Virus record (IMG/VR): IMGVR_UViG_3300031994_000061
Coordinates: 21,868 to 85,867 of that record
Reading direction: 5' to 3' (one strand)
Origin: a virus
Lineage: Duplodnaviria; Caudoviricetes
Length of the DNA: 64,000 nt
The notes under the pieces were generated by a model that was given only the letters and a program-made list of their open reading frames with translations, searched no databases and was not told where the DNA came from. The translations under genes were made by a program, and so were the position numbers. Positions within the stretch are counted from its first letter, which is position 1. Every line of letters begins with the position of its first letter. This document shows positions 1 through 64,000 of this stretch, one piece after another.

Positions 1-2
1 AG

Positions 3-344
3 GTGTTTGATGATTTCCAGGTTCTTGTCCTCAGTCTCAGTCCAACCGACGTATTGGAGAATATCCTTGTCATCAGTGTTAAGGTTGTCGTAGACCTCTT
101 TCAGTTCATTTTCCTTGAGGTCAACCAGTTTATACGTGCATGTGTCGATATGTTCTCCTCTATCATTCTGGTAATAGGAGTAGACAATGAGCACCATGTT
201 GATGTCAAGTGACACTGCGAAATAGGTATCGTAGCCACTTTTATAGTTGTATGTGCCTACGAATTTGGTGGTGGTGAGTTTACCCTTCTTGGAGTTTTTC
301 ATTACCACGTCACCGATTTTGTTGATAAGTTCTTCTTTTTTCAT
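3..344 (-). CDS. hypothetical protein, partial (runs off the window start)
   Basis: ATG at 344, open frame MKKEELINKIGDVVMKNSKK... with no stop before position 1; not in the ORF track because it has no stop. Confidence 0.7.
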   Translation of the reverse strand, partial: MKKEELINKIGDVVMKNSKKGKLTTTKFVGTYNYKSGYDTYFAVSLDINMVLIVYSYYQNDRGEHIDTCTYKLVDLKENELKEVYDNLNTDDKDILQYVGWTETEDKNLEIIKH

Positions 345-348
345 TGTC

Positions 349-699
349 TTATTCGTTATTATTTGTTTGGCTTAGATGTACTGGATTTTGGCATGATGCT
401 GTATGAGTGACAGTTGTTGTCACGCCTCCACGAGAGTCACCAGTGTATGATGTTGTCATAATGTACTCGCATCCGTCATACTTGATGATGTAGACCTTGG
501 TGGTTGCTGTTGACCACTTGTCGATGACTCCAATCTCTGTGAAGAAAGTGGAATCATTGAACTGTACCTTTTCCTTTGCCTTATATGGGCTTAGGGTTTC
601 CTTGTTTGCGTCTTCGCATGATGCTGCTGTAAAGAGTGTAAATGCGAATACTATTACCAACAGTGGCAGGAGGAATGGATTTCTAAAAATCTTTTTCAT
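349..699 (-). CDS. putative lipoprotein
   Basis: N-terminal hydrophobic signal ending in a lipobox-like TAASC, followed by acidic residues. Confidence 0.65.
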   Translation of the reverse strand: MKKIFRNPFLLPLLVIVFAFTLFTAASCEDANKETLSPYKAKEKVQFNDSTFFTEIGVIDKWSTATTKVYIIKYDGCEYIMTTSYTGDSRGGVTTTVTHTASCQNPVHLSQTNNNE

Positions 700-701
700 T
701 G

Positions 702-1730
702 TTATAGCTTTTTTAGTTCATTTATCTTAACCTGTTCAGCCTTTATTTTATTCTTGATGGCAGCTATTGCCAGTTTCTTTGCCTCATCTTTTTCTAGGCA
801 CAGTACGAAGTCGCTGTAGGACTTATGTTCATTATCGCTTCTAAGTGCCACACCAGGGAAGAGTAATTGTCTAACCTTCGTAGCCTTTGCTTCCTGTTTT
901 GTCACATAAAACGAGAAGGAATATCCACAGAAGACAGCACAGATACATTTCTCAAGGTCATATCCAAGGCTTTCCTTGGATACATATTCAGCATTAGTTA
1001 TAGCCTTTAATGTACCAGACTTGGTGTTAACTAGATATACTGGTACTGTAAGTTTCTTGAACGTCTCACCCTTTATAGCGAACTTATACAGGTCTCCGAA
1101 GGTAAGCTTGCTCCTTTCTTTAAACACTGGAGGTTCTCCGCTTAGTTCAACAACATATTTCTTGATGTACTTTTCAAGCTCCTGTCTAGTTAGTTCCCCC
1201 AACTCATCTGGCATATCGATACCATATTCATCAGAAAACACACTTCCACGTTCCACACGTCTTTGTCTCTTCCAGTTTGGTTTTTTAACGAGTTCGCCAA
1301 CACTAACTTCAAGCTTATTGGGTCTGTAATCCTGTGGTGTTGTCTGGTTGGACACATACAAGGACACGTTATTACGTTTCAAGTAAGCATGAATAAGGTT
1401 TCCTGGCTTGCCTTCCTTCTTGTAGAGTGTGAAACCGCATGACTCAAGGAATTTGATAACGTTATTGAATGCGGTATCAAGGTAAACTGGCATGTACTGT
1501 ATGGTGGTTCTAAGTTCTGTCAGTTCCTCGTCTGTGAGGTTATAGTAGTGTTCCTGCTTGAACAGCCTACTGTAGACGTATTCTGGCTTCGCTCCCCATC
1601 TTGACTTGAATGGGCTGTGATATACATAACCGCCACAGTCTTTACCCTTGTACATATGGAGTGGCTGCTCATATGGCAGACTATTCACCCAGTCATATAC
1701 GTTATTGAAGTATGGTACAATATTGCTCAT
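702..1730 (-). CDS. hypothetical protein (342 aa)
   Basis: long ORF in a tightly packed minus-strand gene array. Confidence 0.8.
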   Translation of the reverse strand: MSNIVPYFNNVYDWVNSLPYEQPLHMYKGKDCGGYVYHSPFKSRWGAKPEYVYSRLFKQEHYYNLTDEELTELRTTIQYMPVYLDTAFNNVIKFLESCGFTLYKKEGKPGNLIHAYLKRNNVSLYVSNQTTPQDYRPNKLEVSVGELVKKPNWKRQRRVERGSVFSDEYGIDMPDELGELTRQELEKYIKKYVVELSGEPPVFKERSKLTFGDLYKFAIKGETFKKLTVPVYLVNTKSGTLKAITNAEYVSKESLGYDLEKCICAVFCGYSFSFYVTKQEAKATKVRQLLFPGVALRSDNEHKSYSDFVLCLEKDEAKKLAIAAIKNKIKAEQVKINELKKL

Positions 1731-1811
1731 TTTTGGAAATACAATTTTAAACTATAAGTTGTGTAGTTTGTTAATAACCATCAACAAATTGTCTTAAAAT
1801 ATCAGCTTCTG

Positions 1812-2111
1812 TCATTTTTTTACGTAATCTGGTTTACCTAATTGGATTCTGAATTTCTGTGCGCACTCCTGGCAGAGGAATTGATTACCCTTGTCAGTGA
1901 TAATCAGATACATATAGTCTTCGTCCTTGAAGGGTTTCTCACAGTTGAAACACTTGGTCTGTTTCAAATGCCAAGAGAGGCAATGCTTAACTGCCATGTG
2001 ATGAAAGTCTCCGTAGTTGAATCTAACACCATTCTCTGGTGCTACGTCTTCGACTGTGTATGTAGTGGTAGTGACCTTTACAATCTTTGGGAGTTCGTTA
2101 CAATCTTTCAT
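1812..2111 (-). CDS. hypothetical protein with CxxC...CxxC zinc-finger-like motif
   Basis: CFNC and CQEC motifs. Confidence 0.65.
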   Translation of the reverse strand: MKDCNELPKIVKVTTTTYTVEDVAPENGVRFNYGDFHHMAVKHCLSWHLKQTKCFNCEKPFKDEDYMYLIITDKGNQFLCQECAQKFRIQLGKPDYVKK

Positions 2112-2437
2112 ATGATTTTCTTTTTATTGATTACTTTACCGTCAAATGACTTGTCATAGGGGATTGCTTCTTTCTCATGAATAAAGACAATTCCAGCTGA
2201 TACTGGTATTTCCTCGTCTCCGCTTTCCCACAGTTTCTCGCATAGGTAGTAAGGTGGGTATAGTTTTGTCACCCTAAATTTGGCATTGGGGTGTGTTACT
2301 AGTATTCTGGTAATGCGGGTGTTATTAGGAAATCTCTCATTAATTTCCTTTTTTGTCCTAATTCCAGAGTAGTACACATCCTTTGTATTTTCCATTGAGC
2401 CATCAAAGGAAATCAAGTCACATACTTTATACTTCAT
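2108..2437 (-). CDS. hypothetical protein
   Basis: ORF with a 4-bp overlap to its neighbour. Confidence 0.7.
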   Translation of the reverse strand: MKYKVCDLISFDGSMENTKDVYYSGIRTKKEINERFPNNTRITRILVTHPNAKFRVTKLYPPYYLCEKLWESGDEEIPVSAGIVFIHEKEAIPYDKSFDGKVINKKKII

Positions 2438-2438
2438 G

Positions 2439-2846
2439 TTATTGTATATTTACTTTTTTCATTATAGCCCTATCCTTAAACATCGTAGACACCTCAAACC
2501 CAACGCTTTGATAGAGTTTTATCAGTGCTCCAAGTTCTATACCTCTTCCTGGCTTCGCCACTAGCACCATATTCTTGTTTGAATAGAGTTGTAGGACATA
2601 TTCCAGTATTCTCTTACCGTAGCCCCGTCTTCTGTAGCAGAGTCCAGTGTTAAAGTCCCAGAGTGCCACACATGGTCTCCCATTTGCTGTAAGTTCTGCC
2701 AGCACACCATCGTGTGGGAAGTCGTTTTTAACTTCTTCTACGATGATTGCTGACATAACTTCATTTGTGGACACATTCCTTAGATTAATATTCTTATACC
2801 CAAAGGAACTATTCGTTGTTATTGTGAAATAGAATTCCTCGTTCAT
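2439..2846 (-). CDS. GNAT-family acetyltransferase
   Basis: acetyl-CoA motif RRRGYGKRIL and C-terminal LYQSVGF. Confidence 0.75.
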   Translation of the reverse strand: MNEEFYFTITTNSSFGYKNINLRNVSTNEVMSAIIVEEVKNDFPHDGVLAELTANGRPCVALWDFNTGLCYRRRGYGKRILEYVLQLYSNKNMVLVAKPGRGIELGALIKLYQSVGFEVSTMFKDRAIMKKVNIQ

Positions 2847-3271
2847 TTGAGAAGATTTATCTGTCTGATGGATTCAGAGCAAGCACCGACAAGTTCGTCG
2901 TTGAAGAGTTTCTTTCTGATTAACGCCTTACCCTTTAGACTTGCGCTGTTATAGCCCCTTACAAGCCCCAACATCTTATTGAGTGGCTGTAGGTCAAGGG
3001 AAATCATTTCACGTCTTGTTGGTAATCTGTCAACGCTTATAATGAACTTGTTAGCCCATGCTGGTTGATTTTCAGCTATGTTGGCGTAGATATGCTGTTC
3101 AGCAAACTCCTGGTCACCGAACTTTTCTGCCTTGTTGATGTCATCAGTAAGTTCGAAATCCCAGTACCACATTTTAATACCATCAACCATCTTGGCCTTC
3201 TGCACCATCTTCCTATAGTAGTTGACGGAATTATTTTCTTTTGATACTAATTTAATTACGAAAATTGCCAT
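2843..3271 (-). CDS. hypothetical protein
   Basis: ORF directly downstream of the host-type promoter at 3292-3323. Confidence 0.75.
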   Translation of the reverse strand: MAIFVIKLVSKENNSVNYYRKMVQKAKMVDGIKMWYWDFELTDDINKAEKFGDQEFAEQHIYANIAENQPAWANKFIISVDRLPTRREMISLDLQPLNKMLGLVRGYNSASLKGKALIRKKLFNDELVGACSESIRQINLLK

Positions 3272-3291
3272 AGTCTTATTAATTTTTGGTG

Positions 3292-3323
3292 CAAAGTTAC
3301 AGATTTATCTTGAAATAACCAAG
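3292..3323 (-). promoter_or_regulatory. Bacteroidota primary-sigma promoter (CTTG-N20-TAACTTTG)
   Basis: -7 box at 3292-3299, -33 box at 3320-3323 on the minus strand. Confidence 0.75.
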
Positions 3324-3697
3324 GAAATTAACATTAATACACATTTATTAAAGGTATTTGTTAACTGCCTGGTATCTTTCAAGGTCTCTTTGATATACAT
3401 TATTTTCTCGATGATGTGCCTTTTTGCAAGCATATGACAGTTTTCTTTTGTGTCTGCGCAGAAAACGAATGAGTCTCCAACTATGTTGCAGAAGAAATTA
3501 GGGTTACTATACTCATACAGGATAACTTCATCCTTATTATCCAGTGTGATGAATGTATCGCCATCCATAGTTACCTTGTGAGTAACATTGAAAAGACCTT
3601 CATATTCCTTTACACCTCTCTTGAAGCTTATTACGTATAATTTCTCCATTACCGTAGATATTCGTCCAAACTGTTGTATGATGTATAAATCTTGCAC
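3305..3697 (-). CDS. hypothetical protein
   Basis: ORF track; packed array. Confidence 0.6.
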   Translation of the reverse strand: MQDLYIIQQFGRISTVMEKLYVISFKRGVKEYEGLFNVTHKVTMDGDTFITLDNKDEVILYEYSNPNFFCNIVGDSFVFCADTKENCHMLAKRHIIEKIMYIKETLKDTRQLTNTFNKCVLMLISLVISR

Positions 3698-3918
3698 AGA
3701 CCATCAAGTCCGACAACAACATAGAAGAAGCTATAGTTAGCTATATAGTTCATGAAGTTGTTACACTCATTATAACTCCCAACATCAAACGTAGTAACGC
3801 TATCATAAGTTGAGTTCATGGTTAGTTCGATACGATAGCCACCGTTTTCGTATGGTGCTATTTCATACTTGTTGATGGTATCTGTCCTAAACCTTATTAC
3901 TTTCTCACACTTTTTCAT
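3649..3918 (-). CDS. hypothetical protein
   Basis: ORF track; 4-bp overlap with the upstream gene. Confidence 0.6.
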   Translation of the reverse strand: MKKCEKVIRFRTDTINKYEIAPYENGGYRIELTMNSTYDSVTTFDVGSYNECNNFMNYIANYSFFYVVVGLDGLCKIYTSYNSLDEYLR

Positions 3919-4205
3919 CTTTCAGCTGCTATAATTTTAATAACCTTTTCATCTATGATAGAATCCATGATTTGTATGAATCTCTCCTCACATTTCTTGC
4001 ACTCATGGTCTTCCATTGGACCTGTGTTGTCGAAAAAGTACGTATGACCATTTATTGTGTCAACCGTATATGAATACCCAATATCAGATTTGATATGAGT
4101 AGTAGTAGACTTACTACCTTCGTGTAAAATAATAAGCACTACCACCGTCATAATCATGACAACACAGAATATGAATAGTATTGTTGGTGCGTTTGATTTA
4201 CTCAT
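3915..4205 (-). CDS. membrane-anchored hypothetical protein
   Basis: N-terminal hydrophobic segment ILFIFCVVMIMTVVVLIIL. Confidence 0.7.
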   Translation of the reverse strand: MSKSNAPTILFIFCVVMIMTVVVLIILHEGSKSTTTHIKSDIGYSYTVDTINGHTYFFDNTGPMEDHECKKCEERFIQIMDSIIDEKVIKIIAAER

Positions 4206-4654
4206 AATTGTTTTTCTTTAACTTCAATATACAAATGTTTAGGATACCTTCCAAGTACAAACAGTGTTACTGGGCATATCCAGAATTTCTCGTTTGGATA
4301 CAGTTCGTTGTAGTAGTTTCTACCCCAGATGAATCTATCTTTGATATTCCACTCCTCTGGAAAGTCTTCACCTACAAAGTGGTCATACTTACCATTACCG
4401 CATCTAATTGGTTTTCTACTGGCTATGACGTTCACAACAGCAGTCTTGCCACCATCTGTAGAGTAGTGGTCGCAGAGTGTATCAGCACCAGATACCATTT
4501 CAAGGTTTCCGTGCTCAAATCCCCAGCCCCTAAAGGCATAGTACCATCTTCTTACACCAGAATCTTCCTCACAGACGAACTTGAGTCTGTAGTGTTTCCT
4601 GCGAACAAGGAAGTTACACAGGAGAACCAGGATTGTATAAATTTTCTTAATCAT
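4202..4654 (-). CDS. DUF6717-like conserved phage/bacterial protein
   Basis: motifs LEMVSGADTLCD and WICPVTLFVLGRYPKHLYI, recalled from that family. Confidence 0.55.
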   Translation of the reverse strand: MIKKIYTILVLLCNFLVRRKHYRLKFVCEEDSGVRRWYYAFRGWGFEHGNLEMVSGADTLCDHYSTDGGKTAVVNVIASRKPIRCGNGKYDHFVGEDFPEEWNIKDRFIWGRNYYNELYPNEKFWICPVTLFVLGRYPKHLYIEVKEKQL

Positions 4655-5069
4655 TTTTTTGTTTCTCGAAATTATATTTTCTATTTACTGAACTAGTAAC
4701 CAGTCCAAGTGAGAATTGCATCATAGTAAGTTTCTTCATGGCATCCTTAATGGTTGTTCCATGACCAGTAAGAGTTCCGTGCTTGAGAATTATTTCAAGT
4801 TTCTCATGCATATCTTTCATATCCCTTATAATATCCTTGAGATAATAGTAGTCATCACGTTTACCGAAGTGCATTATATAGTGTCTATCAAACTGATACT
4901 GTATTTTCTCAGAGAATTCTTTAGCTTCATTACTGTCTGGTTCAACCTTATAGGTATATTCAAACCAGTCCAGAGCATCAAAATACCATGAATCTGAAGT
5001 ACTGTCAAGAAACTCTTTCGTGAAGACTCTCTCAGCGTATTCTCTTGCTATGTTAACAATTGGTTTCAT
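4647..5069 (-). CDS. hypothetical protein
   Basis: ORF track; overlapping start/stop with neighbours. Confidence 0.7.
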   Translation of the reverse strand: MKPIVNIAREYAERVFTKEFLDSTSDSWYFDALDWFEYTYKVEPDSNEAKEFSEKIQYQFDRHYIMHFGKRDDYYYLKDIIRDMKDMHEKLEIILKHGTLTGHGTTIKDAMKKLTMMQFSLGLVTSSVNRKYNFEKQKND

Positions 5070-5500
5070 AGTTCTTTCTGTAATCTCTTAAGAATTTCTA
5101 CATGCAAATCCATAAGGCTGTTGAATGTCTCAAGCTTCTTCTTGGTATATTTTGCCTCTTCCCTAGTATACAACTTAAATCTCCCATCAATCTCCTTCTG
5201 TGCTTCAGTAGCAGCCTCAATAAAGGTTGTATATATACCGTGAGAGTGGGTCATACATTCGTCACCACGATAGTACTGGTCAATGACATACTCGCCAGCA
5301 GGTTCTAGAGAATTTGGTACTTTCTCCTTGATAATAATAGCCTCCCTGGAGTAGATATGACGTTTAATGTCTGGACCATTCGTAATGACTTCCTTTACAG
5401 TAATATCTACGATTGAGATTTCTTTTCCATTGTGGCTATAGGCGATGCAATAGAGGGTATCACCAGGTTTTACCTCATTTAATTTCTTAATATTTTCCAT
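5066..5500 (-). CDS. hypothetical protein
   Basis: ORF downstream of the promoter at 5521-5552. Confidence 0.75.
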   Translation of the reverse strand: MENIKKLNEVKPGDTLYCIAYSHNGKEISIVDITVKEVITNGPDIKRHIYSREAIIIKEKVPNSLEPAGEYVIDQYYRGDECMTHSHGIYTTFIEAATEAQKEIDGRFKLYTREEAKYTKKKLETFNSLMDLHVEILKRLQKEL

Positions 5501-5520
5501 ACTTCACTAAATTTTTGCGG

Positions 5521-5570
5521 CAAAGTTACAGAAAAAAATCGGAATATACAAATAATACTCCGATTTTTAA
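5521..5570 (-). promoter_or_regulatory. Bacteroidota promoter (TTTG-N20-TAACTTTG) overlapping an intrinsic terminator
   Basis: -7 box 5521-5528, -33 box 5549-5552 inside the loop of hairpin AAAAATCGGAGTAT/ATATTCCGATTTTT. Confidence 0.8.
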
Positions 5571-5576
5571 CATTCT

Positions 5577-6029
5577 TTAAACTAAAGCTGCATTAGCGAA
5601 TTCTTCTTCTGACATTACATCTTCTTCCTCGCTAACATCCACCGAAAGTAGTTCTATCATCGAGTTGTTGAGATAAGCATCACATTCCCTGCACCGTTTC
5701 TCAATTGCTCTGAGACTGGTTCTACGCTCATTAATAGCTGCATTAGCAGCTCTAACACACTCAGCCTTTGTCAGTGCATACACATCAATTGAGAGTGAGA
5801 TTTCATCTTCGTCTCTTTCGTTAATGTGGTAACTCATTGATTTCCTTGGGTTGATTGCCGTAATATTGTCTGATAGGTTTACGGTAACACTAGTTGGGTA
5901 TCGTATGATGCTTTCAGCCTTTAACTCTCTGATTACCATCCCTTTCGGAAATTCATAGGGTTGTGAGTCTCTTATTGAGATTAAGTAGACTTTATCATTC
6001 ACCCTAACATCGTCAAATATCTTTATCAT
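5577..6029 (-). CDS. hypothetical protein
   Basis: ORF track. Confidence 0.75.
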   Translation of the reverse strand: MIKIFDDVRVNDKVYLISIRDSQPYEFPKGMVIRELKAESIIRYPTSVTVNLSDNITAINPRKSMSYHINERDEDEISLSIDVYALTKAECVRAANAAINERRTSLRAIEKRCRECDAYLNNSMIELLSVDVSEEEDVMSEEEFANAALV

Positions 6030-6427
6030 TGTTCTAAAGGAATTAATTTTTTCTCTTTAAAGTCCCAAGTCTTCCCTATTTCCTTAAGTTTATTTAAAAG
6101 CAGGGCTATTTCTGAGTTATTTGCAAAATATGTATCATATCCGTCTCCCATCATTATTGAATCATTGATATTTCTTTCTAGGTTTCCACGACTATCAATG
6201 AAATTCCACCATGAATCAACACATATGTATTTTCCTCTGGTGAAAAAGTCATTATCACCATCATAAAAACTACTGAAAATTTCCACAATCATTAATCCAC
6301 GACCATCATATCTTGCAAGGAAATCTCCTTGTTTTGGGAAGTTAGCCAAATCGCCAGATTCTATAATTGACTTAATTTTTTTTCTACTTCCCTTCTCATA
6401 TTTGTAACTGTCAAACACACTACTCAT
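6026..6427 (-). CDS. hypothetical protein
   Basis: ORF track; 4-bp overlaps. Confidence 0.7.
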   Translation of the reverse strand: MSSVFDSYKYEKGSRKKIKSIIESGDLANFPKQGDFLARYDGRGLMIVEIFSSFYDGDNDFFTRGKYICVDSWWNFIDSRGNLERNINDSIMMGDGYDTYFANNSEIALLLNKLKEIGKTWDFKEKKLIPLEQ

Positions 6428-7080
6428 ATCTTCAATAACTTAGCTTGTTTCCAATTTCTTGTCCAATGTTCATCAGTTTGTACATGATTAGCCCTAACAT
6501 ATTTACAGACGTAGTGTGGGAAGTAATCTAAGGCAAAGGAGTCAGTAATCCTCATAACTATGCCCTCCTTTTCCTTTCCATAGGTTGATGGTTGGGTCAT
6601 GAGGTCTTTGATAATTTCCTCAATCTGTCTCTCAGATTCTGCCTTACACACACATAATTCTGGTACATGTGGTACTTCAAGGATAAATGATAGTTCAACG
6701 ATTTCATCCCATGAATACCATCTTTCCTCATTGTGTGCTGCAAATAGGTGGAAATAGTTAAGGAGTTTATCGTATATAATCGAGTGCTCCCCAAACAGGT
6801 TTTCCCCGAAAAATTCCTCATTAAGCCCTATGAGTCCTCTAACTTTCCAGTATAACCCATCATTATCCCACAAGTTTCTTGACCAGGGACTTCTTGTTTC
6901 TGCTGAATGTGAACGGGCATAGACACCCTGTCGGCAGAGGCATGTATTTTCTCCGTCGAGTTTTTCGGTGAATACTATTGTCTTCCCACGATAGAAATCG
7001 AACCACCCATCTTTCAGTTTCTTATCATCCTTCGTTGCCCCTGGTGAGAACGGTAGATGATATGTCCTTGGATATTTCAT
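6424..7080 (-). CDS. ATP-dependent RNA ligase family protein
   Basis: KYPRTYHLPFSPG N-terminus, motif I TEKLDGEN, GENL, EGIV and C-terminal KYVR. Confidence 0.85.
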   Translation of the reverse strand: MKYPRTYHLPFSPGATKDDKKLKDGWFDFYRGKTIVFTEKLDGENTCLCRQGVYARSHSAETRSPWSRNLWDNDGLYWKVRGLIGLNEEFFGENLFGEHSIIYDKLLNYFHLFAAHNEERWYSWDEIVELSFILEVPHVPELCVCKAESERQIEEIIKDLMTQPSTYGKEKEGIVMRITDSFALDYFPHYVCKYVRANHVQTDEHWTRNWKQAKLLKI

Positions 7081-7081
7081 A

Positions 7082-7573
7082 TTATAAAAGTTCTTTACAT
7101 TTCTTCATCAGATATTCATACAATTTAGGAACTCTTGACTCTGATATATCTGCAATCTTTGAGTTGAAAATGCCACCGAACGGAAACACTATTCTTTCAT
7201 ATTTGTTCATATCAGTTTTTATATGCTGAAAGTCAGCATCAATTACTTTCTTGAACTCTTCCAGGTCTTCATCATTCCAGCGTCCATAAATACCCTTATG
7301 CTGACTGTTATACCATCGTTGGGTAGTTATAGGGTAGGCATTATCAAGTCCTCTTATACAGGCTGATGTGACCTTTGGAAAGTGTTTTCCGACACCATAC
7401 CACCTACAATACCAGTTGCTGTATGGTATTACACCTTTACCACTATCTCTATCCGTATTGTCTGTAAAGATGTACATGGATTTGTAGTCCTTCGCAACCT
7501 CTTCACGGTTATAGAACTGCTCCGCTCTCACTATCTTCATTGGTAGTTGCTTTTTCAGTTTTACCCTTCTCAA
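7082..7573 (-). CDS. conserved phage protein (possibly macro-domain-like)
   Basis: YIFTDN...SACIRGLDNAYPITT...IVFP pattern; fold assignment tentative. Confidence 0.5.
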   Translation of the reverse strand: MRRVKLKKQLPMKIVRAEQFYNREEVAKDYKSMYIFTDNTDRDSGKGVIPYSNWYCRWYGVGKHFPKVTSACIRGLDNAYPITTQRWYNSQHKGIYGRWNDEDLEEFKKVIDADFQHIKTDMNKYERIVFPFGGIFNSKIADISESRVPKLYEYLMKKCKELL

Positions 7574-7766
7574 TACAGAAGTTTATAAGTCCCCTCGTAT
7601 TTTCAAGTATTGTCATCACAATAAACCACAATCCTATAATGGTATTGAAGGCTGGTATGAAAACCATAATAGCCTCAGCAGTGCTGACCTTGTTCTTTTC
7701 TCTTATGAACTCAGCAATGGAAAGTGCTGCACTTACAATGTATACTATTACAAAAATCCAAACCAT
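7509..7766 (-). CDS. small two-TM membrane protein
   Basis: two hydrophobic segments. Confidence 0.55.
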   Translation of the reverse strand: MVWIFVIVYIVSAALSIAEFIREKNKVSTAEAIMVFIPAFNTIIGLWFIVMTILENTRGLINFCIEKGKTEKATTNEDSESGAVL

Positions 7767-7767
7767 A

Positions 7768-8106
7768 TTATTTTCCCCATTTATTAATTATTTCACTATC
7801 AACACATATCTTGAATTCATCATCCGTCAACCAGTCAACTTTATCTGGTCTTGGGTATTCTGTAACCCCCATGAGTTCATAACACCTCTTTGGGGTTATT
7901 ATGCCTTTTTCAGCTTGTAGGTGATGTATTTCACAGAGTGAAGCACCATTATCGAGATAATACCCACCATCAGTCCATAGCTTCCTGTCCATGATGTGAT
8001 GAGCATCTACAGCAGGTAAGCCACAGCCAGGAACACAGCATTTACCACTAGTTTTGGCAAACACTTGTTTCTTGAACTCTTCCCTCGTTAATAGCGTCCT
8101 CGACAT
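7768..8106 (-). CDS. HNH endonuclease family protein
   Basis: CCVPGC...AHHI...DNGASLCEIHH. Confidence 0.75.
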   Translation of the reverse strand: MSRTLLTREEFKKQVFAKTSGKCCVPGCGLPAVDAHHIMDRKLWTDGGYYLDNGASLCEIHHLQAEKGIITPKRCYELMGVTEYPRPDKVDWLTDDEFKICVDSEIINKWGK

Positions 8107-8266
8107 TTTTATTAAATCTCTCTAGTGCCTTAGCTTCATCACTATTCAGACATTCTTTAATCTGATATACAAGATGAACACATTTAATCTCCTCGTTTAA
8201 GGTAGCTATATGGATACCCATTATTAGGATTATAGCAAATTGTAAAAGTATTATTCTATTCTTCAT
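8048..8266 (-). CDS. small hypothetical protein with N-terminal hydrophobic segment
   Basis: ORF track. Confidence 0.45.
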   Translation of the reverse strand: MKNRIILLQFAIILIMGIHIATLNEEIKCVHLVYQIKECLNSDEAKALERFNKNVEDAINEGRVQETSVCQN

Positions 8267-9369
8267 TCTTGGTTTGTGATTACCACCCTACCATTATTGA
8301 TTATATTGTCAACCATTCTATCAAGCTGACCAGCATTGTTAGCTCCTAGTAGGAATCCATGACCCATCAGATTGATATAGAATGAGTTAACCTCCAAGTC
8401 AACTATAGACGTTATTTCATCAACCTCGTTGACATCACCACAAAGTTTATATTCCTTGGTTGTAAGAGCACCAGGAACATCAATAAGAGCATGTCCATGA
8501 ATCATGAAATTAATGTTAGGCATCCTCTCATATATTCTGAACTGTGCTGGAGAATCAACGGATGGTTTACCAGCACCACCACAGTACATATCACCCTTTG
8601 TATAAAGAACCATATCCTCTGAGGCGATGGACTCCTTATTGGAATTTCTTGGAGACACGAACATGCCTTCCATGTAAGTTCCATAGAGTCTTGCTGAAGG
8701 GAATAGGCTCTGGCATCTTGTGCTGACATTTCCAAAAAACCTATTCCCACAGCTTGTCATGATATGTTTCTGTAGTTTCCTATTAGTTTCAAGGAGTTTA
8801 TCAATGTTATCCTTGTTACTGAGGAAGTACTCACTTACACGATGGAGCATGAAGCCATCCTCCTTATGGGTTGTACGGATTCTCTTAGCACTCTTCGTGA
8901 ATGCAACAAATGACATAATACCAGCAACCAGGAGTGGTATCTCCGTGGTATTACACCACACGTTGCCAAGGGCATCAATGAGTTCGAAATGGTAGTGAGG
9001 TTTTTCTTCGACCAATTCACTTGTTATTGCGATAACGGCATTCCCATGCATCTTGAAGATTCGTGAAATTGCATCCATTTTGGTATAACCATCACGCATT
9101 ACTTTTGAACAAATGAGGATAGTACCAGTTGCCTTCTTAGGATACTGTTTTTCCTCTTCGTTTGCAATATTTGGTATCCAGATTGCAACATCTTCGCTAA
9201 TCTCCTTCGGTAACTCTGCCATAAGTCCACCATTGACAGTCGTTGTCTGAATACACCTTGGGAATGCCCTCATTTCATGAAAGCAATTGGAAATCTTCGT
9301 TATAACGCCAGATGGCTTAACCAACGATTGCTCATTGGCGAAATTACCGCCTACAATTAATACTTTCAT
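8263..9369 (-). CDS. class II aldolase/adducin-domain protein with uncharacterised N-terminal domain
   Basis: GNVSTR, SPRN, KPSVD, IHGHA and GHG metal-binding motifs in the C-terminal half. Confidence 0.7.
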   Translation of the reverse strand: MKVLIVGGNFANEQSLVKPSGVITKISNCFHEMRAFPRCIQTTTVNGGLMAELPKEISEDVAIWIPNIANEEEKQYPKKATGTILICSKVMRDGYTKMDAISRIFKMHGNAVIAITSELVEEKPHYHFELIDALGNVWCNTTEIPLLVAGIMSFVAFTKSAKRIRTTHKEDGFMLHRVSEYFLSNKDNIDKLLETNRKLQKHIMTSCGNRFFGNVSTRCQSLFPSARLYGTYMEGMFVSPRNSNKESIASEDMVLYTKGDMYCGGAGKPSVDSPAQFRIYERMPNINFMIHGHALIDVPGALTTKEYKLCGDVNEVDEITSIVDLEVNSFYINLMGHGFLLGANNAGQLDRMVDNIINNGRVVITNQE

Positions 9370-9370
9370 A

Positions 9371-10519
9371 TCAGAATCCTATTTTCTTCACTTCCTGTTT
9401 GTTAATGACATTCTCCTTATCCTTATGATAGATGTCGGCAAGTGTCATACCTTTCTTTGCGTCTGAGACGAGTGTCTGTGTCTTTTCAAGTGACAGATTG
9501 TTGAATGTATATTTAAGTGACAACCTTCCCTTTCTGAGAAGTGCCTCGTCAATTTTGCTTTCCGCACAGTTGAATGAGCAGATGAACTTACAGTTTACAG
9601 TCTCACCAATAATGCCATCAGTAAGATTAAGGAGTGTACCCATAAATGGGTTTCCCTCTTCTCTCTTAGACAGAATTTTCTCACAGTCCTCAAGCACTAC
9701 GATAGAGTTACGATATTCCAGCAAGAATGAGATAAATGCTGAAGATGTGATATTCTTAAGAAGGCTTGAATCAATGTACAAGAACTTCTTGTCACTGATT
9801 TCACCCATCAAGTGTTTAATTAAGGATGTTTTACCAGTTCCAGGCTTACCATTAAACAAAATGAGTTCCTTAGTTGGTGATGTAAGAAGTTCTATTATTT
9901 CCTTGTATGGAAGGTCATCGTTATAATTTTTCTCAAGGTCTATCTTCATCTTCTTAAACTCAAGTGTCTGAGTCATAAGACCGTTGGAATATCCCTGTCT
10001 AACCCACAGATAAGAAGACATTTCCTTATTGTCCAGTTCAACTTCAACAAGGCTTTCATAGATAAATTCAGCCATCCTGCCGATATTATCCTTGTTATCG
10101 GTGTATATATTTACGTTATCAAGCCTCTTAAGCTCGCTATCACCAATGGTAGAACTGTAATTCTCCATCACAATCATACCTATTTCACTGATGAACAATG
10201 CAACATTTAGTACTGGGTATGCAACGCATCCCATTTTCTCTGCTGTGTCGATGAATGAGTAGTTTTTAGAGAATTTAGTAAACTTCTCACCTATTTTTGT
10301 ATTATCAAGTGAGCGATTAATAAATTTGAGAGCACCACCATCCTTAAGTTCCATCATTGAGAAGTGGTAAATTGGGTTGTGTTTATACACGAACGTGTAG
10401 AGCATCCTATAGTTTACCTCTGGTGCTATTCCATGAGTATATATGATGACATCTTGACAATGTTCCATCAATACCTCATGATAGCGTCCTAGCATTGATT
10501 CTGATTGTTTTATATCCAT
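9371..10519 (-). CDS. AAA+ ATPase (BCS1-like)
   Basis: Walker A GKPGTGKT, Walker B IVVLEDCE, LLNLTDG, IDEALLRKGR. Confidence 0.85.
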   Translation of the reverse strand: MDIKQSESMLGRYHEVLMEHCQDVIIYTHGIAPEVNYRMLYTFVYKHNPIYHFSMMELKDGGALKFINRSLDNTKIGEKFTKFSKNYSFIDTAEKMGCVAYPVLNVALFISEIGMIVMENYSSTIGDSELKRLDNVNIYTDNKDNIGRMAEFIYESLVEVELDNKEMSSYLWVRQGYSNGLMTQTLEFKKMKIDLEKNYNDDLPYKEIIELLTSPTKELILFNGKPGTGKTSLIKHLMGEISDKKFLYIDSSLLKNITSSAFISFLLEYRNSIVVLEDCEKILSKREEGNPFMGTLLNLTDGIIGETVNCKFICSFNCAESKIDEALLRKGRLSLKYTFNNLSLEKTQTLVSDAKKGMTLADIYHKDKENVINKQEVKKIGF

Positions 10520-10570
10520 TATTACTCTAATAATTTATTGGGGTATACAATACACCCAGTGAATTTTCGG

Positions 10571-10602
10571 CAAAGATATATAAAAATTTTGGGATAAACA
10601 AG
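10571..10602 (-). promoter_or_regulatory. Bacteroidota promoter (CTTG-N20-TATCTTTG)
   Basis: -7 box 10571-10578, -33 box 10599-10602. Confidence 0.75.
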
Positions 10603-10653
10603 TAATCTTTATTTTTAAACGAATATTTAACAATATTTATTAGTTGGAAAAAC

Positions 10654-10661
10654 TATTTATA
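10654..10661 (+). promoter_or_regulatory. putative phage late promoter TATTTATA
   Basis: motif recurs upstream of structural genes throughout the window. Confidence 0.6.
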
Positions 10662-10668
10662 GTATAAT

Positions 10669-11064
10669 ATGGGAGTAATTAAAAACATAAAAGCTTCAAT
10701 AGACGATAAGTCTTCAATGAGTGTGAACAGCATAACCATGTTGGTATCTGCCATTATGGGTGTAATCATTGGACTTGTCATATGTTTTGTGCTTGTATAT
10801 GATGTGGTTTACGATGGTAAGGTTGACACCAACCTAACAGATATGGGTATATTTCTCCTTTGTAGTGGTGGATATATTCTAGGTAGTGGCGTTCCTAAAG
10901 CTTATGTTGATAGCAAATTAAAAACACGTTCCTGGGTTGAGAATGAAAAACTACAGATTGAAGCTGAAGAAGACCTTAATGACCTTAGAGCTGAAAGAAG
11001 ACGTAAAAGGAGAGCAGCCTTAGATGATGATAAACCAGATGAAGATTACACACCAGATGAATAA
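10669..11064 (+). CDS. holin-like two-TM membrane protein
   Basis: two TM helices and a highly charged C-terminal tail; late motif upstream. Confidence 0.55.
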   Translation: MGVIKNIKASIDDKSSMSVNSITMLVSAIMGVIIGLVICFVLVYDVVYDGKVDTNLTDMGIFLLCSGGYILGSGVPKAYVDSKLKTRSWVENEKLQIEAEEDLNDLRAERRRKRRAALDDDKPDEDYTPDE

Positions 11065-11086
11065 AAGAAAAAATATAAGATAAATT

Positions 11087-12475
11087 ATGAATAAGAAAGT
11101 TCTTGATTTTGTAAATAAACTAGAAGGATACAAAACAGCGATTAAGTCCCTCCATTGGGATTCTGACAGCCTGTCACAGCATGAGCTTTGTGACAAAATA
11201 GCTGATACTATAGCTGAGTTCCAGGATACAGTTTCAGAGGTTGAACAGTCAATTACTGGTAACTTGGATAAGGGTGAACTTAAGCCAGAGGAGTATAAGG
11301 TTACGACGCTGAAAAAATTCGTCGAGGATGTATTAGATTCCGCAAACTCATTCTATAAGAGTATTGAGGATGAAGGAGACACATACACTGGTATGAGAAG
11401 TGACTGTGAGTCATTCCTATCAGATATGCAGAGGAATCTTTACCTTGTCAACTTCACCATGAAGGAAGATTTTAAGAGAAGGTTTTCAAACAGAATTAAT
11501 GAGGGCTTCAGAAAGGAAGAGAATATCAAGACAACCTTCAATGGAACTAAACCAATGACTGAAAAAGGTGTATTCAAGAGAATCAACGACCTCACCAAGA
11601 ACGGTCAGCTTAATACCAGGACGTTCGGTAGTCTTAACGATGTTATGGAGTTCTATGGAAAGATTCTTGGAAACATCGGTTCTCTCAGTACAATAGAGCC
11701 TAACGAATCAACTCATATCGTACAGCTTGATGCAAACAACGGTATGACATATTTTGGTCTACTTAGAGTTAAGGATGAAGGTGGAAAGTGTAAAGCTAGT
11801 ATCACATTCTCTCCTCACAGTGACGAAACACAGCAGCCAGAGCCAGAAATGAATGAACCTACGATTGAGGATGGAAACAACTATGAAATCTATGGCGAGG
11901 GTACTGCATACAGGATGACTGGTGATGAGTTTCGTAGTTTGGTGAAGGAATCTGTAATGAAAATTCTTGAGAGTGACTACCAATATAACCCAATGGATTT
12001 GAACGGCGACAGTGTGAGGGCGCAATATGCTGGTCAGATAGAGCGTGATGAGAACAAGAAGAAAAACTATCAGCTTTTCATGGATGCATTCAAGAAACTT
12101 CGTTACGAGTATGGTGTTAGAATTGGTATGAGTGGCTTCATGAAATATGTGGAAAAAGTGGAAGGCAACTCACTATATGAAAAGATTTGGGAGCATTACG
12201 GTGGTGAATACGAGGAACTTGCAGACCAATATCTACAGAATGTGGTTATGTCGGGTAAGAAGATGGAGAGTAGAGAGCCAACTAGCAACATAGTAGAGAA
12301 GTCAGACATACACATAAAGAAATCCAAGGAAGGTACATTTACAGCAGCAGCCAACAAGCATGGTGAGTCTGTACAGGGGTTTGCTTCCAAGGTATTGAAT
12401 AATAAGGAAAATTACTCCCCTGCAATGGTCAAGAAGGCTAACTTTGCAAGGAATGCTAAAAACTGGAATAAATAA
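11087..12475 (+). CDS. multidomain protein: ferritin/Dps-like (DUF5856-like) N-terminus, cargo-leader motif, C-terminal IHIK...FARNA..W domain
   Basis: LHW...HELCD...QD..E four-helix motif; internal MTGDEFRSLVKESVMKILES; C-terminal DIHIKKSKEGTFT...KKANFARNAKNW. Confidence 0.65.
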   Translation: MNKKVLDFVNKLEGYKTAIKSLHWDSDSLSQHELCDKIADTIAEFQDTVSEVEQSITGNLDKGELKPEEYKVTTLKKFVEDVLDSANSFYKSIEDEGDTYTGMRSDCESFLSDMQRNLYLVNFTMKEDFKRRFSNRINEGFRKEENIKTTFNGTKPMTEKGVFKRINDLTKNGQLNTRTFGSLNDVMEFYGKILGNIGSLSTIEPNESTHIVQLDANNGMTYFGLLRVKDEGGKCKASITFSPHSDETQQPEPEMNEPTIEDGNNYEIYGEGTAYRMTGDEFRSLVKESVMKILESDYQYNPMDLNGDSVRAQYAGQIERDENKKKNYQLFMDAFKKLRYEYGVRIGMSGFMKYVEKVEGNSLYEKIWEHYGGEYEELADQYLQNVVMSGKKMESREPTSNIVEKSDIHIKKSKEGTFTAAANKHGESVQGFASKVLNNKENYSPAMVKKANFARNAKNWNK

Positions 12476-12927
12476 TGAAACAGATTATAAGGTTAACAGA
12501 GAGTGACCTTCACCAGCTTGTGAAGGAATCTGTACAGAAGATATTGAGAGAAAGGTGGTATCCAAGTGAGGAAGATGACATATCAGACTACTCATATGGC
12601 TCTATCATGAAAATGGAAGTCGGTGGTTATCTTGATGAACTTGCTCCAGAGATTATACAAACTCTCCAGTCAGTAAAAGACGAGAATATTGAGTCAGAGC
12701 AGAGCTATGTATCGGTATTGGTTAGAAACGTACAGCTCACACGTGATGAGCATGGGTTTGTAAACATCATAATAGAAGTTGCAGTATCAGCACCTAATAT
12801 GCCTACTAACGACATTGAGGAAGAGGCTAAGGAACAGGTATGGCTTTGGTTTGAAAACAAGACTGGTGAGAGGATAACCAATCTTTCAATAGTTGATGAA
12901 GAAGATGTTTTTGACAGAAGAGGATAA
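12475..12927 (+). CDS. putative head-packaged protein with LTESDL leader
   Basis: N-terminus MKQIIRLTESDLHQLVKESVQKILRE. Confidence 0.75.
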   Translation: MKQIIRLTESDLHQLVKESVQKILRERWYPSEEDDISDYSYGSIMKMEVGGYLDELAPEIIQTLQSVKDENIESEQSYVSVLVRNVQLTRDEHGFVNIIIEVAVSAPNMPTNDIEEEAKEQVWLWFENKTGERITNLSIVDEEDVFDRRG

Positions 12928-13135
12928 AAAGAAAAGAGTTAAGGTCACTCCTTAACTCTTTTTTCTTATCATTACGATTGTATTTACTTTTGTCTTTATA
13001 AGCACGGTTCATAGAAACAAATTGACCGCCACCATAACGTTCAAGCTGTTCGTTACGGCTTATCATTCTCAGTATCTTATACTGTTCAGTGCTCTTAGTT
13101 GGTTTACTTTTTTTACACATCTTGAAATCCTCCAT
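12827..13135 (-). CDS. small basic hypothetical protein (3' end runs through the terminator)
   Basis: Lys/Arg-rich ORF coupled to the upstream phosphoesterase; the last ~45 codons overlap the hairpin and the opposite gene. Confidence 0.4.
   Translation of the reverse strand: MEDFKMCKKSKPTKSTEQYKILRMISRNEQLERYGGGQFVSMNRAYKDKSKYNRNDKKKELRSDLNSFLFILFCQKHLLHQLLKDWLSSHQSCFQTKAIPVP
12932..12966. terminator. bidirectional intrinsic terminator
   Basis: AAAGAGTTAAGG-tcact-CCTTAACTCTTT with A/T tracts, between convergent genes. Confidence 0.85.
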
Positions 13136-13817
13136 CTTCTGTTAATATAAATGCTTTTCTGCAATCAAGGCAAGCCCACGTCTTTGTTATGACTGGGTGT
13201 TCTTCTTGCTGGGAATGACCGAAAACCTGGTAAATACCATCAATATCTTCAGTATTCCCCTTTTCATTGATGTCTGACCACACCATGCTTCCAATTCTTC
13301 CCATACCACCTCTCTCACTAGAAACCTGTGTTAATACCTCGATTCCCCTTTTAATGTCCTTGAGGTGATTTAGGTTTTCAACTGTGAGTTCTCCAATTAA
13401 GTCCTTATGTGCCTTATACCACGAGTTCAACACACCAGCATGTGTGAACAAGTATCTCTGCCCATTTATCATTTCCTCGTATGCCATATCAAACAGGCTC
13501 TTGTGTGAACGAAAATCCTCCTTAATGTGATATGCATTACTTGAATCATATCTTGACCTTGTTCTGAAGTGGTCATCGTAGTAATGGAGGTCGTGGTTTC
13601 CAAGTAGGAGTATCACTTTATCTTTGTTATCCTGCTTGTATTTTATAATATCCTCGAAATTTCTTATTGCATCTTTCCTGGTTATAAATTCCCAAGGGTA
13701 TGGGTCAAGGTAATCACCAAGGAATATTATTTTAGAGCACTCATCAGCGTGTTTTTCTATGGCATCTTTCCAGAATGTACGACCATGTACATCTGGGATT
13801 ATTAATATTTTACTCAT
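13113..13817 (-). CDS. calcineurin-like metallophosphoesterase
   Basis: DVHG, GDYLD, GNHD, THAG, GHS motifs. Confidence 0.9.
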   Translation of the reverse strand: MSKILIIPDVHGRTFWKDAIEKHADECSKIIFLGDYLDPYPWEFITRKDAIRNFEDIIKYKQDNKDKVILLLGNHDLHYYDDHFRTRSRYDSSNAYHIKEDFRSHKSLFDMAYEEMINGQRYLFTHAGVLNSWYKAHKDLIGELTVENLNHLKDIKRGIEVLTQVSSERGGMGRIGSMVWSDINEKGNTEDIDGIYQVFGHSQQEEHPVITKTWACLDCRKAFILTEDGGFQDV

Positions 13818-14181
13818 TTACTAATATGTTTGCTCCAAGTAAGGCGTGCTCCTTGAAATGTAACTCTACCATATCGTAGAAGAAACATATGTCATCATAG
13901 CTTGGCGGTTCTCTAAGTAATATGTGAACCTCATTTATTTTGAAGAGAACGTACCTTATGAAATAACTATCAAGTTCTCTATCGTCTTGCACAGATAGAT
14001 ACCATCCATCATTCTCTATTCTGTCACGCAGAAATTTTAGATACCCATTTTTCTGATAAAAATATGGTTTTATATATCTGTTGGTTCTGAACTCATTATA
14101 GTATGCCTCATATAAGCCATTATGTTTCAGAAACTGTAACGTTAGTTTAGCAATTCTTGATAACTTTACATTTCGTGTCAT
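13810..14181 (-). CDS. hypothetical protein
   Basis: ORF track. Confidence 0.65.
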   Translation of the reverse strand: MTRNVKLSRIAKLTLQFLKHNGLYEAYYNEFRTNRYIKPYFYQKNGYLKFLRDRIENDGWYLSVQDDRELDSYFIRYVLFKINEVHILLREPPSYDDICFFYDMVELHFKEHALLGANILVNE

Positions 14182-14194
14182 ACACCACTACTTT

Positions 14195-14815
14195 TTATTT
14201 TTCCTTCTTAAATTTTGATTTCAACAACTGTTTACCTATTTTTTCTACAACCTCTCCCCATGACACTGGTGAATAGTCGTTGTTATCTACACCAACGTCG
14301 TATTGTGTTGGGAATAACATGTTTAACCTATTTATATCCAACCCTTTTTGATTAGGACCAGAATGCACATGACCAAATAGCTGATATACTAATCCTTTTG
14401 GGTCACGATACGTACCTCCATAGCACAGGAATGGTACGTGGTTAAGGTATACCTTCCTACCTTCAATTTCCACCTTCATCTGGAAGGTTACATAGTCGAA
14501 CAGTTCCTGCTCGGCAGTTGGTGTCATATTTTTCTCATCGTGGTTTCCCTTGATTAAAATAATTCTACCATTGAGCTGTTCTCTAATCTTCTTCCAGAAT
14601 GGGTATCCACCCCATGCAAAATCTCCAAGATGAAATACCAACCCATCTGGTGGGACTTTCTCATTCCAGTTCTGTATAAGTTTATAGTTCATTTCCTCAA
14701 CATCCTTAAAGGGTCTGTTGCAGAATTCTATGATGTTTGCGTGTCCAAAATGTGTGTCTGATGTAAAAAATATTTTCGAACCGTCTGGATATTTTGTACT
14801 AATATTCTCTTTCAT
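14195..14815 (-). CDS. metallophosphoesterase (phage type)
   Basis: FTSDTHFGH, HLGDF, GNHD, NHVP, GHVH motifs. Confidence 0.9.
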   Translation of the reverse strand: MKENISTKYPDGSKIFFTSDTHFGHANIIEFCNRPFKDVEEMNYKLIQNWNEKVPPDGLVFHLGDFAWGGYPFWKKIREQLNGRIILIKGNHDEKNMTPTAEQELFDYVTFQMKVEIEGRKVYLNHVPFLCYGGTYRDPKGLVYQLFGHVHSGPNQKGLDINRLNMLFPTQYDVGVDNNDYSPVSWGEVVEKIGKQLLKSKFKKEK

Positions 14816-14819
14816 TTTG

Positions 14820-14851
14820 CAAAGTTATATATTTTTTTTCGAAAAAACAAA
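14820..14851 (-). promoter_or_regulatory. Bacteroidota promoter (TTTG-N20-TAACTTTG)
   Basis: -7 box 14820-14827, -33 box 14848-14851. Confidence 0.8.
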
Positions 14852-14870
14852 TATGTCTAGTTAAATCATG

Positions 14871-15731
14871 TTAAACTAGCATTTTTATATCCTCTATGTT
14901 TAAAGAATTATACACGAATTCATATGTATCATCCTTATAGGTTATCTTTACTCCATACCCCCATGCAGATTCTATAGACTTTATATTTTCTTCGTTAAAT
15001 TCTATTGGCGAATATGTGAAAATATCCTTCGATAACATGAGCATGTCAAGGGTTGACATCTTGGTTATCTCATTCTCAGAACCATTTTCCAGTATTCTGT
15101 TAAACTCTTTATCCCTAAGGGCGCAAGAGCTTTGGTAGTTACCCATGAAAGTTTCCCACTTAAATTGTAAATAATGGAGTGTGTCATTGTTTATTATAAT
15201 TCTGTTCCAGCAATCATGCCACTTCAATGAGGTCTCCGACTCATGGTTTGACACATTCTCCAATGTAGGTCTTACAACAAACCAGCACTCCCCACCAAGT
15301 TCATCTATGAGTGCCTTTTCGTTTTTAAACCTTACATCGTCTATGACGTAATCATAGTTTGTGTCAATCATGGAGCGTATTCTCTCTACGTGCCAGTTTG
15401 TATTATATTCCCTAATTAAGTCTGTCCCTATGAACTGTAACATTTCCCTTACAGTGTTCAAGACCTTTCCGTTACATTTCTCTTTAACAATATCCAACGG
15501 AATCTCTGTTTCTTCAGACAGTATTTCGCACATATCGTTATCCATTGTTATACCTATATCAACACCCTTGTTTTTAGCATCGTTAAGGGCATCAACTGAT
15601 ATATCCAATAAGTCTGCACACAACTGCTTAAGCGGCAGTGCGAAGTATAGCTTTCTATAGCCCATAGCTTCACAAACCTTCGCAAGTTCTGTCTTTCCAG
15701 AACGCATACGACCCGCAAAACCGATAATCAT
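14871..15731 (-). CDS. deoxynucleoside monophosphate kinase (T4 gp1-like)
   Basis: IIGFAGRMRSGK P-loop, FALPLK, REMLQFIGT, IDDVRFKNE, HESE. Confidence 0.85.
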   Translation of the reverse strand: MIIGFAGRMRSGKTELAKVCEAMGYRKLYFALPLKQLCADLLDISVDALNDAKNKGVDIGITMDNDMCEILSEETEIPLDIVKEKCNGKVLNTVREMLQFIGTDLIREYNTNWHVERIRSMIDTNYDYVIDDVRFKNEKALIDELGGECWFVVRPTLENVSNHESETSLKWHDCWNRIIINNDTLHYLQFKWETFMGNYQSSCALRDKEFNRILENGSENEITKMSTLDMLMLSKDIFTYSPIEFNEENIKSIESAWGYGVKITYKDDTYEFVYNSLNIEDIKMLV

Positions 15732-15733
15732 GA

Positions 15734-16045
15734 TTATTCCTCCTCTTCACCCTTTAAAGTACTGTTTATAAGGTCTACCAAATCTTTAAGAGGTACGTTA
15801 CCAAGAACCTTGTATATTGGTTTATCGTTTTCATCGAACAGTATTGTCGTTGGAATCGACTTAATGCCAAGTTTCTCAACTAATGGTTGCATATCTACAT
15901 CCTTTTCAATATCGATTGCCTCAAATGTAATATCCTTGAAGTCTTCCATTTCACTCACCTTCTTGAATGTTGAGGCATATGTGCGGCATGGAGCACACCA
16001 TGTAGCACTAAATTTTAATACTTTCTTTGTTCTGTTTGTATTCAT
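15734..16045 (-). CDS. trxA: thioredoxin
   Basis: FSATWCAPC active site and SIPT cis-Pro motif. Confidence 0.9.
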   Translation of the reverse strand: MNTNRTKKVLKFSATWCAPCRTYASTFKKVSEMEDFKDITFEAIDIEKDVDMQPLVEKLGIKSIPTTILFDENDKPIYKVLGNVPLKDLVDLINSTLKGEEEE

Positions 16046-17835
16046 CTTCTTCCTATCTTAATTTTTTTCTTATTTTTAAATATATCATTGAACGAATTAA
16101 TTGTCCTGGTTGAGTTAATGTTTATGGTTGAACTTGATGAAATCTTCTTCTCAACTGGCTTTGCGTTGGCTATGATAGCTCTTGCTGAACTCTCGTTGAT
16201 GATTGTCTTCGTTGTTTTACCAAGAATCCTGTTTACCTGGTATTCTATTCTTGCAAGTGCTGATGTGCTATTTGCACTATTTGTATCAAAACTATCGAAA
16301 TCCTTCTCATCAATGAAACCAAGCACGTCTTTTGCCCTAGTGTAGGCAACATACATGAGGTTGGTTTCTTGTTGAATTTCCCAGTCCTTCTGAGCAGCCT
16401 TACTAGGCATTAGTGATGGACACACGATAAACACCCTGTTAGCTTCAAGTCCCTTAGCTTTATGTACCGTTGAAAGTGCTATACCCTCTCCCTTGTCACC
16501 CTTTGGAAATATCTCATCTATTTTCTTAATAAGTTCCTCTGTCTTATTAATGCCTTCAGAGAGAATCTCCAGTGCCTTGATGATATCCAGTTTATTCTCG
16601 ATTAGAGGGTTTTTTAAGGCTGTCTGAGCGTCTATTCCAGACCTTACCATAATGTTATTCCTAGTGATAAATAAATCGTCGTAGAGCCTTACAAATAAGC
16701 CATCCTTTCTACAATCAACATTTATCTCATCCTGTTTCATACTCATCACGAGCGTCTTAAGATTTTTACCAATTTCCTTACCCCTAATAAATGCTTTTTT
16801 ACCAAGCTTTAGAAATTCGTTATAGACTTGTACAAGAGGTGCATTATTTCTACACAGTATCATATCTCCATCCTCTACCATATCCAGAGGAACGTCATAT
16901 AGTATTTTACCTTCTCTGCCACCAGCTTCATTCCATTCGATTGATGGGACAATGGTTCTGGCGTGTTCTACTATGCTCTTTCCACACCTGTATGAAATAC
17001 TAAGCGGTAAACATACGGTATTAGGAATTGACTTAAGAGTATTGAATGATTCTGGGTCGCCACCTGCAAACGAATATAACATCTGGTTTGTATCACCTAC
17101 GGATATAAGTCTAGTACCCATCTTAAAGCACTTCAATACAAGCTCTCTCTCAGCTCTATTCATATCCTGGCACTCATCTACCATAATGTAGTCAAACAGA
17201 AGTCCAAATGGCTTTAAGTAAAGCACATTAGGCAACCATATCATATCGACATAATCTATATGGTCAAGTACATGCTTTCCCCATTCCATAATCTTGATTG
17301 CAACTGCCTTCTCATCCGCAAACGTTTCGATACCATATCTCGCCTCAATGAAATCTAAGTCCTTCTCAGTCTGACACAGGTAATATCTACCAAAGTCAAC
17401 ATACTTAGCTACGTTGTTTATGTATCTAAAGTAATCCTTAGATGATATTCTTCTCAGATTGATTGTAGTATAGTCCTTTATATTGTTTCTTATGTGAGAG
17501 ATATACTTATATTCATCTGGATTTCCTCCAATCTGTCCTGGGAAATTCTTATTAAGCATTGCAAGACCAACACCATGAAGCGTCTTCACTAGCACATTGC
17601 TGAATTTTTTCGTTTTCTTCTGTAATTCAGTTACAATATCCCTATTGAATGCTGTCATGAGAACCTGTTTGTCTTCTGGTATTAGTTCTAAACACTTCAC
17701 TAGTGTTGTTGTTTTTCCAGCACCAGCAGCGGCTTCTACTACAATGTGACCGTTTCCATGAAGAATCTGGTCAAATATGGCTGATTGATATTTGCTAGGT
17801 GTAAAATCATCTGTTACTTTTTTCTTTCTTCCCAT
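16042..17835 (-). CDS. UvrD/Rep-like superfamily 1 helicase
   Basis: AAAGAGKTT, VDECQD, VGDTNQ, SYRC, STVHKAKGLE, YVAYTRAK; start reassigned to MGRKKK at 17835, since the longer ORF start lies in a terminator/promoter. Confidence 0.9.
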   Translation of the reverse strand: MGRKKKVTDDFTPSKYQSAIFDQILHGNGHIVVEAAAGAGKTTTLVKCLELIPEDKQVLMTAFNRDIVTELQKKTKKFSNVLVKTLHGVGLAMLNKNFPGQIGGNPDEYKYISHIRNNIKDYTTINLRRISSKDYFRYINNVAKYVDFGRYYLCQTEKDLDFIEARYGIETFADEKAVAIKIMEWGKHVLDHIDYVDMIWLPNVLYLKPFGLLFDYIMVDECQDMNRAERELVLKCFKMGTRLISVGDTNQMLYSFAGGDPESFNTLKSIPNTVCLPLSISYRCGKSIVEHARTIVPSIEWNEAGGREGKILYDVPLDMVEDGDMILCRNNAPLVQVYNEFLKLGKKAFIRGKEIGKNLKTLVMSMKQDEINVDCRKDGLFVRLYDDLFITRNNIMVRSGIDAQTALKNPLIENKLDIIKALEILSEGINKTEELIKKIDEIFPKGDKGEGIALSTVHKAKGLEANRVFIVCPSLMPSKAAQKDWEIQQETNLMYVAYTRAKDVLGFIDEKDFDSFDTNSANSTSALARIEYQVNRILGKTTKTIINESSARAIIANAKPVEKKISSSSTININSTRTINSFNDIFKNKKKIKIGRR

Positions 17836-17851
17836 TATCTTTGTTTTTATG

Positions 17852-17882
17852 CAAAGATATATAAAAAATATTAAAAAACAAA
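17852..17882 (-). promoter_or_regulatory. Bacteroidota promoter (TTTG-N19-TATCTTTG)
   Basis: -7 box 17852-17859, -33 box 17879-17882. Confidence 0.75.
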
Positions 17883-17885
17883 ATA

Positions 17886-17912
17886 AACGGGCTAGAAACT
17901 TATCTAACCCGT
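17886..17912 (-). terminator. intrinsic terminator
   Basis: AACGGGTTAGA...TCTAGCCCGTT hairpin followed by T-rich sequence on the minus strand. Confidence 0.65.
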
Positions 17913-17935
17913 TCATTTTTCTGTCTACTTCTCCT

Positions 17936-18730
17936 TTAACCCTCCTGGAAGATGTCCTTCAAGTAGTTGCGCAGGTGAGGATTCTTCTCAAGCGTCTGCT
18001 TGATTTTGTCCTTCAGCTGTACTACTGAGGGGTCGATGGCTACGCCTCTGCCCTCACGAGCTGCACGAACCTCGTTCATACGTCTGTCCTTGTCCTCAAG
18101 GAAACGAACGAGCTGCTCACGGCTTGCACCCTCTACGTCAATCTCGGTGTCCCAAAGCTTGGTCTGGATGATGTCTACCAGCTGCTCACGCTCCATGCTT
18201 GCGAATGGAAGCTGCTGGCTCTGACCCTGTGGAGCTGGCTGCGGATTGCGTGGCCAAGGTCTGAAACGACCATCTGCACCACGAGGCTGGATACCAACTG
18301 GTGGTACAGGCTCTGCTCCCTGGCGATGGAAATCATCGTACAATCCACCTGGATGAGGCATTCCACCTGGGCGAGGAGCACCGCATGGACGAGGAGGGAA
18401 TGGGCGACCCTGTGGTGTACGACCCTGTGGCTGACCGCCTACTGGAGGTACTGGAGCACCGTTCTCCATTGCAAGGGGTGACTCTTCGATTGGCTTAATC
18501 TCCAGAACATTACCAGTTGCAATGAGCAACTTTGCGAAAGTGGTAAGGGTAATCTCACCATTACCGTCGAGAATCTGCGCCAACTCGCCCTCAGAAATGG
18601 CAAGTGCGTATGCCAACTCGCTACGAGAAGTGTTAACCTCCTGCATGAACTGAGACATCTTACTGCGGATGTCATTCTTCGCCTGGCGAACCCACTCGCT
18701 GGCCGATGCTTGTAAAATTTGTCTATTCAT
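17936..18730 (-). CDS. XRE/Cro-type HTH protein with Pro/Gly/Gln-rich disordered linker
   Basis: SRSELAYALAISEGELAQILDGNGEITLTTFAKL HTH; central low-complexity region. Confidence 0.7.
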   Translation of the reverse strand: MNRQILQASASEWVRQAKNDIRSKMSQFMQEVNTSRSELAYALAISEGELAQILDGNGEITLTTFAKLLIATGNVLEIKPIEESPLAMENGAPVPPVGGQPQGRTPQGRPFPPRPCGAPRPGGMPHPGGLYDDFHRQGAEPVPPVGIQPRGADGRFRPWPRNPQPAPQGQSQQLPFASMEREQLVDIIQTKLWDTEIDVEGASREQLVRFLEDKDRRMNEVRAAREGRGVAIDPSVVQLKDKIKQTLEKNPHLRNYLKDIFQEG

Positions 18731-18780
18731 TTTCTAAACTGTTTATAAGTTATAATTCCGTTTAATTTCGAATTTCGGTG

Positions 18781-18812
18781 CAAAGATATATGTTTTTTTT
18801 GTAAAAACCAAA
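18781..18812 (-). promoter_or_regulatory. Bacteroidota promoter (TTTG-N20-TATCTTTG)
   Basis: -7 box 18781-18788, -33 box 18809-18812. Confidence 0.8.
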
Positions 18813-18826
18813 TCCTTTAACACTTT

Positions 18827-20071
18827 TTAATATAAATGATAAGCTTTCTTTCTAATACTGATTAGTAAATCATCTACGAACCTCTCGTCGATTTTGGCTG
18901 GAATTGTTGACTCAGCAATAGCCTTGTCAAGCTCTTCCTTATCCTCATCAACGATTGCCATTAGTTCATCATATTCGAACTTATGATTTCTGACATCCAT
19001 CAAGAACTCCCTGTCACCAGCTTCACGTCTGTCAAGAATAAGTCCCTTACCCTCTGCAATCTCTCTACCCATTCTCATAAGTCTGATACAGTGCATCATG
19101 TTCTTTGAGTCATAGTTCTTATCGAGATTTGATTCATAACGCTTCGGGTTGCGGTTCTGTTCCCACTCCTTGTACTCCTTATACTTCTTGCAGTGGTCTT
19201 GGAAACCACTCTCGTTGTATACCATATGAACAAGAGGTTTTTCTCCTTTTGATACAGAAGAACCACGCATATCAGTAGCTTGGTCAAGGCACATACCACG
19301 ATAATGCTTTACAACCTTATTCTCTTCGAACCACTTGTTGAAAGTATTCCAGTTGGTTAATTCATACTTGAAGACGATAAAGTGAGACAAACGTCCAAGC
19401 TCATCACCACTAACAGTATCACTTGAATAACCGTTAAACAGCATTTCAGCAGTAATACCTTTAGCCTTGAAATGAGCACCGAAGTCATAGTATACACCAT
19501 AGGTATCGTGCATGTTAGGAATATGTACAAGTCCGCAGAAGTCCTTCTCAAGTCCACGATTCCACAGCCAATCCTTTATCTTGGTGCTACCCTGGTTGTA
19601 GAAGGTATATGCAAAGTCATAAGGAGTAAGACGCTCTGTTACTGGATTCACAATCTTCTTGTTCAATCCACGAGCCTTCTTAATCTGCATGACAGCATAA
19701 CCCACGAACGGGTTGAAACACTGTTTGGTGATGAACTTATCCTTGTTCTCAAAGAGTTCAGCAAGGATTGGAGAAGGCTTAGTGAGAATCTTGTCTTCTG
19801 GAACAAACAGTGATTCGATAATGCTAGGGTTAGACTTCATAAGCATATGCATATACTTGCGAAGCTCATACCATGTATTATCATTCTTTGCATCCGCAAC
19901 AAGCTCCTGGTATCCAAGACCGATACCAAGTAGGGTATTGTGAGGTGCAATGAAGAGTCCACTGCTATCAACGTCTGAATCCTGGTTATTCAGACCATAG
20001 AGGTGAGAACCCCTCACATACTCGTAGAGGAGTCTACCGTCTTCTCTGATTTTATCGAAATTAGTCTTCAT
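18827..20071 (-). CDS. Pol-beta superfamily nucleotidyltransferase (RlaP/Nuc-transf-like)
   Basis: VRGSHLYGL...SDVD, KSNPSIIESLF, YDSKNMMHCIRL, LMDVRNHK; ATG at 20071. Confidence 0.85.
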   Translation of the reverse strand: MKTNFDKIREDGRLLYEYVRGSHLYGLNNQDSDVDSSGLFIAPHNTLLGIGLGYQELVADAKNDNTWYELRKYMHMLMKSNPSIIESLFVPEDKILTKPSPILAELFENKDKFITKQCFNPFVGYAVMQIKKARGLNKKIVNPVTERLTPYDFAYTFYNQGSTKIKDWLWNRGLEKDFCGLVHIPNMHDTYGVYYDFGAHFKAKGITAEMLFNGYSSDTVSGDELGRLSHFIVFKYELTNWNTFNKWFEENKVVKHYRGMCLDQATDMRGSSVSKGEKPLVHMVYNESGFQDHCKKYKEYKEWEQNRNPKRYESNLDKNYDSKNMMHCIRLMRMGREIAEGKGLILDRREAGDREFLMDVRNHKFEYDELMAIVDEDKEELDKAIAESTIPAKIDERFVDDLLISIRKKAYHLY

Positions 20072-20864
20072 CTTCAAATTTAATTAACTTATCAATGTAA
20101 TTTCTATCCTCACCCTTAAGGATTGGCATTTCGTAGTCAATAACCCACTTTTCACCTTTCTTGACAACTGCTGTGCCACGTTTCTCTGGAACGGTAAGGT
20201 TATTCCAGTTGATGCCGAAATTATCCATTAGCATATCCTGCATCTGGCTTGAGTTCTTTCCATGTAGTTGCCTATATGAGAACTTGGACTGTGCCAGTGA
20301 AGAAATAGAGTTACGTGTAGCATCCTGTTGTCTCCAGAGAACACAGTTAGTTACTTCCTCAACAGGAGTGTTGAACACACGTGCATCGAACATTGCTCCT
20401 TTGTTAATAGCTTTTTCATAAACAGAGTTTAGCTTATGTGCATTTTCATCAACTTCAACATTGGCGAATGTCCCTAAGAACCATTCAGAATACGCCTTCT
20501 CGAATTCCTGGTTGAAATACAGTGTACACATAGAAGCAGCCACAGAACATATCTTCTGAGTACTGTAATCAAACCAAGCATTTGTGTCAAGCGTCTCATA
20601 GTCAATCAGAATAAGTGTAATCTCATCCGACTGAGTATAACCAAACACACAACCCTGGATATTCTCGCACAACCTCAGAGTTGTCTGCTGCATTGCTTTC
20701 ATCATCACCTTATCAAATGGTTTATCGAAACCACGTGTAAAGGTGTGGAATGCCTTACCATCCAGTCTAATGATGACTGGCATACGTCTTACGAGATAAG
20801 TCTTAGCTCTGTTCTCGTAGTTATTTTTCATCCTGTCTCCCAGACTATCTCTCTTATTTGCCAT
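20061..20864 (-). CDS. thg1: tRNA(His) guanylyltransferase (Thg1 family)
   Basis: RLDGKAFHTFT, YTQSDEITL, FDAR, WRQQDATRNS. Confidence 0.92.
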   Translation of the reverse strand: MANKRDSLGDRMKNNYENRAKTYLVRRMPVIIRLDGKAFHTFTRGFDKPFDKVMMKAMQQTTLRLCENIQGCVFGYTQSDEITLILIDYETLDTNAWFDYSTQKICSVAASMCTLYFNQEFEKAYSEWFLGTFANVEVDENAHKLNSVYEKAINKGAMFDARVFNTPVEEVTNCVLWRQQDATRNSISSLAQSKFSYRQLHGKNSSQMQDMLMDNFGINWNNLTVPEKRGTAVVKKGEKWVIDYEMPILKGEDRNYIDKLIKFEDED

Positions 20865-21537
20865 TTTTCTTCTTGATTATTAATGTTGAATCACTATAGT
20901 TTATCATTATATCTCCAAACCGACTGAGCATTTTTTGTCCAAATAATGGAGAATCATCAGCACTACCACCTTCTGGGTCTGATGTACATTTGACAGAATC
21001 TATCCTAATACCAGTCAGTTCCACTGATTTAAGCAGATATTCTACGCACTCATGTTCTTTTCCATCAGCATAGATACATGTTGCTGTCCCTACAGGTTTC
21101 TTAGAATCAAGTAACCCCTGGTGTTCTAGGAATAAAACCTCTACTGGTGTTAGGTGTATATCAGCACATCCAGTATCAAGTAAAAAACGCATTTCAACTC
21201 CATTAATCTTTGGTCTGATATACATCATATTATTGCTGATTTCAAGTTTTATCTTGATTGTATTCTCAACCTCTGGAGTTGGAATCTCTTGCTCTGGCAA
21301 TGTGTCATTGACGATACCTATGTTGGTAAGTCCTTCATTAGCTTCCTGTTTAATTCTTTGTAAGCTGAAAGCTTCTGCAACCCTGTTATAAGCAGTATCC
21401 TTATATTCGGTAAGTTTCTCTCCAACCCTGTCGATTGCTGCTGGTCCACCAACAACAAACACGAAAGAGATACACACGACTAGTATAAGAACCAGAAGTA
21501 TCTTAATACTCTTGAATAAACAACCCTTATTTTTCAT
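20854..21537 (-). CDS. membrane-anchored retropepsin-like (clan AA) aspartyl protease
   Basis: N-terminal TM helix; INGVEMRFLLDTGC; LFGQKMLSRF. Confidence 0.85.
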   Translation of the reverse strand: MKNKGCLFKSIKILLVLILVVCISFVFVVGGPAAIDRVGEKLTEYKDTAYNRVAEAFSLQRIKQEANEGLTNIGIVNDTLPEQEIPTPEVENTIKIKLEISNNMMYIRPKINGVEMRFLLDTGCADIHLTPVEVLFLEHQGLLDSKKPVGTATCIYADGKEHECVEYLLKSVELTGIRIDSVKCTSDPEGGSADDSPLFGQKMLSRFGDIMINYSDSTLIIKKKNGK

Positions 21538-21769
21538 TGCTAATTATTTTTTTTAATGCATTAACACAGTCGGAATATCTCATGTGACCCTTGGTTACAA
21601 CCTTTCTATCCTTCAGTGCTCTAAACTCATGATGCCGATATACAGAGCAATGGTTATGGCAAGTCTGCTCTATATATTCTATAACATAACCCTTATATTT
21701 ATATCTCCTTAACACTCCAGGCTTACTCCAGGGTGTACATTCAAACCAAGGTGCTGTTTTACTTTCCAT
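21527..21769 (-). CDS. hypothetical protein
   Basis: ORF track; overlapping neighbours. Confidence 0.6.
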   Translation of the reverse strand: MESKTAPWFECTPWSKPGVLRRYKYKGYVIEYIEQTCHNHCSVYRHHEFRALKDRKVVTKGHMRYSDCVNALKKIISNEK

Positions 21770-22121
21770 TGTTAATCATCGCTTTTAGTGATGGTGTTAT
21801 GTTCTTTATTCCAAACAATACGTTCTCGTATACGGTTGGGTCAATCTCAGTAATTTCACCAGCCAACACACTATTAACAAAGTCTAATGACGGAATTGGT
21901 AATCCTTTTGGTTCATATGAGATATTACAATGTCCACCATTAACATTGTCGAGAATACATATATAGTCAATGATAGGTGTGTAGTCTTCATAACCAATAC
22001 ACCTTTGGAAATACCCATCGTTAATTTTGTAGACATGGCCTTCCTTGTAGGTATACTTCTTAAACTCGCTCAAGCTTATATACTTATTTATGCTGCGGAT
22101 GTAAATATCATTATTCTTCAT
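21759..22121 (-). CDS. hypothetical protein
   Basis: ORF track. Confidence 0.65.
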   Translation of the reverse strand: MKNNDIYIRSINKYISLSEFKKYTYKEGHVYKINDGYFQRCIGYEDYTPIIDYICILDNVNGGHCNISYEPKGLPIPSLDFVNSVLAGEITEIDPTVYENVLFGIKNITPSLKAMINNGK

Positions 22122-22122
22122 A

Positions 22123-22362
22123 TCATTTATGATTGTTATGTTTACGAACTTCCTCTATAGTCCACCTTGGGATAAAATATGTTTTATCTGGGCATCTTGA
22201 ATTCTTCTTGAGGTGGGTGAACCTTTTATCAACCTCATCTGTTTTGCCAGAATTCTCTGCTGCAATGTAAGCTGCCCCACAAGTGTACGTCTCGTAGTCA
22301 CAGTTTATGGCCAGTTTCCTGTCACAATTCTTGCAGAATGGTTTACGTCCTATCTGAGCCAT
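22123..22362 (-). CDS. small Cys-containing hypothetical protein
   Basis: ORF track. Confidence 0.6.
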   Translation of the reverse strand: MAQIGRKPFCKNCDRKLAINCDYETYTCGAAYIAAENSGKTDEVDKRFTHLKKNSRCPDKTYFIPRWTIEEVRKHNNHK

Positions 22363-22364
22363 TG

Positions 22365-22745
22365 TTATTTAGAATTAATATATATCATTTCGTACCAATC
22401 ACCGTCTTCAACAATCTCAAAGCCTTCGGATTTATACAGGTGTAATGCCCTGTAGTTACCATGAGCGCAGGACAGGTATATGTTTATCTCACCACACATT
22501 TCTTTTATATGCCTCAGCATTTGTCTACCAATACCTTTATTTCGGTTATTTTCATTCCAAATACCAAAACTATGGAGGTATATACCACCTCTAATTTTAG
22601 AATAATAAATCGATAATGACCCGATTTTTTTTTTGGTTGACTCCATAATAGCGTATAACGTACCACTTGGCGCAAGTGGTACATCGTATCCACCCTCACA
22701 TAGCGGAATATAATTACCTTCGAATTTCAAACTTATATCTTCCAT
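22365..22745 (-). CDS. GNAT-family acetyltransferase
   Basis: NRNKGIGRQML and NYRALHLYKSEGF. Confidence 0.85.
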   Translation of the reverse strand: MEDISLKFEGNYIPLCEGGYDVPLAPSGTLYAIMESTKKKIGSLSIYYSKIRGGIYLHSFGIWNENNRNKGIGRQMLRHIKEMCGEINIYLSCAHGNYRALHLYKSEGFEIVEDGDWYEMIYINSK

Positions 22746-22773
22746 TTTTTGTTTATCTTTTTATTTTCTGTTG

Positions 22774-22822
22774 CAAAGATACACAAAAAAAACGAGATAA
22801 CCAAATGTTACCCCGTTTTTTA
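22774..22822 (-). promoter_or_regulatory. Bacteroidota promoter (TTTG-N20-TATCTTTG) overlapping an intrinsic terminator
   Basis: -7 box 22774-22781, -33 box 22802-22805 in the loop of hairpin AAAAAACGGGGTAAC/GTTATCTCGTTTTTT. Confidence 0.8.
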
Positions 22823-22841
22823 ATGTTTTTTAATGGTTGAA

Positions 22842-23339
22842 TTACCAACCAAAATCTTCACAATCCCACCAGTGAGTCTCACCGATAAGCTCCTTGTTCA
22901 TTGGAGGAGGACAGTTCAGTGGCTGACGAACAGCCTGGCACTTTGTGATAGGTGCGTTACCCTTCTTGCCCATTCCACGAGCGATACAGTCCTCACCAGC
23001 TTCTACGAACTTGTCGTATGCAGCGTGGTCGCTCTCGAACTGCCAACGCTTGTCGTAATCCTCGCAACGAGGCTCATCAATCTCAAATGCTGCGCCAAAA
23101 CGCTTGTTCTCACATGCTGGTGTTCCAGCGATACCCCACTCTGGGGCTGGTGCGCCACAACCACATGGGTTTGGACGTGGTGTCCACTGTGGCTTGCAAG
23201 GTTCAGCAGGACGTGGTGTCCATGCTGGCTTGTTGCAACGAGGTGCTGGCTTCTCAAAAACCTGTGAGATAGCCTCACCAATCTTCTCTGCTACGTCACT
23301 GAACGTAGGAATACCGATAACAAAAATTTTTGCTTCCAT
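22842..23339 (-). CDS. Pro/Cys-rich hypothetical protein
   Basis: own promoter and terminator; repeat KPAWTPRP/KPQWTPRP. Confidence 0.65.
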   Translation of the reverse strand: MEAKIFVIGIPTFSDVAEKIGEAISQVFEKPAPRCNKPAWTPRPAEPCKPQWTPRPNPCGCGAPAPEWGIAGTPACENKRFGAAFEIDEPRCEDYDKRWQFESDHAAYDKFVEAGEDCIARGMGKKGNAPITKCQAVRQPLNCPPPMNKELIGETHWWDCEDFGW

Positions 23340-23389
23340 AACTATTAAAGTTTATATTAAGTTTTTTCGTAAACTTGTGATTTACGGTG

Positions 23390-23421
23390 CAAAGATATAT
23401 ATTTTTTTCCTTAATTCCAAA
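23390..23421 (-). promoter_or_regulatory. Bacteroidota promoter (TTTG-N20-TATCTTTG)
   Basis: -7 box 23390-23397, -33 box 23418-23421. Confidence 0.8.
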
Positions 23422-23447
23422 TTTTCTGAGAATTTTTTTTCATTTTT

Positions 23448-23885
23448 CTATCTTTTTCCACCAAAATGCCTTCCAGAAGGTCTGTTTCCACCTCTATTTA
23501 TATTATTAGGTACGTGTCTGTGCGTGTGACCTCCTCTGTTAATATCTGGTCTGTGTGTACCTCCTGGGTGTGGTTCGTGATGATAACTTGGCTGGTGAGG
23601 TCTATGGCGATAAAAGTCTCTAGGAACTGGTCTATGATGCCTTGGAGGTAATGGTCTTGCATAATGTCTGAAATGCCATCCGTTGTTGTAATAGTAAGGA
23701 TAGTAGTATAGGTCACGATAGATGTAGTACATGAGTAGACCATCAGTATTATAATATGGAGTTCCGTTTGATACGATAACGGAAATGTCAGCCTCATCGT
23801 CAAGCTGAGCGTAGGCTGCTGTCACGCATGATGTCAGACTGAATGACATCACTAATCCAACAATAAATAAAAAAATCTTTTTCAT
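23448..23885 (-). CDS. lipoprotein with Pro/His/Arg-rich tail
   Basis: MKKIFLFIVGLVMSFSLTSC lipobox; Tyr-rich core; low-complexity C-terminus. Confidence 0.75.
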   Translation of the reverse strand: MKKIFLFIVGLVMSFSLTSCVTAAYAQLDDEADISVIVSNGTPYYNTDGLLMYYIYRDLYYYPYYYNNGWHFRHYARPLPPRHHRPVPRDFYRHRPHQPSYHHEPHPGGTHRPDINRGGHTHRHVPNNINRGGNRPSGRHFGGKR

Positions 23886-23913
23886 AAGCATACGTGTTTT
23901 ACAATAACTAGTG

Positions 23914-23945
23914 CAAAGATATGGAGTTTTTTTTAAAAATACAAG
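23914..23945 (-). promoter_or_regulatory. Bacteroidota promoter (CTTG-N20-TATCTTTG)
   Basis: -7 box 23914-23921, -33 box 23942-23945. Confidence 0.75.
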
Positions 23946-24017
23946 TATTTATAGTATAATTAGGGATTTCCAGATACATTTTAGGGAAAACCATATTTAT
24001 AATAGGGATTTTACAAT

Positions 24018-24299
24018 ATGAAACAGATAATCAGATTAACAGAAAGTGACCTTCACAAGATTGTGAAAGAGGCAGTGAATAAGATACTTAAGGAAGGTGC
24101 TTTTGACAAGTATCCTGGCGAAGACCAGATGAATATAGCACTTGATAGTAATATGAACACCCAGGACGATACTGGGTTTGCGCACGCATATGTCATGGGA
24201 GACCCTATGGCTGAGAAGATGAAGGGTTCTACTATGCGCCACATGCTACATAACCAAATGGGAAACAGAATAGATAGTCCAGATTTTGATATAAAATAA
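24018..24299 (+). CDS. putative head-packaged protein with LTESDL leader
   Basis: MKQIIRLTESDLHKIVKEAVNKILKE; TATTTATA at 23946 and 23994. Confidence 0.75.
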   Translation: MKQIIRLTESDLHKIVKEAVNKILKEGAFDKYPGEDQMNIALDSNMNTQDDTGFAHAYVMGDPMAEKMKGSTMRHMLHNQMGNRIDSPDFDIK

Positions 24300-24329
24300 A
24301 AAGGGAGCTTAACTAGCCCCCTTTTTTTT
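24299..24329. terminator. bidirectional intrinsic terminator
   Basis: AAAGGGAGCT-taact-AGCCCCCTTTTTTT between convergent genes. Confidence 0.65.
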
Positions 24330-24746
24330 ATAGTGTGTCATAACTTTCTTGTAATAATTTCCACTCCTGTTTTTCCAAGCTCCGTAGAAGCCACTGTTCC
24401 AGCACTTTATGGCTTTCTCAACATTGTGTTCTGGGTTGAAATGTTCCTGTAGCAGGATAAACATTTCCTTGGATTTCTTAGCATTATATCTATCTCCCTT
24501 GGTATAACGCCTGTTAGAATTCCTCTTTTCGAGGATTTGATTGCACTCCTTCACCAAAATTGGTGTAATTTGTAGGATTCCAGCACAGTCTCCGTTAGGA
24601 TTATGCGCCTTTTGGTTTCCTTCACTTTCTACTGCTATGATGGCATCCATAACAGGATTCCAATCATACGTTGTCTTTTCTTGTGCCATGACACTAATAG
24701 GAAGTGCCAACATGCACGATAAAATAATTTTTTTTAGTCTCATCAT
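24309..24746 (-). CDS. secreted lysozyme-like protein (lytic transglycosylase/SLT-like)
   Basis: signal peptide ending VMA-Q; DAIIAVES catalytic Glu, GILQI, WNSG. Confidence 0.75.
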   Translation of the reverse strand: MMRLKKIILSCMLALPISVMAQEKTTYDWNPVMDAIIAVESEGNQKAHNPNGDCAGILQITPILVKECNQILEKRNSNRRYTKGDRYNAKKSKEMFILLQEHFNPEHNVEKAIKCWNSGFYGAWKNRSGNYYKKVMTHYKKKGAS

Positions 24747-24760
24747 TTATAAATTTATGT

Positions 24761-24831
24761 GAGGCTCGTATGCAGTATGCTGCACCGATATGGTGACGAT
24801 ATGTGAGAGCGAGTTACGTCACCGTCTCCTC
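24761..24831. ncRNA. candidate structured RNA element (two hairpins plus pseudoknot)
   Basis: GC-rich intergenic island with several complementary segments; matches no family I can recognise. Confidence 0.35.
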
Positions 24832-24843
24832 TTATTAATATTC

Positions 24844-25218
24844 CTAGAAATCATACTTTGACAGAGTTCCATACTTACTGATTTTGTTATCATACCAGTC
24901 TCTTGTAACCTGGCGAAGGAATCCGTCTCTTTCTTTTTCGTTACTTATTATGTTCATAAAATTATTCTCAGAGTTGAGCATGTCTATTACATCGTCGAAC
25001 CACATGGATGATTCAGTAGGGAGGTGTTTATCGTTCAGTTGAACAAATATACCAACACTCTTCCTAGTACCGTCTGGTGCGGCTTTCTCGATGGATGCTC
25101 TCATGAAGTTATCATCCAGAAACTTTTTAACCAATGTTATCTTGTCCCCGTATGACTCATTCACAATTCTTTTCTTTATGCCGTTGAAGGCTTTCTCTGA
25201 TAGTATAAACGTTTTCAT
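24844..25218 (-). CDS. hypothetical late protein with degenerate cargo leader
   Basis: MKTFILSEKAFNGIKKRIVNES; TATTTATA on the minus strand at 25238-25245. Confidence 0.7.
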   Translation of the reverse strand: MKTFILSEKAFNGIKKRIVNESYGDKITLVKKFLDDNFMRASIEKAAPDGTRKSVGIFVQLNDKHLPTESSMWFDDVIDMLNSENNFMNIISNEKERDGFLRQVTRDWYDNKISKYGTLSKYDF

Positions 25219-25245
25219 ATCAATTCTAACATTATACTATAAATA

Positions 25246-25809
25246 TCAGCTCACTAGCTTTTTATTCAACGGCATCATGTAGAATACAGCTTCTGGTATC
25301 CTAAATACCTCAATGAACCCAAGTCTTTCCCAATACCTGTGGCTCTTTAAGTCTATCTCAACACCAGCCCATATGAAGTCGTAGTTCTTGATGAGGAAGT
25401 TGATATTGTGAAACAACATCTTCCTATCTAAACCCGTACCTCTAAGTCTCTCATCAATGATGAATGAGTGACCGTTTACTTGTACGAACTGACTGAGATA
25501 TTCAGCCATATCCTGGTTCAGCAGTCTTATAGGGCTTCCGATTGTTATCGGATATTCACAGAACATCAACAGTCCATATATCTCTCCTGTTTCCTTATCA
25601 ACCAGCTTTATTGATTCATCCAGTCTAGCTCTTGACTGTAGCAATTGCTGGTAAGCTTCCTCTGCTGAATACATATCGAATGCCTTGGACAATGTATTGC
25701 ATATTGCCTCTATGTCCTCTGGGCAAGTCTTCCTAATTTCAATTCTTTCTAACAAGTCGTTTTTAGTTAAGTTGTTGTCAACGAGCTTGTTACATAAATC
25801 TATCATCAT
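25246..25809 (-). CDS. GNAT-like acetyltransferase
   Basis: IDERLRGTGLDRKML and YWERLGF. Confidence 0.65.
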   Translation of the reverse strand: MMIDLCNKLVDNNLTKNDLLERIEIRKTCPEDIEAICNTLSKAFDMYSAEEAYQQLLQSRARLDESIKLVDKETGEIYGLLMFCEYPITIGSPIRLLNQDMAEYLSQFVQVNGHSFIIDERLRGTGLDRKMLFHNINFLIKNYDFIWAGVEIDLKSHRYWERLGFIEVFRIPEAVFYMMPLNKKLVS

Positions 25810-25832
25810 GGCTTGATAAAGATTTACAAGTG

Positions 25833-25874
25833 CAAAGATACAGAAAAAAAATTAAATAACCAAATTTTTCTGTA
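25833..25874 (-). promoter_or_regulatory. Bacteroidota promoter (TTTG-N20-TATCTTTG) with flanking 10-bp inverted repeat
   Basis: -7 box 25833-25840, -33 box 25861-25864; TACAGAAAAA...TTTTTCTGTA. Confidence 0.75.
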
Positions 25875-25897
25875 TAAAAATGCTTATTTTTAACAAA

Positions 25898-25928
25898 AAG
25901 GAGGAGAAAAGCGAATAATCTCCTCCTT
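25898..25928 (-). terminator. intrinsic terminator downstream of the clpC-like gene
   Basis: AAGGAGGAGA...TCTCCTCCTT stem. Confidence 0.75.
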
Positions 25929-25972
25929 AAAAAGTAATAGTACGATAAACAAAATATTTAAAAATTATGAGA

Positions 25973-28459
25973 TTACTTGATTTCAATCTGGTCGTTTAAG
26001 CATGACGCACTGAATACGTAGTTTATTGGATATTCATTTGTCAACATGAGGTCTGTAATCTTATCCTCAAGGCTCGTCTGGATAAGTCTGATGATTGGTC
26101 TAGCACCGAATTCCTTAGACTTAAGAGCTTCAGCATGAATGCATGTAACTACATCATCAGTATAAGTTATACTATATTCTAAGCTATTTAATCTCTTATT
26201 AAACTTATTAATTTCCAATTTAACTATATCCTTAAGATTATCATCTGATAAACTATTGAAGTATACTATTTGGTCCAATCTATTTATAAATTCTGGTGTA
26301 AATTTCTTCTTGAGTTCCTTATCAATAATAGACTTCTTATTAGCTTCTTCACTGTTTACAAATCCTACTCCATTTCCAAGCTCTGCTGCCTTTCTAGCAC
26401 CAATGTTGGATGTCATGAGTACGATGACGTTCTTGAAGTTTACAATCTGTCCAGAGCTGTCTGTAAGTCTACCTTCATCGAACAACTGGAGGAATATGTT
26501 ATATACTTCCTGGTCAGCCTTCTCAATCTCATCAAGTAGCAATACACAGTGTTGTTTGTGCTTAACCTGTTCTGTCAGTTGTCCACCATTCTCATATCCC
26601 ACATATCCAGGAGCAGCACCAGTTAGTTTCGCTACTGAGTTTTTCTCTGAATACTCAGACATATCGATTCTGATAAGTGCTTTTTCATCACCGAATATCT
26701 CTTCAGCAAGTTTCTTTGCAATGAGTGTTTTACCAGAACCAGTAGGTCCTACCATCAAAATATTGGCAAGTGTCTTGGACTTATCACCAAGTCCTACCTT
26801 ATTTCTCTTGATAACCCTACAAACACTATCAACAGCCTCATCCTGTCCAATAACGCTCTCCTTAAGAATCTTGTCGATGTTGGCTATCTTGGCTTTCTCA
26901 CTCACTGACAGTTTGCTTACAGGTATCTTAGTCATTTCAGAAACCACATCAGCAATATTGTCTTCAGTGATTTCTATTGTATCTATCTTTAGTTTCTTAA
27001 TATCCCTCTTGTAGTCTGCCATATCAGATGCTAGGACGTTTTCCTCGATTGTAAGGGAGTCTATGAGTTCAAAGTCACCGTTGTTAAGAGCATTGTACTT
27101 TTCTGCCTCTATTTCCCTCATTCTCTTTTTCGTGTTCTGTATCTCTACTGGTTCTCTCTCCAGAAGTGATGTGCTAGCACCAGCGAGGTCGATAATATCA
27201 AACGCTGAGTCTGGAAGGCATCTATCTGTAACGTACCTATCAGCAAGTTCTACAGCTTTCTTAATAGTTTTCTCATCGTATGAAACCCTGTGGAACTGCT
27301 CGTAATATCTTTTATTATTCTCAAGTATTTCTATTGATTCTTCAACAGTATTAGGCTCAATAATAATCTTCTGTAATTTTCTTGATATTGATGTATTATT
27401 CTCGATAGAGTTCCTGTAGTCCTTGAATGTTGTTGTACCTATAATCTTAAGTTTACCCTCTGACAATGCATTACTAATCATTCCAGAAATATCAGTGTCT
27501 TTATCCTTACTTCCATTTTTGAGTACATTGTGCATGTCATCAATGAAAAGGATATATTTATCAGAAGCTTGCAATTCAGTGAATAAACCATTTATTCTCT
27601 CTTCAAACATACCTCTGAAGTGTGTTCCACTTACCAATGCCATTATGTTGAGGAGTACGATTTCCTTACCTTCGAGTATGGATGGTACTTTTCCAGCTTC
27701 TATGAGACTTGCAAGTCCATATACGATTGCTGTCTTACCACAACCTCCACGACCAACCAATACGGCATTATTTTTCTTTCTCCTAGATAATGTTTTTATG
27801 ATTTCCTTGATTTCACTCTCTCTTCCAACAATATCATCAATTTCACCGTTTCTAGCCATCTTGTTGATACTGATGGTGTACTTGGATATGAAATCATCTG
27901 TTAGACTTGAAACAGGCTTTGCATTAACCTGGCTCTTGAGAGGTATTGCAGCCGATTTTGTTTTCAGACTCTTAGGAGATTTACTTTCTGTTTTATCTTT
28001 CTTCGGTACATCACACTTATTCTGTATGAACTCATACTCAAGTCTGAACTTTTCAAACACTTCTGAGTTCTTGAAACCATATTCCTTATTTAATACAGCT
28101 AACAGGACATGTTCTGTACCTATTTCTACATTCTTCAACTTATCTCTTTCTTTCTTGGCACATTCAAGAAGCCTAACAAGCTCATCACTGAATTTTATCT
28201 CTCCAACCAAACTTACTTGAGGGTTAACATGAGTTTCAATTGCAGACTCATATACTTTCTTAAGTTCCTCAAGATTGTTTGACATGAGACAATTGTCAAG
28301 AATAAGATTTGCATGACAGTTCCTTATGTCCAGTATTGACAGAATAAGATACTCTGGAGTCAGTATGTCCGTAGGGAACATGCCAGGAAGTGTGTTAGAC
28401 ATATACTCCAACACATCATTCAATTCTAAAGTGTAAGTGTTATCTTTCTTTCTACTCAT
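25973..28459 (-). CDS. clpC: ClpC/ClpB-family AAA+ chaperone
   Basis: Clp-N repeats (TPEYLILSIL, GTEHVLLAVL), GRGGCGKT, RCLPDSAFDIID, short UVR-like middle domain, GPTGSGKT, PGYVGY, LLLDEIEKA, VGF loop, FGARP. Confidence 0.92.
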   Translation of the reverse strand: MSRKKDNTYTLELNDVLEYMSNTLPGMFPTDILTPEYLILSILDIRNCHANLILDNCLMSNNLEELKKVYESAIETHVNPQVSLVGEIKFSDELVRLLECAKKERDKLKNVEIGTEHVLLAVLNKEYGFKNSEVFEKFRLEYEFIQNKCDVPKKDKTESKSPKSLKTKSAAIPLKSQVNAKPVSSLTDDFISKYTISINKMARNGEIDDIVGRESEIKEIIKTLSRRKKNNAVLVGRGGCGKTAIVYGLASLIEAGKVPSILEGKEIVLLNIMALVSGTHFRGMFEERINGLFTELQASDKYILFIDDMHNVLKNGSKDKDTDISGMISNALSEGKLKIIGTTTFKDYRNSIENNTSISRKLQKIIIEPNTVEESIEILENNKRYYEQFHRVSYDEKTIKKAVELADRYVTDRCLPDSAFDIIDLAGASTSLLEREPVEIQNTKKRMREIEAEKYNALNNGDFELIDSLTIEENVLASDMADYKRDIKKLKIDTIEITEDNIADVVSEMTKIPVSKLSVSEKAKIANIDKILKESVIGQDEAVDSVCRVIKRNKVGLGDKSKTLANILMVGPTGSGKTLIAKKLAEEIFGDEKALIRIDMSEYSEKNSVAKLTGAAPGYVGYENGGQLTEQVKHKQHCVLLLDEIEKADQEVYNIFLQLFDEGRLTDSSGQIVNFKNVIVLMTSNIGARKAAELGNGVGFVNSEEANKKSIIDKELKKKFTPEFINRLDQIVYFNSLSDDNLKDIVKLEINKFNKRLNSLEYSITYTDDVVTCIHAEALKSKEFGARPIIRLIQTSLEDKITDLMLTNEYPINYVFSASCLNDQIEIK

Positions 28460-28536
28460 AATTTTTCGTATTACATTTAAAATATAATCAACACAGTCTC
28501 CAAGACAAGAGATTTTTAATTTTTTTTATCTAAATG

Positions 28537-28568
28537 CTTGTTTTTTTAAAACTTTTTTTATATCTTTG
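28537..28568 (+). promoter_or_regulatory. Bacteroidota promoter (CTTG-N20-TATCTTTG)
   Basis: -33 box 28537-28540, -7 box 28561-28568. Confidence 0.8.
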
Positions 28569-28611
28569 CATCACCAAAGAATTTTTTATTAACTTAAAAT
28601 AACACTTTAGT

Positions 28612-29337
28612 ATGAATAATAAGAGAGAATACAATTTCTTCAGAACTGAAGATGGTAAGAAACTAATTGGTTTCGTACCAGAAGGAATTAGGGAACAGTT
28701 CAACACTGAGAGCAAGGAGGCACTAAGGATGCTTCTTGTTTTGGGGCATTTAATTGTACTAGACAGTTTGGGTCGTTTGAAAGAACCTATTACAATTAAT
28801 GGTAATGGTGATAACAGTATCAAAGGTAATATGACTTTTGGTGCTGCTCCAATGAGGAGAGCATTAAACAACCTTATCAAATATGGTCTGGTAGAAATTC
28901 TTAGGAGAACTAACAGTGGTAAAGTTTATAGATTGAATCTCAATCCAGAAGATTTAAGGAAGAAACTTGAAGTTGAAATTGGTATACAAGGTAATGAGAG
29001 TAAGGAGCAGGAGCTTGATTTCCACGAGTTCGAAACTCCAGTTACTGATACTGAAGAAATTTCAACAATCTCTGATGATGAACCTATAAACAGTGAGGAA
29101 ATAAACGATTTCCTAGATATGTTTGAAAAGGAAAATGAATCCCTAAAAGAACAACTAGAGGTTGCAAGAAACACTAATGCTAGATTACTCAGTACAATTG
29201 AGGAGGAAAGGAAGAAGCTGCATGATTTGGAGACTAGATACGAATCTGTAATTAGCGAGAATAAAGACCTCAAAAATACACTCAGTTCTATAAAGAAGAG
29301 AAAGAAATCTTGGGCTGAAAGATTTGGTTTGAGATAA
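28612..29337 (+). CDS. winged-HTH-like protein with C-terminal coiled coil
   Basis: MRRALNNLIKYGLVEI...KVYRL wing-like motif; heptad-rich tail. Confidence 0.6.
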   Translation: MNNKREYNFFRTEDGKKLIGFVPEGIREQFNTESKEALRMLLVLGHLIVLDSLGRLKEPITINGNGDNSIKGNMTFGAAPMRRALNNLIKYGLVEILRRTNSGKVYRLNLNPEDLRKKLEVEIGIQGNESKEQELDFHEFETPVTDTEEISTISDDEPINSEEINDFLDMFEKENESLKEQLEVARNTNARLLSTIEEERKKLHDLETRYESVISENKDLKNTLSSIKKRKKSWAERFGLR

Positions 29338-29346
29338 TGTATTGGT

Positions 29347-29384
29347 AATATCTCACTCTAACGCTAGAGTGAGATATTTTTTTG
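29347..29384 (+). terminator. intrinsic terminator
   Basis: perfect 14-bp stem AATATCTCACTCTA-acgc-TAGAGTGAGATATT plus T tract. Confidence 0.9.
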
Positions 29385-29392
29385 TCAAAAAA

Positions 29393-29424
29393 CTTGTTTT
29401 TTTAACATTTTTTTTATATCTTTG
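29393..29424 (+). promoter_or_regulatory. Bacteroidota promoter (CTTG-N20-TATCTTTG)
   Basis: -33 box 29393-29396, -7 box 29417-29424. Confidence 0.8.
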
Positions 29425-29442
29425 CAAAAAATCGTTAACAAT

Positions 29443-29937
29443 ATGAAGATTTTTAGTTTTTATTCAAATGATGTTGACAGGGTGTGGTATCAATCTAGCA
29501 ACATCAAGTACAGTGAATGTATTGACCATGATAATGAGTTGAAAACCCTTACTGTGGTATTCAATAATGGAACTCAATACAGGTATGACAAAGTCGATGT
29601 GAGAGATTATCTTCTCTTCAAGAACGACGAATCTCAAGGAAAAGCACTTAACCAGTTTATTAAGACGAAGGGTTATTCTTACGAGAAACTGGATAATGCT
29701 GACCTTGCTACTCTGGACGGTGAACTCAGCTTCAGAATGGAAGGTGGGATATTCATTGACTACGATGGGGAAACCCTAAAGATGAGAGATAACATGGATA
29801 AAGTTATCTTCGAGAAAAAGACAAAGGTTAACAAGGAGGTATTAAACGATATGTGTGGCTTGCTTGTTGCTGTTGGAAAGGACATTAAACTAACAACTAC
29901 TAAGGAATTTGACAATGGAGAAACAGGAGATGATTAG
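29443..29937 (+). CDS. KTSC domain protein
   Basis: QSSNIKYSE...LTVVFNNGTQYRYDKV...SQGKALNQFIK; ATG at 29443. Confidence 0.75.
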   Translation: MKIFSFYSNDVDRVWYQSSNIKYSECIDHDNELKTLTVVFNNGTQYRYDKVDVRDYLLFKNDESQGKALNQFIKTKGYSYEKLDNADLATLDGELSFRMEGGIFIDYDGETLKMRDNMDKVIFEKKTKVNKEVLNDMCGLLVAVGKDIKLTTTKEFDNGETGDD

Positions 29938-30226
29938 ACAGTATGAGAGAGCACTTGAAATGTATGGTGTAACAGCTCAGTTTAAGATGCTTGTTGAAGA
30001 GATTGGTGAACTCTTCGCTGCACTTGGAAAATTTGACAGAAGACGTGTTGGAGAAAAAGATGTCATAACTGAAATCGCTGATGCCTCCATAATGGTTGAG
30101 CAGATGGCTACACTCTTCGGGTATGAAGAGTTCGAAGCAGAAAAGGAATATAAATTACAAAGGTTAAAAGAAAGATTGGATAAGCATGAAAGAGAACAGC
30201 ATATCTCAGAGACTCAAGGAGATTAA
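29909..30226 (+). CDS. MazG-like NTP pyrophosphohydrolase
   Basis: LVEEIGEL...ITEIADASIMVEQM. Confidence 0.75.
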   Translation: MTMEKQEMIRQYERALEMYGVTAQFKMLVEEIGELFAALGKFDRRRVGEKDVITEIADASIMVEQMATLFGYEEFEAEKEYKLQRLKERLDKHEREQHISETQGD

Positions 30227-30410
30227 TGAGGAAATAAATGCTCTCTACCAGGAGAAGAGAGCACTGGAAATGGAACAGCAAAGATACTGGGAAGAAATGG
30301 GTTGGATAGGACCGATAATTGCTAGAGCTGAAGATGTACCTATAGCGTGGATGGCTGACTCGGAAGATAATTTGGATAATAGATTTGGTGCTTATGGGAA
30401 TATTGATTAG
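30186..30410 (+). CDS. hypothetical protein
   Basis: ORF track. Confidence 0.55.
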   Translation: MKENSISQRLKEINEEINALYQEKRALEMEQQRYWEEMGWIGPIIARAEDVPIAWMADSEDNLDNRFGAYGNID

Positions 30411-30885
30411 TTCGTTTCCTGGGTGTGGTAAAAGTTACCTAATGAACACTCATGGAAAAAAGGCAAAGATGCTTGACGCATTTACTCCAGAATTGGTTGG
30501 CAACAGAGGAGAAGGTGAATACGACTATAATATATGGGTTGATAATATAATGGGTATTGTTGATGACTATGATATAGTGTTTATACCAGTTGCGGAGAGG
30601 CTGCTTGAGGTATTAAACAACAGGAAGATTGATTATGATATTTTCTATCCATCCAAAGATAGAAGAAAAGAGTTCCTGGAGAATATGGTTAGGAAGAGAG
30701 CCTTAAGAAATGATATTATGATGCTTGACAGAGATTTTGATAAAATTGTTGATAGAATCGATGAGATAGAGGCAGAGAACTGTTACAAGCATAAGATGGA
30801 GGAACAGGGTCATTTTATAGGCAATGATGCTGCAATTATGCAGTATATAAATAACATAGACCAAACACAAGGTAACAATGAGTAG
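30385..30885 (+). CDS. P-loop kinase-like protein
   Basis: ISSFPGCGKS Walker A at the N-terminus. Confidence 0.7.
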   Translation: MVLMGILISSFPGCGKSYLMNTHGKKAKMLDAFTPELVGNRGEGEYDYNIWVDNIMGIVDDYDIVFIPVAERLLEVLNNRKIDYDIFYPSKDRRKEFLENMVRKRALRNDIMMLDRDFDKIVDRIDEIEAENCYKHKMEEQGHFIGNDAAIMQYINNIDQTQGNNE

Positions 30886-31018
30886 AAACCTATCACTGGA
30901 GTGGAAGAATCTACACGAAGCGAGGAAAATAATGAAGCAAATGAAGCGTGAAATGCGTGAGTTAGATTCAATGATGGCTATAGCATGGAAAGAAGTGTGT
31001 CAGCCAGCAAATAATTAA
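30878..31018 (+). CDS. small hypothetical protein (46 aa)
   Basis: MSRNLSLEWKNLHEARK...; fills the gap before thyA; below the ORF-track cutoff. Confidence 0.5.
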   Translation: MSRNLSLEWKNLHEARKIMKQMKREMRELDSMMAIAWKEVCQPANN

Positions 31019-31037
31019 GTAAAAAAAGTTAATATAC

Positions 31038-32174
31038 ATGAATGATGTAGATAAACAGTACCTCCATTTATTGGAAGAAATAATAAGGTTTGGTGACGAG
31101 AGGAATACTAGAGCTGGAGAAGTATTATCATTATTCGGTAAGCAACTTAGATTTGACCTACAAGAAGGATTTCCACTTCTTACCACCAAAAAGGTGTTTA
31201 CAAAAGGTATTATACATGAGTTGTTATGGTTTTTGCAGAGACCATATAATTCTCACGGAAGTATGAATATCGAATATCTTGTTAGAAACGGAGTTCACAT
31301 CTGGGATGATGATGCCTATAGATGGTTTAAGAGCGAAATTTCGAATAAGCAAGAAGACATAAGGGATATTGTTGTATGTGTTTCGGATGATGAAAAATTC
31401 CCATATAAGAAGCCAAGTTATGAATATTGGATTGAAAGGGATTCAAAGATAAAAGACCAAGATTGGCTTAAGAACATAACAAAAGAGGAATTTTTGGAAT
31501 TGACACTCCAAAAAGTTGAAATAAAATTTGGTTGGGCTTACTCATACAGATTTGGTGATTTAGGACCAGTTTATGGAAAACAATGGAGGTCATTTGGAAA
31601 TCTAGAAATTGACCAGATACAGAATATAATAGAAACTCTTAAGACCAATCCTTTTGATAGAAGAATATTATGTATAGCTTTTAATCCAGAACAATTGGAT
31701 GAAATGGCATTACCACCTTGTCACGTAATGTTCCAGTTTTACGCAAGAAAACTGGATATACACGAGAGACTTAAATTGCTTACAGAAATTAATCCAGGGC
31801 ATACACTTACTCATGATGAACTTGATGAACTTGGTATACCAAAATATGGTTTGAGTTGTATGTGGACCCAGCGTTCGGTGGATTGTTGTGCAGGACTGCC
31901 ATTTAATATTGCATCTTATGCACTTTTGACTCATATTATTGCCAAACAGGTAAATATGATTCCAGATGAACTTATTGGAAGTCTTGGAGATTGTCATATT
32001 TACAAGAACCATATTGATGGGGCTAAAGAACAACTTAGTAGGGTTGGGTATAACAACCTTCCAACGTTGAAAATAAGAGAGGTTGGGTCTTTAGAGGACT
32101 TGACAATTGATGATATACAGATATTGAACTACGAGTGTGACCCGCCAATCAAATTCCAATTGAATGTGGGCTAG
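31038..32174 (+). CDS. thyA: thymidylate synthase (with insertions)
   Basis: FPLLTTKK, GPVYGKQWR, LPPCH, QRSVD, PFNIASY, GDCHIY. Confidence 0.95.
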   Translation: MNDVDKQYLHLLEEIIRFGDERNTRAGEVLSLFGKQLRFDLQEGFPLLTTKKVFTKGIIHELLWFLQRPYNSHGSMNIEYLVRNGVHIWDDDAYRWFKSEISNKQEDIRDIVVCVSDDEKFPYKKPSYEYWIERDSKIKDQDWLKNITKEEFLELTLQKVEIKFGWAYSYRFGDLGPVYGKQWRSFGNLEIDQIQNIIETLKTNPFDRRILCIAFNPEQLDEMALPPCHVMFQFYARKLDIHERLKLLTEINPGHTLTHDELDELGIPKYGLSCMWTQRSVDCCAGLPFNIASYALLTHIIAKQVNMIPDELIGSLGDCHIYKNHIDGAKEQLSRVGYNNLPTLKIREVGSLEDLTIDDIQILNYECDPPIKFQLNVG

Positions 32175-32701
32175 TGGTTATAAGGAATCTAGGCAATGTT
32201 ATCAAGGAATCTTACAAGAAGGGACTGGTTGATGAGAAATTGGTAATGGAGGCTGTTGAATCAGCATTCGGTGGTTCTTGTGAGAAGGCATCCAGACGTG
32301 AGGATATATATGACCATGTAGACTTTTGGTGGGACAGCCCACGAAAGGGAAGAATTGGTGTAGATGTCAAGGGTGTCAAGAAGAATAACAGGAGGGATAA
32401 TAGATATGATGACAAGATTCATTGGTTGGAATTACAGAACGTAAACGGTAATCCTGGCTGGTTGTATGGTAAGGCTGAATACATTGCATTCATGACGTTC
32501 AGTAAGATACTGTTCGTAAAGCGTCAGAAACTGCTTTCTTTTGCCCTAGAATGCATTAAAGGGAAGGACGTGGTATACGACACACCAGACAATTGTTACG
32601 TCCCCTACAAGCGAAAGAAATGGGGAAGGGATGACCTTTCGTTCAAGGTCAATACCAGTGACTTGGAGAATATTGCAGAATTCTGTATTGATTGTGCTTA
32701 A
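32174..32701 (+). CDS. PD-(D/E)xK nuclease-like phage protein
   Basis: EDIYDHVDF...GVDVKG...WLELQN. Confidence 0.55.
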   Translation: MVIRNLGNVIKESYKKGLVDEKLVMEAVESAFGGSCEKASRREDIYDHVDFWWDSPRKGRIGVDVKGVKKNNRRDNRYDDKIHWLELQNVNGNPGWLYGKAEYIAFMTFSKILFVKRQKLLSFALECIKGKDVVYDTPDNCYVPYKRKKWGRDDLSFKVNTSDLENIAEFCIDCA

Positions 32702-32729
32702 GATACTTGGACGCAAGTATGACTGTAAT

Positions 32730-32758
32730 TAAGGTGCTGATTTTTTCAGCACCTTTTT
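32730..32758 (+). terminator. intrinsic terminator
   Basis: AAGGTGCTGA-ttttt-TCAGCACCTTTTT. Confidence 0.85.
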
Positions 32759-32784
32759 ATATTTATAGGAAATATTGTTTTATA

Positions 32785-34821
32785 ATGATAATACACTTAA
32801 ACGAAGATATATTCCATAAGCTATTCATTGCAGAAGGTAAACTTACGACACAAGCAAAGAATAGAACATACCAGGTATTGAAAAATGGTAATTCTTGGGT
32901 TGCATCTGTAATAGATAATCCATGTACTGAGGATGGTATGGATGGTAGTATAACATATTTTGATTGGGTTTATAAAGAAATTACTAGCCACTGGTGTAGG
33001 CAAAACATAAAGCTTACTCCAGTTATCGCCAATATTCTTTTTAATGAACTTGGTTTTATGGGAATTAATCCACAAGCTGATAAAATAGCAATGTTTGGTA
33101 AAATTGTTCCTTTATTCGAATCAGACCCTAAACTCGGCTCTTTACCTTGGAATGAAGCTATTAAGTATACATATAATGACCTATACAATTATTTTATGCC
33201 ACAGATAGAGCAAAAAGAACAGGAAACTACTGATAAAATAAATAATGAAACGTATGGTCAAAGCGATTATGATATAATGCATTTAAAAAATTATGAATTG
33301 GCAACAAGGTTTTCTGATTATACAGGTGGATATATGGCAGAGGGTCATAAAATATGCTATACAACATCACGAAATACATGGAATAATTTTACAAATAATG
33401 GGGAATATAATGTGTATGTGTGCCTTAAGCATGGTTTTGAAAGTGTTAAACCAAAACCAGGAGAAGATGCCCCATTTGATGAATATGGTTTATCTATGAT
33501 TTTTGTTATTGTTGACACTAAAGGGAAATTAACAACATCTAATGTAAGATGGAATCATGCGTATGTTGAACAATGGAATAGAAATCATAGAAATGAGCCA
33601 GCTAGAAAGGTTGATAGTATATTGGATGAATATGAAATTTCTAAAATAATAAATCGTAATTTTAAAGAAACATTTACTGGAAAATATAATTTAGGATTAA
33701 AAGAGCTGGAAGAAAAAATAAAAACAGCAGATGATTTTTGGAGTATTAGCGCATATTTTGATTTGGATTTTAATATTGGTAAAGGATTTTATCTTGTTAA
33801 ATATGATGATAATTTTAATGTAGTTGATTTTAATAACAGAAAATTTGTATTTAAAGATTGGTATGATGAGATTACTTCAATACGTAATGGTATTGTAAAC
33901 ATTACTGATATGGGAGTTAGTATGTTGTTTGATGTGTTCGATTCAAGGGAAATTACTAGACGAGTTACTGGAATAAAATTTGTTAATGTTATGGAATCTG
34001 GTGCAGTCGTTATGTATATTAATGATGAATCTAAATTGAAATATCTTTATAATCTTGAAAATGAAATGATTATAAGAAATGAACCATACAAGTCTGTTGA
34101 AGCTATATTTAATGGTCTAGCATATGTTAAATGTACAAATGATTTCTATTCTATAATCAATATGGAAACTGGAGAGGCTTTGTGGCACGAATACTATCAG
34201 AAGCTGTACTTTGTTGGTAATGATTGGGTGATACTTCAAAACCTTGATAGGCAATACTACATCTTTAACAATAGGACAAGAACACTCTTGAATGAAAACG
34301 GATATGACGAAATATGTTATGATAAGAAAAAATTGGCAAACGAACTGTTGTTCGATAAACTAGGCTCAAGATATTCGCCTGGTAGGTATGTACTGGTAAA
34401 AATAGGTGGATTATATTATGCCCAGTTTGAGCATGGCGAATTGCGTAGTATATCAAGTCCAGATGTCTGTGGGTATGATGAACATGAAAAGTACGAGGAA
34501 ATGGCTAAAGAGCTGGATGACTTTATGCATAATGCCCCTTATCCTTTCGGTCATAAGAACTACATGGAGGGACTATATGATTTCTATGTCAACAGAAAAG
34601 AAACGGACGGACTTCTTGAGATAGCTGAAGACTACGTAAAAGTCAATGGAAAATCAATCCTGGAGAGAGATAGAATGAACTTCGATGCTTTTGAACCAGA
34701 AGAGGAGTTAGATAAACTAACATACAAATATATGGAAGCTGCTAGGATGTTAGCTATTGACTATCATTATGTGTTTGACGAAATGAGGAGTGAAGATGAA
34801 TATGAGGGCGAACAGCAATAA
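32785..34821 (+). CDS. large late protein with degenerate leader and beta-repeat-like C-terminal half
   Basis: start reassigned to MIIHLNEDIF after TATTTATA at 32760; AT-rich coding sequence. Confidence 0.75.
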   Translation: MIIHLNEDIFHKLFIAEGKLTTQAKNRTYQVLKNGNSWVASVIDNPCTEDGMDGSITYFDWVYKEITSHWCRQNIKLTPVIANILFNELGFMGINPQADKIAMFGKIVPLFESDPKLGSLPWNEAIKYTYNDLYNYFMPQIEQKEQETTDKINNETYGQSDYDIMHLKNYELATRFSDYTGGYMAEGHKICYTTSRNTWNNFTNNGEYNVYVCLKHGFESVKPKPGEDAPFDEYGLSMIFVIVDTKGKLTTSNVRWNHAYVEQWNRNHRNEPARKVDSILDEYEISKIINRNFKETFTGKYNLGLKELEEKIKTADDFWSISAYFDLDFNIGKGFYLVKYDDNFNVVDFNNRKFVFKDWYDEITSIRNGIVNITDMGVSMLFDVFDSREITRRVTGIKFVNVMESGAVVMYINDESKLKYLYNLENEMIIRNEPYKSVEAIFNGLAYVKCTNDFYSIINMETGEALWHEYYQKLYFVGNDWVILQNLDRQYYIFNNRTRTLLNENGYDEICYDKKKLANELLFDKLGSRYSPGRYVLVKIGGLYYAQFEHGELRSISSPDVCGYDEHEKYEEMAKELDDFMHNAPYPFGHKNYMEGLYDFYVNRKETDGLLEIAEDYVKVNGKSILERDRMNFDAFEPEEELDKLTYKYMEAARMLAIDYHYVFDEMRSEDEYEGEQQ

Positions 34822-34849
34822 AGGTATCATAAACTTGATACCTTTTTTT
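34821..34849 (+). terminator. intrinsic terminator
   Basis: AAGGTATCA-taaact-TGATACCTTTTTTT. Confidence 0.8.
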
Positions 34850-34896
34850 ATTGACTGATATTTATAGAGAAATAACTTAATTAATTATATTTTGAT

Positions 34897-35196
34897 ATGA
34901 AAACTAATATGTTAGACTACATGTACGAGGGTTATGGATATGATATGGACAACCAGCTCCTTTATGTTGATGTTGAGAATTACGAAGAGGCTCTTACAGA
35001 GGAATCAAAGATGTCAACTGCTGGTATGGAGACCCTTACCCACCAGGGAATTGTAGGACACGAGCCACAGCTTGAGGTTGAGAAGGCTAGAAAGTATTCA
35101 GAAGTTGGACAGTTCATTTCTGAGAATGGTGCTAACTATACAGACCTTAGACAGGGTGTTTGCGCTTGCAATCCTAACGGTTCTACAAATCCATAA
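34897..35196 (+). CDS. hypothetical late protein
   Basis: TATTTATA at 34859. Confidence 0.7.
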   Translation: MKTNMLDYMYEGYGYDMDNQLLYVDVENYEEALTEESKMSTAGMETLTHQGIVGHEPQLEVEKARKYSEVGQFISENGANYTDLRQGVCACNPNGSTNP

Positions 35197-35217
35197 TTAT
35201 TTTTTATATTGTTTTGA

Positions 35218-38200
35218 ATGGGAAAGACTATTAGATTTAACGAGAACAGTTTAATAGCATTGAAAAATGAATTAAACGAAATTATGGCTGGCAGTAACGA
35301 TATTGTCAGCCATAACGACGTTACTGTTAAGTTATATCATGGGACTGACATACTGGCTCTTGTTAACATATTAAAAACAAACAGGGTATGTGCAGGCGAG
35401 GGCAGACAGCATGGTGAAACTCATGGTATAAATTGGTTTTCGTTAGAAAATGATGGTAGCTTTAATAGAGGTGCTTGTTTCTCAATAGAAGTACCTAAAT
35501 CTGACTTGGGTAAAGAATTCCAAGTAATGAATAGTGTTCACGTAACATCAAGAAATTCATGCCTTGATATATCTGGGTATAGTCCTAAGGTGGAATATTT
35601 CTGTGGACATACTAGAGAAGGTCTTAATAACTGTTATAGAATACTCACTGAAAAGGGTGAGAGATACCCTATCGAATGGATGAGGGATGAGATTTTCTAT
35701 AACTGGTGTGAAAGGTCTGGTAACGAAGATACATATATGAGTGTTAGAGACCAGGATTTTGGGGTTATAATGGCTAACGTTCTTGGTGAGGATGCTGTTC
35801 GTAGGGAAGGCTTTATTAATGAAGCAGCACCAGAGGTTGACAAATTCTCAATTGGTGCTGAGAGCAGTGACCCTCCTGTTGGTGGAAACTATTATCACGA
35901 GGGTACTGTGGAAGAATCATACGGCAACAGGATTGCAAACATCGATATGTCTGAAGTAGGTGAAGTGAAGTGTGATGAATGGACATACGATGAAGAGGAA
36001 TACCAGGAATGGCTTGCTGACAATGAGATACCAGATACGCCAGAGAATAAGATGGCTTATATAGAAGATTTCAACGTAGAGTTTGAGATAACTTACCTTG
36101 ATAATCAGACCTACCATACTATGGGTGGAGATTGGGCTTACTATGATGACCTTGAAGAAGTATTCGGAGAGAAAATTGCAAAGAGGATTGAGGCTGATAT
36201 GCTTAAGTACGGACAGTCTAAGTTCGATACAACTGAATTGTATTCAGACTCGTCCTATGATATAAACAACCCACAGGAGCTTAACGATATTGCCATGAAA
36301 CTTCTACCTCATGGCGAGTATTTTAAGGACTGTAGAGGGTTCGTATTAAGTAATGGTGTCGTTCTGTATACTGAAGGTGAACACAACGATGTGCAGAGAA
36401 TACCTGGTATACATGATAAATTTCAGTTTGTTGAACTTGGTAATATAAGAGTGTTAGAGAGGTCAATAGATATTGGTGCAGAACCTACATGGGAACAGGA
36501 AAGGGTATTGAGACAAATAGTGTCATCTTATGAAGGTGAGAAGTTCTACGTTGACATATTCCATGATGGAGGAGAAATAAGTGCTTTCTATCCATCAGCA
36601 GATTATCGTTATGTACTTGGAGAAATAGATAGATTCTACTCTGAGGGTATAAAGCCACAGGGAGGTTTCGCATATGAGTCAAAAAAGTCTATGAAGACGA
36701 TTAATGAAATATCAAAGGCAAGTAACAAAGAGATATATTCTGAAGCATTCAAGAGTTGGTTCGGAGACTGGGAAAATGTAGATGCTGATGACTTTTGGTA
36801 CAATGAGGATGTTAGTAAAGTTGTTGACGAAAATAGGATGCCTGGAATTGTCAAACATGGAACACCAAACAAGTTTGATACATTTGACAGTAAGATGATA
36901 GGCACAAGTACTGACCCAGGATGGTTAGGAACTGGCTTTTATTTCTATGGTGATAATGATATATATGCTGGGCAGTATGCTGGAAGAAATGGTGTTGTGA
37001 TGGAGTGCTATTTAAATATAAGAAATCCATATATAGCAACGGGAGAAGACATGGATAAATTGTCTGAGGCTAATTCAAAGGAAGCATCAGATGAATTTAG
37101 GGAATATCTTGAATCAGAGGGATATGATGGAGTGTATTATAATGGAGACTTAAATGAGGAATGGGTTGCTTTCTATCCAGAACAAATTAAGAAAGTTGGT
37201 TCTTTTGTAGTTAATGAGAATCTTGAACCAGAAGTTTCCTCATCAGAGGTTGACCTGTCTTCATTCAAGAAACGTGACACCCTCCCTCCTAAGATATGGA
37301 AGGATGAGGAAACACTAAATTCTAGAGTTAGGTTAAAATTACTTGACATTGCTGATGATTTCTGGGAGTTTGTAAATCTCACCTGGGTTGAACCTAAGGG
37401 TATAATAATTACTGGCTCTATATGTAATTTCAATTGGTCTAAGTTCTCTGACATTGACCTTCATCTTATAGTAGATTTTAATGAAATTGACAGTAAGACT
37501 GAATTTGTTAGACAATATCTAGACTCGAAGAAGAATGAGTGGAACAATGAACATGAGGGGCTTAAGATAATGGGTTTCCCTGTTGAGTTGTATGTGCAGA
37601 ATATTGGAGAGAATCCAGAGGCTGGGGGAATATATGACCTTGAGGAAAATGTGTGGATTAGAAAGCCTAACCCACATAGTATAAAGAATATTGGCCTTAA
37701 TAAGTTCAATATAAAGGATAAGGCGGCTGAGATAATGACAATTATTGATGATATGTGTGATGCATTATCATCAACTAATGATGAATATGAAGTAAGTAAG
37801 ATTGGTGAGGATGCTCATTACCTATGGGATAAGGTAAAGGATTTAAGAAAGAAGAGCCTCACAAAGCGTGGAGAAAACGGTGCGGGAAATATAGTGTATA
37901 AGGTACTTAGAAGAACTGGTTACCTTGATAAACTATTTAAGTTATTCTCAGCGTCATATGATAAGTCAAACTCTATAACAGAATCTAAAGAACCACTAAA
38001 TGAGTTTCTTGATAATAACTATGGTATGCCATTGTACAAATATTTCCAATGGGCTGAGAAAGCTTCAGACAGAGATAAAGTAGAAGATTTAATTCGTCAT
38101 TGCCCATATATACTTGAGAAATTTTCTGAAGATGTGTCTGGATACTATGATGATATTGATGAACTTTGTGATGAACTTAGTAGTGATTATAATTTGGCAT

Positions 38201-39225
38201 ATGATGATGATTTTCTGAATAAACTTATAAATGCTTTAGAAAGGAATAAATTATTTAACAAATTGCTTGATAATGCACATAACTATGTTCATTATTCAGA
38301 CCTTCCATCATGGATGATAATGGATTTCATCAGATTGGTTAAAAATGAATGGTGTATACATTTCACAAGTAATGCATATAGTGTTGCACAGAAAGGTTTC
38401 ACTGGTGGGACACCAGATGTTGAAGATTTAGCATATACTAGTTTTGGTAAACAGAAGCTTTATCCTGGATATGATTTTGCCTTCCTAATTGGTGACAGAA
38501 GTGTGGATTTTAATGGTTATGGTAACGAAGCTGTAATATTTAGAGCAAGCGGTGTATTATTAAGGCATCATGGTGATGAACAAGACCAAGTTGTATTCTG
38601 GGGTCCAAGCATAAAAGAAATGATATCCATAGAGAAAGAACAATATTCTCATTATTGGAATATAATAGGGGCAAATGGAGAAGTTTTAAAAACTGGAAAA
38701 CCTAGTGAACTTGCATATTGGGCAACAGAGAATCTTCCACAATATAGAAATCAGATAGTGGCTGGAAAAAGTGGGTTTAAACCTTGGGGATTCAGCAGAC
38801 CGAAGTTTGATAATGAATTCATTAAACACCCATTTAAAAACGAATCCATTAAAAAATATTTAACACTCATCAAGGAGGAATTCGCAATGGATGGTTCATC
38901 TGAAGGTAATCCTTATGAGAAGAGGTGGAAAGCTGAAAGAGAAGCTTTGAAAAACTTTGTTGCCAACTATGGTAAACTGATGCAGTCGAAAGAAGACAAT
39001 AAGCAGGGTAGATTGTATAAGGTTTATTATGATGAAACAATGTCTAATCTTATAGGATACAATTATTGCATCTGTGTGCAGTGGGATGAATTAACAATGA
39101 AACCTAAGAGTACGGTCTATATTAGAGCACTTGATAAGTTTACTCCATTTATAAGGAGAAATTTGCAATATGATGATAGAGGCTTCGATAATCAAAGGGG
39201 TACTTATGACGATATAAGACCATAA
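35218..39225 (+). CDS. 1335-aa polyvalent protein: ART-like, ART-PolyVal, Pol-beta nucleotidyltransferase and further ART-like domains
   Basis: LYHGT; FKSWFGDW...KHGT...GTGFYF...YLNIRNP...GYDGV...VAFYPEQIK; ITGSICNFNWSKFSDIDLH...VELYVQ; CIHFT...GF..G. Confidence 0.8.
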   Translation: MGKTIRFNENSLIALKNELNEIMAGSNDIVSHNDVTVKLYHGTDILALVNILKTNRVCAGEGRQHGETHGINWFSLENDGSFNRGACFSIEVPKSDLGKEFQVMNSVHVTSRNSCLDISGYSPKVEYFCGHTREGLNNCYRILTEKGERYPIEWMRDEIFYNWCERSGNEDTYMSVRDQDFGVIMANVLGEDAVRREGFINEAAPEVDKFSIGAESSDPPVGGNYYHEGTVEESYGNRIANIDMSEVGEVKCDEWTYDEEEYQEWLADNEIPDTPENKMAYIEDFNVEFEITYLDNQTYHTMGGDWAYYDDLEEVFGEKIAKRIEADMLKYGQSKFDTTELYSDSSYDINNPQELNDIAMKLLPHGEYFKDCRGFVLSNGVVLYTEGEHNDVQRIPGIHDKFQFVELGNIRVLERSIDIGAEPTWEQERVLRQIVSSYEGEKFYVDIFHDGGEISAFYPSADYRYVLGEIDRFYSEGIKPQGGFAYESKKSMKTINEISKASNKEIYSEAFKSWFGDWENVDADDFWYNEDVSKVVDENRMPGIVKHGTPNKFDTFDSKMIGTSTDPGWLGTGFYFYGDNDIYAGQYAGRNGVVMECYLNIRNPYIATGEDMDKLSEANSKEASDEFREYLESEGYDGVYYNGDLNEEWVAFYPEQIKKVGSFVVNENLEPEVSSSEVDLSSFKKRDTLPPKIWKDEETLNSRVRLKLLDIADDFWEFVNLTWVEPKGIIITGSICNFNWSKFSDIDLHLIVDFNEIDSKTEFVRQYLDSKKNEWNNEHEGLKIMGFPVELYVQNIGENPEAGGIYDLEENVWIRKPNPHSIKNIGLNKFNIKDKAAEIMTIIDDMCDALSSTNDEYEVSKIGEDAHYLWDKVKDLRKKSLTKRGENGAGNIVYKVLRRTGYLDKLFKLFSASYDKSNSITESKEPLNEFLDNNYGMPLYKYFQWAEKASDRDKVEDLIRHCPYILEKFSEDVSGYYDDIDELCDELSSDYNLAYDDDFLNKLINALERNKLFNKLLDNAHNYVHYSDLPSWMIMDFIRLVKNEWCIHFTSNAYSVAQKGFTGGTPDVEDLAYTSFGKQKLYPGYDFAFLIGDRSVDFNGYGNEAVIFRASGVLLRHHGDEQDQVVFWGPSIKEMISIEKEQYSHYWNIIGANGEVLKTGKPSELAYWATENLPQYRNQIVAGKSGFKPWGFSRPKFDNEFIKHPFKNESIKKYLTLIKEEFAMDGSSEGNPYEKRWKAEREALKNFVANYGKLMQSKEDNKQGRLYKVYYDETMSNLIGYNYCICVQWDELTMKPKSTVYIRALDKFTPFIRRNLQYDDRGFDNQRGTYDDIRP

Positions 39226-39292
39226 ATTACTGATTTTTTACTAATACGAAATATTTATATTTAAAATAAGTTGAAAAATTAATATATTAATT

Positions 39293-41050
39293 ATGAATAA
39301 AGTAAACACTAACGACACTCTTAACAGAATGAAGTCATTAATGAATTACGGACTTCAGACTGAGAGTAAAAAAGCACCATACAGTGCGGTTGAGTACCAG
39401 AGGGTTGGTGCTGATGGAAAGGTTTATGGTATTGTACGTGAGGGTACTAAGTATTACATAAAGTCTGCTCCTAACAAGCAAAACCTTATCAAAGAAGACT
39501 TTAGCTACATTGGTGGTTTTAGAAACAGAAAGGACAATGAGTACACCAGCTATGCTAATGCTCAGAAAAACTTTGACATGAAGATGATGTCTCTTAAGGA
39601 GGCTTACAACAATCCTACCTTCAATGTTGAGTCTTGGGACTTGAACAAAAAGGAAATGGTTGTTACTGAGGCTTCTGATAAGATGAAGGGTGAGATTCTT
39701 CGTGAGCGTCAGATTATGAAGAATGCCATGAATATCATGGAGAAGAAAGGCGCAATCTGCTGCGACGGACAGGAAGGTTTTAAGGATAATATCAAGAAAG
39801 AAACCCCAAAGACTGGAGATGCAAAGGATGCACCAGACGGATTCACTGAAGAACCAGCAGAGGAGTTCAAGGCTAAGGAGAATATCAAGGAAGAAGAGGT
39901 TCTTGGTTGGAACAGAAAGAGTCCAGACTATATGGACAAGTCTCATGGAACTGAAATCGGTGATAGCGCACCATTCGATGATGCTGAGGCACGTAACATC
40001 GATGACCAGGATAAGAAGGTAACTAAGACTGGCGAAATGAAGAACGGTGTTGTTGAGAATCATGGTACTTCAATGCACGATACAGATGACCAGAACAAGC
40101 CAGCTGTAGGTGTTGGTGAAGGTCCTTCAGATGATAACAACAAGCCTTTCGATGATGAGAAGGGTAAACAGATTGACGAGGCTATTGACGGTATCGAAGG
40201 AGACGTTGATGATGTTGAAGGCGAGGGAGAACCTGTAGGTGATGAGCCAATGGGTGATGACCTTGGTGGGGACGAGCCAATTGGTGATGACCTTGGTGCA
40301 GAAGGTGACGAGCTTGGTGACGATATGGGTGATGACCTTGGAGACGAGGGTGACGAATTTGGTGATGACGAATTCGGTGGTGAGGATGACCTTGAACAGC
40401 GTATCAGTGCAATGGAGGACATTCTTTCACAGATTGCTTCAAAGCTTGGAATCGAGACTCCAGCAGTGGACGCTGATGCATATGGTGATGATGAACTTTT
40501 CGATGGAGAGGGTGATGACCTTGGTGGTGATGAACTTGGTGCAGAAGGTGACGAATTTGGTGATGATAAATTCGGTGGTGATGACCTTGGCGGTGAGGGA
40601 GAAGTAGAACCAGAAGATGACATCGAGGACGGACTTGACAGAGAGTGCGGAATGAATCCTGGTGCAGGTATGACTTACGAGTCAAGAAACAACGAGGGAA
40701 TCCAGATTTTCGAGACAGCAGCTTATAGGAGAGCTATGGGCAAGCAGAGAATGAATGAAGAGGGTATGACCCCTTTTAAGGACGCTGGTCGTGTTCCACA
40801 GGGAAACATGAACAAGCTTGATGACTTCGGAAAGCACCCAGCATATCAGAAGGTTGTTATGGACCTTCCTCCAAAGGATATGAAGGAGTTCCCAGGCAAC
40901 TACGATATGAATGATGATTCTGTTAAGAATGATACACCTTATGGTGAGAAGATTGGTGATGGCGCACCATTTGAGATTGACCCAGAGGCAATCGACAATG
41001 CAATCGCTGAAGCTTTCGACCGTTTAAAAAAAAAATCTAACGGAAAGTAA
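39293..41050 (+). CDS. acidic prohead core/scaffold-like protein
   Basis: TATTTATA at 39252; Asp/Glu/Gly-rich repeats; many I/L-x-E sites. Confidence 0.7.
   Translation: MNKVNTNDTLNRMKSLMNYGLQTESKKAPYSAVEYQRVGADGKVYGIVREGTKYYIKSAPNKQNLIKEDFSYIGGFRNRKDNEYTSYANAQKNFDMKMMSLKEAYNNPTFNVESWDLNKKEMVVTEASDKMKGEILRERQIMKNAMNIMEKKGAICCDGQEGFKDNIKKETPKTGDAKDAPDGFTEEPAEEFKAKENIKEEEVLGWNRKSPDYMDKSHGTEIGDSAPFDDAEARNIDDQDKKVTKTGEMKNGVVENHGTSMHDTDDQNKPAVGVGEGPSDDNNKPFDDEKGKQIDEAIDGIEGDVDDVEGEGEPVGDEPMGDDLGGDEPIGDDLGAEGDELGDDMGDDLGDEGDEFGDDEFGGEDDLEQRISAMEDILSQIASKLGIETPAVDADAYGDDELFDGEGDDLGGDELGAEGDEFGDDKFGGDDLGGEGEVEPEDDIEDGLDRECGMNPGAGMTYESRNNEGIQIFETAAYRRAMGKQRMNEEGMTPFKDAGRVPQGNMNKLDDFGKHPAYQKVVMDLPPKDMKEFPGNYDMNDDSVKNDTPYGEKIGDGAPFEIDPEAIDNAIAEAFDRLKKKSNGK
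40240..40600 (+). repeat. degenerate tandem GGTGATGA(C/A)CTTGGT repeats (GDDLG/GDELG/GDEFG)
   Basis: about a dozen imperfect 15-nt units in frame. Confidence 0.8.
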
Positions 41051-41099
41051 TAGACCAACAAAATTAAGAATACCTAACAGTGCACCACTTGGAGGTGAC

Positions 41100-41525
41100 A
41101 TGGATGGCATGGGTGGTTTAGATAATGCTCCAATGCCTCCAGTGGACGCTGACCCAGGTATGCCTATGGATGGAGAAACACCTCCACCCCCACCTCCAGC
41201 TCCAGAAACAGACCCAATTGCAGGAGGACCTGATGATGACCCGCTTGCAGGAGACCCAAACGCATTGAGTGCAGGAGACCCAAATGCAGCAGGTGGAGAT
41301 ATTTCACAGAAGTATCAACAATTGTCACCAGACCAGCAGAAAGCAGCTGACAAGTATGTTGACAGTATGCTTAACACTGAGTCAATTGATAGGATAAGGA
41401 GAGCCATAGACGAGACTTTTTCAACCATACTGGATGATACCCAGGAAGGTACTGAAAGACCTCAGAAAGAGCTTGGGAGTGATGTTAAAGGTAATTTAAA
41501 TAATCCATATACACCTGGAATATAA
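41100..41525 (+). CDS. Pro/acidic protein, probably the frameshift extension of 39293-41050
   Basis: frame is open back to 41028, inside the A10 run. Confidence 0.65.
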   Translation: MDGMGGLDNAPMPPVDADPGMPMDGETPPPPPPAPETDPIAGGPDDDPLAGDPNALSAGDPNAAGGDISQKYQQLSPDQQKAADKYVDSMLNTESIDRIRRAIDETFSTILDDTQEGTERPQKELGSDVKGNLNNPYTPGI

Positions 41526-41529
41526 AATA

Positions 41530-41562
41530 AAAAGGGGATACTGCTTGCAGTGTCCCTTTTTC
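41530..41562 (+). terminator. intrinsic terminator
   Basis: AAAGGGGATACTGC-tt-GCAGTGTCCCTTTTT. Confidence 0.75.
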
Positions 41563-41595
41563 ATTGTCTTATATATTTATATTAAAATTAATCTT

Positions 41596-42084
41596 ATGAA
41601 AGTATACGTTAAAAAAGATAAGATGTTGAAGCTTCTTGGCGAAGGTAAGGTATTTTCCAAGAAGGATTTGGTATTAAAGGAATCTGGGGTCAGTGGTTTT
41701 GAGAGGAGTGCTGCAAATGTAAGTGCTGCTGCACGTGATGCTGCAACAAAACTGGCTGCAAACGGAAACCTAACTGATGTTACTGGTAGTGCAGATGATA
41801 TTACATTAGGAAATGGTAATTCAGCAAATGGTGTGTCACAAGACCCTGTTATAACAACAGACGTTAAGAGTCCACAGTCAATACAGCAAACGCAGAACAT
41901 ACTGAACAGAATGAATCCTACAGAAAAGTCTAACCTTGATGTTAAGTTCGTTGACGGAACAAAACAGAGAAACGGTGCAATGGAGAACTCATCGGTTGCT
42001 TCAAAGAAAACTATGGATGAAATGAGGGAGAACTCAATACCATTTACAAAGTCAGAGCTTACAGAATTTTTGAAAAGTATTTAA
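41596..42084 (+). CDS. hypothetical late protein
   Basis: start reassigned to MKVYVKK after TATTTATA at 41574. Confidence 0.75.
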   Translation: MKVYVKKDKMLKLLGEGKVFSKKDLVLKESGVSGFERSAANVSAAARDAATKLAANGNLTDVTGSADDITLGNGNSANGVSQDPVITTDVKSPQSIQQTQNILNRMNPTEKSNLDVKFVDGTKQRNGAMENSSVASKKTMDEMRENSIPFTKSELTEFLKSI

Positions 42085-43298
42085 TGAAGAAGATATACAT
42101 AAGAGAGGGACAATTGAGTAAACAACTTCTTTTACCAGATTTCTTGTTTAAGGCGGTAAAAGACCATCAGACTTCACTTGGGGACAATCCAGCGTTTCCA
42201 GGTGAGGATGATTATCCTTTTGATTATGTCATATTGAAAGAGAGATACAACGATGTATGCCTCGCAATGAAGGATGTTGGTATAGAGATTACTGACACTG
42301 ACAGTCTTACTTCTTTACTAAGTTCACTTGTCACAAGGTGCAAGGAACTGGAGAAACCTGTTAGGGATTCACTAGAGAAGATATGCGAGAATGCAGTAAA
42401 TAAGATGTTTGCCATTCCAGAGGGTGCTATTAACCTAAAGTGTAAACTTGTGGATAAGGTTAAGTTCAAGACATCCATAGGGGTTACACCAGAGGATTCC
42501 AATGAGACGAAGTATCAGTTTAAGGATATTGATGAAAAGGAACTCTCCAAGAAGGCTATAGCTAAGAGAAGATTTATTAACTCACTTATCATGGGTGCTT
42601 CAAAGGGTTATTCTTCAAGCAAACTATTCTACGAATCTGACATTGCGAAGATTAACCAGGAACTTCCACAATTATATGACCAAATTATGACAATCAATGA
42701 ATACCTCTTGTTTACAACTCAAGAAGTATTGGAAGACGAAAACCCTAAGCAGGGGTCATATGTAGAGGTACACCTTGGTACTAATGGAGGTAAATCAAAC
42801 ATAGAAGCGCAGGGTGTCATATTCCCATTGTTACTACATGATACTGTAAAGGGATTATTTGAACTTTTCTCTGTATATGGACTCCCAAAAGATAAACAGA
42901 AAGCTCAATACGTAATAAGAAAGTCTGACTTCATACTTGCAGAACCTTGGGATATGAGGCTTGGCGTGAAAATGTGGGATATGATATTTGGAGGTATTGG
43001 TGATAGTAACATTGTACCTTACGTATTCATGGAATTAATATCACTACCTGGTGATGAGTTTAATATAGCCATGAGGGAGATACTTTCTGGAACACAGAAG
43101 GGAGAACAGATTATGAAAGATATGCTTGAGAAAGCAACATATAATTCTGGATACCAAGAGTTTAAGAACAGGATTAATGTAAGAAATGTAGATAAATCAG
43201 TAATTGCAGATAGTTACTTTACAGCAGCGGAGCTTGATGGTTTCGAGCTTGACGGTGATGAAAATGATGATGATGTAATTACAGAAGAACCAGAGTAG
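42084..43298 (+). CDS. conserved hypothetical head-module protein
   Basis: 404-aa ORF coupled to the upstream gene; MKKIYIREGQL leader-like start. Confidence 0.75.
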   Translation: MKKIYIREGQLSKQLLLPDFLFKAVKDHQTSLGDNPAFPGEDDYPFDYVILKERYNDVCLAMKDVGIEITDTDSLTSLLSSLVTRCKELEKPVRDSLEKICENAVNKMFAIPEGAINLKCKLVDKVKFKTSIGVTPEDSNETKYQFKDIDEKELSKKAIAKRRFINSLIMGASKGYSSSKLFYESDIAKINQELPQLYDQIMTINEYLLFTTQEVLEDENPKQGSYVEVHLGTNGGKSNIEAQGVIFPLLLHDTVKGLFELFSVYGLPKDKQKAQYVIRKSDFILAEPWDMRLGVKMWDMIFGGIGDSNIVPYVFMELISLPGDEFNIAMREILSGTQKGEQIMKDMLEKATYNSGYQEFKNRINVRNVDKSVIADSYFTAAELDGFELDGDENDDDVITEEPE

Positions 43299-43320
43299 CC
43301 AAATTGGTTACTCTTTTTTT
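43293..43320 (+). terminator. intrinsic terminator
   Basis: AGAGTAGCCAA-a-TTGGTTACTCTTTTTT. Confidence 0.7.
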
Positions 43321-43397
43321 GTCCTAATATTTATATATGAAATTTGATATTTTTTAATGTTAATGCTATATTTATTAAAATTTAAAAAGTTACAATT

Positions 43398-45278
43398 ATG
43401 ATATACGACAGACAGGAAATGGCCATAGATTATGCAACTTGTTACGCTGACAAGTCCAGAATCACATTCATAGAGAAATATTTTAGTACATTCAATGCTA
43501 TAAAGGGTAAGAAAACACAGTTTCACTGTTTTCCAAGACAGAGAGCGTTCTTGAAAGCCCTTTCGGAGAATAGAAATGTAGTAGCTGTTAAGCCAAGACA
43601 GTGTGGTATCACAACCCTATCAAGTGCTTGGGCAGCAGCCCAGTGTGCATTTGCCCCAAAGGATGCGCCAGAAACAATCCTGTGTATCGCAAACAAACTT
43701 GAGCAGGCACAGGAAATTATTATCAAGGTTAGGGATTTTCTTGAACAAGTACCAAGGTGGTATTGGGGTGACGAATATTTTTCTCCAGACCCTAATTCCG
43801 ATAAAAACATCACATCAATTTTCTTGAAAGATGCAAAGGGTGAGTTGAAACTGTTTAACGGTTGCAGGGTTATAGCACGTGCATCAGGTCCTAATGCATC
43901 TCGTGGTATCTCGGCTGTATCTGTATTGATTCTTGACGAGGCTGCATTCATTGAAGAAGGTGTGGCTGCATTTACCACAGCTGCTGCTACAATGGCTTCT
44001 AACCCTAATTCTAAGACCGTCATGGTGTCAACGCCTAACGGTAAGGATGAGTTGTACTACAACACCTATAGACAGGCTCTGAGCCACGAAAACAACTTTG
44101 TGGCTGTACAGTTCCGTTGGTATCAAGACCCACGTTTCAACAAGTATCTCGTATGGAAGAAGAAAAACGAGGAGACTGGAGAATGGATGTTTGACCAAGA
44201 CCCTATTGTTGACCATGAGGGAAGTGTAAAGTACGACGAGGAAAGATGGGCTAGGCTTGAACATGATGGTTGGAAACCAGATGCACCTTGGTACGACGAA
44301 ATGTGCAAACAGTTCAACAATGATTCAATGAAGATTGCACAGGAGCTTGATGTATCATTCATGGGTTCTAACGATAACGTTATTGCACCAGAGTTTATTG
44401 AAATGCAGGAAAAGCTTAACGTTAGAGAACCACTTGAAGATTTCAAAGACCCACTCGTAGAAGAAACTTGGTTCTGGAAGCTTCCTATTGAAGGACACAG
44501 GTACATATGCGCTGTTGACCCTTCGAGGGGTACAGCAGCCGATAGAACAGCCATAGAGGTCATTGATATGGATGGTAGAGATGAGAATGGAATACCAATC
44601 ATAGAACAGGTCGCTGAATATGTAGGAAAGAAACTTGGTGATGACATTGGTGCAATAGCATACCAGTATGCTACCATGTATAATGATGCATTCGTTGTTG
44701 TAGATGCCACTGGTGGACAGGGTGATGCTGCAATAATAACCATGCTTCAGATGGGTTATAAGAACATGTACTATGAGGATATGAACCAGAAGACATATAT
44801 GTTGCAAAGGGCAACAAAGATATATGATAGTTATACAGATAAACTTCCTGGTTTCCATTTCCAGGGTAACAGATACCCTGTATTAGCTAACTTTGCTGGA
44901 CTGGTTAGAAACAATGAGTTTAAGATAAGGTCAGCAAGGGTTATCAATGAGCTTGATACATGGATATTCAAGGGAGATAATGCTAGAATGGACCACATGG
45001 ACGGTGCTCACGATGACACCATAACATCACTTGCTATGGGACTTTTCGTTATGCAATACTCATTCAACAGGTTGCAGAGCACTATAAAGAAGGATAAAGC
45101 AATACTTAACGCATATATGATGACAAACTCATTTAAGGTTAAAAAACCTCAGATGGGAAATGGAAGGGATATGTCACCTGGTATTGGTTTACCATTTTAT
45201 AAACAGGATAAGATGAAGAACTCATATAGCAGTACACAATATGGAAACTGTATGTGGTTATTTGGTGGCGTAAAGTAA
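43398..45278 (+). CDS. terL: terminase large subunit (T4 gp17-like)
   Basis: KPRQCGITT, LILDEAAFI, MVSTPNG, AQELDVSF, AVDPSRG, HDDTI. Confidence 0.92.
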   Translation: MIYDRQEMAIDYATCYADKSRITFIEKYFSTFNAIKGKKTQFHCFPRQRAFLKALSENRNVVAVKPRQCGITTLSSAWAAAQCAFAPKDAPETILCIANKLEQAQEIIIKVRDFLEQVPRWYWGDEYFSPDPNSDKNITSIFLKDAKGELKLFNGCRVIARASGPNASRGISAVSVLILDEAAFIEEGVAAFTTAAATMASNPNSKTVMVSTPNGKDELYYNTYRQALSHENNFVAVQFRWYQDPRFNKYLVWKKKNEETGEWMFDQDPIVDHEGSVKYDEERWARLEHDGWKPDAPWYDEMCKQFNNDSMKIAQELDVSFMGSNDNVIAPEFIEMQEKLNVREPLEDFKDPLVEETWFWKLPIEGHRYICAVDPSRGTAADRTAIEVIDMDGRDENGIPIIEQVAEYVGKKLGDDIGAIAYQYATMYNDAFVVVDATGGQGDAAIITMLQMGYKNMYYEDMNQKTYMLQRATKIYDSYTDKLPGFHFQGNRYPVLANFAGLVRNNEFKIRSARVINELDTWIFKGDNARMDHMDGAHDDTITSLAMGLFVMQYSFNRLQSTIKKDKAILNAYMMTNSFKVKKPQMGNGRDMSPGIGLPFYKQDKMKNSYSSTQYGNCMWLFGGVK

Positions 45279-45289
45279 TATTTATAGTT

Positions 45290-46153
45290 ATGAAAATAAT
45301 AAGTATAAAAGAGAGTCAATTTGATAGGTGTCTGGTTTTGGAAACTTGGACAAACAAAAATGGTGAACTAAAAAATCACCTCAAGAACATTGCTCATATG
45401 GATGATAAAACATTGAAGACATTAGCAAACGTATTTCCTACTTACTATCTGGATTATCTGTTACACATAAGCCCTAATACTGAGGACGAGGACTATTATT
45501 ATGAGTTGGTTGATGTCGCTGATAATAATTCAGAATATTCAATGTCATATTATATAGAGAAGTTAAATTTACCAATAGATAAACGTTTTGGGTACTATGT
45601 AAAAAATAAAATAAACAGATGGCCAAGGAGGTATCGTGATGATTCTAGAATTTATCATACATATGCAGAGATTCCAGATAACGTTACGTTGAACTATAAG
45701 AAGCCATTCATAAACAAAGTGTTAATTCACAATTGTTACAATGATGGGGATGCTGAAAGTATCTTGCTGAATGGGTTTAAGTATGGGCAGTATTTAAATA
45801 ATCTAGCTTGGACTTATGGTAATAAAAATAATGGTAATTATGGATTTGCATATGAATTTAATGACTACGCAGAAAATTATGGTAAATATCCGAACTATGG
45901 AGTGGAGGGTGTTGTTTTTGTTGGCAGTGGCGTTATGGTAACCCATCATGGCGATAGAAAAAATAATGAACAATTTTCACCAAATGAATGTATTTTTGAT
46001 ATAAATTCAGTCTCTAGTTTTGTTTGTAGATTTAAGATTTCTCACGGATATTGCGAAATATATAATACTAACAACAAATTAGTTTTCAAAAAAGATAACT
46101 ATACTGTGCCTAAAATGTTAGAATGGATTTCAAATAACCTTATAAAATATTAA
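45290..46153 (+). CDS. cargo-like protein with a domain paralogous to the fourth domain of 35218-39225
   Basis: start MKIISIKESQF after TATTTATA at 45279; LIH...SILLNGF..G...LAWT...YGFAY...YG.EGVVFVGSGV..THHGD. Confidence 0.7.
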   Translation: MKIISIKESQFDRCLVLETWTNKNGELKNHLKNIAHMDDKTLKTLANVFPTYYLDYLLHISPNTEDEDYYYELVDVADNNSEYSMSYYIEKLNLPIDKRFGYYVKNKINRWPRRYRDDSRIYHTYAEIPDNVTLNYKKPFINKVLIHNCYNDGDAESILLNGFKYGQYLNNLAWTYGNKNNGNYGFAYEFNDYAENYGKYPNYGVEGVVFVGSGVMVTHHGDRKNNEQFSPNECIFDINSVSSFVCRFKISHGYCEIYNTNNKLVFKKDNYTVPKMLEWISNNLIKY

Positions 46154-46207
46154 ACTATTTATAAAAACATAGAGAAAATTATATTTTAATAATAAAACAA
46201 TATAATA

Positions 46208-48262
46208 ATGGCTAAAAAAAGAAATACAGTATTTCAAGCTTTGGATAAAGCCATCACTGGTAACTGGAAATCTCCAGCAGAGCCTATAGTGCCACACGTA
46301 AACACGTATGACTTGAGTGGTTCTGATAATAAGATTCTCTATAGAACCAATGATAAGGAAGACTACTTACAGAAGAAGCTTGAACTTCAACAGGATAAGT
46401 TTCTTAAGGAAAGATGGGTTAAGGCTAATGTAAACCTATCGGTTTCTGCATATGCTGGTTTGAACAATATAAAGTTGATGTACCGTGATGCTGACTTGAT
46501 GGATGCATTCCCAGAAATAGGTGCAGCTCTTGATATTGTATCTGAGGAGAGCACCATTGTGAACGATAAGGGAATGGTGGTTAATGTCTACTCGAAATCG
46601 GACAGAATCAGAAGTATACTTGAGGACTTATTCGTAAACAGGCTTAATATACAACTTACAGGACAAATGATTATCCGTGCAATGTGTAAGTACGGAAACC
46701 AGTTCATGCTCCTTGACATCGACCACAAGAATGGTGTAAAGGGATGGAAGCAGATGCCAGTATTCAATGTTGAGAGACTTGAAAACGGTATATTGAATCC
46801 TTATGGTGCTGGTATGTCAATAGCTGTTAACGGTGCTGACATCAAGGATTCTGATATGTCAACACAATTTATATGGATTGATGACAACCAAGCGCAAATA
46901 CCATTCCGTGACTGGCAGGTTGCGCACTTCAGACTACTTACTAACTCGCTTTATTTACCTTATGGTGTAAGTTATCTGAATGCAGCACGTAGGCACTGGA
47001 GAATGCTCTCGCTCATGGAGGACATGATGCTTATCTATCGTCTTGAGCGTTCAATTGAAAGACGTGTATATAAGATATTCGTTGGTGCTATTGATGATGC
47101 TGACGTTCCAGCTTACATTGAGCAGATAGCAAATGAGTTTAAGAGAACGCCAATCATCGACCCAATAACAGGACAGGTTGACCTTAGGAAGAACATATTG
47201 TCAGTTGACCAGGATATCTTCATCCCAGTTCGTGATGAGAATGCTCCTACCCCAATTGATACACTTTCAGCAGCACAGAATATGACAGCATTGGATGACA
47301 TCAAGTTCGTGCAGAACAAGGTGCTTACAGCCCTTAGAATACCTAGGTCATTCTTGAATTTCGATGAGGCAACTGGCGAAGGTAAGAACCTTGCACTTAT
47401 GGATATAAGGTTTACAAGAACAGTTAACAGGATACAGCAGGCATTCTTGATGGAACTTACAAAGGTTGCAACCATACATCTATTTTTGCTTGGATTTGAT
47501 GATGAATTAACTAATTTCACATTATCAATGAATAATCCATCAACACAGGCAGAGCAGCTTGAGATTGAGAATATGCAGAAGAAGATTGATGCTGTCAGAG
47601 ACGCTGTTTCAGACCCTGGTAACGGTCTTCCAGTTATGTCACAGACACGTGCGTTGAAGCAGATTATGAAGTGGTCTGACAAGGAAATTAAAGAGAATCT
47701 TGAAGAGATTCGTCTTGAGAAGGGCATCTCTGCTGAACTTGAGAAGACAGCACAGATTATCAAGAAGACTGGTATCTTCGATACTGTTGATAGAATTTAC
47801 GGAGAACCTGGTGCTGAATACATGGATGACCAGCAAGGAGGTATGCCTGGACAAGGCGGTGCTGGAGGCATGGGCGGTGGAGGTAGCATGGGAGCACCAC
47901 CACCTCCTCCAACTGATTTCGGAAGTGAAATGGATGGTCTTGGAACTCCTGGTGCAGATGAAAATGGAGACATCAACGGACAGGAAGGGTCAATGCCTAC
48001 TGGAGAAATGGGTCCTGACCAAACAGGGCAGACACTTGAAGGTATTGACAGGAAGAAGAAGGTTATCAGTGAACAGTCAAACCTTTTCGAACAGTATCTC
48101 TCATCACTTACAGGACATACAAGTTCACCAAAGGAGACGAAGTACGAAAGAGCTAAGGTGTATGACAGCAACTCACTACTGATAAATGAGGAGTTTGACA
48201 AGATGATTAATGCCCTCGGAAAATTTGTTGAGGATGATGATATTTATAAAGAAAATGAATAA
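46208..48262 (+). CDS. portal protein (T4 gp20-like)
   Basis: MDAFPEIGAALD, YRLERSIERRVYKI, DIFIPVR, DDIKF...ALRIP. Confidence 0.92.
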   Translation: MAKKRNTVFQALDKAITGNWKSPAEPIVPHVNTYDLSGSDNKILYRTNDKEDYLQKKLELQQDKFLKERWVKANVNLSVSAYAGLNNIKLMYRDADLMDAFPEIGAALDIVSEESTIVNDKGMVVNVYSKSDRIRSILEDLFVNRLNIQLTGQMIIRAMCKYGNQFMLLDIDHKNGVKGWKQMPVFNVERLENGILNPYGAGMSIAVNGADIKDSDMSTQFIWIDDNQAQIPFRDWQVAHFRLLTNSLYLPYGVSYLNAARRHWRMLSLMEDMMLIYRLERSIERRVYKIFVGAIDDADVPAYIEQIANEFKRTPIIDPITGQVDLRKNILSVDQDIFIPVRDENAPTPIDTLSAAQNMTALDDIKFVQNKVLTALRIPRSFLNFDEATGEGKNLALMDIRFTRTVNRIQQAFLMELTKVATIHLFLLGFDDELTNFTLSMNNPSTQAEQLEIENMQKKIDAVRDAVSDPGNGLPVMSQTRALKQIMKWSDKEIKENLEEIRLEKGISAELEKTAQIIKKTGIFDTVDRIYGEPGAEYMDDQQGGMPGQGGAGGMGGGGSMGAPPPPPTDFGSEMDGLGTPGADENGDINGQEGSMPTGEMGPDQTGQTLEGIDRKKKVISEQSNLFEQYLSSLTGHTSSPKETKYERAKVYDSNSLLINEEFDKMINALGKFVEDDDIYKENE

Positions 48263-48264
48263 CG

Positions 48265-49197
48265 ATGAATACCAGTAAATATAATGAAGAGTTTTCAAAC
48301 TATATCAGTATAATGAAGGAAGCTCTTGAGAGGGAGAATTTCGACGCATATGATGCAGCTAAAAAGATGCTTGATGAGTCTATAGATGAGCGCAGACATG
48401 AAAAGGAACTTGAGGCTGAGCTTGATACTACTAACTTTGGTATCCTACATCACATATTTGAGGAGAGATTACCAGAGCTGTTTAAGACTAATAAAAAGGT
48501 TGTAAAGGATGTTATGAACCTTATAAGGGAGGATAGAAATCTTTCAAGTGAATTTAGTTTCTATAATGCAATAAAACAGTACAAGGGTAAAATCACTGAG
48601 GTACTAGACTCATCCATGTTCGCAGCAAAGCTTACTGAGGCTATATTCAATGACCTTGACAAAGATAGTGTGATTAAGTCAAATGCAAAGCTTAGGAAGA
48701 TAATGAAAGAAAATAATATTATTCCTACAGACTTCATCGATGACGAGTTAAGGAAACTTTACGAATGTGGTCATGTGCTACTAACAAAGAAACGTGGTAT
48801 AGGAAACATAGGTCTTATAGCTGAGAGTGCTAAGAGTGTGTGCGAATACATGGATAGACACAAGGATGATATACTTAGAGAAGATGTTAATCCAGAACAA
48901 CTCATTGAGAATTTTGAGAACAAGTTAAGGGATACACTTACAGAGTCAGAAATGGCTTTTGTACAGGAAATCACTGACTGGAGAAGTCCTATCGCTGAAC
49001 AGAGAAAGGAGAAACTTTTCAACAAGTTCAAGAACGAGTGTATAAGTAAAATCAATGAAATGCTCAGTGAAGATGCTGGAAACGTTGAACTTGAGTCACT
49101 TAAGAAACAGATTGAGGAACAGAAGTTTAATAAAGAATCTATTGTCAAGGACATTGCAAAACTCCTAGAAATAAGAGACATATTGTTAGATAAGTAA
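48265..49197 (+). CDS. conserved hypothetical head-module protein
   Basis: helical 310-aa ORF after the portal; TATTTATA at 48241. Confidence 0.75.
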   Translation: MNTSKYNEEFSNYISIMKEALERENFDAYDAAKKMLDESIDERRHEKELEAELDTTNFGILHHIFEERLPELFKTNKKVVKDVMNLIREDRNLSSEFSFYNAIKQYKGKITEVLDSSMFAAKLTEAIFNDLDKDSVIKSNAKLRKIMKENNIIPTDFIDDELRKLYECGHVLLTKKRGIGNIGLIAESAKSVCEYMDRHKDDILREDVNPEQLIENFENKLRDTLTESEMAFVQEITDWRSPIAEQRKEKLFNKFKNECISKINEMLSEDAGNVELESLKKQIEEQKFNKESIVKDIAKLLEIRDILLDK

Positions 49198-49203
49198 ATA
49201 AAT

Positions 49204-49233
49204 AATGCAGTCAGCGATGGCTGCATTTTTTTT
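49204..49233 (+). terminator. intrinsic terminator
   Basis: AATGCAGTCA-gcga-TGGCTGCATT plus T tract. Confidence 0.8.
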
Positions 49234-49295
49234 GTATATTCCCCATTGTTTTTTCAACTTTTTTTGTTATATTTTATATGTAAAAAAAAAATCTA

Positions 49296-49730
49296 ATGAA
49301 AAGGTTGAAAAAAGAATATAGTTTAGATGTATGTAATCATATTGTCCTAAAGTACGGTACTGTAAATAGGGACAACCCACAGGTAATATACGTTTCTGGA
49401 AAGTGTTGGGTATCTCCGAAAGACGAAAGAGATTATAGCAAGACAATTTCCGACATAGAGAAAAATATGAAAAAAAATATAAATAATTTGCTAATGGATG
49501 GAGTTAATTTCGATAAGAAATTTATATTGGACTTTGATATAAATGTAGATGGTTTAGCACCATCCAGGAAGAGGTTTCTTTCGTTTGATTTTTATCTAAG
49601 ACAAAATGAAAAAAACAAGAAAGATTTATCTTTACTTAAACCATTGTTGAGTGGAAAAGTCAGTACAATATCAAATAACCTGGTGTATTTGTTTAGGGAA
49701 AACAGCTTTACAATAGAAAAGCGTAAGTAG
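49296..49730 (+). CDS. hypothetical protein
   Basis: ORF track. Confidence 0.7.
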   Translation: MKRLKKEYSLDVCNHIVLKYGTVNRDNPQVIYVSGKCWVSPKDERDYSKTISDIEKNMKKNINNLLMDGVNFDKKFILDFDINVDGLAPSRKRFLSFDFYLRQNEKNKKDLSLLKPLLSGKVSTISNNLVYLFRENSFTIEKRK

Positions 49731-49756
49731 TGTGATATTTATTATTAAAAAAGAGT

Positions 49757-49954
49757 ATGAGTAAGACAATAAAAATATCAGAAGACAGATTTAACAAGGC
49801 ACTTAGGAAAATTGTAGCAGAGGAATTCGAAGGTGCTGATAACAATTACGAGCCATTCAAGTCACAGATTGAAGACCATGATGAGGGTATTGTAGGAGAG
49901 CCTACAGACCCTACCGTATATGATAAAAACCAGGGAATACCAGGAAACGTTTAA
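49757..49954 (+). CDS. small protein with cargo leader
   Basis: MSKTIKISEDRFNKALRKIVAEE. Confidence 0.7.
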   Translation: MSKTIKISEDRFNKALRKIVAEEFEGADNNYEPFKSQIEDHDEGIVGEPTDPTVYDKNQGIPGNV

Positions 49955-49956
49955 TT

Positions 49957-50361
49957 ATGAATATAGTTAGAATTACAGAAGCGGATTTACATGCCATTGT
50001 CAGACAGGTTGTGAATGAAGCATTGGGTAGCACTATTCAAATTCAACTTATTAATGGTTATTTTTACCCAGTAGATTCATTAAGTAAAAACATACTTTAT
50101 AATGAATATGGCTTAAGTAAAATACCAAAAGATAAATTTGATGCCTTATCCCCAAGGTTTGTTCATGATGGTTATAAACTAGCTGTTACTGGTTATACTC
50201 CAGCAAAAAAAGAAATTAATAATCCAAGAGGTTATCCAATAGGAGGTGAGCCACACCAAGCAAAAAACCCTTGCGTAAAATGTGGGTATAATGGTATGTG
50301 TGATTCAGACGAATGTGGAAAGAAACTTTTTAGATTATACAATAAAAAAGCGAAGCACTGA
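49957..50361 (+). CDS. protein with cargo leader and C-terminal CxxC...C.....C motif
   Basis: MNIVRITEADLHAIVRQVVNEA; CVKCGYNGMCDSDEC. Confidence 0.7.
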   Translation: MNIVRITEADLHAIVRQVVNEALGSTIQIQLINGYFYPVDSLSKNILYNEYGLSKIPKDKFDALSPRFVHDGYKLAVTGYTPAKKEINNPRGYPIGGEPHQAKNPCVKCGYNGMCDSDECGKKLFRLYNKKAKH

Positions 50362-50374
50362 GCTTCGCTTTTCT
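50346..50374. terminator. bidirectional intrinsic terminator
   Basis: AAAAGCGAAGC-actga-GCTTCGCTTTT between convergent genes. Confidence 0.8.
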
Positions 50375-50377
50375 TAT

Positions 50378-50647
50378 TTAATCCCTACCATAAAGTTCTA
50401 CGCTTGCTGCCTGTGCCTTTTTGAGGCATATTATAGCCTGCATCACATTGTCTTTTACAATTTGTTCTGTTGAACTTGGTGATGGACTTGCAAATGGAAT
50501 CCATCCACTTACAGTTAATTCAGTTAAGGCATCTATAATGTGTTGAAGTTGCCTTGTACTTGACCCTTCTTTTAATACTCTCTTTACAGATTCACTTACA
50601 ATGTTACGAAGGTCATCCTGTGTTAGTTGTATTGGTTGTTTATTCAT
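50378..50647 (-). CDS. small protein with cargo leader
   Basis: MNKQPIQLTQDDLRNIVSESVKRVLKEG. Confidence 0.75.
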   Translation of the reverse strand: MNKQPIQLTQDDLRNIVSESVKRVLKEGSSTRQLQHIIDALTELTVSGWIPFASPSPSSTEQIVKDNVMQAIICLKKAQAASVELYGRD

Positions 50648-51333
50648 GAGTTCAATATATTTTTAATCTTATTTATTTTCTCATTCAATGCTGGCTTTAC
50701 ATCGTTTGATGTGTTAGCTTCTACGTATTGCTGTAGCTCTTCTGGTTCTCCTATCCATGCACCTGGTGTTGATGGGTCTGATACAACGTCCCAGCATATA
50801 AGTTCGAAGTCTTCTCCTACGATATATTGTCCTAATTTTTGCTCAACAGAGCCAACACCTCTTGAGGATACACCAATTTTAATTCCGTTTAGAAGCAGGT
50901 TTGCCATCTGGTCTCCACGTGTTGATACAATACCGTATTTTCTAAATCCGTATGATGTATTAATCATACACTTTCCGACAAGTGTTCTACCCTCCCAGTG
51001 AAGTTCTGTTATATTGATTGCGATTCTGTCTAGGTCTATTGTTGATTCTGCTGGGTGGTTAAGTTCACCTATTGCGTTACTGTTAACAATTTTCTTTTGA
51101 TAAAGTTCAACCTGTTTCTTAAGTACATTCTCTGGGTATATTCTACCGTTTGCGTTCTTAATACCGAACTTCTGGAATACAGCATCAACAATAAATGGAT
51201 GTGGTACGTGCCATTCCCCATCAATACCCTCTGTAATACTCTGAGGGTTCTTAATGTACATGTATCCATCCCTCTCTATGAGGATACCATGACCTGTCTT
51301 ACCTTCCTTTATTATTTCAAGTTCCTTTTTCAT
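50644..51333 (-). CDS. prohead core protein protease (T4 gp21-like)
   Basis: KNANGRIYP, GELNHP, IGVSSRGVGS, WDVVSDPSTPGA; start MKKELE at 51333 after minus-strand TATTTATA at 51351-51358. Confidence 0.92.
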   Translation of the reverse strand: MKKELEIIKEGKTGHGILIERDGYMYIKNPQSITEGIDGEWHVPHPFIVDAVFQKFGIKNANGRIYPENVLKKQVELYQKKIVNSNAIGELNHPAESTIDLDRIAINITELHWEGRTLVGKCMINTSYGFRKYGIVSTRGDQMANLLLNGIKIGVSSRGVGSVEQKLGQYIVGEDFELICWDVVSDPSTPGAWIGEPEELQQYVEANTSNDVKPALNEKINKIKNILNS

Positions 51334-51508
51334 TACTAGTAATTTTTTATTATAAATATTTCGCACTCTCCAAATATTTATATAATAGACATATAATCAC
51401 AGGTATGGAATATGACTGTAAATCAACATTTTTTGAGTGGTTTACAAAGTTTTTTTGTATTTGTGGTATATTTATATTTAAAATAATAACGTATTTAAAC
51501 TATTTTCT

Positions 51509-53065
51509 ATGAACGGAAAGATTAGAAGCAAAGTAGTAAGGGAATCTTTATTGGATTACAATACACTCGCAAATTCTTTGAAGGAAAATACGGAGAGCGC
51601 AGTCAAGACTCTTCTTGATGAGGCTGTGCGTGATACATATGCCAAGTTGTTATCTGAGGGTATCGACGATAACGAGGAGGAGTACAAAGAAGATGAAGTG
51701 GAAGATACACAAGATTCTGGTATTTCAAACGATGCTGAGGACGATGCAATATCTACTGAAGTAGTAGACGATGCTGACGCTGGTATGGAATCCGACAATG
51801 TTGATGATGCAGCAGCTGAAAGTGGCGACACCGAAGGTGGTGCAGAACCAGCAGAGGAAGGTGAAGGTGATGAATGGGCAGAGTTTGATAAGTATAAAGT
51901 ATCAGACGATGAGTATGACTTCTCTAATGCGGAAGACGAGGAAATCGTAAAGGTTTACAAACTAATGAAGAACGATGACCAGATTCTAGTCCACAAGGAT
52001 GATGATAAGGTTAAAATTCAAGACAACGAAACTGGAGCTGAATACCTAATCGACCTTGGTGGTGACGATGAGGCAGCTGGTGTAGCTGCTGTTGAACCAG
52101 GAGCAGAAGGGGCAGACGATTTCGGAGCTGAGGGCGACGATATGGGTGCTGCTGATGATTTCGGTGCAGAAGATGATTTAGAAAATAACATTGATGACGA
52201 TATGAACGAATCAACAGAAAGAATGTTTGAGCTTGTACTGGAGTATGACTCAAATGTAGGATACACTGACAATTATCAGAAGAAAGACGTAATGACAAAC
52301 CCAGGCATGTCAGAGCCAGGTAAGAATGTAAACGACTGGGATGCTGGTGTACCAAAGGGCGATGCAAAGCCTTGGTCTGGCTATCCAGGTAAGAAAAATA
52401 AAGCAGACAAGCCATTCAATGATGGTAAGGGTAAGCAGGTAGAAGAGGAAACTGAAGGTGGCGAGGAACTTGCAGAGGGTGCAGTAAACGAGCTTAAGAC
52501 AAATGCTGAGCACGCTGCAAACAACGGTAGCACTTCAAGAACCGACGGTCCTAACAACCCACGTAGACGTACTGGACGTAGTTTCCATACAGCTCAGAAG
52601 GGACAGGAAAAGGGTACTGGTGACAATGCTTACACAGCTGGTGATGGCAACGTTACTGTAACAACAGATGTTAAGGTTGAAAACATTATGAAGAGGGTTA
52701 ACAAGACACTTAAGGAGAACAAGGAACTTAAGGATACTCTTACAACCGTAATGACATCACTTAAGGAAGCTGCTGTAACTAATCATAATCTTGCACAGAT
52801 TATCAAGCTTATCTCTGAGAACTCTACCACACAGGATGAGAAGAAGGAAATCATTGGAAGGTTTGCTAAGGAGGCTAAGACTATTGAAGCTTCAAAGGGT
52901 TTGTATGAGTCTATTAGCCAGGACTTGAAAAAGTCACACAAGATGAATATCACTGAGGATAAGAACCTTACAGTTGAGAGTTCAAAGAAAATCAACGAGA
53001 CTCCAATTTACAAGTCGCAGGACATCATGGAATCTCTTGACCTTATGCACAGAATGATGAAATAA
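51509..53065 (+). CDS. prohead core scaffold protein (T4 gp22-like position)
   Basis: acidic, coiled-coil C-terminus, directly upstream of the MCP; TATTTATA at 51469. Confidence 0.75.
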   Translation: MNGKIRSKVVRESLLDYNTLANSLKENTESAVKTLLDEAVRDTYAKLLSEGIDDNEEEYKEDEVEDTQDSGISNDAEDDAISTEVVDDADAGMESDNVDDAAAESGDTEGGAEPAEEGEGDEWAEFDKYKVSDDEYDFSNAEDEEIVKVYKLMKNDDQILVHKDDDKVKIQDNETGAEYLIDLGGDDEAAGVAAVEPGAEGADDFGAEGDDMGAADDFGAEDDLENNIDDDMNESTERMFELVLEYDSNVGYTDNYQKKDVMTNPGMSEPGKNVNDWDAGVPKGDAKPWSGYPGKKNKADKPFNDGKGKQVEEETEGGEELAEGAVNELKTNAEHAANNGSTSRTDGPNNPRRRTGRSFHTAQKGQEKGTGDNAYTAGDGNVTVTTDVKVENIMKRVNKTLKENKELKDTLTTVMTSLKEAAVTNHNLAQIIKLISENSTTQDEKKEIIGRFAKEAKTIEASKGLYESISQDLKKSHKMNITEDKNLTVESSKKINETPIYKSQDIMESLDLMHRMMK

Positions 53066-53133
53066 TATAACTTTTTAAGTTTTGTGTATATTTATAATAA
53101 AAAATAACTTAAGTTAAAACTTCATTTATTTAT

Positions 53134-55170
53134 ATGAAAGAATTTTTATCTAGTGGCGTAGTTGGTAATATTGAGTACAACGCCCAGAAACAGATACGTG
53201 AGAGCATTCAGAACCGTTGGGACCAGCTCGGATTTACTGAGGGTCTTCCAGAGGGTATCAAGGAGAATGTTGCTACGTTGTATGAGAATGAGGCTAAGCA
53301 CTTGATTTATGAGGCTACAGCTTCTGACAATAGCGGTTCATTCGAGACTGTGGTATTCCCTATCATCCGTAGGGTATTCAGCAGACTTCTTGCTAATGAC
53401 ATCGTTTCAGTACAGGCTATGAACCTTCCTGTAGGTAAGTTGTTCTTCATCCTCCCTGTTACTTCAGAGAGAGAGTGGGAGCTTCCAGCAGAGATGACTG
53501 GCGACACTGAGCCTGGTGATATTGTAGACGGAACAACTGGTCGTCACCTTGGTCTTATGGGTTATGACAGAGTTAACCGTAACAAGGAAGGACGTGTTGA
53601 GCCACGTTACTATCTCCCAGACGAGACAATCAATGAGCTTCAGAATGCATGGTACATCCCAGTTCTTAGCGACGAGGATACCTATGACACATTCGACGCT
53701 GCTAAGGAAGCTGCTATCGCAGCTGGTCTTAATCCAACAGCTATTCGTAGAGTAGGACCAGAGGTTACTCAGTACTTCCAGAAGAGTCTTTACGACTTGT
53801 TCTACAATGACTTCTTGTATGACAACTCAAAGGGTAAGGTTACTATTAAGGTTGGTGAGGCTATCCCAGTATTCTTGACCCCTGGTGGTGTTCGTCCATT
53901 CGGTGCTGACAACTTGAATCAGTACTTCCAGAGTGGATTCGACGGAACTATCCGTAACGTCATCCTTGAGATTGATGGTTTCTCTTCATTCAACGCTTCT
54001 AAGTTGACTGGTCCTGACGGAAACGAAATGGACACTGAAGAGTTCCTTGCTTCATTGAAGGTTATCACACAGAAGGCTATTGCAGCTCAGAACGCTCCTG
54101 GTTCAGAGGACGTTAAGACTTCTGCTTTCAGAAAGTTTGAGTCTGTTCCATTCAGAGTAGTTACTCAGAAGTATGGTAAGGGTATCGTAGAGTACGGTGC
54201 TGCTTGCGACGCAGAGGGTAAGATGTATATCGAGCTTGACCTTGCTAAGCCAGTTATCCAGCAGGCTGGAACAATCGATGGCTACATCGGTGTTGCTGCT
54301 TCAGAGCTTGACGCTGCAATTGTTAAGAGTGGAAGCACTATTGACTACGAGGCAACTAAGGAGAATATCAAGTCTTTGTTCAAGATTGCTTGGGCACAGT
54401 ATGATTCTCTTGAGCTTGAGACTGAAATCGGTGAGGTTTCATTCAAGTTGGATTCAGTAACTGTATCAGTTGTAGAGAGAAAGCTTCGTGCTACCTGGTC
54501 TCCAGAGCTTGCACAGGACGTTTCTGCATTCCACAACATCGACGCAGAGGCTGAGTTGACAGCTATCCTTTCAGAGCAGATTGCTGCTGAGATTGACCGT
54601 GAGATTCTTCGTGACCTTCGTAAGGGTGCACCTTGGCAGGCACGTTGGGATGTCAATGGTTGGAGAAGAATGGCTGCATTCTCTACAAACTACACTCAGA
54701 AGGACTGGAATCAAGAGTTGATGACTAAGATTAACCAGATTTCTGCACAGATTCACAAGTCTACACTTCGTGGTGGTGCTAACTTCATCGTAGTATCTTC
54801 AGAGATTAGCGCATTGTTCGATAACTTGGAGTTCTTCCACGTATCAGATGCTTCAGCAGAGAGCGACCAGTACAACATGGGTATTGAGAAGATTGGTTCA
54901 CTTAGTGGACGTTACACTGTTTATCGTGACCCATATTCTCCACACTGGTCAATTATCATTGGTCACAAGGGTAAGTCACTTCTTGATACTGGTTATATCT
55001 ATGCACCATATGTACCAATGCAGTTGACTCCTACAATGTACAACCCATTCAACTTTGCACCAGTAAAGGGTATCATGACTCGTTACGCTAAGAAGATGGT
55101 TAACAACCGTTACTATGGACACGTTCGTGTTGACGGTCTTGTACACTGGTCAATCAATGAGTTCAGATAA
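53134..55170 (+). CDS. major capsid protein (T4 gp23-like) with a large insertion
   Basis: IIRRVF...SVQAMNLPVG, RKLRATWSPELAQD, DAEAELTAILSEQIAAEIDREI, YAPYVP, GIMTRYA. Confidence 0.95.
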   Translation: MKEFLSSGVVGNIEYNAQKQIRESIQNRWDQLGFTEGLPEGIKENVATLYENEAKHLIYEATASDNSGSFETVVFPIIRRVFSRLLANDIVSVQAMNLPVGKLFFILPVTSEREWELPAEMTGDTEPGDIVDGTTGRHLGLMGYDRVNRNKEGRVEPRYYLPDETINELQNAWYIPVLSDEDTYDTFDAAKEAAIAAGLNPTAIRRVGPEVTQYFQKSLYDLFYNDFLYDNSKGKVTIKVGEAIPVFLTPGGVRPFGADNLNQYFQSGFDGTIRNVILEIDGFSSFNASKLTGPDGNEMDTEEFLASLKVITQKAIAAQNAPGSEDVKTSAFRKFESVPFRVVTQKYGKGIVEYGAACDAEGKMYIELDLAKPVIQQAGTIDGYIGVAASELDAAIVKSGSTIDYEATKENIKSLFKIAWAQYDSLELETEIGEVSFKLDSVTVSVVERKLRATWSPELAQDVSAFHNIDAEAELTAILSEQIAAEIDREILRDLRKGAPWQARWDVNGWRRMAAFSTNYTQKDWNQELMTKINQISAQIHKSTLRGGANFIVVSSEISALFDNLEFFHVSDASAESDQYNMGIEKIGSLSGRYTVYRDPYSPHWSIIIGHKGKSLLDTGYIYAPYVPMQLTPTMYNPFNFAPVKGIMTRYAKKMVNNRYYGHVRVDGLVHWSINEFR

Positions 55171-55202
55171 ATCACTGACTGAAAAAATTTCACTCTATAT
55201 AA

Positions 55203-55236
55203 AAAACCTTGGGTACGAGTTACCCAGGGTTTTTTT
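55203..55236 (+). terminator. intrinsic terminator after the MCP
   Basis: AACCTTGGGTA-cgagt-TACCCAGGGTT plus T tract. Confidence 0.8.
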
Positions 55237-55274
55237 GTTGTAAATAAAATATTTATAATAAAATTATATATATT

Positions 55275-55847
55275 ATGCCAAGTAAAAGTAAATCACAACA
55301 GAGATTCTTCGGTATGGTTGATGCCTATAAGAAAGGCGAGTTGAAGAATCCAAGTAATAAGATAAAGAAAGCAGCAAATGGAATGTCCATGAAAGATGTT
55401 AAGGACTTTGCTGAGACAAAGCATGATGGTTTACCAGAAACAGTAGAAAATACCATTAAATCTAATTTATCAGACAAAGCTATAAAGTTAACAGAAAATG
55501 AATTGCATACTCTTGTGAAAGAATCTGTAATGATAATACTAAACGAGGCTTATAATGATATGAATTTTAATAATGACGTTAACGACGATGAACTTAGTGA
55601 TGAATTAGAGGCTGTTGGCGCAATAGGAGAAGCTACACCAGAGGAAATAAAAGGTTGGGAAGAAGACCTTTGGATTAATGTTAATAAAACATTACAGAAC
55701 GCTAATTATCTCTTCAATAAGACAAGGGATGAAAAATATGCTAAGATTGCTGAAATAATTGGAAATTCATTAGAACTTTTTCCAGAAGATGCAGAGAACA
55801 TATATATGGGAATAGATTATGACCCAAATGCTGGTTATGGTGGATAA
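55275..55847 (+). CDS. DUF3008-like N-terminal domain plus internal cargo leader
   Basis: MPSKSKSQQRFFG...DFAETKHDGLPE; IKLTENELHTLVKESVMIILNE. Confidence 0.65.
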   Translation: MPSKSKSQQRFFGMVDAYKKGELKNPSNKIKKAANGMSMKDVKDFAETKHDGLPETVENTIKSNLSDKAIKLTENELHTLVKESVMIILNEAYNDMNFNNDVNDDELSDELEAVGAIGEATPEEIKGWEEDLWINVNKTLQNANYLFNKTRDEKYAKIAEIIGNSLELFPEDAENIYMGIDYDPNAGYGG

Positions 55848-56598
55848 AATTGATAACATAATAAGAGAAAGTATAAATTCAGTTCTTGAAGGTTTGGATT
55901 TGGACCCAGTATACGGTACAGTTAGTATGAATGCGGACCATCAGAATTATGTGGACACAAATGATGCTTGGAGTCCACAGCCTTATTATTCTACAATTAA
56001 TGGTCATAGAGTCATATCATTGTTTAGGAATAAGTGGGAGCATAACCCACTCATATGGGCATTGAAAAATAAAAAATGGAAATTTAAAAACCCACGTTAT
56101 GATATAATGTTTCTTCTTAGGAGGTTAGTAGCAGTCACTAAAGAATTGCATGAAAATTTTGATGTTATCATCACAACACCATCATCTAGTAATCTTAATA
56201 ATGAATTGCTAAGTAGAGTTGAGAAACTGATACCACATTCTAAGTCATATAAAAATTTCTTTGTAAAGTATAGTGCAAAAGAAGTATATGATAATTTACC
56301 GAATGCATATAAAAAAGAACTTAATGTATATTTTCAAAAAATGCAAGAGGTTAATAATGGGATATTCTCATACAAATACATTCCACCAAATTTTAGGAAT
56401 AAAATTGGTGAAACCATGCATACAAACGGAGAATTAAAACTATCCAAAGAAATCAACGGAAAACAAATATTAATACTTGACGATACTGTAACTACTGGAA
56501 AAACGTTATCTGATTCGGCAAAGGCTCTTATGGCTACATTTGCTCCAGCAAGCATTACATTCTTTACGATAATGATACCACAAGATATTGATTCTTGA
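55837..56598 (+). CDS. type I phosphoribosyltransferase-fold protein
   Basis: PRPP-binding loop ILILDDTVTTGKTL; DVIITTPSSS; leader-like start IDNIIRESINSVLE. Confidence 0.75.
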   Translation: MVDKIDNIIRESINSVLEGLDLDPVYGTVSMNADHQNYVDTNDAWSPQPYYSTINGHRVISLFRNKWEHNPLIWALKNKKWKFKNPRYDIMFLLRRLVAVTKELHENFDVIITTPSSSNLNNELLSRVEKLIPHSKSYKNFFVKYSAKEVYDNLPNAYKKELNVYFQKMQEVNNGIFSYKYIPPNFRNKIGETMHTNGELKLSKEINGKQILILDDTVTTGKTLSDSAKALMATFAPASITFFTIMIPQDIDS

Positions 56599-56654
56599 TT
56601 TTTATACTAAAATAACTAATTATTTAAAATAGCACAGAAAAAGTTATATTTTAT

Positions 56655-57041
56655 ATGCAATACTTTTATATAAAACAGGGTAGTACACTGCCAACGCTTA
56701 GGATGGAACTTATTGAGGATGGAAGACACGATTTCAACAAGTTTCATGAGTGTATACAGGCTGCTGACATAACTTTTACAATGGTTAACATTGATACCAA
56801 CATCACGAAGGTTGCTAAGAATAAGGCATATATCAAACTTCGTGAACATGATGACTGTACTGAGCAGTATGTCATCTGTTACGACTGGAAAGAGCGTGAC
56901 ACCAAGGAGGCTGGAAGTTATAAGGGAGTATTTGAGATAACCTTCAGCGGGAAAATAAAAAACGATTCCTATACATATCCAAACGGTATATTGAACATGC
57001 CGATTCGTGAGGAATTGATGATTACAATTTTACCTAAATAA
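56655..57041 (+). CDS. BppU N-terminal-like structural protein
   Basis: FYIKQGSTLPTLRMEL...YDW...DT..AG.Y.G.FEITF pattern. Confidence 0.6.
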   Translation: MQYFYIKQGSTLPTLRMELIEDGRHDFNKFHECIQAADITFTMVNIDTNITKVAKNKAYIKLREHDDCTEQYVICYDWKERDTKEAGSYKGVFEITFSGKIKNDSYTYPNGILNMPIREELMITILPK

Positions 57042-57043
57042 CT

Positions 57044-58618
57044 ATGTTTAGTTTTGATGTAAAACCATATAGAACAAAGTCTGGTGGTATAACCAACCTC
57101 ATATTGGTTACTGGTGATGCTACTGATTCCACAATCGAATATAAGGATGAAATGAAGAAGTTCGGTGCTAAGTGGATTGGAGCACTCAGAACATGGGGAT
57201 GGTGGGGGTCTCAAGACCCAGCCAAGAACAAAACCATTATTGATACGATGGTTAGACCAGCTGTAGAGTTTCTTTTGTCGAAGGAAAAAAACCCAGGTAA
57301 TGATGAAACGAGAAATGTGGTAAGTATTCTTGACAAGATTTTACAAGCTCTAAGTACTGAGAATACTGAGGCTGAGGAAATGGCTAATACAAATGTCTAT
57401 ATGACAAAGGCTCAGATTACAGAGAAAATATACACATTTAAATCAAAGCTTGTAAATACCGTAAGTAGTGAAGAGTTTAAGAGACTTATTATGCCTATCA
57501 TGAAGGCTAGGAAGGCTCAAGGATACAGGTATTCATTTTCTAATGTAATCCTTATCTGGTGTCAAGACCCAGAGGCTACAATGGTTAAGAATAAAACAGA
57601 CTGGTTAAAGGCTAACAGGAGAATTAAGCCTAATGCCCCAGCAATCGGATTATTCATTAAGACTGGAGGAAGCAGAAGATTTAAAGGAAGAGAGGAGAGA
57701 GCACGTGCTAAGGCAGAGTGGTTGAGAGATAACGGTTTTCAGTCAGAGGCAGAACTTTCAGTTGGAGACAAGGAGAGACTGAGACATTATCTTGATTCAA
57801 CTGACGATAGTACAATATCATTCAAGCTTGGTTTCTATTTTTACGATGTTAGATTTACAGAACAGATTGAAGGTACTGAGGATGTTGTTGGTGACGGTAA
57901 GGCAGAAGTTCCTTGGTTCAATGATAGTGGTAATGAAACAATGGCTGTTAAGGAGAAAATCGAATGTGTTCTTGAGGTTGTAAGGGATTCTGGAGTTAAT
58001 GTATCATCAACACCTAATCTTGGAGGTGCTCTAGGCGTATCTAAGAGTGGTTCTATAGAGGTTCTTGATAAAGCTAAACTCAACTCAAATTTCTTGATGA
58101 CAATTACCCATGAGTTTGCACATGAATTACTTCATCAAAAGTATTTACATGATAACAACCCAGAGTTTGGACAATTCTATTTCGGAAGACCAGAGGGTAA
58201 AGGGTTTGTTGAACAACAGGCAGAGCTTACAGCATGGATAGTTTGTAATTTCTACGGATATGATATAAAGGAGGCAATTAACTATGCGGCAATATGGGGT
58301 ATGAATGAAAAGAATGCTGTACATGCATTCGATACTGTTGCAAAGGTAGCTGACTTTATTATTAATAAAACTAATGAGAAAATTAAACAAAGAAGAGAAA
58401 CAATGGTTGAGAATAAAGAACGTCTTAACGAGGTTAATTACACTGGACGTGATATTGCCGCAATGCTTGGAAAGGAAGCACTTGCTGTTTATGATAGGGG
58501 AATACAACAGCAACAGGAAGAAGAGGCTGGAATGCAAGAGGCAATGGAGAGCTTCAAGAAAATGGTAAATAAAATCAACGAATGCGATAAGAAGAGATTA
58601 CAGGACGTTCTTGATTAA
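57044..58618 (+). CDS. ArdC-like ssDNA-binding domain plus zincin metallopeptidase (MPTase)
   Basis: YSFSNVILIWCQDPEAT...W.K.NR.IK..A.AI; THEFAHELLH; EQQAELTAWIV. Confidence 0.75.
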   Translation: MFSFDVKPYRTKSGGITNLILVTGDATDSTIEYKDEMKKFGAKWIGALRTWGWWGSQDPAKNKTIIDTMVRPAVEFLLSKEKNPGNDETRNVVSILDKILQALSTENTEAEEMANTNVYMTKAQITEKIYTFKSKLVNTVSSEEFKRLIMPIMKARKAQGYRYSFSNVILIWCQDPEATMVKNKTDWLKANRRIKPNAPAIGLFIKTGGSRRFKGREERARAKAEWLRDNGFQSEAELSVGDKERLRHYLDSTDDSTISFKLGFYFYDVRFTEQIEGTEDVVGDGKAEVPWFNDSGNETMAVKEKIECVLEVVRDSGVNVSSTPNLGGALGVSKSGSIEVLDKAKLNSNFLMTITHEFAHELLHQKYLHDNNPEFGQFYFGRPEGKGFVEQQAELTAWIVCNFYGYDIKEAINYAAIWGMNEKNAVHAFDTVAKVADFIINKTNEKIKQRRETMVENKERLNEVNYTGRDIAAMLGKEALAVYDRGIQQQQEEEAGMQEAMESFKKMVNKINECDKKRLQDVLD

Positions 58619-58623
58619 ATTAA

Positions 58624-58887
58624 TTGATAAATGTTATGGTAGAACCAATTTTTAAACCAGGTGATTATATTATTAATAGGTCAGCTGATGATATGGCTAT
58701 AATCGATAAAGTTACGAAAAAGAATTATTATCATTTTAAGGTTTACTATGGTGGTATGTTCAATGAGTTTAAGAATGTAGAGGATAAGAGCTACGATTTG
58801 CAAGTGAATTACCAGAAATTCTTTGACCTGTGTAATGAGGAGGAAAAGAAAAATTTAGATGAGTTGATAAAAAATAGGGGGAAGTGA
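58624..58887 (+). CDS. hypothetical protein
   Basis: ORF track. Confidence 0.65.
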   Translation: MINVMVEPIFKPGDYIINRSADDMAIIDKVTKKNYYHFKVYYGGMFNEFKNVEDKSYDLQVNYQKFFDLCNEEEKKNLDELIKNRGK

Positions 58888-58906
58888 GTAACTTCCCTTT
58901 ATTTTT
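58878..58906 (+). terminator. intrinsic terminator
   Basis: GGGAAGT-gagta-ACTTCCC plus T-rich tail. Confidence 0.6.
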
Positions 58907-58962
58907 TGATTCAGAATGGATATTTATAGTAAATTACGTAATTAAAATATTTAATAAAAATT

Positions 58963-60741
58963 ATGGCTAAAAAATTTATAAGACATTTAGAGTTCTATGG
59001 TTTCCCAGACCAGAACACCTATGTTAGTGACATAAACGGCTGCTGTAACGTAGATTTGTCAGAAATCATCAAGAAAAACAAGGAGCAGGATGAGGAAATC
59101 CAGGACCTTAGCGATGAAAAAGCCAACCAGAAAGACCTCTTAGAGCTTTCTGGAACAGTTGAGTCGATGATTGAGGTGCAATCTGAAATCAACCAGGAGT
59201 TTGCTGAGACTATCAGTGGACATACACAAAGGCTTGATGATATTACTGATAAAGTAAACGAGATTAGTGACGCTGTTAACGATGCAATCTGTGGAATACA
59301 GAACCTGGGAGATAAAGTTGATGACGTTGTTGTAGACATTACTGAATTAAGTGGTAAGGTAGAGACCTTTAGTGCTAATACTCAAGATGCTATTACAGAG
59401 ATACATGAAGAGCTTGATGAGAAGCTTGATAAGACTGAGGCTGAAGAAACATATGCTAAGAAGAGTGATGTTTACACCAAGGAAGAGACCGATGCAAAAA
59501 TAGCTGAAGAACTTGAATCTTATGCAACAAAAGAGTGGGTTGAAGACAATTTCTTAACTCAAGAACAGGGCGATGCAAGATATGCTAGAAAGGAAACTGT
59601 TGATGCACTTAACGATAGAGTTAACAGTGCTATAACAGACCTTAATACAAAGATATATACGCTGAGTGGAAATGTTGCTGAATTCTCTGCTACGACCAAC
59701 AACAGAATGGGTGTACTTGAAACCAACTTCGAGACTCTTAGAGGCGAGGTTAACAGGAAGATTAATACTTTAAGTGCAACCGTTGAAGCACAGGATGCTA
59801 GAATTTCTCAAAATGCTGATAATATTGATGCACTTGAGGATGAAATGGCTAGAAAGGCTAACCAGGCTGACCTTGAGGTTCTTGAAAATACTGTATCCAA
59901 CCTTGCTGACCTTGTTGATACTAAGGTAAGTAAGACAGAGTTTGAGACTTACAAGAGTCATATTGTAAACGAGCTTAATAATCTTGATGATAAAAAAGCT
60001 GACAAGAGAGACCTTGAGGATACAAACGATAGAATTGATGAGCTTGAGGAAAAACTTAACCAGGAGAAGGAAGATAGGGCATCTGGTGACACATATATCC
60101 TTAACGTAATCAGTGGCATCAATGAGACAATTACTGAAATAAAGGAAGATGGTGAGGAATATGAGCAGAGAATTACCAACCTTGAGGATGGTTTGGCACA
60201 GGAAATTGCTGACAGGCAACAGGCAGACCTTGACCTCATCGGAGCTGAAACAGACCCAATTGAATATGATACAATATGGGGTGCAAAGAATTTCTCAAAG
60301 AATCAGAGAAGACTTGCTGTAAACGAGGCTAATGATTACACTAACCAGGAAATTTCTGGACTTAGGGGTGAAATGAATGCTCAGTTTAACCAAGTTGAAC
60401 AGGAAATGTCCGCTAAAGCTTCAATTGAGTATGTTGATAACACGAAGAACGAACTTAAAGCAGAGCTTGAAGAAGAGATTGATGATGCTGTACAGGAAGA
60501 GGAAAACAGAGCTACACTTGTTGAAGGAAACTTGTTAAATAGAATCATACAGAATACTTCTGCAATCAGTGAAAACGATGATGATATTGACCTTCTTGCA
60601 AACAGACTTAATGCGATAACAGCATGGGATGGTACTAATCCAGATGAATACGTTAACACTGGAAATGGTGTATTGGATGTACTTCATAGGGAGTTCCACC
60701 AGCTTATTGACATATTAACACAAAAAGGTATATTGCCATAA
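58963..60741 (+). CDS. long coiled-coil structural protein (fibre/whisker-like)
   Basis: heptad-rich acidic 592-aa ORF; TATTTATA at 58921. Confidence 0.65.
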   Translation: MAKKFIRHLEFYGFPDQNTYVSDINGCCNVDLSEIIKKNKEQDEEIQDLSDEKANQKDLLELSGTVESMIEVQSEINQEFAETISGHTQRLDDITDKVNEISDAVNDAICGIQNLGDKVDDVVVDITELSGKVETFSANTQDAITEIHEELDEKLDKTEAEETYAKKSDVYTKEETDAKIAEELESYATKEWVEDNFLTQEQGDARYARKETVDALNDRVNSAITDLNTKIYTLSGNVAEFSATTNNRMGVLETNFETLRGEVNRKINTLSATVEAQDARISQNADNIDALEDEMARKANQADLEVLENTVSNLADLVDTKVSKTEFETYKSHIVNELNNLDDKKADKRDLEDTNDRIDELEEKLNQEKEDRASGDTYILNVISGINETITEIKEDGEEYEQRITNLEDGLAQEIADRQQADLDLIGAETDPIEYDTIWGAKNFSKNQRRLAVNEANDYTNQEISGLRGEMNAQFNQVEQEMSAKASIEYVDNTKNELKAELEEEIDDAVQEEENRATLVEGNLLNRIIQNTSAISENDDDIDLLANRLNAITAWDGTNPDEYVNTGNGVLDVLHREFHQLIDILTQKGILP

Positions 60742-60746
60742 CAAAA

Positions 60747-60782
60747 TAAAAGAGGTAGACCGAAATCTACCTCTTTTTTTTA
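60747..60782. terminator. bidirectional intrinsic terminator
   Basis: AAAAGAGGTAGA-ccgaaa-TCTACCTCTTTT. Confidence 0.85.
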
Positions 60783-61214
60783 GTTTATCATAAGAACATT
60801 TTTAATTGCTAGTTTATTTTCAACGTCATCCAACGTTTCTCCGAATCTGAAAAATATTCTTCCTTCCTCTGGATATTCGTCATAATCATCGACGTTTTCC
60901 CAGGCTAGGGCAATAATACCGTCAGTACAGTCCTGGAAACCGAAACAACATGAGTTTTGTATCAAATCTAGCTTAATTTTCATTTTAACGATATGAATTT
61001 CAGTTATAAACTTCTCATACGGCATAAGGTTGTTGACTAGACATGATGGTTTATACTCGAAGTTCTCTCCCCAAAACTCATCAATATTGGCTGTAAAAAT
61101 AAACTCATATCTATAATATCCATCAGTTTCCTCTCCTATAAGCCTTATGAAACCAAGTCTAACATCTTCCTCTTCTTCGTTACTTAAGCTCAGAGAGTGG
61201 TTTAAATTCTCCAT
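60780..61214 (-). CDS. hypothetical protein
   Basis: ORF track. Confidence 0.75.
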   Translation of the reverse strand: MENLNHSLSLSNEEEEDVRLGFIRLIGEETDGYYRYEFIFTANIDEFWGENFEYKPSCLVNNLMPYEKFITEIHIVKMKIKLDLIQNSCCFGFQDCTDGIIALAWENVDDYDEYPEEGRIFFRFGETLDDVENKLAIKNVLMIN

Positions 61215-61998
61215 AATTCAATTTATCCTTAACTTTCTTAGAAGCCTCAAACTTAGTCATCTTAGACTTCATTAAATTCTTATATTCACCAATCTTCTTC
61301 AAGAAAGCTTCACTTTCAGCAAGCTTGTCAATAGGTGTTTCAGAAACAATGTCAAGTATCTGTTGTTCCTTCTCAGTTACACCATCCTGGAACTCTATCT
61401 CCTTGTCCCTCTTACCACCGTATGTAACGATTTCTTTATTATTCTCAAGAATATCCTTGGTGGTTTCATTTGTTGGCTCGTTTTTTTCATTCCAAGCCAT
61501 CTTAAAATCTTTTTCAGCTTCTGCCTTCAACTCCTCCATAATAGCTGAAGTTTTACCGTCTGGCTTAAACGTTATAGGATGTTTCTTGAAATCATCAGAC
61601 TCAAGAGTGTCAATTATCTTCTTAGACTCATCAGCATTTATAACCATTTTATTAGCTTCACATCTAATTTCATCGAGCCTGGTTTTGTCTTTATCCTGTG
61701 CCTCCTTAATGGCTTCCTTTATCTCTCGTCCTACTGAGTTTGCAGTTCCACTGTCTCCACGAAGCTGTCTAATCTTCTGGGCAATACCATATGACTTGTC
61801 AATGAGTTCTCTGTCAAGTTTTCTTTCAGCTTCTCTATCAAGAACACTTGCTCCTTCCAAAAATACCCTAGGTTCTTTCTTAGATATTATTTTCATACCA
61901 GTAACCTCTCCGTTTTCAAGGTCTAGGCATATAAAGCTGTCCTTATCAGCATCAAGTACAATCTTTACAATTTTGGATTCATCAAAATTAATATTCAT
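61180..61998 (-). CDS. hypothetical charged protein
   Basis: ORF track. Confidence 0.75.
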   Translation of the reverse strand: MNINFDESKIVKIVLDADKDSFICLDLENGEVTGMKIISKKEPRVFLEGASVLDREAERKLDRELIDKSYGIAQKIRQLRGDSGTANSVGREIKEAIKEAQDKDKTRLDEIRCEANKMVINADESKKIIDTLESDDFKKHPITFKPDGKTSAIMEELKAEAEKDFKMAWNEKNEPTNETTKDILENNKEIVTYGGKRDKEIEFQDGVTEKEQQILDIVSETPIDKLAESEAFLKKIGEYKNLMKSKMTKFEASKKVKDKLNYGEFKPLSELK

Positions 61999-62022
61999 AA
62001 TCTCTTGTTTTTATAAAGTTAT

Positions 62023-62583
62023 TTAGCAAGTACCTTTATATTCCCACTCATTCCGTGTCATATCGTACTGCATATTTTTATATTTTTTCTTTTGCTCTTT
62101 TTTTAATGTTTTGAGTTCTTTTATAGCATCACGATATTTCTTGCTATCTTCAGACCACAACTTCCTAAGATTCCAGTAAAGAGAACATAATCTCCAGAGT
62201 CTTACTGGATTAAGATAGAATATAAATTTACGGAATTTATATTTAAACGACTGCTCATCAGTACCCTTAAGTTCATATCCGTTAATAAACTGTTCCCTAC
62301 TGATGCTATCTATATATTCAACTCTGTATTTAGCCATACCGAATGCTGCTTTTGAAAGTACCTGGAACATTCTTTTCTCCTGCTGGATTCTCGACATTGG
62401 TTTATGAATCACTTCCTCGAAAGCTTCAAAAGTATCAAAGTTCTTACGTTTACCTTCTCTAATCTCGGTTGCTTCCATAAACATGCCTTTAAGGAACTCA
62501 TAATCTCTTGGTAATGATTTTATTTCCCAATAACTTAAAAGCCCTTTAACACCATTGTTGTAAATCTGTTTGTCTATTGCCAT
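62023..62583 (-). CDS. hypothetical protein
   Basis: start reassigned to MAIDKQ. Confidence 0.7.
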   Translation of the reverse strand: MAIDKQIYNNGVKGLLSYWEIKSLPRDYEFLKGMFMEATEIREGKRKNFDTFEAFEEVIHKPMSRIQQEKRMFQVLSKAAFGMAKYRVEYIDSISREQFINGYELKGTDEQSFKYKFRKFIFYLNPVRLWRLCSLYWNLRKLWSEDSKKYRDAIKELKTLKKEQKKKYKNMQYDMTRNEWEYKGTC

Positions 62584-62584
62584 A

Positions 62585-64000
62585 TTATTTATTTTTTTCG
62601 CTAACAATTATATTATCGATAATCTCCTGTTTACCCCTTACTTTATCAAACATTTCTTTATAAAAAGTATCGGAAAATACTTGATAATAAATAGTTACAT
62701 CATTTTTTTGGTTTAACCTATGTATCCTATCTTCTGCTTGTAAGTTATCACCACTAACCCAACTGAAACTATTGAATATGGCAACCCTGGATGCTACAAG
62801 GGTGAGACCTACACCAGCTGACTGTATATTTCCGATGAATACTTTTATATCTGGATTATTCTGAAACCCCTCTACAGACTTATCTTTTCTCTTTGCTAGC
62901 ATCTTACCATTATGCACTACGCAGATGTCCTTGAAGGCTTCCTTGATGGTATTCAGCTCCTCATCAAATGAACAGAAAATGACCACCTTATGACCAAGGT
63001 CGATACACTTCTGTGCAAGGTCTATAGTTCTACTTGTCATAGCATTTGCTAGCCACTGCCTCATCATGATACCTTCAACAATTTTCCTATGTTTCTCAAG
63101 TTCATGTGATGGTACTGTAGCCTTACTATTTTCACGTATGTATTCTTCCCATACTCTTGAATAACTTTCCCTTTCCTTTGACGTGAGATTATAGTTAAGA
63201 ACCTTCACAGTTTTTTTCTTAAGTTCAAGGTCATTTTTATCTCTTCTAAGATAGAATGGTTTTATTATCTCCTGCAACTCATCCAAATTGGAAGCACCAT
63301 CAGTTATCCATATCTTCTTGCATTTTTTATCAAGTATTTCATCTAATTCTTTCTTTTCATCATCATCAAGCTCATACCAGTTCTTTTTACCAACCTTTCC
63401 ACAATATATTAGACAGTGTGCATCACGCTCTTTCCTATTGTAGAAGAATCTACCGTCGCAATACCTTTCAACATAATATTTCCAGTCATCAGCAACAGCA
63501 GCACCAATGATTTTAAGTATGTTGTAGAAGTTAATTGGTCTATTGGTTATTGGAGTACCAGATAACTCATATATGCCTTTAGGATTAGACCTTTTAACCA
63601 GGTCAGACATAATCTTGTAGAATCCACTGGTTGTATTAGACAGTCTGTGCGCTTCATCGATAATCATGAGGTCAAATCTTGACTGATATAGCTGGCTGTT
63701 TTCCATTGCCTCAGCTATTATATTTTTTTTCTTTGATACTCTCTCTTTTTCTTTGGTCACTCTGGTAATGATATCACCTTCAAGTTCCAATGAAGTCTGT
63801 TTTACAGTTTCCATAGGAATCTCGTAGAAATTCTTTAGGATATCATAGTTTATTATCGTAAACCTATTTTCCTTCCAATTTCTACCCTCCACTATTGTTA
63901 TATCATCTTCATCAACGTACTGCATGAGTTCCTTCTTCCATGTAAGTTTCACTGAAGCAGGACAAACGATGAGAACTTTCTGATATTTGTCCTCAAGTGC
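62585..64000 (-). CDS. SNF2-family helicase/ATPase, partial (5' end outside the window)
   Basis: VLIVCPASVK, IINYDIL, IIDEAH, LSGTPITNRP, GVGLTL, QAEDRIHR; frame open to position 64000. Confidence 0.9.
   Translation of the reverse strand, partial: ALEDKYQKVLIVCPASVKLTWKKELMQYVDEDDITIVEGRNWKENRFTIINYDILKNFYEIPMETVKQTSLELEGDIITRVTKEKERVSKKKNIIAEAMENSQLYQSRFDLMIIDEAHRLSNTTSGFYKIMSDLVKRSNPKGIYELSGTPITNRPINFYNILKIIGAAVADDWKYYVERYCDGRFFYNRKERDAHCLIYCGKVGKKNWYELDDDEKKELDEILDKKCKKIWITDGASNLDELQEIIKPFYLRRDKNDLELKKKTVKVLNYNLTSKERESYSRVWEEYIRENSKATVPSHELEKHRKIVEGIMMRQWLANAMTSRTIDLAQKCIDLGHKVVIFCSFDEELNTIKEAFKDICVVHNGKMLAKRKDKSVEGFQNNPDIKVFIGNIQSAGVGLTLVASRVAIFNSFSWVSGDNLQAEDRIHRLNQKNDVTIYYQVFSDTFYKEMFDKVRGKQEIIDNIIVSEKNK

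Follow-up and report, generated by a model that had tools for sequence, protein, structure and literature searches.

A 26-residue leader on unrelated proteins of an uncultured rumen jumbo phage is a probable capsid-targeting sequence

Why do otherwise unrelated proteins of an uncultured rumen jumbo phage carry the same short leader? The window, a stretch of 64,000 nt, is part of a fragment of a phage of ~300-400 kb. From this stretch, the original prediction had described a modular leader in many unrelated genes, and had proposed that it brings diverse enzymes into the phage head. All the leader peptides that it quoted are present in the sequence at the positions it gave, and six copies of a 26-residue leader, consensus MKKIIRLTESDLHRIVKESVNKILKE, are solid. 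Genes 12475, 24018, 49957 and 50647(-) carry the leader at the N-terminus, and genes 55275 and 11087 carry it internally:

12475-12927, plus strand: 150-aa protein, leader at residues 1-26 (nt 12475-12552), then an acidic linker and an alpha/beta domain; HMM 62-66 bits
24018-24299, plus strand: 93-aa protein, N-terminal leader; HMM 66-69 bits
49957-50361, plus strand: 134-aa protein in the head module, divergent N-terminal leader and Cys-rich C-terminus; HMM 31-35 bits
50378-50647, minus strand: 89-aa protein, N-terminal leader, ATGA overlap with the prohead protease gene; HMM 47-50 bits
55275-55847, plus strand: 190-aa protein, DUF3008 at residues 4-56 (PF11450 2.7e-6), internal leader at residues 68-93 (nt ~55476-55553, 41 bits), then a C-terminal part
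11087-12475, plus strand: 462-aa protein, Dps/ferritin-like N-domain (DUF5856 6.7e-4, below the Pfam cut-off; phrog_858 1.1e-4), then an internal, more divergent leader at residues ~276-295 (nt 11906-11974; seed HMM 44 bits, broad HMM 12.7 bits)

A strict regular expression found 5 leader copies, against 0.02 in shuffled sequence. The original prediction had proposed a search with a leader HMM, and in this search the six leaders scored 41-51 bits with the seed HMM while everything else in the 85.9-kb record scored 11 bits or less. The N-terminal 45 residues of the 81 called genes were scanned with a broader HMM to grade seven weaker forms, of which two came out as marginal, two as borderline and three as unsupported. 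Those with a described product are as follows:

49757-49954, plus strand: 65-aa acidic protein whose N-terminus resembles a decayed leader, marginal (N-terminus scan E = 0.032)
55819-56598, plus strand: PRTase-like protein (PF00156 2.5e-6) with the second half of the leader only, marginal (N-terminal scan E = 0.002, full-length scan E = 0.036)
35218-39225: ART-PolyVal protein (PF18760 4.5e-17), leader match E = 0.079 among the 81 N-termini

In the same scan of 81 N-termini, gene 24844(-) matched at E = 0.073 and genes 32785, 42084 and 45290 at E > 1.5. The idea of a leader spread over unrelated genes stands with the six solid copies and is unsupported for the last three. The 49757 protein also has weak tblastn matches (29-38% identity) in the loci of the closest relatives.

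In the leader, a short extended stretch (I-I-R-L-T-E) leads into an amphipathic helix of 17 residues with L-x-E at its end. L7, T8 and E9 are conserved at 89, 91 and 99%, and L24 and E26 at 83 and 96%, so that each leader has two near-invariant [I/L]-x-E sites. This is the motif at which the T4 protease gp21 cuts. Among residues that are identical between leader copies, ~40 to 100% (typically about half) are differently encoded. Since codons differ where residues agree, the copies have been kept by selection at the protein level and not by recent DNA copying; the codon comparison rules out recent gene conversion between them.

An AlphaFold2 model of the 12475 protein has a helix at residues 9-26 with low pLDDT, a disordered linker at 28-36 and a domain at 41-147 with pLDDT ~75-93. 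In this model the leader is a free helix that precedes, with the disordered linker, a confidently predicted domain. Foldseek of the model returned generic ferredoxin-like matches and nothing else, and a homology search with the protein returned two full-length relatives, the remaining matches being to the leader only. The single-sequence model of the 55275 protein (pLDDT 49) was too poor to use. The 49957 protein has counterparts by position in two relatives' loci, L003 and L013, which share its leader variant and the sequence directly after it; the L013 counterpart is of equal length (a 144-residue stop-to-stop frame in both). Matches to the 50378-50647(-) protein with 42-66% identity lie in the loci flanking the major capsid protein gene of seven relatives, and all seven contain the motif.

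In a library of 1.84 billion proteins the leader matched 4,345 protein clusters, 148 of them at E <= 1e-10. Together with the unrelated cargo and the detachable helix of the AlphaFold2 model, this bears out the claim that the leader is modular. Related leader loci were located by a degenerate DNA pattern, and genomes hold 6-17 copies each. Of 192 tagged proteins, 174 have a first copy that starts no later than residue 8. Library leaders are usually N-terminal and often present in two or three copies per protein, and internal and C-terminal copies occur too. The cargo modules are small (median 81 residues), fast-evolving and hypervariable. That near-invariant leaders stand on unrelated cargo, two or three times in one protein, indicates that the leader itself is under selection. 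Neither Pfam nor PHROG has a family for it, no published paper was found to contain the leader motif strings or to tie rumen jumbo phages to capsid targeting, and cultured phages, T4 relatives included, lack it, the sole match being a weak one in an uncultured 484-kb phage.

The original prediction had the leader fused to ART, NTase, PRTase and ferritin-like enzymes. The Dps/ferritin-like protein stands, and it is, with the DUF3008 protein, the only case of a solid leader joined to a recognisable domain; the rest is mostly unsupported (the ART-PolyVal match at E = 0.079 and the PRTase half motif at E = 0.002 are both marginal). In Pfam scans, 149 library matches and 10 long tagged proteins of relatives contained almost no known domain, which is why diverse enzymes were given up as the cargo.

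What machinery could read such a leader? The head module of the phage is of T4 type, with a portal, an S77 protease, a scaffold-like protein and a gp23-type capsid protein:

46208-48262, plus strand: gp20-type portal protein (PF07230 1.5e-86)
48265-49197, plus strand: 310-aa protein next after the portal, richest of the window's proteins in [IL]xE, candidate degraded core protein
50644-51333, minus strand: prohead protease of the S77 (T4 gp21) family (PF03420 2.5e-25; phrog_207 6e-42)
51509-53065, plus strand: scaffold-like protein between the protease and capsid genes, with helical ends and an acidic middle
53134-55170, plus strand: gp23-type major capsid protein (PF07068 7e-72)

The phage encodes the expected gp21-type protease, a member of the S77 family with its catalytic motifs: the protein is 34% identical to T4 gp21, with GELNHP and GVSSRG (His and Ser) and the Asp region aligned. 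Conserved [IL]-x-E sites occur in the N-terminal ~60 residues of the capsid protein, one of them being L-I-Y-E60 just ahead of A-T-A-S; among 20 relatives Glu60 is invariant and the residue two before it is I or L. For comparison, T4 gp23 is cut after L-T-E65 and gp24 after L-R-E10 (residue numbers from PMC9958956). The 51509 protein corresponds in position to T4 gene 22, is 27-73% identical to proteins in most relatives' loci, and has 11 [IL]xE sites where 6.0 are expected. The 48265 protein has 17 against 7.7 expected, a number reached in 0 of 400 shuffles. Megablast of the head region against GenBank phages returned nothing.

Half of the six leader genes belong to the head module. Three copies are no farther than 3.5 kb from the capsid gene, and one of them, 50378-50647(-), is coupled to the protease, its start overlapping the protease stop (ATGA) in an arrangement for translational coupling. 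Three complete relatives have 38 leader copies between them, 11 at a distance of up to 10 kb from the capsid gene, where ~2.1 would be expected (Poisson p ~1e-5).

The leader genes also share a promoter-like motif, TATTTATA, with the head genes. It occurs 25 times against 6.15 expected, and 17 of the 25 copies stand within 80 nt upstream of a co-oriented start, including those of the terminase, portal, protease, scaffold-like and capsid genes:

10654-10661, plus strand: TATTTATA, heading the unit 10669-12927
23994: TATTTATA, 16 nt before the start of 24018
25238(-) and 51351(-): further TATTTATA copies
55250: TATTTATA, 17 nt before the start of 55275

Units headed by the exact 8-mer hold five of the six strong leader genes, and the sixth, 49957, is in a unit whose head motif, TATTTATT upstream of 49757, differs from the 8-mer at one position. 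These counts agree with the earlier claim that leader genes lie in units headed by the late motif, and place the genes in a putative late or structural promoter class together with the terminase and head genes.

If tagged proteins enter the head, their cargo should carry a mark of it, since avoidance of [IL]xE is expected of proteins that share a prohead with a gp21-type protease. With the leader masked, [I/L]-x-E was counted in the cargo of tagged proteins and, within this group of phages, in 219 proteins that lack the tag. For the cargo, 128 sites were found where 191.6 would be expected (ratio 0.67, bootstrap CI 0.56-0.78), whereas the untagged proteins were enriched, with a ratio of 1.41 (CI 1.30-1.52). 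Control patterns showed no difference between cargo and untagged proteins ([IL]xD, 1.22 and 1.17; Ex[IL], 1.29 and 1.24; VxE, 1.0 and 0.87; [FYW]xE, 1.06 and 1.09). The likely core proteins 48265 and 51509 showed the opposite trend. The avoidance is an aggregate signal, invisible in the six window proteins taken singly (counts for single window genes have too little statistical power), and the capsid and portal proteins, which are exposed to the same protease, showed none. This avoidance in the cargo is evidence new to this analysis. Because tagged proteins avoid [IL]xE outside the leader, loading into the capsid, as in T4, is the most likely role of the tag.

We therefore regard it as probable that the leader is a capsid-targeting, protease-processed sequence and thereby a lengthened form of the capsid targeting sequence (CTS) of T4. 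Serving as a capsid address, it would attach its protein to the prohead core during assembly, and three candidate partners for this are the scaffold-like 51509 protein, the 48265 protein and the protease. Cleavage by the S77 protease at the conserved L-T-E site, the L-x-E site or both would follow, and the small, site-poor, fast-evolving cargo would stay in the head beside the DNA, from where it would probably reach the Prevotellaceae host by ejection, like the T4 internal proteins. Docking, cutting, retention in the head and ejection, with any anti-defence role of the tagged proteins, are what we infer from these patterns. In the relatives' capsid-gene loci no head-module gene was clearly confined to relatives with the leader, and the comparison therefore names no partner protein.

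At the sequence level, the level at which our case is made, the features in common with T4 are a shared N-terminal leader, an [I/L]-x-E site in the leader and a gp21-type protease, and the site-poor cargo is indirect evidence that the tagged proteins survive beside the protease. To our knowledge, T4 has no internal or C-terminal CTS copies, whereas the leader occurs in both positions. T4 internal proteins are diverse and have only the CTS in common (PMC3012670). As here, the CTS of IPI, IPII, IPIII and Alt, which is removed by gp21, is an N-terminal leader common to diverse proteins and has a hydrophobic-x-Glu site for an S77 protease, part of the genes are found away from the head cluster, and the cargo is expected to evolve fast (PMC3012670; PMC5694885). 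Unlike the CTS of 10-20 residues (PMC5694885), the leader has 26 residues with no alignable similarity to it, contains two or three conserved sites, is often repeated two or three times per protein, and is far more numerous. The long propeptides of SPN3US/phiKZ-type giant phages (e.g. gp53/gp54, with identical first 15 residues) likewise combine a conserved multi-site N-terminus with a diverged remainder, but their proteases are of S80 type with an A/S/G-x-E rule, the propeptides often exceed 100 residues, and the shared N-termini belong to paralogs and not to unrelated cargo. Uncleaved head proteins without the protease motif are known from these phages (PMC5694885; PMC10052503); in SPN3US, 23 of 42 uncleaved head proteins have no site that fits the motif of their own protease (PMC10052503). 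Polyvalent proteins (ART-PolyVal with partner domains) are thought to be delivered with the DNA, and the window encodes one (35218-39225), but unlike the tagged proteins it has a weak leader match and no site avoidance (18 [IL]xE sites, 16.8 expected). Encapsulin cargo-loading peptides, too, are short portable addresses, at either end of unrelated (including ferritin-like) proteins, that lead into the interior of an HK97-fold shell; they are not removed by a protease, have no sequence similarity to the leader, and serve cellular compartments, not virions.

The tagged genes beside the portal, protease and scaffold-like genes, the small size and mild acidity of their products and the protease sites in the leader itself would also suit expendable pieces of the prohead core or scaffold, built in and then digested like T4 gp67/gp68. 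We consider this unlikely. Proteins destined for digestion would be expected to have many sites, which is true of the untagged 48265 and 51509 proteins, yet the cargo is two-fold poorer in [IL]xE than the untagged controls; the many sites along the whole protein that mark degraded core proteins of the gp22/gp67/gp68 kind are absent from it. In addition, the cargo is hypervariable and leader copies are scattered far from the head genes. Alternatively, internal and C-terminal copies could mean that the motif is a docking helix, functional at any position, for a hub outside the capsid, for example an adaptor or degron for the ClpC-like unfoldase (25973-28459), whose gene is near 24018 and 24844 and occurs in 21 of 24 related records searched. 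This we hold to be somewhat less probable still: relative G036 and fragments G042, G044, G047 and G048 have the ClpC-like gene and no leader, which weakens the idea of a ClpC tag, and neither the specific [IL]xE avoidance nor the clustering near the capsid gene would be explained. G036 (complete, 345 kb) also keeps a gp23-type capsid gene (56% identical) and the same head module (locus L032), so the head machinery does not require the tag; no other shared leader of at least 12 residues was found in it, a threshold above a T4-length tag of 10.

Leader genes occur outside phages as well, singly in Prevotellaceae chromosomes without any S77 protease; two isolate genomes with a chromosomal copy have no protease. 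Both there and in some phage contigs, a leader gene and an IS1595 transposase gene are arranged tail-to-tail, enclosed by 36-nt inverted repeats. Such an arrangement, and the two isolates, could indicate a family of transposon passengers whose N-terminus was inherited from one ancestor or serves IS1595 and has no targeting role. We give this very little credence, because a transposase or remnant is present at only ~13 of 92 phage leader loci, this record has no trace of the transposase or the inverted repeats, and near-invariant leaders on unrelated cargo, in two or three copies per protein, argue against it.

Several observations point against the leader reading as a whole: the internal and C-terminal copies, the absence of the leader from G036, chromosomal copies without an S77 protease, avoidance visible only in aggregate, and the lack of avoidance in capsid and portal proteins.

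A further possibility, which we put forward as a long shot, is that the leader is a portable capsid address traded horizontally, with IS1595 moving tagged genes between jumbo phages and Prevotellaceae chromosomes. Chromosomal copies, if they kept a phage late-type promoter, could be switched on by an infecting jumbo phage, and their products could board its capsids. If so, a transposon or host could place its own protein in progeny virions as a stowaway or saboteur.

If the leader is indeed a capsid-targeting sequence, a simple tag would list the proteins that are packed into, and probably injected from, the heads of uncultured rumen jumbo phages, and would be the second cleavable packaging tag from nature with which foreign proteins could be loaded into large capsids. 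Site avoidance can be tested in any phage with a head protease of known specificity, so that head-resident proteins may be predicted from sequence. For the phages of the rumen, thousands of small proteins without a family would become prime candidates for anti-defence functions against Prevotellaceae.

The window covers positions 21868-85867 of a viral record 85.9 kb long and, judged by its sequence, carries a T4-type head module:

43398-45278: large terminase
46208-48262: gp20-type portal (PF07230, 1.5e-86)
50644-51333, minus strand: S77 prohead protease (PF03420, 2.5e-25)
51509-53065: scaffold-like protein, acidic and helical
53134-55170: gp23-type capsid protein (PF07068, 7e-72)

The protease shares 34% identity with T4 gp21, to which the regions of its His, Ser and Asp motifs can be aligned. 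Contigs related by their capsid protein measure 295-412 kb, and some have terminal repeats, so the record is a jumbo-phage fragment. The closest cultured capsid proteins, those of Flavobacterium phage immuto and Microcystis phage Mel-JY01, are about 38-41% identical. A thymidylate synthase gene (31038-32174, plus strand; PF00303, 3.9e-89) lies in a stretch whose other genes look late or structural.

The original prediction described a leader shared by otherwise unrelated proteins, and every peptide it quoted was found in the window. A strict pattern identified 5 leader copies vs 0.02 in shuffles, and a seed HMM run over the whole record returned six copies at 41-51 bits, with all else at 11 bits or less:

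12475: N-terminal copy
24018: N-terminal copy
49957: N-terminal copy
50647, minus strand: N-terminal copy
55275: internal copy, after a DUF3008 domain
11087: internal copy, after a Dps-like domain

The DUF3008 domain (PF11450; 55275-55445), directly upstream of its internal copy, is common to several PHROG families of unknown function, in larger proteins. When the weaker forms also proposed were scored on the N-terminal 45 residues from 81 called genes, 55819 (E = 0.002) and 49757 (E = 0.032) came out as marginal, 24844(-) (E = 0.073) and 35218 (E = 0.079) as borderline, and those at 32785, 42084 and 45290 had no support (E > 1.5). Where two leader copies have the same residue, they encode it by different codons at roughly 40 to 100% of such positions (typically about half), so selection at the protein level maintains the leader, and recent DNA copying is rejected as the source of the likeness.

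Searching a library of 1.84 billion proteins with a six-row leader profile gave 4,345 cluster representatives at E <= 0.001, and 148 of these reached E <= 1e-10. The consensus is MKKIIRLTESDLHRIVKESVNKILKE; conservation is 89/91/99% for the three residues of L-T-E (positions 7-9) and 83/96% for the Leu and Glu of L-x-E (positions 24-26). The first copy was N-terminal in 174 of 192 tagged proteins, 92 of which had two to four copies; some carried C-terminal copies. Two or three copies were also common among the matching library proteins P0001-P0150, where internal copies, often preceded by Met and a recurring E-S-K-N-M stretch, would fit an in-frame fusion of adjacent leader genes through their spacer. 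The leader is confined to relatives with a capsid protein at least about 66% identical. We found no Pfam or PHROG family and no published paper for the motif, and no cultured phage carries it.

Complete relatives contain 6-17 leader copies each. In three of them, copies are concentrated around the capsid gene: 11 of 38 are at most 10 kb away vs about 2.1 expected (p about 1e-5). The late-type promoter-like motif TATTTATA occurred 25 times vs 6.2 expected, 17 times within 80 nt upstream of a co-oriented start, all main head genes among them; the minus strand has 46 of the 81 called genes, yet only two units headed by TATTTATA. The leader genes had been placed in such late units, and the exact 8-mer indeed heads the units of five of the six solid ones, while 49957 has only a one-mismatch form, which lies upstream of 49757 and heads the unit containing 49957.

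T4 gp21 cuts after [I/L]-x-Glu. In the T4 record, residues 63-65 of gp23 are L-T-E and residues 8-10 of gp24 are L-R-E. The stretches removed are 65 residues in gp23 and 10 in gp24 (PMC9958956). [I/L]-x-E is conserved at three sites in the N-terminus of the window's capsid protein (53134-53320). The third is L-I-Y-E60 followed by A-T-A-S, and at about 60 residues in, [I/L]-x-E followed by Ala or Ser is invariant across 20 relatives. Glu60 probably marks a T4-like maturation cut.

If tagged proteins share the prohead with a gp21-like enzyme and must survive, they are expected to avoid [IL]xE. We compared the cargo of tagged proteins, with the leader masked, with 219 untagged proteins of at most 350 aa from the same phage group. 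The observed/expected ratio of [IL]xE was 0.67 in cargo (128 observed, 191.6 expected; CI 0.56-0.78) and 1.41 in untagged proteins (CI 1.30-1.52).

Observed/expected ratios of other motifs (cargo; untagged)
[IL]xD: 1.22; 1.17
Ex[IL]: 1.29; 1.24
[IL]xK: 1.28; 1.12
[IL]xQ: 1.23; 1.26
VxE: 1.0; 0.87
[FYW]xE: 1.06; 1.09

Both data sources showed the depletion, and so did Ile and Leu counted apart; it is an aggregate signal, invisible in the six window proteins taken singly. Likely core proteins trend in the opposite direction. The 48265-49197 protein (310 aa, helical, just after the portal) has 17 [IL]xE vs 7.7 expected, is more strongly enriched than any other protein of the window, and is a candidate prohead core protein chopped by the protease; the scaffold-like 51509 protein has 11 sites vs 6.0 expected. 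In phage SPN3US, 23 of 42 uncleaved head proteins were measured to be without a site fitting its protease's motif (PMC10052503).

A Pfam scan of 149 library matches and 10 long tagged proteins from relatives found next to nothing, and almost all tagged proteins are unassigned in function. Cargo modules have a median of 81 residues and are Asp-rich and Ile- and Leu-poor. In the AlphaFold2 model of the 12475 protein, residues 9-26 form a free helix of low confidence, residues 28-36 an acidic disordered linker, and residues 41-147 a confidently predicted alpha/beta domain of generic fold. The prediction that the tag is fused to diverse enzymes was not borne out, since two enzyme-like proteins encoded in the window have marginal leader matches:

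35218-39225: late ART-PolyVal protein, 1,335 aa (PF18760, 4.5e-17), with a weakly leader-like N-terminus and no site avoidance
55819: PRTase-like protein

A strict DNA pattern of the leader matched 20 stretches in prokaryote genomes, mostly rumen Prevotellaceae or other Bacteroidales MAGs. Two of the genomes, those of Segatella bryantii DSM 11371 and Prevotella sp. MA2016, come from cultured isolates, and both lack an S77 protease. Seven genomes checked (both isolates and five MAGs) had one or two leader genes each. The leader gene adjoins an IS1595 transposase or its remnant in 11 of the 20 loci, in four of them tail-to-tail with stop codons overlapping or abutting. At one locus (L209:448-2980), 36-nt inverted repeats surround a 2.5-kb unit of small ORFs, leader gene and transposase, the last two tail-to-tail; the element also occurs at L208, L219, L223, L227, L138 and L104, and is present in Prevotellaceae chromosomes, the two isolates included, and in jumbo-phage contigs. 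About 13 of 92 jumbo-phage loci have leader genes flanked by the same transposase, full-length or as a short remnant; none was found in this 85.9-kb record.

These associations would fit tagged genes that are a mere family of transposon passengers. Tagged proteins might also be disposable core pieces, or the leader might dock them onto a hub outside the capsid, such as a ClpC-like unfoldase, for which there is a gene:

25973-28459, minus strand: ClpC-like gene, 828 aa

Of 24 related jumbo-phage records searched, 21 have it, leader-less ones among them. Each of these three readings explains some features, but none accounts for the specific site avoidance and the head-gene linkage together. We consider it reasonably likely that the leader is a long variant of the T4 capsid targeting sequence, which would dock proteins into the prohead core and then be cut at its conserved Glu residues. 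T4 internal proteins are diverse apart from that sequence (PMC3012670; PMC5694885), as tagged proteins are outside the leader. Weighing against this reading or restricting it are the internal and C-terminal copies, for which T4 offers no counterpart, the aggregate nature of the site avoidance, and a sister group that shares the head machinery but is without the tag: the complete 345-kb relative G036 (loci L174-L191; gp23-type capsid gene 56% identical) has the same head module around its capsid gene (locus L032) and a ClpC-like gene, and carries neither a copy of the leader nor another shared N-terminal leader of at least 12 residues.

The presence of leader genes with IS1595 in Prevotellaceae chromosomes points to Prevotellaceae as the hosts of these phages, and the evidence suggests that leader-cargo genes travel between phage and host genomes on an insertion element.

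Follow-up and report, generated by a model that had tools for sequence, protein, structure and literature searches.

The polyvalent gene and its surroundings

The reading frame at positions 35218–39225 of the plus strand is open throughout and encodes a protein of 1335 amino acids; positions refer to the window, the whole 64,000-nucleotide stretch of DNA that was analyzed. Comparison with ∼240 relatives shows that its product is a string of shuffling modules, which are collected in Table 1 with the head genes discussed below. The frame and all of the motifs listed in the initial annotation are present in the sequence, and the regions it marked by YHGT, GFVLSNG..GNIRV and CIHFT, as well as the C-terminal region, are each a conserved module with clear borders in the relatives. 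The protein is made up of modules that fold independently and have been mobile in evolution.

Table 1. Modules, joints, and head genes discussed in the text, with nucleotide positions in the window
Feature	Residues	Position	Strand	Remarks
Leader	1–21	35218..35280	+	two cutting-type motifs, FNE (7–9) and LNE (19–21); candidate capsid-targeting propeptide
Module B, YHGT domain	22–202	35281..35823	+	ends in INE (200–202)
Conserved ∼25–30 aa peptide		35824..35916	+	between INE (200–202) and VEE (231–233); A-A-P-E-V-D-x-F/Y-x-I-G..N-P-P-V-G-G-N-x-x-H
Module C	234–497	35917..36708	+	ends in INE (495–497); invariant H389, G-N-I-R 408–411, P-T 423–424, Q427
Module D, ART-PolyVal ADP-ribosyltransferase domain	498–667	36709..37218	+	PF18760; ends in VNE (665–667)
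Module E, Pol-beta-fold nucleotidyltransferase (predicted fold)	668–922	37219..37983	+	NTase core and C-terminal helical bundle; ends in ITE (920–922)
E/F joint		37984..38004	+	ITE|SKEP-LNE|F, two motifs in tandem; disordered by prediction
Module F	930–1183	38005..38766	+	helical sub-domain (930–1034) and beta-rich sub-domain (1035–1183), the latter with an ART-like predicted fold
Linker	1184–1220	38767..38877	+	ends in IKE (1218–1220); predicted disordered
Module G	1221–1335	38878..39225	+	small helix and beta-barrel domain
Prohead protease, T4 gp21 family (Peptidase_S77)		50644..51366	-	PF03420, E=2.5e-25; proposed processing enzyme
Major capsid protein, T4 gp23 family		53134..55170	+	PF07068, E=7e-72

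The nucleotidyltransferase (NTase), module E, is present in all relatives and forms the universal core of the family. Module G is near-universal, occurring in 120 of 120 long relatives and in most of the shorter ones, while module D is found in only ∼20 of the 120. The minimal forms of the family consist of leader and NTase (∼300 aa) or of leader, NTase, and module G (∼430–450 aa), and the genes of distant relatives in this genomic position encode bare, leaderless NTases of 244–254 aa; the ∼300-aa forms and the bare NTases are those that lack module G. Domain shuffling, which had been proposed from the AT-richness of the fourth domain, is seen in these architectures but not in the base composition. 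The GC content of the NTase region (0.35–0.37) is like that of the whole frame, on which ground AT-richness was rejected as a mark of NTase shuffling, and the sole dip (0.29–0.30) lies at 37950–38400, in the helical part of module F.

The gene always occurs just upstream of genes for an acidic protein, ORF404, the large terminase subunit (TerL), and the portal protein (60+ viral contigs, IMG/VR loci), and TerL, portal, protease, and major capsid protein all lie within 16 kb downstream of it. The protease is 34% identical to T4 gp21 (E=3e-26) and conserves the catalytic motifs GELNHP and GVSSRG. The major capsid protein matches T4 gp23 by BLASTP at 5e-28; its N-terminal segment is homologous to the gp23 propeptide, with which it aligns at 7e-7, and carries LIYE|A at residues 58–61. 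A gp21-family protease and a gp23-type capsid protein are thus encoded in the same window. The source is a giant phage of the gut/rumen type whose head is T4-like. No near-identical DNA was found in known phages, and the protein matches in the phage collection, which come from Lak megaphages, cyanophages, and Maribacter phages, span the NTase module only. The cyanophage and Maribacter phage homologues are located outside head blocks.

Predicted folds and conserved residues of the modules

The proposal of up to three ART-like domains fared differently for each of the three. It is firm for module D, where PF18760 matches residues 537–660 (nt 36826–37197) with E=4.5e-17 and 63.5 bits (cut-off, 31.2), covering profile positions 1–133 of 140; on this sequence match, module D is a bona fide ART-PolyVal domain. 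The active site of ART-PolyVal domains is composed of a His in strand 1, a Tyr in strand 2, and an Asp in strand 5 (PMC5512222). In nine sequences of module D, H547 (within HGT), G573-F574-x-F576, and D625 are invariant, their placement on strands being putative.

Module B, the YHGT domain, probably belongs to the ART superfamily, as suggested by sub-threshold Pfam signals in its relatives only: PARP in 5 of 17 (best E=1.6e-4), Tox-ART-HYD1 in two, and Tpt1 in one. A profile search of the PDB gave Tpt1 as the best match, located at LYHGT and weak (E ∼2), and a protein language model points to Arr/DarT clusters (0.91). The module occurs in 37 representative clusters, which include stand-alone proteins of ∼200 aa with a leader of their own. 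In the case of module F, the beta-rich sub-domain that contains CIHFT has an ART-like predicted fold with a modest Z of ∼6, and its sequence carries no ART signal, nor does its profile resemble that of module D or that of module B. H1048, Y1085, S1111, D1120, and Q1124 are invariant in module F, the ART triad being R-S-E or H-Y-E/D. Modules B and F as paralogues of the ART-PolyVal module were rejected, since profile–profile comparison was negative save for a match of 7–15 columns at the HGT motif; alignment of module B (residues 38–198) with module D by hhalign recovers this motif only, at a probability of 12%.

Two structure models were built, one spanning modules E, F, and G (668 residues) and one of F and G. 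In a wide structural search, helical-bundle matches to residues 824–925 dominated the results for the 668-residue model, with nothing on F or G, and F and G were folded again alone because that search was swamped; a BFVD search of the resulting model gave nothing interpretable. No Pfam family matches modules C and G, and PDB profile searches with them returned chance-level matches only (AIDA, E 1.3; a designed repeat protein, E 0.003, from a 16-residue repeat). The core of module C (residues 374–497) is duplicated in many relatives; in the coarse module map, residues 203–497 comprise the conserved peptide together with module C.

The initial reading of module E as a Pol-beta NTase with GS, DxD, and VELY motifs is confirmed by structure prediction despite a weak sequence signal. 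The catalytic signature hG[GS]...[DE]h[DE]h...h[DE]h is found as G733-S734, D745-I-D747, and V-E790-L, all invariant in 110 sequences. The match to NTP_transf_2 (PF01909) falls below the gathering threshold (14.2 bits versus 21, E=0.058), with relatives reaching E=1.7e-4, and the module E profile finds in the PDB only matches with E ∼0.1 (DrrA, 2rff), though these lie at the catalytic motif. The top Foldseek match of the model is a CD-NTase with 13% identity, and the VIA Z is equal to those of unrelated NTase subfamilies. Module E is, as modeled, a Pol-beta-fold nucleotidyltransferase with an intact active-site signature; the fold does not assign its substrate, on which the nucleotide signals suggested in the initial annotation would depend. 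A Pfam scan of the 1335-aa protein detected no RlaP-type NTase and, with E values up to 1, no credible peptidase family, the only peptidase-type match being a far sub-threshold 29-residue hit to M64_N (E=0.14, 12.2 bits versus a cut-off of 27). The whole protein found no match in the PDB by sequence. Polyvalent proteins are marked by at least two unrelated effector-type domains within a single polypeptide of a phage or mobile element, and the combination found here of ART-PolyVal, NTase fold, ART-like predicted fold, and further modules in a head gene block bears out the multi-module, polyvalent-type reading.

The leader and the joints between modules

The pattern of the leader recurs at the start of most relatives and of stand-alone single-module proteins. 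A similar double-motif N-terminus is found in 9 of the 107 ORFs of the contig, as opposed to 3% of internal windows (p=0.005), and these late ORFs include the protease gene and an ORF for a putative scaffold. The A-A-P-E-V-D peptide is present in nearly all relatives, and the minimal forms have it between leader and NTase. Among the relatives, 49 internal leader copies were detected versus none in shuffled sequences, and 34 of the 49 directly precede the NTase; at the internal linkers of the protein studied here, leader-like sequence is not significant (best score -1.0 versus a 95th-percentile null maximum of 2.9). Because the linkers in many relatives are recognizable internal leader copies, the polyprotein probably arose by fusion of separate leader-bearing cargo genes.

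Every module border carries the motif [I/L/V]-x-Glu, with Ile, Leu, or Val at P3, any residue at P2, and Glu at P1. The six junction motifs are where they had been placed: FINE at residues 199–202, TINE at 494–497, VVNE at 664–667, SITE at 919–922, PLNE at 926–929, and LIKE at 1217–1220. Together with the leader, they give the protein the features of a T4-type substrate, namely a short candidate propeptide at the N-terminus that closes with L/I-x-E, and additional L/I-x-E sites in exposed segments. At five of the six joints, the motif is kept in 87–99% of relatives regardless of the adjoining module (87% at J1, 96% at J3, 91% at J4a, 89% at J4b, and 99% at J5), and the P1 Glu of J3 is seen in 226 of 226. 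The linker residues around P3 and P1 vary freely. At some joints P1′ is invariant as well (Asn at J3, Glu at J5), which could stem from domain N-caps rather than from protease recognition.

The motif has just two fixed residues, and its total number in the protein is that expected by chance (24 seen versus 23.7), so that enrichment was rejected as evidence; what goes beyond chance is the position and conservation of the motif at the module borders. The 12 in-domain [ILV]xE motifs are retained in 1–90% of relatives, with a median of ∼37%. Two of them, at residues 594–596 (90%) and 808–810 (80%), rival those at the joints, and junction-motif conservation by itself is therefore not proof of a cut site. 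Disorder calls cover the two modeled joints, residues 919–927 and 1184–1230, and in both the pLDDT is below 50 (29–42 over residues 1184–1220). Both motifs of the tandem E/F joint occur in ∼90% of relatives. The IKE at the end of the longer linker is found in 207 of 210 and is often doubled as LKE-N-x-INE. Finally, stand-alone NTase proteins have their C-terminus (...N-S-I-x-stop) no more than one residue away from the predicted cut.

Proposed processing and delivery

T4 gp21 cleaves after L/I-X-E, and T4 Alt is a head-packaged ART that it trims at both ends (PMC9026906); polyvalent proteins that contain ART and NTase domains have been predicted to travel as cargo in the capsid (PMC5512222). 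Since each of the joints has the cleavage motif associated with the family of the phage's head protease, we propose, with a probability of about 0.6, that the protein is late head-associated polyvalent cargo of a T4-like giant phage that is packaged, cut at its joints, and injected. On the pattern of T4 Alt and the T4 internal proteins, the chain would probably be loaded into the capsid during head assembly, where the gp21-type protease, whose specificity is assumed from its 34% identity to gp21, would remove the leader and cut at the joints to yield roughly six products of about 181, 295, 170, 255, 291, and 115 residues. These may remain with the DNA and be ejected into the host upon infection, where NAD+ would be the substrate of the ART modules and NTPs that of the NTase in modifying host proteins or nucleic acids, presumably for take-over or counter-defence.

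It is unlikely, in our estimation, that the chain is packaged in the head and injected whole, trimmed only of its leader and, perhaps, of a tail at the C-terminus, with the joint motifs as leader leftovers of fused genes or partly used redundant sites. There are precedents for this, as T4 Alt sheds short terminal propeptides only (PMC9026906) and polyvalent proteins of the N4 virion RNA polymerase type are packaged unprocessed (PMC5512222), and the leader copies that form the linkers in relatives could persist unused. Unused remnants should decay, yet P3 and P1 are kept while nearby linker residues vary; moreover, the joint motifs are often doubled, as in the redundancy described for phiKZ propeptides, and the two modeled joints are predicted to be disordered and accessible.

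Packaging itself is at issue if the product is a multi-enzyme protein that acts late in the cytoplasm, for instance by modifying phage DNA/RNA or host factors in assembly, and the linkers are kept for folding, spacing, or cassette recombination. The leaderless NTases that distant phages encode at this locus weigh against the packaged-and-cut reading, in that the core enzyme does not need a leader everywhere, and the homologues outside head blocks and the chance-level number of [ILV]xE motifs also favor a cytoplasmic enzyme. The conserved position in the head/packaging block, the leader shared with other late ORFs, the agreement of the joint motif with the cleavage rule of the family to which the phage's protease belongs, and an ART-PolyVal domain that is typical of predicted injected proteins all argue otherwise, and we hold a cytoplasmic role to be quite improbable. 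Very improbable, in our view, is a mainly structural or scaffolding inner-body or core protein of the giant head whose enzyme-like folds are inactive relics. Giant phages do pack much cleaved internal protein, catalytic residues are not assigned in modules B and F, and F is without an ART sequence signal; against this stand the invariant G-S, D-x-D, and third acidic residue of the NTase and the ART-PolyVal score well over the Pfam threshold, and free shuffling and loss of modules suits accessory effectors better than a fixed structure.

Returning to packaged and cut cargo, we tentatively extend the idea, at less than even odds, to giant T4-like phages of gut and rumen, a large clade in which the leader and the [I/L/V]-x-Glu cassette would be a portable load-then-release capsid tag. 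Fusion of tagged cargo genes would have taken place repeatedly, giving polyproteins that are split again by the head protease. The result would be a shuffling arsenal of injected enzymes around one universal NTase, whose target would be a host or defence component, and a near-universal small barrel. If the cuts are real, the protein would be a phage analogue of a viral polyprotein that delivers host-modifying enzymes rather than serving replication, the head protease would also serve to release them, and the leader/linker cassette would act as the unit through which modules are exchanged. A simple sequence rule might then predict which proteins uncultured giant phages of gut and rumen inject, the tag might serve as a natural means to load foreign proteins into such capsids, and an uncharacterized, near-universal injected nucleotidyltransferase would be a new player in take-over or counter-defence.

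The polyvalent proteins described by Iyer, Burroughs, Anand, de Souza, and Aravind in 2017 (PMC5512222) likewise combine several unrelated conflict-type enzyme domains in one chain, including ART-PolyVal and Pol-beta NTase, in highly variable architectures, with genes near terminase and portal and predicted delivery with the DNA. Many of them have a peptidase of their own, a frequent but not universal feature, whereas the protein studied here has no zincin-like or other peptidase domain. Here all of the joints instead bear the site motif of a separate T4-type prohead protease and a predicted cleavable leader is shared; head-protease processing is not described in that work. The NTase also differs, being a two-lobed, invariant core rather than the minimal NTox45-like NTase of firmicute elements. 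Its fold resembles that of two-lobed Pol-beta NTases (CD-NTases such as CdnE, the aminoglycoside NTases AAD(9)/ANT(4'), OAS1, TENT5, and MNT antitoxins), with a core, a helical C-terminal lobe, and G-S...D-x-D...E.

In phiKZ, 201phi2-1, and SPN3US, large capsids contain many internal proteins that a gp21-related protease cuts on the C-terminal side of Glu, at redundant propeptide sites, which the doubled joint motifs seen here resemble. The phiKZ-type proteases use S/A/G-x-E, in contrast to the T4-type I/L/V-x-E motif found here, and they mostly act on inner-body or propeptide-bearing proteins that are not enzymes, as opposed to a chain of enzyme modules. T4 Alt and the internal proteins IPI–IPIII, which are host-modifying or anti-defence proteins, enter a gp21/gp22/gp23-type prohead, are trimmed after L/I-x-E, and are ejected with the DNA (PMC9026906, PMC3012670). 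The protein described here shares with them a short N-terminal leader ending in hydrophobic-x-Glu, in a phage with gp21- and gp23-family genes. While Alt and the internal proteins are single-function with terminal propeptides only, this protein, known from genes alone, has up to six modules with sites between them, and its ART is, by profile match, of the PolyVal type, for which H-Y-D is described, the Pfam scan giving no Alt-family match. The protein is a variation on the known polyvalent-protein theme that is close to T4 Alt.

Modular architecture around a nucleotidyltransferase

A single reading frame, open over 1335 codons, encodes the polyprotein. Among 5.8 billion proteins searched, 365 relatives fell into the near length class, the best 120 of which were retrieved, and 706 were shorter; projecting their BLAST segments onto the query gave sharp module borders. 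The invariant family core is the nucleotidyltransferase (NTase, module E), nearly always together with domain G, which is absent from leader+NTase-only and bare NTase forms. The smallest natural forms are leader+E (~300 aa) and leader+E+G (~430–450 aa), and in other relatives extra modules are inserted that this polyprotein does not have. The domain shuffling proposed in the initial annotation is thus borne out by the segment map, in which module make-up varies among relatives.

Features of the polyprotein and its surroundings (occurrence among the best 120 of 365 near-length relatives)
Feature	Position	Strand	Remarks
Leader	aa 1-36		in most relatives
Module B	aa ~37-200		~22/120
Module C	aa ~200-497		~90/120; core 374-497 often duplicated
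Module D	aa ~500-660		~20/120
Module E	aa 665-923		120/120
Module F	aa 920-1200		89/120; ART-like predicted fold
Module G	aa 1209-1335		120/120
Conserved peptide	aa 203-233 (35824-35916)		~25 residues
Joints J1, J2, J3	aa 200-202, 495-497, 665-667
Joints J4a, J4b, J5	aa 920-922, 927-929, 1218-1220
Leader-bearing, otherwise unrelated ORFs	12475, 24018, 24844(-), 45290, 49957, 50644(-), 51509
ClpB/Hsp104-type double AAA+ ATPase, phage-encoded	25973-28459	-	828 aa; AAA_2 8.5e-59, ClpB_D2-small
Thymidylate synthase	31038		upstream of polyprotein gene
Terminator-like hairpin	34820-34845		10-bp stem + T-run
Small conserved ORF	34897-35196
Polyprotein gene	35218-39225	+
Acidic 585-aa protein			downstream
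ORF404			downstream
Large terminase (TerL)	43398		downstream
Portal	46208		downstream
Peptidase_S77 prohead protease	50644-51366	-	T4 gp21 family, E=2.5e-25
Major capsid protein	53134-55170	+	gp23 family, E=7e-72
ORF just 3' of capsid gene	55275-55847		DUF3008 N-terminus
ORF just 3' of capsid gene	55819-56598		weak phosphoribosyltransferase match (PF00156, 2.5e-6)

Module D matches ART-PolyVal (PF18760, aa 537–660, E=4.5e-17, above threshold). Module B carries the motifs L-Y-H-G-T ... G-E-T-x-G-x-N-W-F-S ... F-S-I; it is present in 37 representative clusters, in many of which it forms a stand-alone protein of ~200 aa. Against Pfam, 5 of 17 module B relatives match PARP (best 1.6e-4), two Tox-ART-HYD1 and one Tpt1; the PDB profile gives only two matches, both to Tpt1 at LYHGT and at chance level (E about 2). 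Taken with a language-model look-up that leads to Arr and DarT/PARP clusters, the PARP, HYD1 and Tpt1 matches argue that module B is probably an ART-superfamily domain. No sequence family was found for modules C and G in Pfam or by PDB profile, and the predicted model of G resembles small SH3/Tudor/KOW-type barrels with generic Z scores (4.2–5.8). At one locus (L039), a 301-aa leader+NTase gene is followed ~6 kb further downstream by a separate gene for a module F homologue (34% identity, 16964–17491), which shows that this ART-like module is also found outside the polyprotein.

Joint motifs and leader sequences

All six junction motifs listed in the initial annotation are present in the polyprotein, with further ones at aa 7–9 (F-N-E), 19–21 (L-N-E) and 231–233 (V-E-E). 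The [ILV]xE count is not enriched (24 versus 23.7 expected), and the case for cleavage therefore rests on motif position. A hydrophobic-x-Glu triplet is aligned in 87% of relatives at J1, 96% at J3 (Glu in 226/226), 91% at J4a, 89% at J4b and 99% at J5; at J2 the ungapped projection gives 48%, and the listing places the motif a few residues off in nearly all relatives. Twelve in-domain motifs are kept in 1% to 90% of relatives (median ~37%). The joint motif is retained irrespective of the module that precedes or follows it, the adjacent linker residues vary, and it is often doubled, as in I-T-E↓S-K-E-x-L-N-E↓F or L-K-E↓N-x-I-N-E↓E. Its consensus has I/L/V(/M) at P3, any residue at P2 and Glu at P1, with P1' differing by joint. 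Two modelled joints are predicted to be disordered (pLDDT <50 at aa 919–927 and 1184–1230). Stand-alone NTases terminate no more than one residue away from where the cut is predicted (N-S-I-x-stop), and the bare NTases begin a few residues past it; the module borders therefore correspond to natural protein termini.

A double-motif leader resembling that of the polyprotein, M-G-K-T-I-R-F-N-E↓N-S-L-I-A-L-K-N-E-L-N-E, is found at the start of 9 of the 107 contig ORFs versus 3% of internal windows (p=0.005), for example as M-K-Q-I-I-R-L-T-E-S-D-L-H-x-[LI]-V-K-E. Its bearers include the prohead protease and the ORF preceding the capsid gene, and the otherwise unrelated ORFs that begin in this way are together candidates for the set of head-packaged proteins of this phage. 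Stand-alone B-domain and NTase proteins likewise begin with the leader. A matrix of 101 leaders detects 49 internal copies in 245 relatives versus none in shuffles, and 34 of these directly precede the NTase. At the polyprotein's own joints the top internal scores (aa 497 and 667) are not significant; judged by this matrix, its joints are degenerate as leader copies. The conserved peptide, P-E-V-D-E-Y/F-E-I/L-G ... N-P-P-V-G-G-N-x-x-H, is bracketed by two cutting-type motifs and occurs in almost all relatives, minimal leader+NTase forms included; it may be the actual core-binding or targeting element.

Genomic setting and the head protease

The gene belongs to a plus-strand block of late genes, and in >60 viral contigs its place directly upstream of those for the acidic protein, ORF404, TerL and portal is conserved. 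The hairpin immediately 3' of a 709-aa ORF is followed by the small conserved ORF and then the polyprotein gene, which suggests that a transcription unit begins with these two. Since no terminator-like hairpin occurs between the polyprotein gene and the next gene, it is probably co-transcribed with the head block. The source assembly is one 85.9-kb contig; contigs bearing relatives measure 300–428 kb, and ours therefore represents part of the genome of a T4-like giant phage, one of the gut/rumen type.

T4 gp21 cuts after L/I-X-E, T4 internal proteins share a capsid-targeting sequence, the packaged ART Alt is trimmed at both ends, and giant-phage propeptides contain redundant sites (PMC9026906, PMC3012670). 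The protease in the window shares 34% identity with gp21 (E=3e-26) and keeps G-E-L-N-H-P and G-V-S-S-R-G. The gp23 propeptide can be aligned to the N-terminus of the capsid protein, in which L-I-Y-E↓A stands at aa 58–61. At 678 aa, this protein is longer than T4 gp23 (521 aa); a large insertion separates its propeptide-like N-terminus from the gp23 core (Pfam match from aa 404).

Proposed processing of the polyprotein and comparison with known systems

From the observed anatomy, folds, motif conservation and context, we favour, at roughly 60%, a precursor that would be targeted to the capsid and cut by the gp21-type protease into separate enzymes, which would then be ejected together with the DNA; we infer these steps, as well as all substrates. 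That the polyprotein is packaged and trimmed at its ends only is unlikely. We consider it more doubtful still that it acts as a late cytoplasmic enzyme, a reading favoured by the bare, leaderless NTases that distant relatives carry at this locus. A mainly structural role seems the least probable.

These distant relatives (IMG/VR contigs L050–L073; 34–39% identity, matching at ~10001–10738 of each locus) are NTases of 244–254 aa with neither leader nor extra modules. Most occupy the same place, upstream of the genes for the acidic protein, ORF404, TerL and portal. The NTase of one subgroup instead has as its neighbours the capsid protein, an ORF518 homologue and the protease, and on a few contigs no neighbours are recognisable.

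Head-protease processing of such proteins is described neither by Iyer et al. 2017 nor in a 2021 jumbo-phage survey, and a 2026 paper on the T4-like 'Jug' phages of the gut (360–402 kb) contains no mention of ARTs or NTases. The polyprotein matches every computable feature of polyvalent proteins (Iyer et al. 2017, PMC5512222). Unlike these, however, it has no peptidase of its own, and predicted sites for a separate head protease lie at each joint.

Follow-up and report, generated by a model that had tools for sequence, protein, structure and literature searches.

A conserved run of A residues as the probable recoding site between two overlapping reading frames in a family of uncultured giant phages

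Introduction

Near the end of a late-region gene in an uncultured tailed phage, ten consecutive A residues lie where the frame of the gene and a second open frame overlap. Does this locus hold two neighboring genes, or one gene whose frame is changed within the run to give a longer product? The locus is part of a 64,000-nt stretch of a Caudoviricetes genome (positions 21,868 to 85,867 of IMG/VR record IMGVR_UViG_3300031994_000061), hereafter called the window. A sequence-only reading of the window had proposed that the run links an acidic core protein to the downstream frame by programmed frameshifting or transcriptional slippage, giving two forms of a scaffold-like protein at a set ratio. Here, we re-read the locus and compare it with homologous junctions from other uncultured phages.

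Results

An A10 run lies at the overlap of two reading frames

The elements of the locus, all on the + strand of the window, are as follows.

39252..39259, +: TATTTATA late-promoter-like motif before ORF1, the sole copy ahead of 41574
39293..41050, +: ORF1, a 585-aa acidic protein (pI 4.25, 145 D+E), predicted mostly disordered
41026..41035, +: A10 candidate slip site, TTA AAA AAA AAA in the ORF1 frame
41028..41525, + (+1 frame): ORF2-frame extension of 165 codons
41048..41050, +: ORF1 stop TAA, read in the sequence four codons past the A run
41530..41561, +: intrinsic-terminator-like hairpin (14 pairs, loop of 4) with a T tail, closing the ORF1-ORF2 unit

Exactly ten A are found, within CGT TTA AAA AAA AAA TCT AAC GGA AAG TAA at the end of ORF1, whose C-terminus reads ...AFDRLKKKSNGK*. 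ORF2, annotated from ATG 41100 to its stop at 41525, is in the +1 frame relative to ORF1; this frame meets a TAA at 41025-41027 and runs open from 41028, inside the A run. The run, the codon reading of the ORF1 end and the position of the ORF2 frame all agree with what the sequence-only reading had described. From the junction, the ORF2 frame translates as KKNLTESNRPTKLRIPNSAPLGGDM, and ATG, GTG and TTG are absent from it upstream of 41100. The -1 frame is a dead end in the window, reaching ATC TAA just past the run, and an in-phase slippery heptamer, TT[A AAA AAA], is present. The predicted products are 585 aa for ORF1 and 743-744 aa for an ORF1-ORF2 fusion, in line with the 585 and about 740 aa estimated earlier.

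The presence of an A run is by itself within chance: the window has six A9 matches where 3.4 are expected, and six are reached in 19 of 100 shuffles. Its conservation and its codon use exceed chance. ORF1 encodes Lys with 13 AAA and 40 AAG codons, and the late genes of the window together with 278 AAA and 425 AAG. Since AAA AAA AAA goes against the AAG preference of ORF1, the run is under selection as nucleotides, and it is conserved against synonymous alternatives.

ORF1 and ORF2 lie in one transcription unit

The TATTTATA motif occurs 25 times in the window compared with 6.2 expected, 21 of these on the + strand, and precedes late genes. The copy at 39252 is followed by the next one only at 41574, downstream of ORF2, which places ORF1 and ORF2 in a single transcription unit bracketed by the promoter-like motif and the terminator-like hairpin. 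Leaders in this phage lack Shine-Dalgarno motifs. The 30 nt upstream of 41100 are G+C-rich, unlike all other leaders in the window, which are AT-rich. The earlier statement that ORF2 has neither a TATTTATA motif nor an AT-rich leader of its own is thus borne out by the motif map and by base composition.

ORF1 is predicted to begin with a small N-terminal beta/helix domain and to end in a helix finishing RLKKK. All 860 homologs of ORF1 are uncharacterized. Neither Pfam nor PHROGs gave a match for ORF1, ORF2 or the extended ORF2, and the ESM Atlas returned only 'hypothetical protein' virus clusters. Neither blastn nor tblastn, run with the locus and with ORF1 on 50,697 phage records, gave a match, and the gene is therefore absent from cultured or annotated relatives. 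An AF2 model of ORF1 built from 37 sequences has a mean pLDDT of 51; its best Z against 48,161 PDB representatives was 5.9, which falls short of the search tool's background and leaves ORF1 without an assigned fold. A scaffold-like role is suggested by its acidity, its predicted disorder and where it lies in the genome. In the AF2 model of the extension, residues 1-88 form a predicted disordered linker rich in Pro, Gly and Asp and residues 89-137 form three helices. The ORF1/ORF2 gene family is undescribed, and the mechanism considered below is of a known kind.

The slip site is conserved among distant relatives

We collected 89 distinct homologous junctions from IMG/VR and metagenomes, representing uncultured giant phages of the rumen and human gut; a metagenome scan supplied the DNA that encodes protein tails such as RRSKKG. 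By our count, the layout of two frames that overlap at a slip site is found in all 89, one of them being fused in frame. ORF2 is at +1 behind A10 or A11 in 32 junctions and at -1 in 56, comprising 52 with A7-A11 and four that lack an A run and carry A_AAT_TTY heptamer candidates. In the remaining junction (L174), ORF1 and ORF2 are in frame across A11. Overall, A7-A11 is present in 85 of the 89 and A9-A11 in 71, and the run is retained in relatives down to about 33% identity. The sequence-only reading had suggested asking whether homologs keep the run and the frame offset; the run is kept in most, and the offset is +1 or -1, or none in L174.

All 32 +1 junctions carry A10 or A11, whereas -1 junctions reach A7 or have no run. 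A rule drawn from the first 20 loci, with A10 meaning +1 and A9 meaning -1, was dropped, as 14 A10 junctions are -1. The +1 state has at least four origins on the ORF1 tree, which is a quick-search tree and not a finished one. The codon 3' of the run varies among +1 relatives, being TCT in the window and GGT, GAT, AGA, AGT or GCA elsewhere. Some -1 relatives have classical sites followed by a zero-frame stop, namely A_AAT_TTC TGA/TAA (L071-L075) and A_AAA_AAG TAA (L136, L144), and ten junctions have A7 sites such as TCA AAA AAA GCT TAA. In every locus the ORF2 frame extends back into the slip site, overlapping by 13 nt or more.

The linker is under protein-level selection and one relative carries a natural fusion

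Upstream of any start codon, differences in the ORF2 frame fall on the three codon positions in the proportion 170:72:550, and codon differences in this region are synonymous in 477 cases versus non-synonymous in 167. In the 10-codon block RPTKLEIPNS, also upstream of any start codon, third positions vary at 10 of 10 codons. The 24 codons preceding ATG 41100 are conserved as protein with mostly synonymous change, so that the annotated ATG falls within conserved coding sequence. In L078 and L063, 109 and 62 ORF2-frame codons, respectively, precede the first ATG. Judged by these substitution patterns, the ORF2 frame is under protein-level selection and is translated upstream of any start codon.

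L174 (QZMA01007912.1) encodes both parts in a single 694-aa ORF. The match is to ORF1 in the N part (E 3e-28 and 7e-15) and to the -1-frame product of L078 in the C part (E 9e-37), consistent with a natural fusion. L174 retains A11, and its two other frames stop directly past the run; as a single 3.4-kb assembly, it may contain a homopolymer error. Fused length is absent among the best 120 protein homologs. A search with ORF2 for proteins longer than 290 aa also returned none, which is weak evidence by the tool's own account, and the fused form was later found in the L174 DNA. The conservation of the junction, the selection on the linker and L174 together lend strong comparative support to the programmed frame change that had been proposed to join ORF1 and ORF2.

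A protease-type motif follows the junction

Three further features concern a possible cleavage of the extension.

41037..41048, +: L-T-E-S in the ORF2 frame, immediately past the junction, where the prohead protease may cut; all 42 aligned relatives have the Glu
41370..41384, +: L-N-T-E-S in ORF2, a second candidate cleavage site; E118 and S119 are nearly invariant, and E-S is found in at least 90% of relatives
50644..51366, -: T4 gp21-type prohead serine protease (Peptidase_S77; 89.6 bits with a cut-off of 27, E 2.5e-25)

The L-T-E motif noted earlier past the junction is general in the family, as [LIVM]xE is found there in 87 of 88 loci compared with a background of 37%. T4 gp21 cleaves Alt at ITE-6 and LTE-619 (PMC5694885), and the Peptidase_S77 protein of the window is the putative enzyme for the [LIV]xE sites.

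Discussion

Alternatives to a recoded fusion

We conclude that the ORF1-ORF2 fusion is very probably made. The alternative in which translation of ORF2, as a small gene in its own right, begins at ATG 41100, with the GGAGGT four nt upstream as its ribosome-binding site and the A run as a Lys-rich tail, can point to an ATG or GTG near the same place in most relatives. GGAGGT was nevertheless rejected as a ribosome-binding site, because all other genes of the window have AT-rich leaders and none uses a Shine-Dalgarno sequence. The hexamer lies in codons for a conserved L-G-G, for which relatives have GGT GGC and similar. The protein-level conservation ahead of the ATG, the long ATG-less stretches of L078 and L063, the reach of the ORF2 frame into the slip site in all loci, the fused L174 and the lack of a promoter motif between the ORFs all speak against independent expression, which we consider highly improbable. 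Homopolymers are error-prone, and a sequencing error (a true genome with A9 or A12 and one continuous gene) or a fresh pseudogene would also produce a split locus. Two loci, L123 (A11, NFZD01012523.1) and L018 (A9), are indeed 99.2% identical and differ only in the run, and L174 is in frame. Yet A10 with ORF2 at +1 recurs in 31 distinct junctions drawn from many independent samples and assemblers, which excludes an assembly error. The protein of the window itself is found on two contigs, the best 120 protein homologs lack the fused length, and both ORFs are under purifying selection. Since A9 in the A9 clade is out of frame as well, there is no common 'true' run length, and we regard error or decay as very improbable.

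Which machine would slip is a closer matter, and we lean toward RNA polymerase slippage at the A10 run as a programmed recoding site. Under ribosomal frameshifting, the mRNA would be uniformly A10 and some ribosomes with tRNA-Lys on AAA would slip by +1 or -2, that is, slide on poly-A. Frameshifting and sliding on A runs are documented, including access to the +1 frame by -2 or +1 (PMC5009743), and homologous genes such as dnaX may use either mechanism (PMC1088944). The relatives with in-phase classical -1 sites and an adjoining zero-frame stop, together with the ten A7 junctions, also fit a ribosomal account. Sites with A7, A_AAA_AAG-stop or A_AAT_TTC-stop are too short or mixed for the polymerase, so the family certainly includes ribosomal-looking sites, and the A10 sites could act like them. 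In the window, however, a -1 shift dead-ends and ORF2 is at +1, contrary to the canonical -1 arrangement; the known +1 type (prfB, phage PSA) requires that the A-site codon be slowly decoded or a stop, and here that codon is variable and the stop lies four codons off. A +1 or -2 slip would need just 4 to 8 A, yet at least ten are present at all 32 +1 junctions. Stimulators are not obligatory for ribosomal frameshifting, but Shine-Dalgarno use is absent and no conserved downstream structure was found: RNA folds at the run compared with shuffles gave z = -0.37 downstream and -0.23 upstream, the fold downstream of the L071 heptamer was no better than shuffles, and RNAalifold on 19 sequences predicted 0 pairs. 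We therefore hold ribosomal slippage at the A10 run to be possible but doubtful. The polymerase is favored by the confinement of +1 junctions to A10 and A11 while -1 junctions are shorter or runless, by the at least four origins of the +1 state, by the unconserved codon after the run, and by RNA folds that gave no structure and leaders without Shine-Dalgarno motifs.

A model for slippage by RNA polymerase

Transcriptional slippage is efficient from nine A or T, adds one or more bases and occasionally loses one or two, so that all three phases are reached downstream (PMC1088944, PMC5009743). The A10 run in the coding strand exceeds the threshold of nine (PMC1088944), and behind it a second frame is open for a conserved polypeptide that has no start codon. 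Standard decoding would yield the 585-aa acidic protein. RNA polymerase would realign over the ten A:T pairs, a stretch roughly as long as the RNA-DNA hybrid, producing mixed mRNAs in which ORF2 comes into frame after loss of one A (A9) or addition of two (A12); with A11, the product would end immediately (LKKKI*). For some of the products, the frame would thus move to +1 inside the run, and translation would continue into the ORF2 part. Loss of one A or gain of two is rarer than gain of one (PMC5009743), and the need for one of these at the window site counts against the polymerase. The fusion may then enter the prohead by its ORF1 part, where the gp21-type protease may cut after L-T-E, so that the extension would arrive as a passenger or tether at a constant low proportion.

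Relation to known systems

The Thermus thermophilus dnaX gene makes tau and gamma by transcriptional slippage on A9, and E. coli dnaX makes them by ribosomal frameshifting on A_AAA_AAG (PMC1088944, PMC5009743). The present locus likewise has at least nine sense-strand A close to the gene's 3' end and probably two products in a set ratio; as in dnaX, some lineages have the homopolymer and others a classical heptamer. L174, with A11 and stops in both other frames past the run, has exactly the Thermus layout. In the window, by contrast, the short form is the default and the long form requires the slip, the slip must be +1 (one A lost or two gained) and not the commoner gain of one A, and the protein belongs to the late, head region of a phage.

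In Citrobacter rodentium tssM1 and Shigella mxiE and spa13, a longer product is made by transcriptional slippage on A11 or T9 before a stop (PMC4256274, PMC1088944, PMC5009743); from the A11 template of tssM1, transcripts have 10 to 15 A, that is, from one A shorter to several A longer (PMC4256274). Shared with these genes are a poly-A directly ahead of the zero-frame stop, a startless C-terminal domain in another frame, the lack of a nearby Shine-Dalgarno sequence or RNA structure and, presumably, a need for both lengths. They are host secretion-system genes with experimental proof, whereas the evidence here is comparative and from an uncultured phage, and the ORF1-ORF2 family has three frame configurations.

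Capsid and tail genes of Listeria phage PSA use +1 frameshifts. The major head protein of Lactobacillus phage A2 and the lambda G/GT tail chaperone are extended by -1 frameshifts (PMC5009743). These are, like ORF1, products of late phage genes that come as a default form plus, at a constant ratio, a minor form extended at the C-terminus for virion assembly; for ORF1 the two forms are probable from comparison. Their slip sites are short and ribosomal, in contrast to the 10-nt homopolymer and +1 shift found here, and the window protein is acidic and predicted to be disordered rather than a capsid or tail subunit, with a protease motif adjoining the junction.

In T4, prohead core and ejected proteins (gp22, gp67, internal proteins and Alt) are processed by gp21, and capsid-targeting sequences are also known (PMC9958956, PMC5694885). 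The window encodes a T4-type portal, major capsid protein, large terminase and gp21-type protease, and its late proteins begin with short leaders that end in [LIV][KR]ES. Like core proteins, ORF1 is acidic and predicted to be disordered, and the junction LTE is the tripeptide at which gp21 trims the Alt C-terminus. However, ORF1 and ORF2 did not resemble any T4 core protein in sequence or in fold, and core cargo in T4 is not attached by recoding; cleavage in our phage is predicted from the motif. The major capsid protein of the window matches distant T4-like phages only.

Implications

Gene prediction separates the locus into two 'hypothetical proteins', and comparison shows one expression unit with two nested products. 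The A10 site is a well-supported new example, by comparative evidence, of a known trick, with slip sites that are unusually varied across the family. Within one gene, the relatives form a series of classical heptamers, A7-A8 sites and A9-A11 runs (-1, +1 and in-frame), which allows one to ask when phages use ribosomal or polymerase slippage and how the +1 frame is served.

For annotation, pairs of this kind in T4-like giant phages could be rejoined by looking for an A run, a short zero-frame tail and then [LIV]xE in another frame. The invariant protease motif past the junction provides a testable idea on how minor head components are metered and released. We tentatively suggest that recoding serves cargo loading: the slip would fuse passenger ORF2 to head-core ORF1, and the prohead protease would free it at the invariant [LIV]xE, both metering and targeting a minor head component. 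The family has repeatedly shifted among -1, +1 and in-frame layouts, a switching that would be possible because at least ten A in a row, when slipped by RNA polymerase, serve all three frames simultaneously. If true, these phages would offer a natural series for how the direction and efficiency of slippage evolve.

Two reading frames meet at an A10 run

The acidic late gene ORF1 ends just past a run of ten A residues, where its frame overlaps that of the downstream ORF2 (the slip site). Direct reading gives:

41021-41050: slip-site region, CGT TTA AAA AAA AAA TCT AAC GGA AAG TAA
41026-41035: A10 run within the end of ORF1
39293-41050: ORF1, 585 aa
41100-41525: ORF2, 141 aa counted from its ATG

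As the sequence-only reading described, the ORF2 frame is +1: TAA at 41025-41027 closes it upstream, and from 41028 it is open and reads KKNLTESNRPTKLRIPNSAPLGGDM; ATG, GTG and TTG are absent from this open frame upstream of 41100. An A9 mRNA is predicted to encode ...RLKKNLTES..., the peptide that had been proposed for the loss of one A, in a product of 743 aa; with A12 the peptide would be ...RLKKKNLTES... and the product 744 aa, and with A11 direct reading gives an immediate stop. The computed sizes agree with the two forms proposed earlier (585 and about 740 aa). By itself, such a run is not unexpected in the AT-rich window, where A9 has 6 matches against 3.4 expected, and the case for recoding therefore rests on context and conservation.

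Another A10 at 49282-49291, followed by TCTA, lies directly before the ATG of ORF 49296; the 15-mer TAAAAAAAAAATCTA is shared by this site, where it is non-coding leader, and the slip site (41025-41039). On the minus strand, A10 at 22625-22634 (ACC AAA AAA AAA ATC) falls within ORF 22365-22745, the gene of a 126-aa GNAT acetyltransferase; both alternative frames soon close, and slippage would merely truncate the enzyme.

A two-frame layout is conserved among homologous loci

ORF1 has 860 homologs, and no fused length was found among the best 120 of them (515-666 aa). We collected DNA of homologous loci (L-numbers) from IMG/VR and metagenomes, including human-gut assemblies, and read every junction.

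Frame of ORF2 and slip-site type at 89 distinct junctions
ORF2 at +1, A10: 31 junctions
ORF2 at +1, A11: 1 junction
ORF2 at -1, A11: 1 junction
ORF2 at -1, A10: 14 junctions
ORF2 at -1, A9: 23 junctions
ORF2 at -1, A8: 4 junctions
ORF2 at -1, A7: 10 junctions
ORF2 at -1, no A run: 4 junctions
In frame (L174), A11: 1 junction

The check proposed with the sequence-only reading, whether homologs keep the A run and the frame offset, gave this outcome: ORF2 lies in another frame than ORF1 at 88 of 89 junctions, overlapping it there by at least 13 nt that cover the slip site, and 31 are A10/+1. Loci without an A run carry either the in-phase heptamer A_AAT_TTC with a stop immediately after (L071, L073, L074) or A_AAT_TTT plus an A_AAG with a stop four codons on (L180). 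Because ORF1 prefers AAG over AAA about threefold for Lys (40 vs 13 codons), the A run is under selection as nucleotides. The gene family and slip site also occur in human-gut assemblies (L142, L182, L186) and in rumen metagenomes.

L123 and L018 share 99.2% identity over 778 nt, the run being their sole difference (A11 vs A9); ORF2 is accordingly +1 in L123 and -1 in L018. In their clade a run of A10, which would be in frame, was not seen. L123 and L174 are each known from a single assembly. One continuous gene broken by assembly error, the outcome that would have undone the earlier claim, was rejected, since many independent junctions are A10/+1 and no one run length puts all clades in frame.

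The linker appears to be translated

The block RPTKLEIPNS in the ORF2 frame precedes any start codon. Among its 16 distinct versions, third positions vary at 10/10 codons, differences between pairs split 170:72:550 over codon positions 1-3, and synonymous codon differences outnumber non-synonymous ones (477 vs 167). Such mostly third-position, synonymous change ahead of any start points to translation of the linker in this frame. The first ATG is preceded by 109 ORF2-frame codons in L078 and 62 in L063, and GTG replaces the window's ATG position in L009, L016, L050, L087 and L106.

In the distant relative L174 (QZMA01007912.1), a single 694-aa ORF (926-3010) comprises ORF1 and ORF2: residues 1-504 match ORF1 (E 3e-28 and 7e-15) and the C-terminal 150 align with what L078 encodes in its -1 frame (E 9e-37). 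The join spans an A11, and the other two frames meet stops directly behind it (AAC TAA; ACT AAG TGA). The layout is reversed, like that of Thermus dnaX, in that the long form would be the default and slippage would yield short forms; alternatively, the in-frame join could be a homopolymer error in this 3.4-kb contig.

ORF1 and ORF2 in a T4-like head module

The window derives from an 85.9-kb virus record (CheckV completeness 29%); contigs related to it are as long as 410-430 kb. The window has a T4-like head module, and ORF1 and ORF2 are flanked by candidate signals:

just upstream of ORF1: polyvalent protein, 1335 aa, ART-PolyVal domain
39252: TATTTATA copy ahead of ORF1
41530-41561: terminator-like hairpin
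41574: next TATTTATA copy, past ORF2
43398-45278: large terminase
46208-48262: gp20-type portal
50644-51366 (-): gp21-type prohead protease (Peptidase_S77, 89.6 bits)
53134-55170: gp23-type major capsid protein

TATTTATA is a candidate element of late promoters: the window has 25 copies where 6.2 are expected, 21 of them on the plus strand, lying before late genes and typically 10-70 nt ahead of starts. Its reverse complement is the T4 late-promoter octamer TATAAATA. With one copy at 39252, the next at 41574 and the hairpin between ORF2 and the latter, ORF1 and ORF2 appear to form one transcription unit. Gene leaders in the window are AT-rich and lack a Shine-Dalgarno motif. ORF2 has neither promoter motif nor AT-rich leader of its own, as had been noted; the signals common to every other gene in the window are missing. 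A GGAGGT ahead of its ATG was rejected as a ribosome-binding site because it encodes a conserved L-G-G and genes here have no Shine-Dalgarno motif. The protease gene sits amid plus-strand late head genes, with TATTTATA motifs around its start on the minus (51351) and the plus (51375) strand.

ORF1 is strongly acidic (pI 4.25; 145 D+E per 585 residues) and predicted to be mostly disordered (361 residues with pLDDT below 50, AF2 model), apart from a small beta/helix domain at the N-terminus and, at the C-terminus, a helix that runs up to the slip site. Searches of Pfam, PHROG, ESM Atlas and PDB representatives assigned it no family or fold; composition and position suggest a head-core, scaffold-like or ejected protein. 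The AF2 model of the extension has three helices behind a linker rich in Pro, Gly and Asp.

A candidate protease motif follows the junction

The L-T-E cleavage-type motif pointed out earlier is general: [LIVM]xE follows the slip site in the ORF2 frame at 87/88 junctions, compared with 37% of random 20-residue windows. An alignment of 42 sequences shows no variation at its Glu, and at least 90% of them keep a second E-S pair, which in the window is part of LNTES. T4 gp21 recognizes short motifs and cuts behind their Glu, among them ITE-6 and LTE-619 of Alt (PMC5694885), and strips targeting peptides off core proteins (PMC9958956). Since the window encodes a gp21-type protease, we infer that the fusion, once in the prohead, would be cut at [LIVM]xE just behind the junction, with ORF1 as carrier and the slip as meter.

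Short leaders ending IKES, VRES, IRES or LKES start several late proteins, the major capsid protein among them, and look like T4-kind propeptides removed by protease or targeting tags:

45290, 51509, 53134, 55819, 41596: late-protein N-termini with such leaders

Polymerase or ribosome

Programmed recoding from ORF1 to ORF2, the core of the sequence-only reading, is supported by the two-frame junctions, selection on the linker and L174; between its two mechanisms, we lean toward RNA polymerase slipping at the window's A10. The polymerase would realign on the run, which is as long as the RNA-DNA hybrid, yielding A9 or A12 mRNAs and hence the fusion. In published cases nine A/T suffice for efficient transcriptional slippage, in which one or more bases are gained, or occasionally one or two are lost, and downstream sequence ends up in all three phases (PMC1088944; PMC5009743); a C. 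rodentium A11 template gives transcripts with 10-15 A (PMC4256274). All 32 of the +1 junctions have at least ten A, while A7, A8 or a heptamer is tolerated at -1. Among +1 loci the run stands in two codon phases and the following codon is not conserved, and no RNA structure was found in single-sequence folds up- and downstream of the run or by RNAalifold on 19 sequences. The +1 state was gained at least four times (ORF1 tree, quick search), which we count for the polymerase because repeated gains would come easily only at a site that was supplying several frames beforehand.

Slippage of the ribosome on A10 is in our view the less likely of the two; in its favor, sliding of ribosomes on A runs is known (PMC5009743) and relatives with A_AAT_TTC or A_AAA_AAG plus a stop, or with A7, resemble classical -1 sites. 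We give still less credence to the idea that no fusion is made or that the pattern is an artefact. The simplest overall account is that of dnaX, whose homologs reach the same two products by either machine: in some lineages the ribosome would shift frame to give the product pair, in others the polymerase would slip.

Slippage of this class is known from Thermus dnaX, mxiE, tssM1 and IS elements, and extended structural proteins from the phage A2 head protein and lambda G/GT; the ORF1/ORF2 gene family is undescribed. Less common here are the +1 direction of the shift, three frame layouts and several slip-site types within one gene family, and a candidate protease motif placed at the junction.
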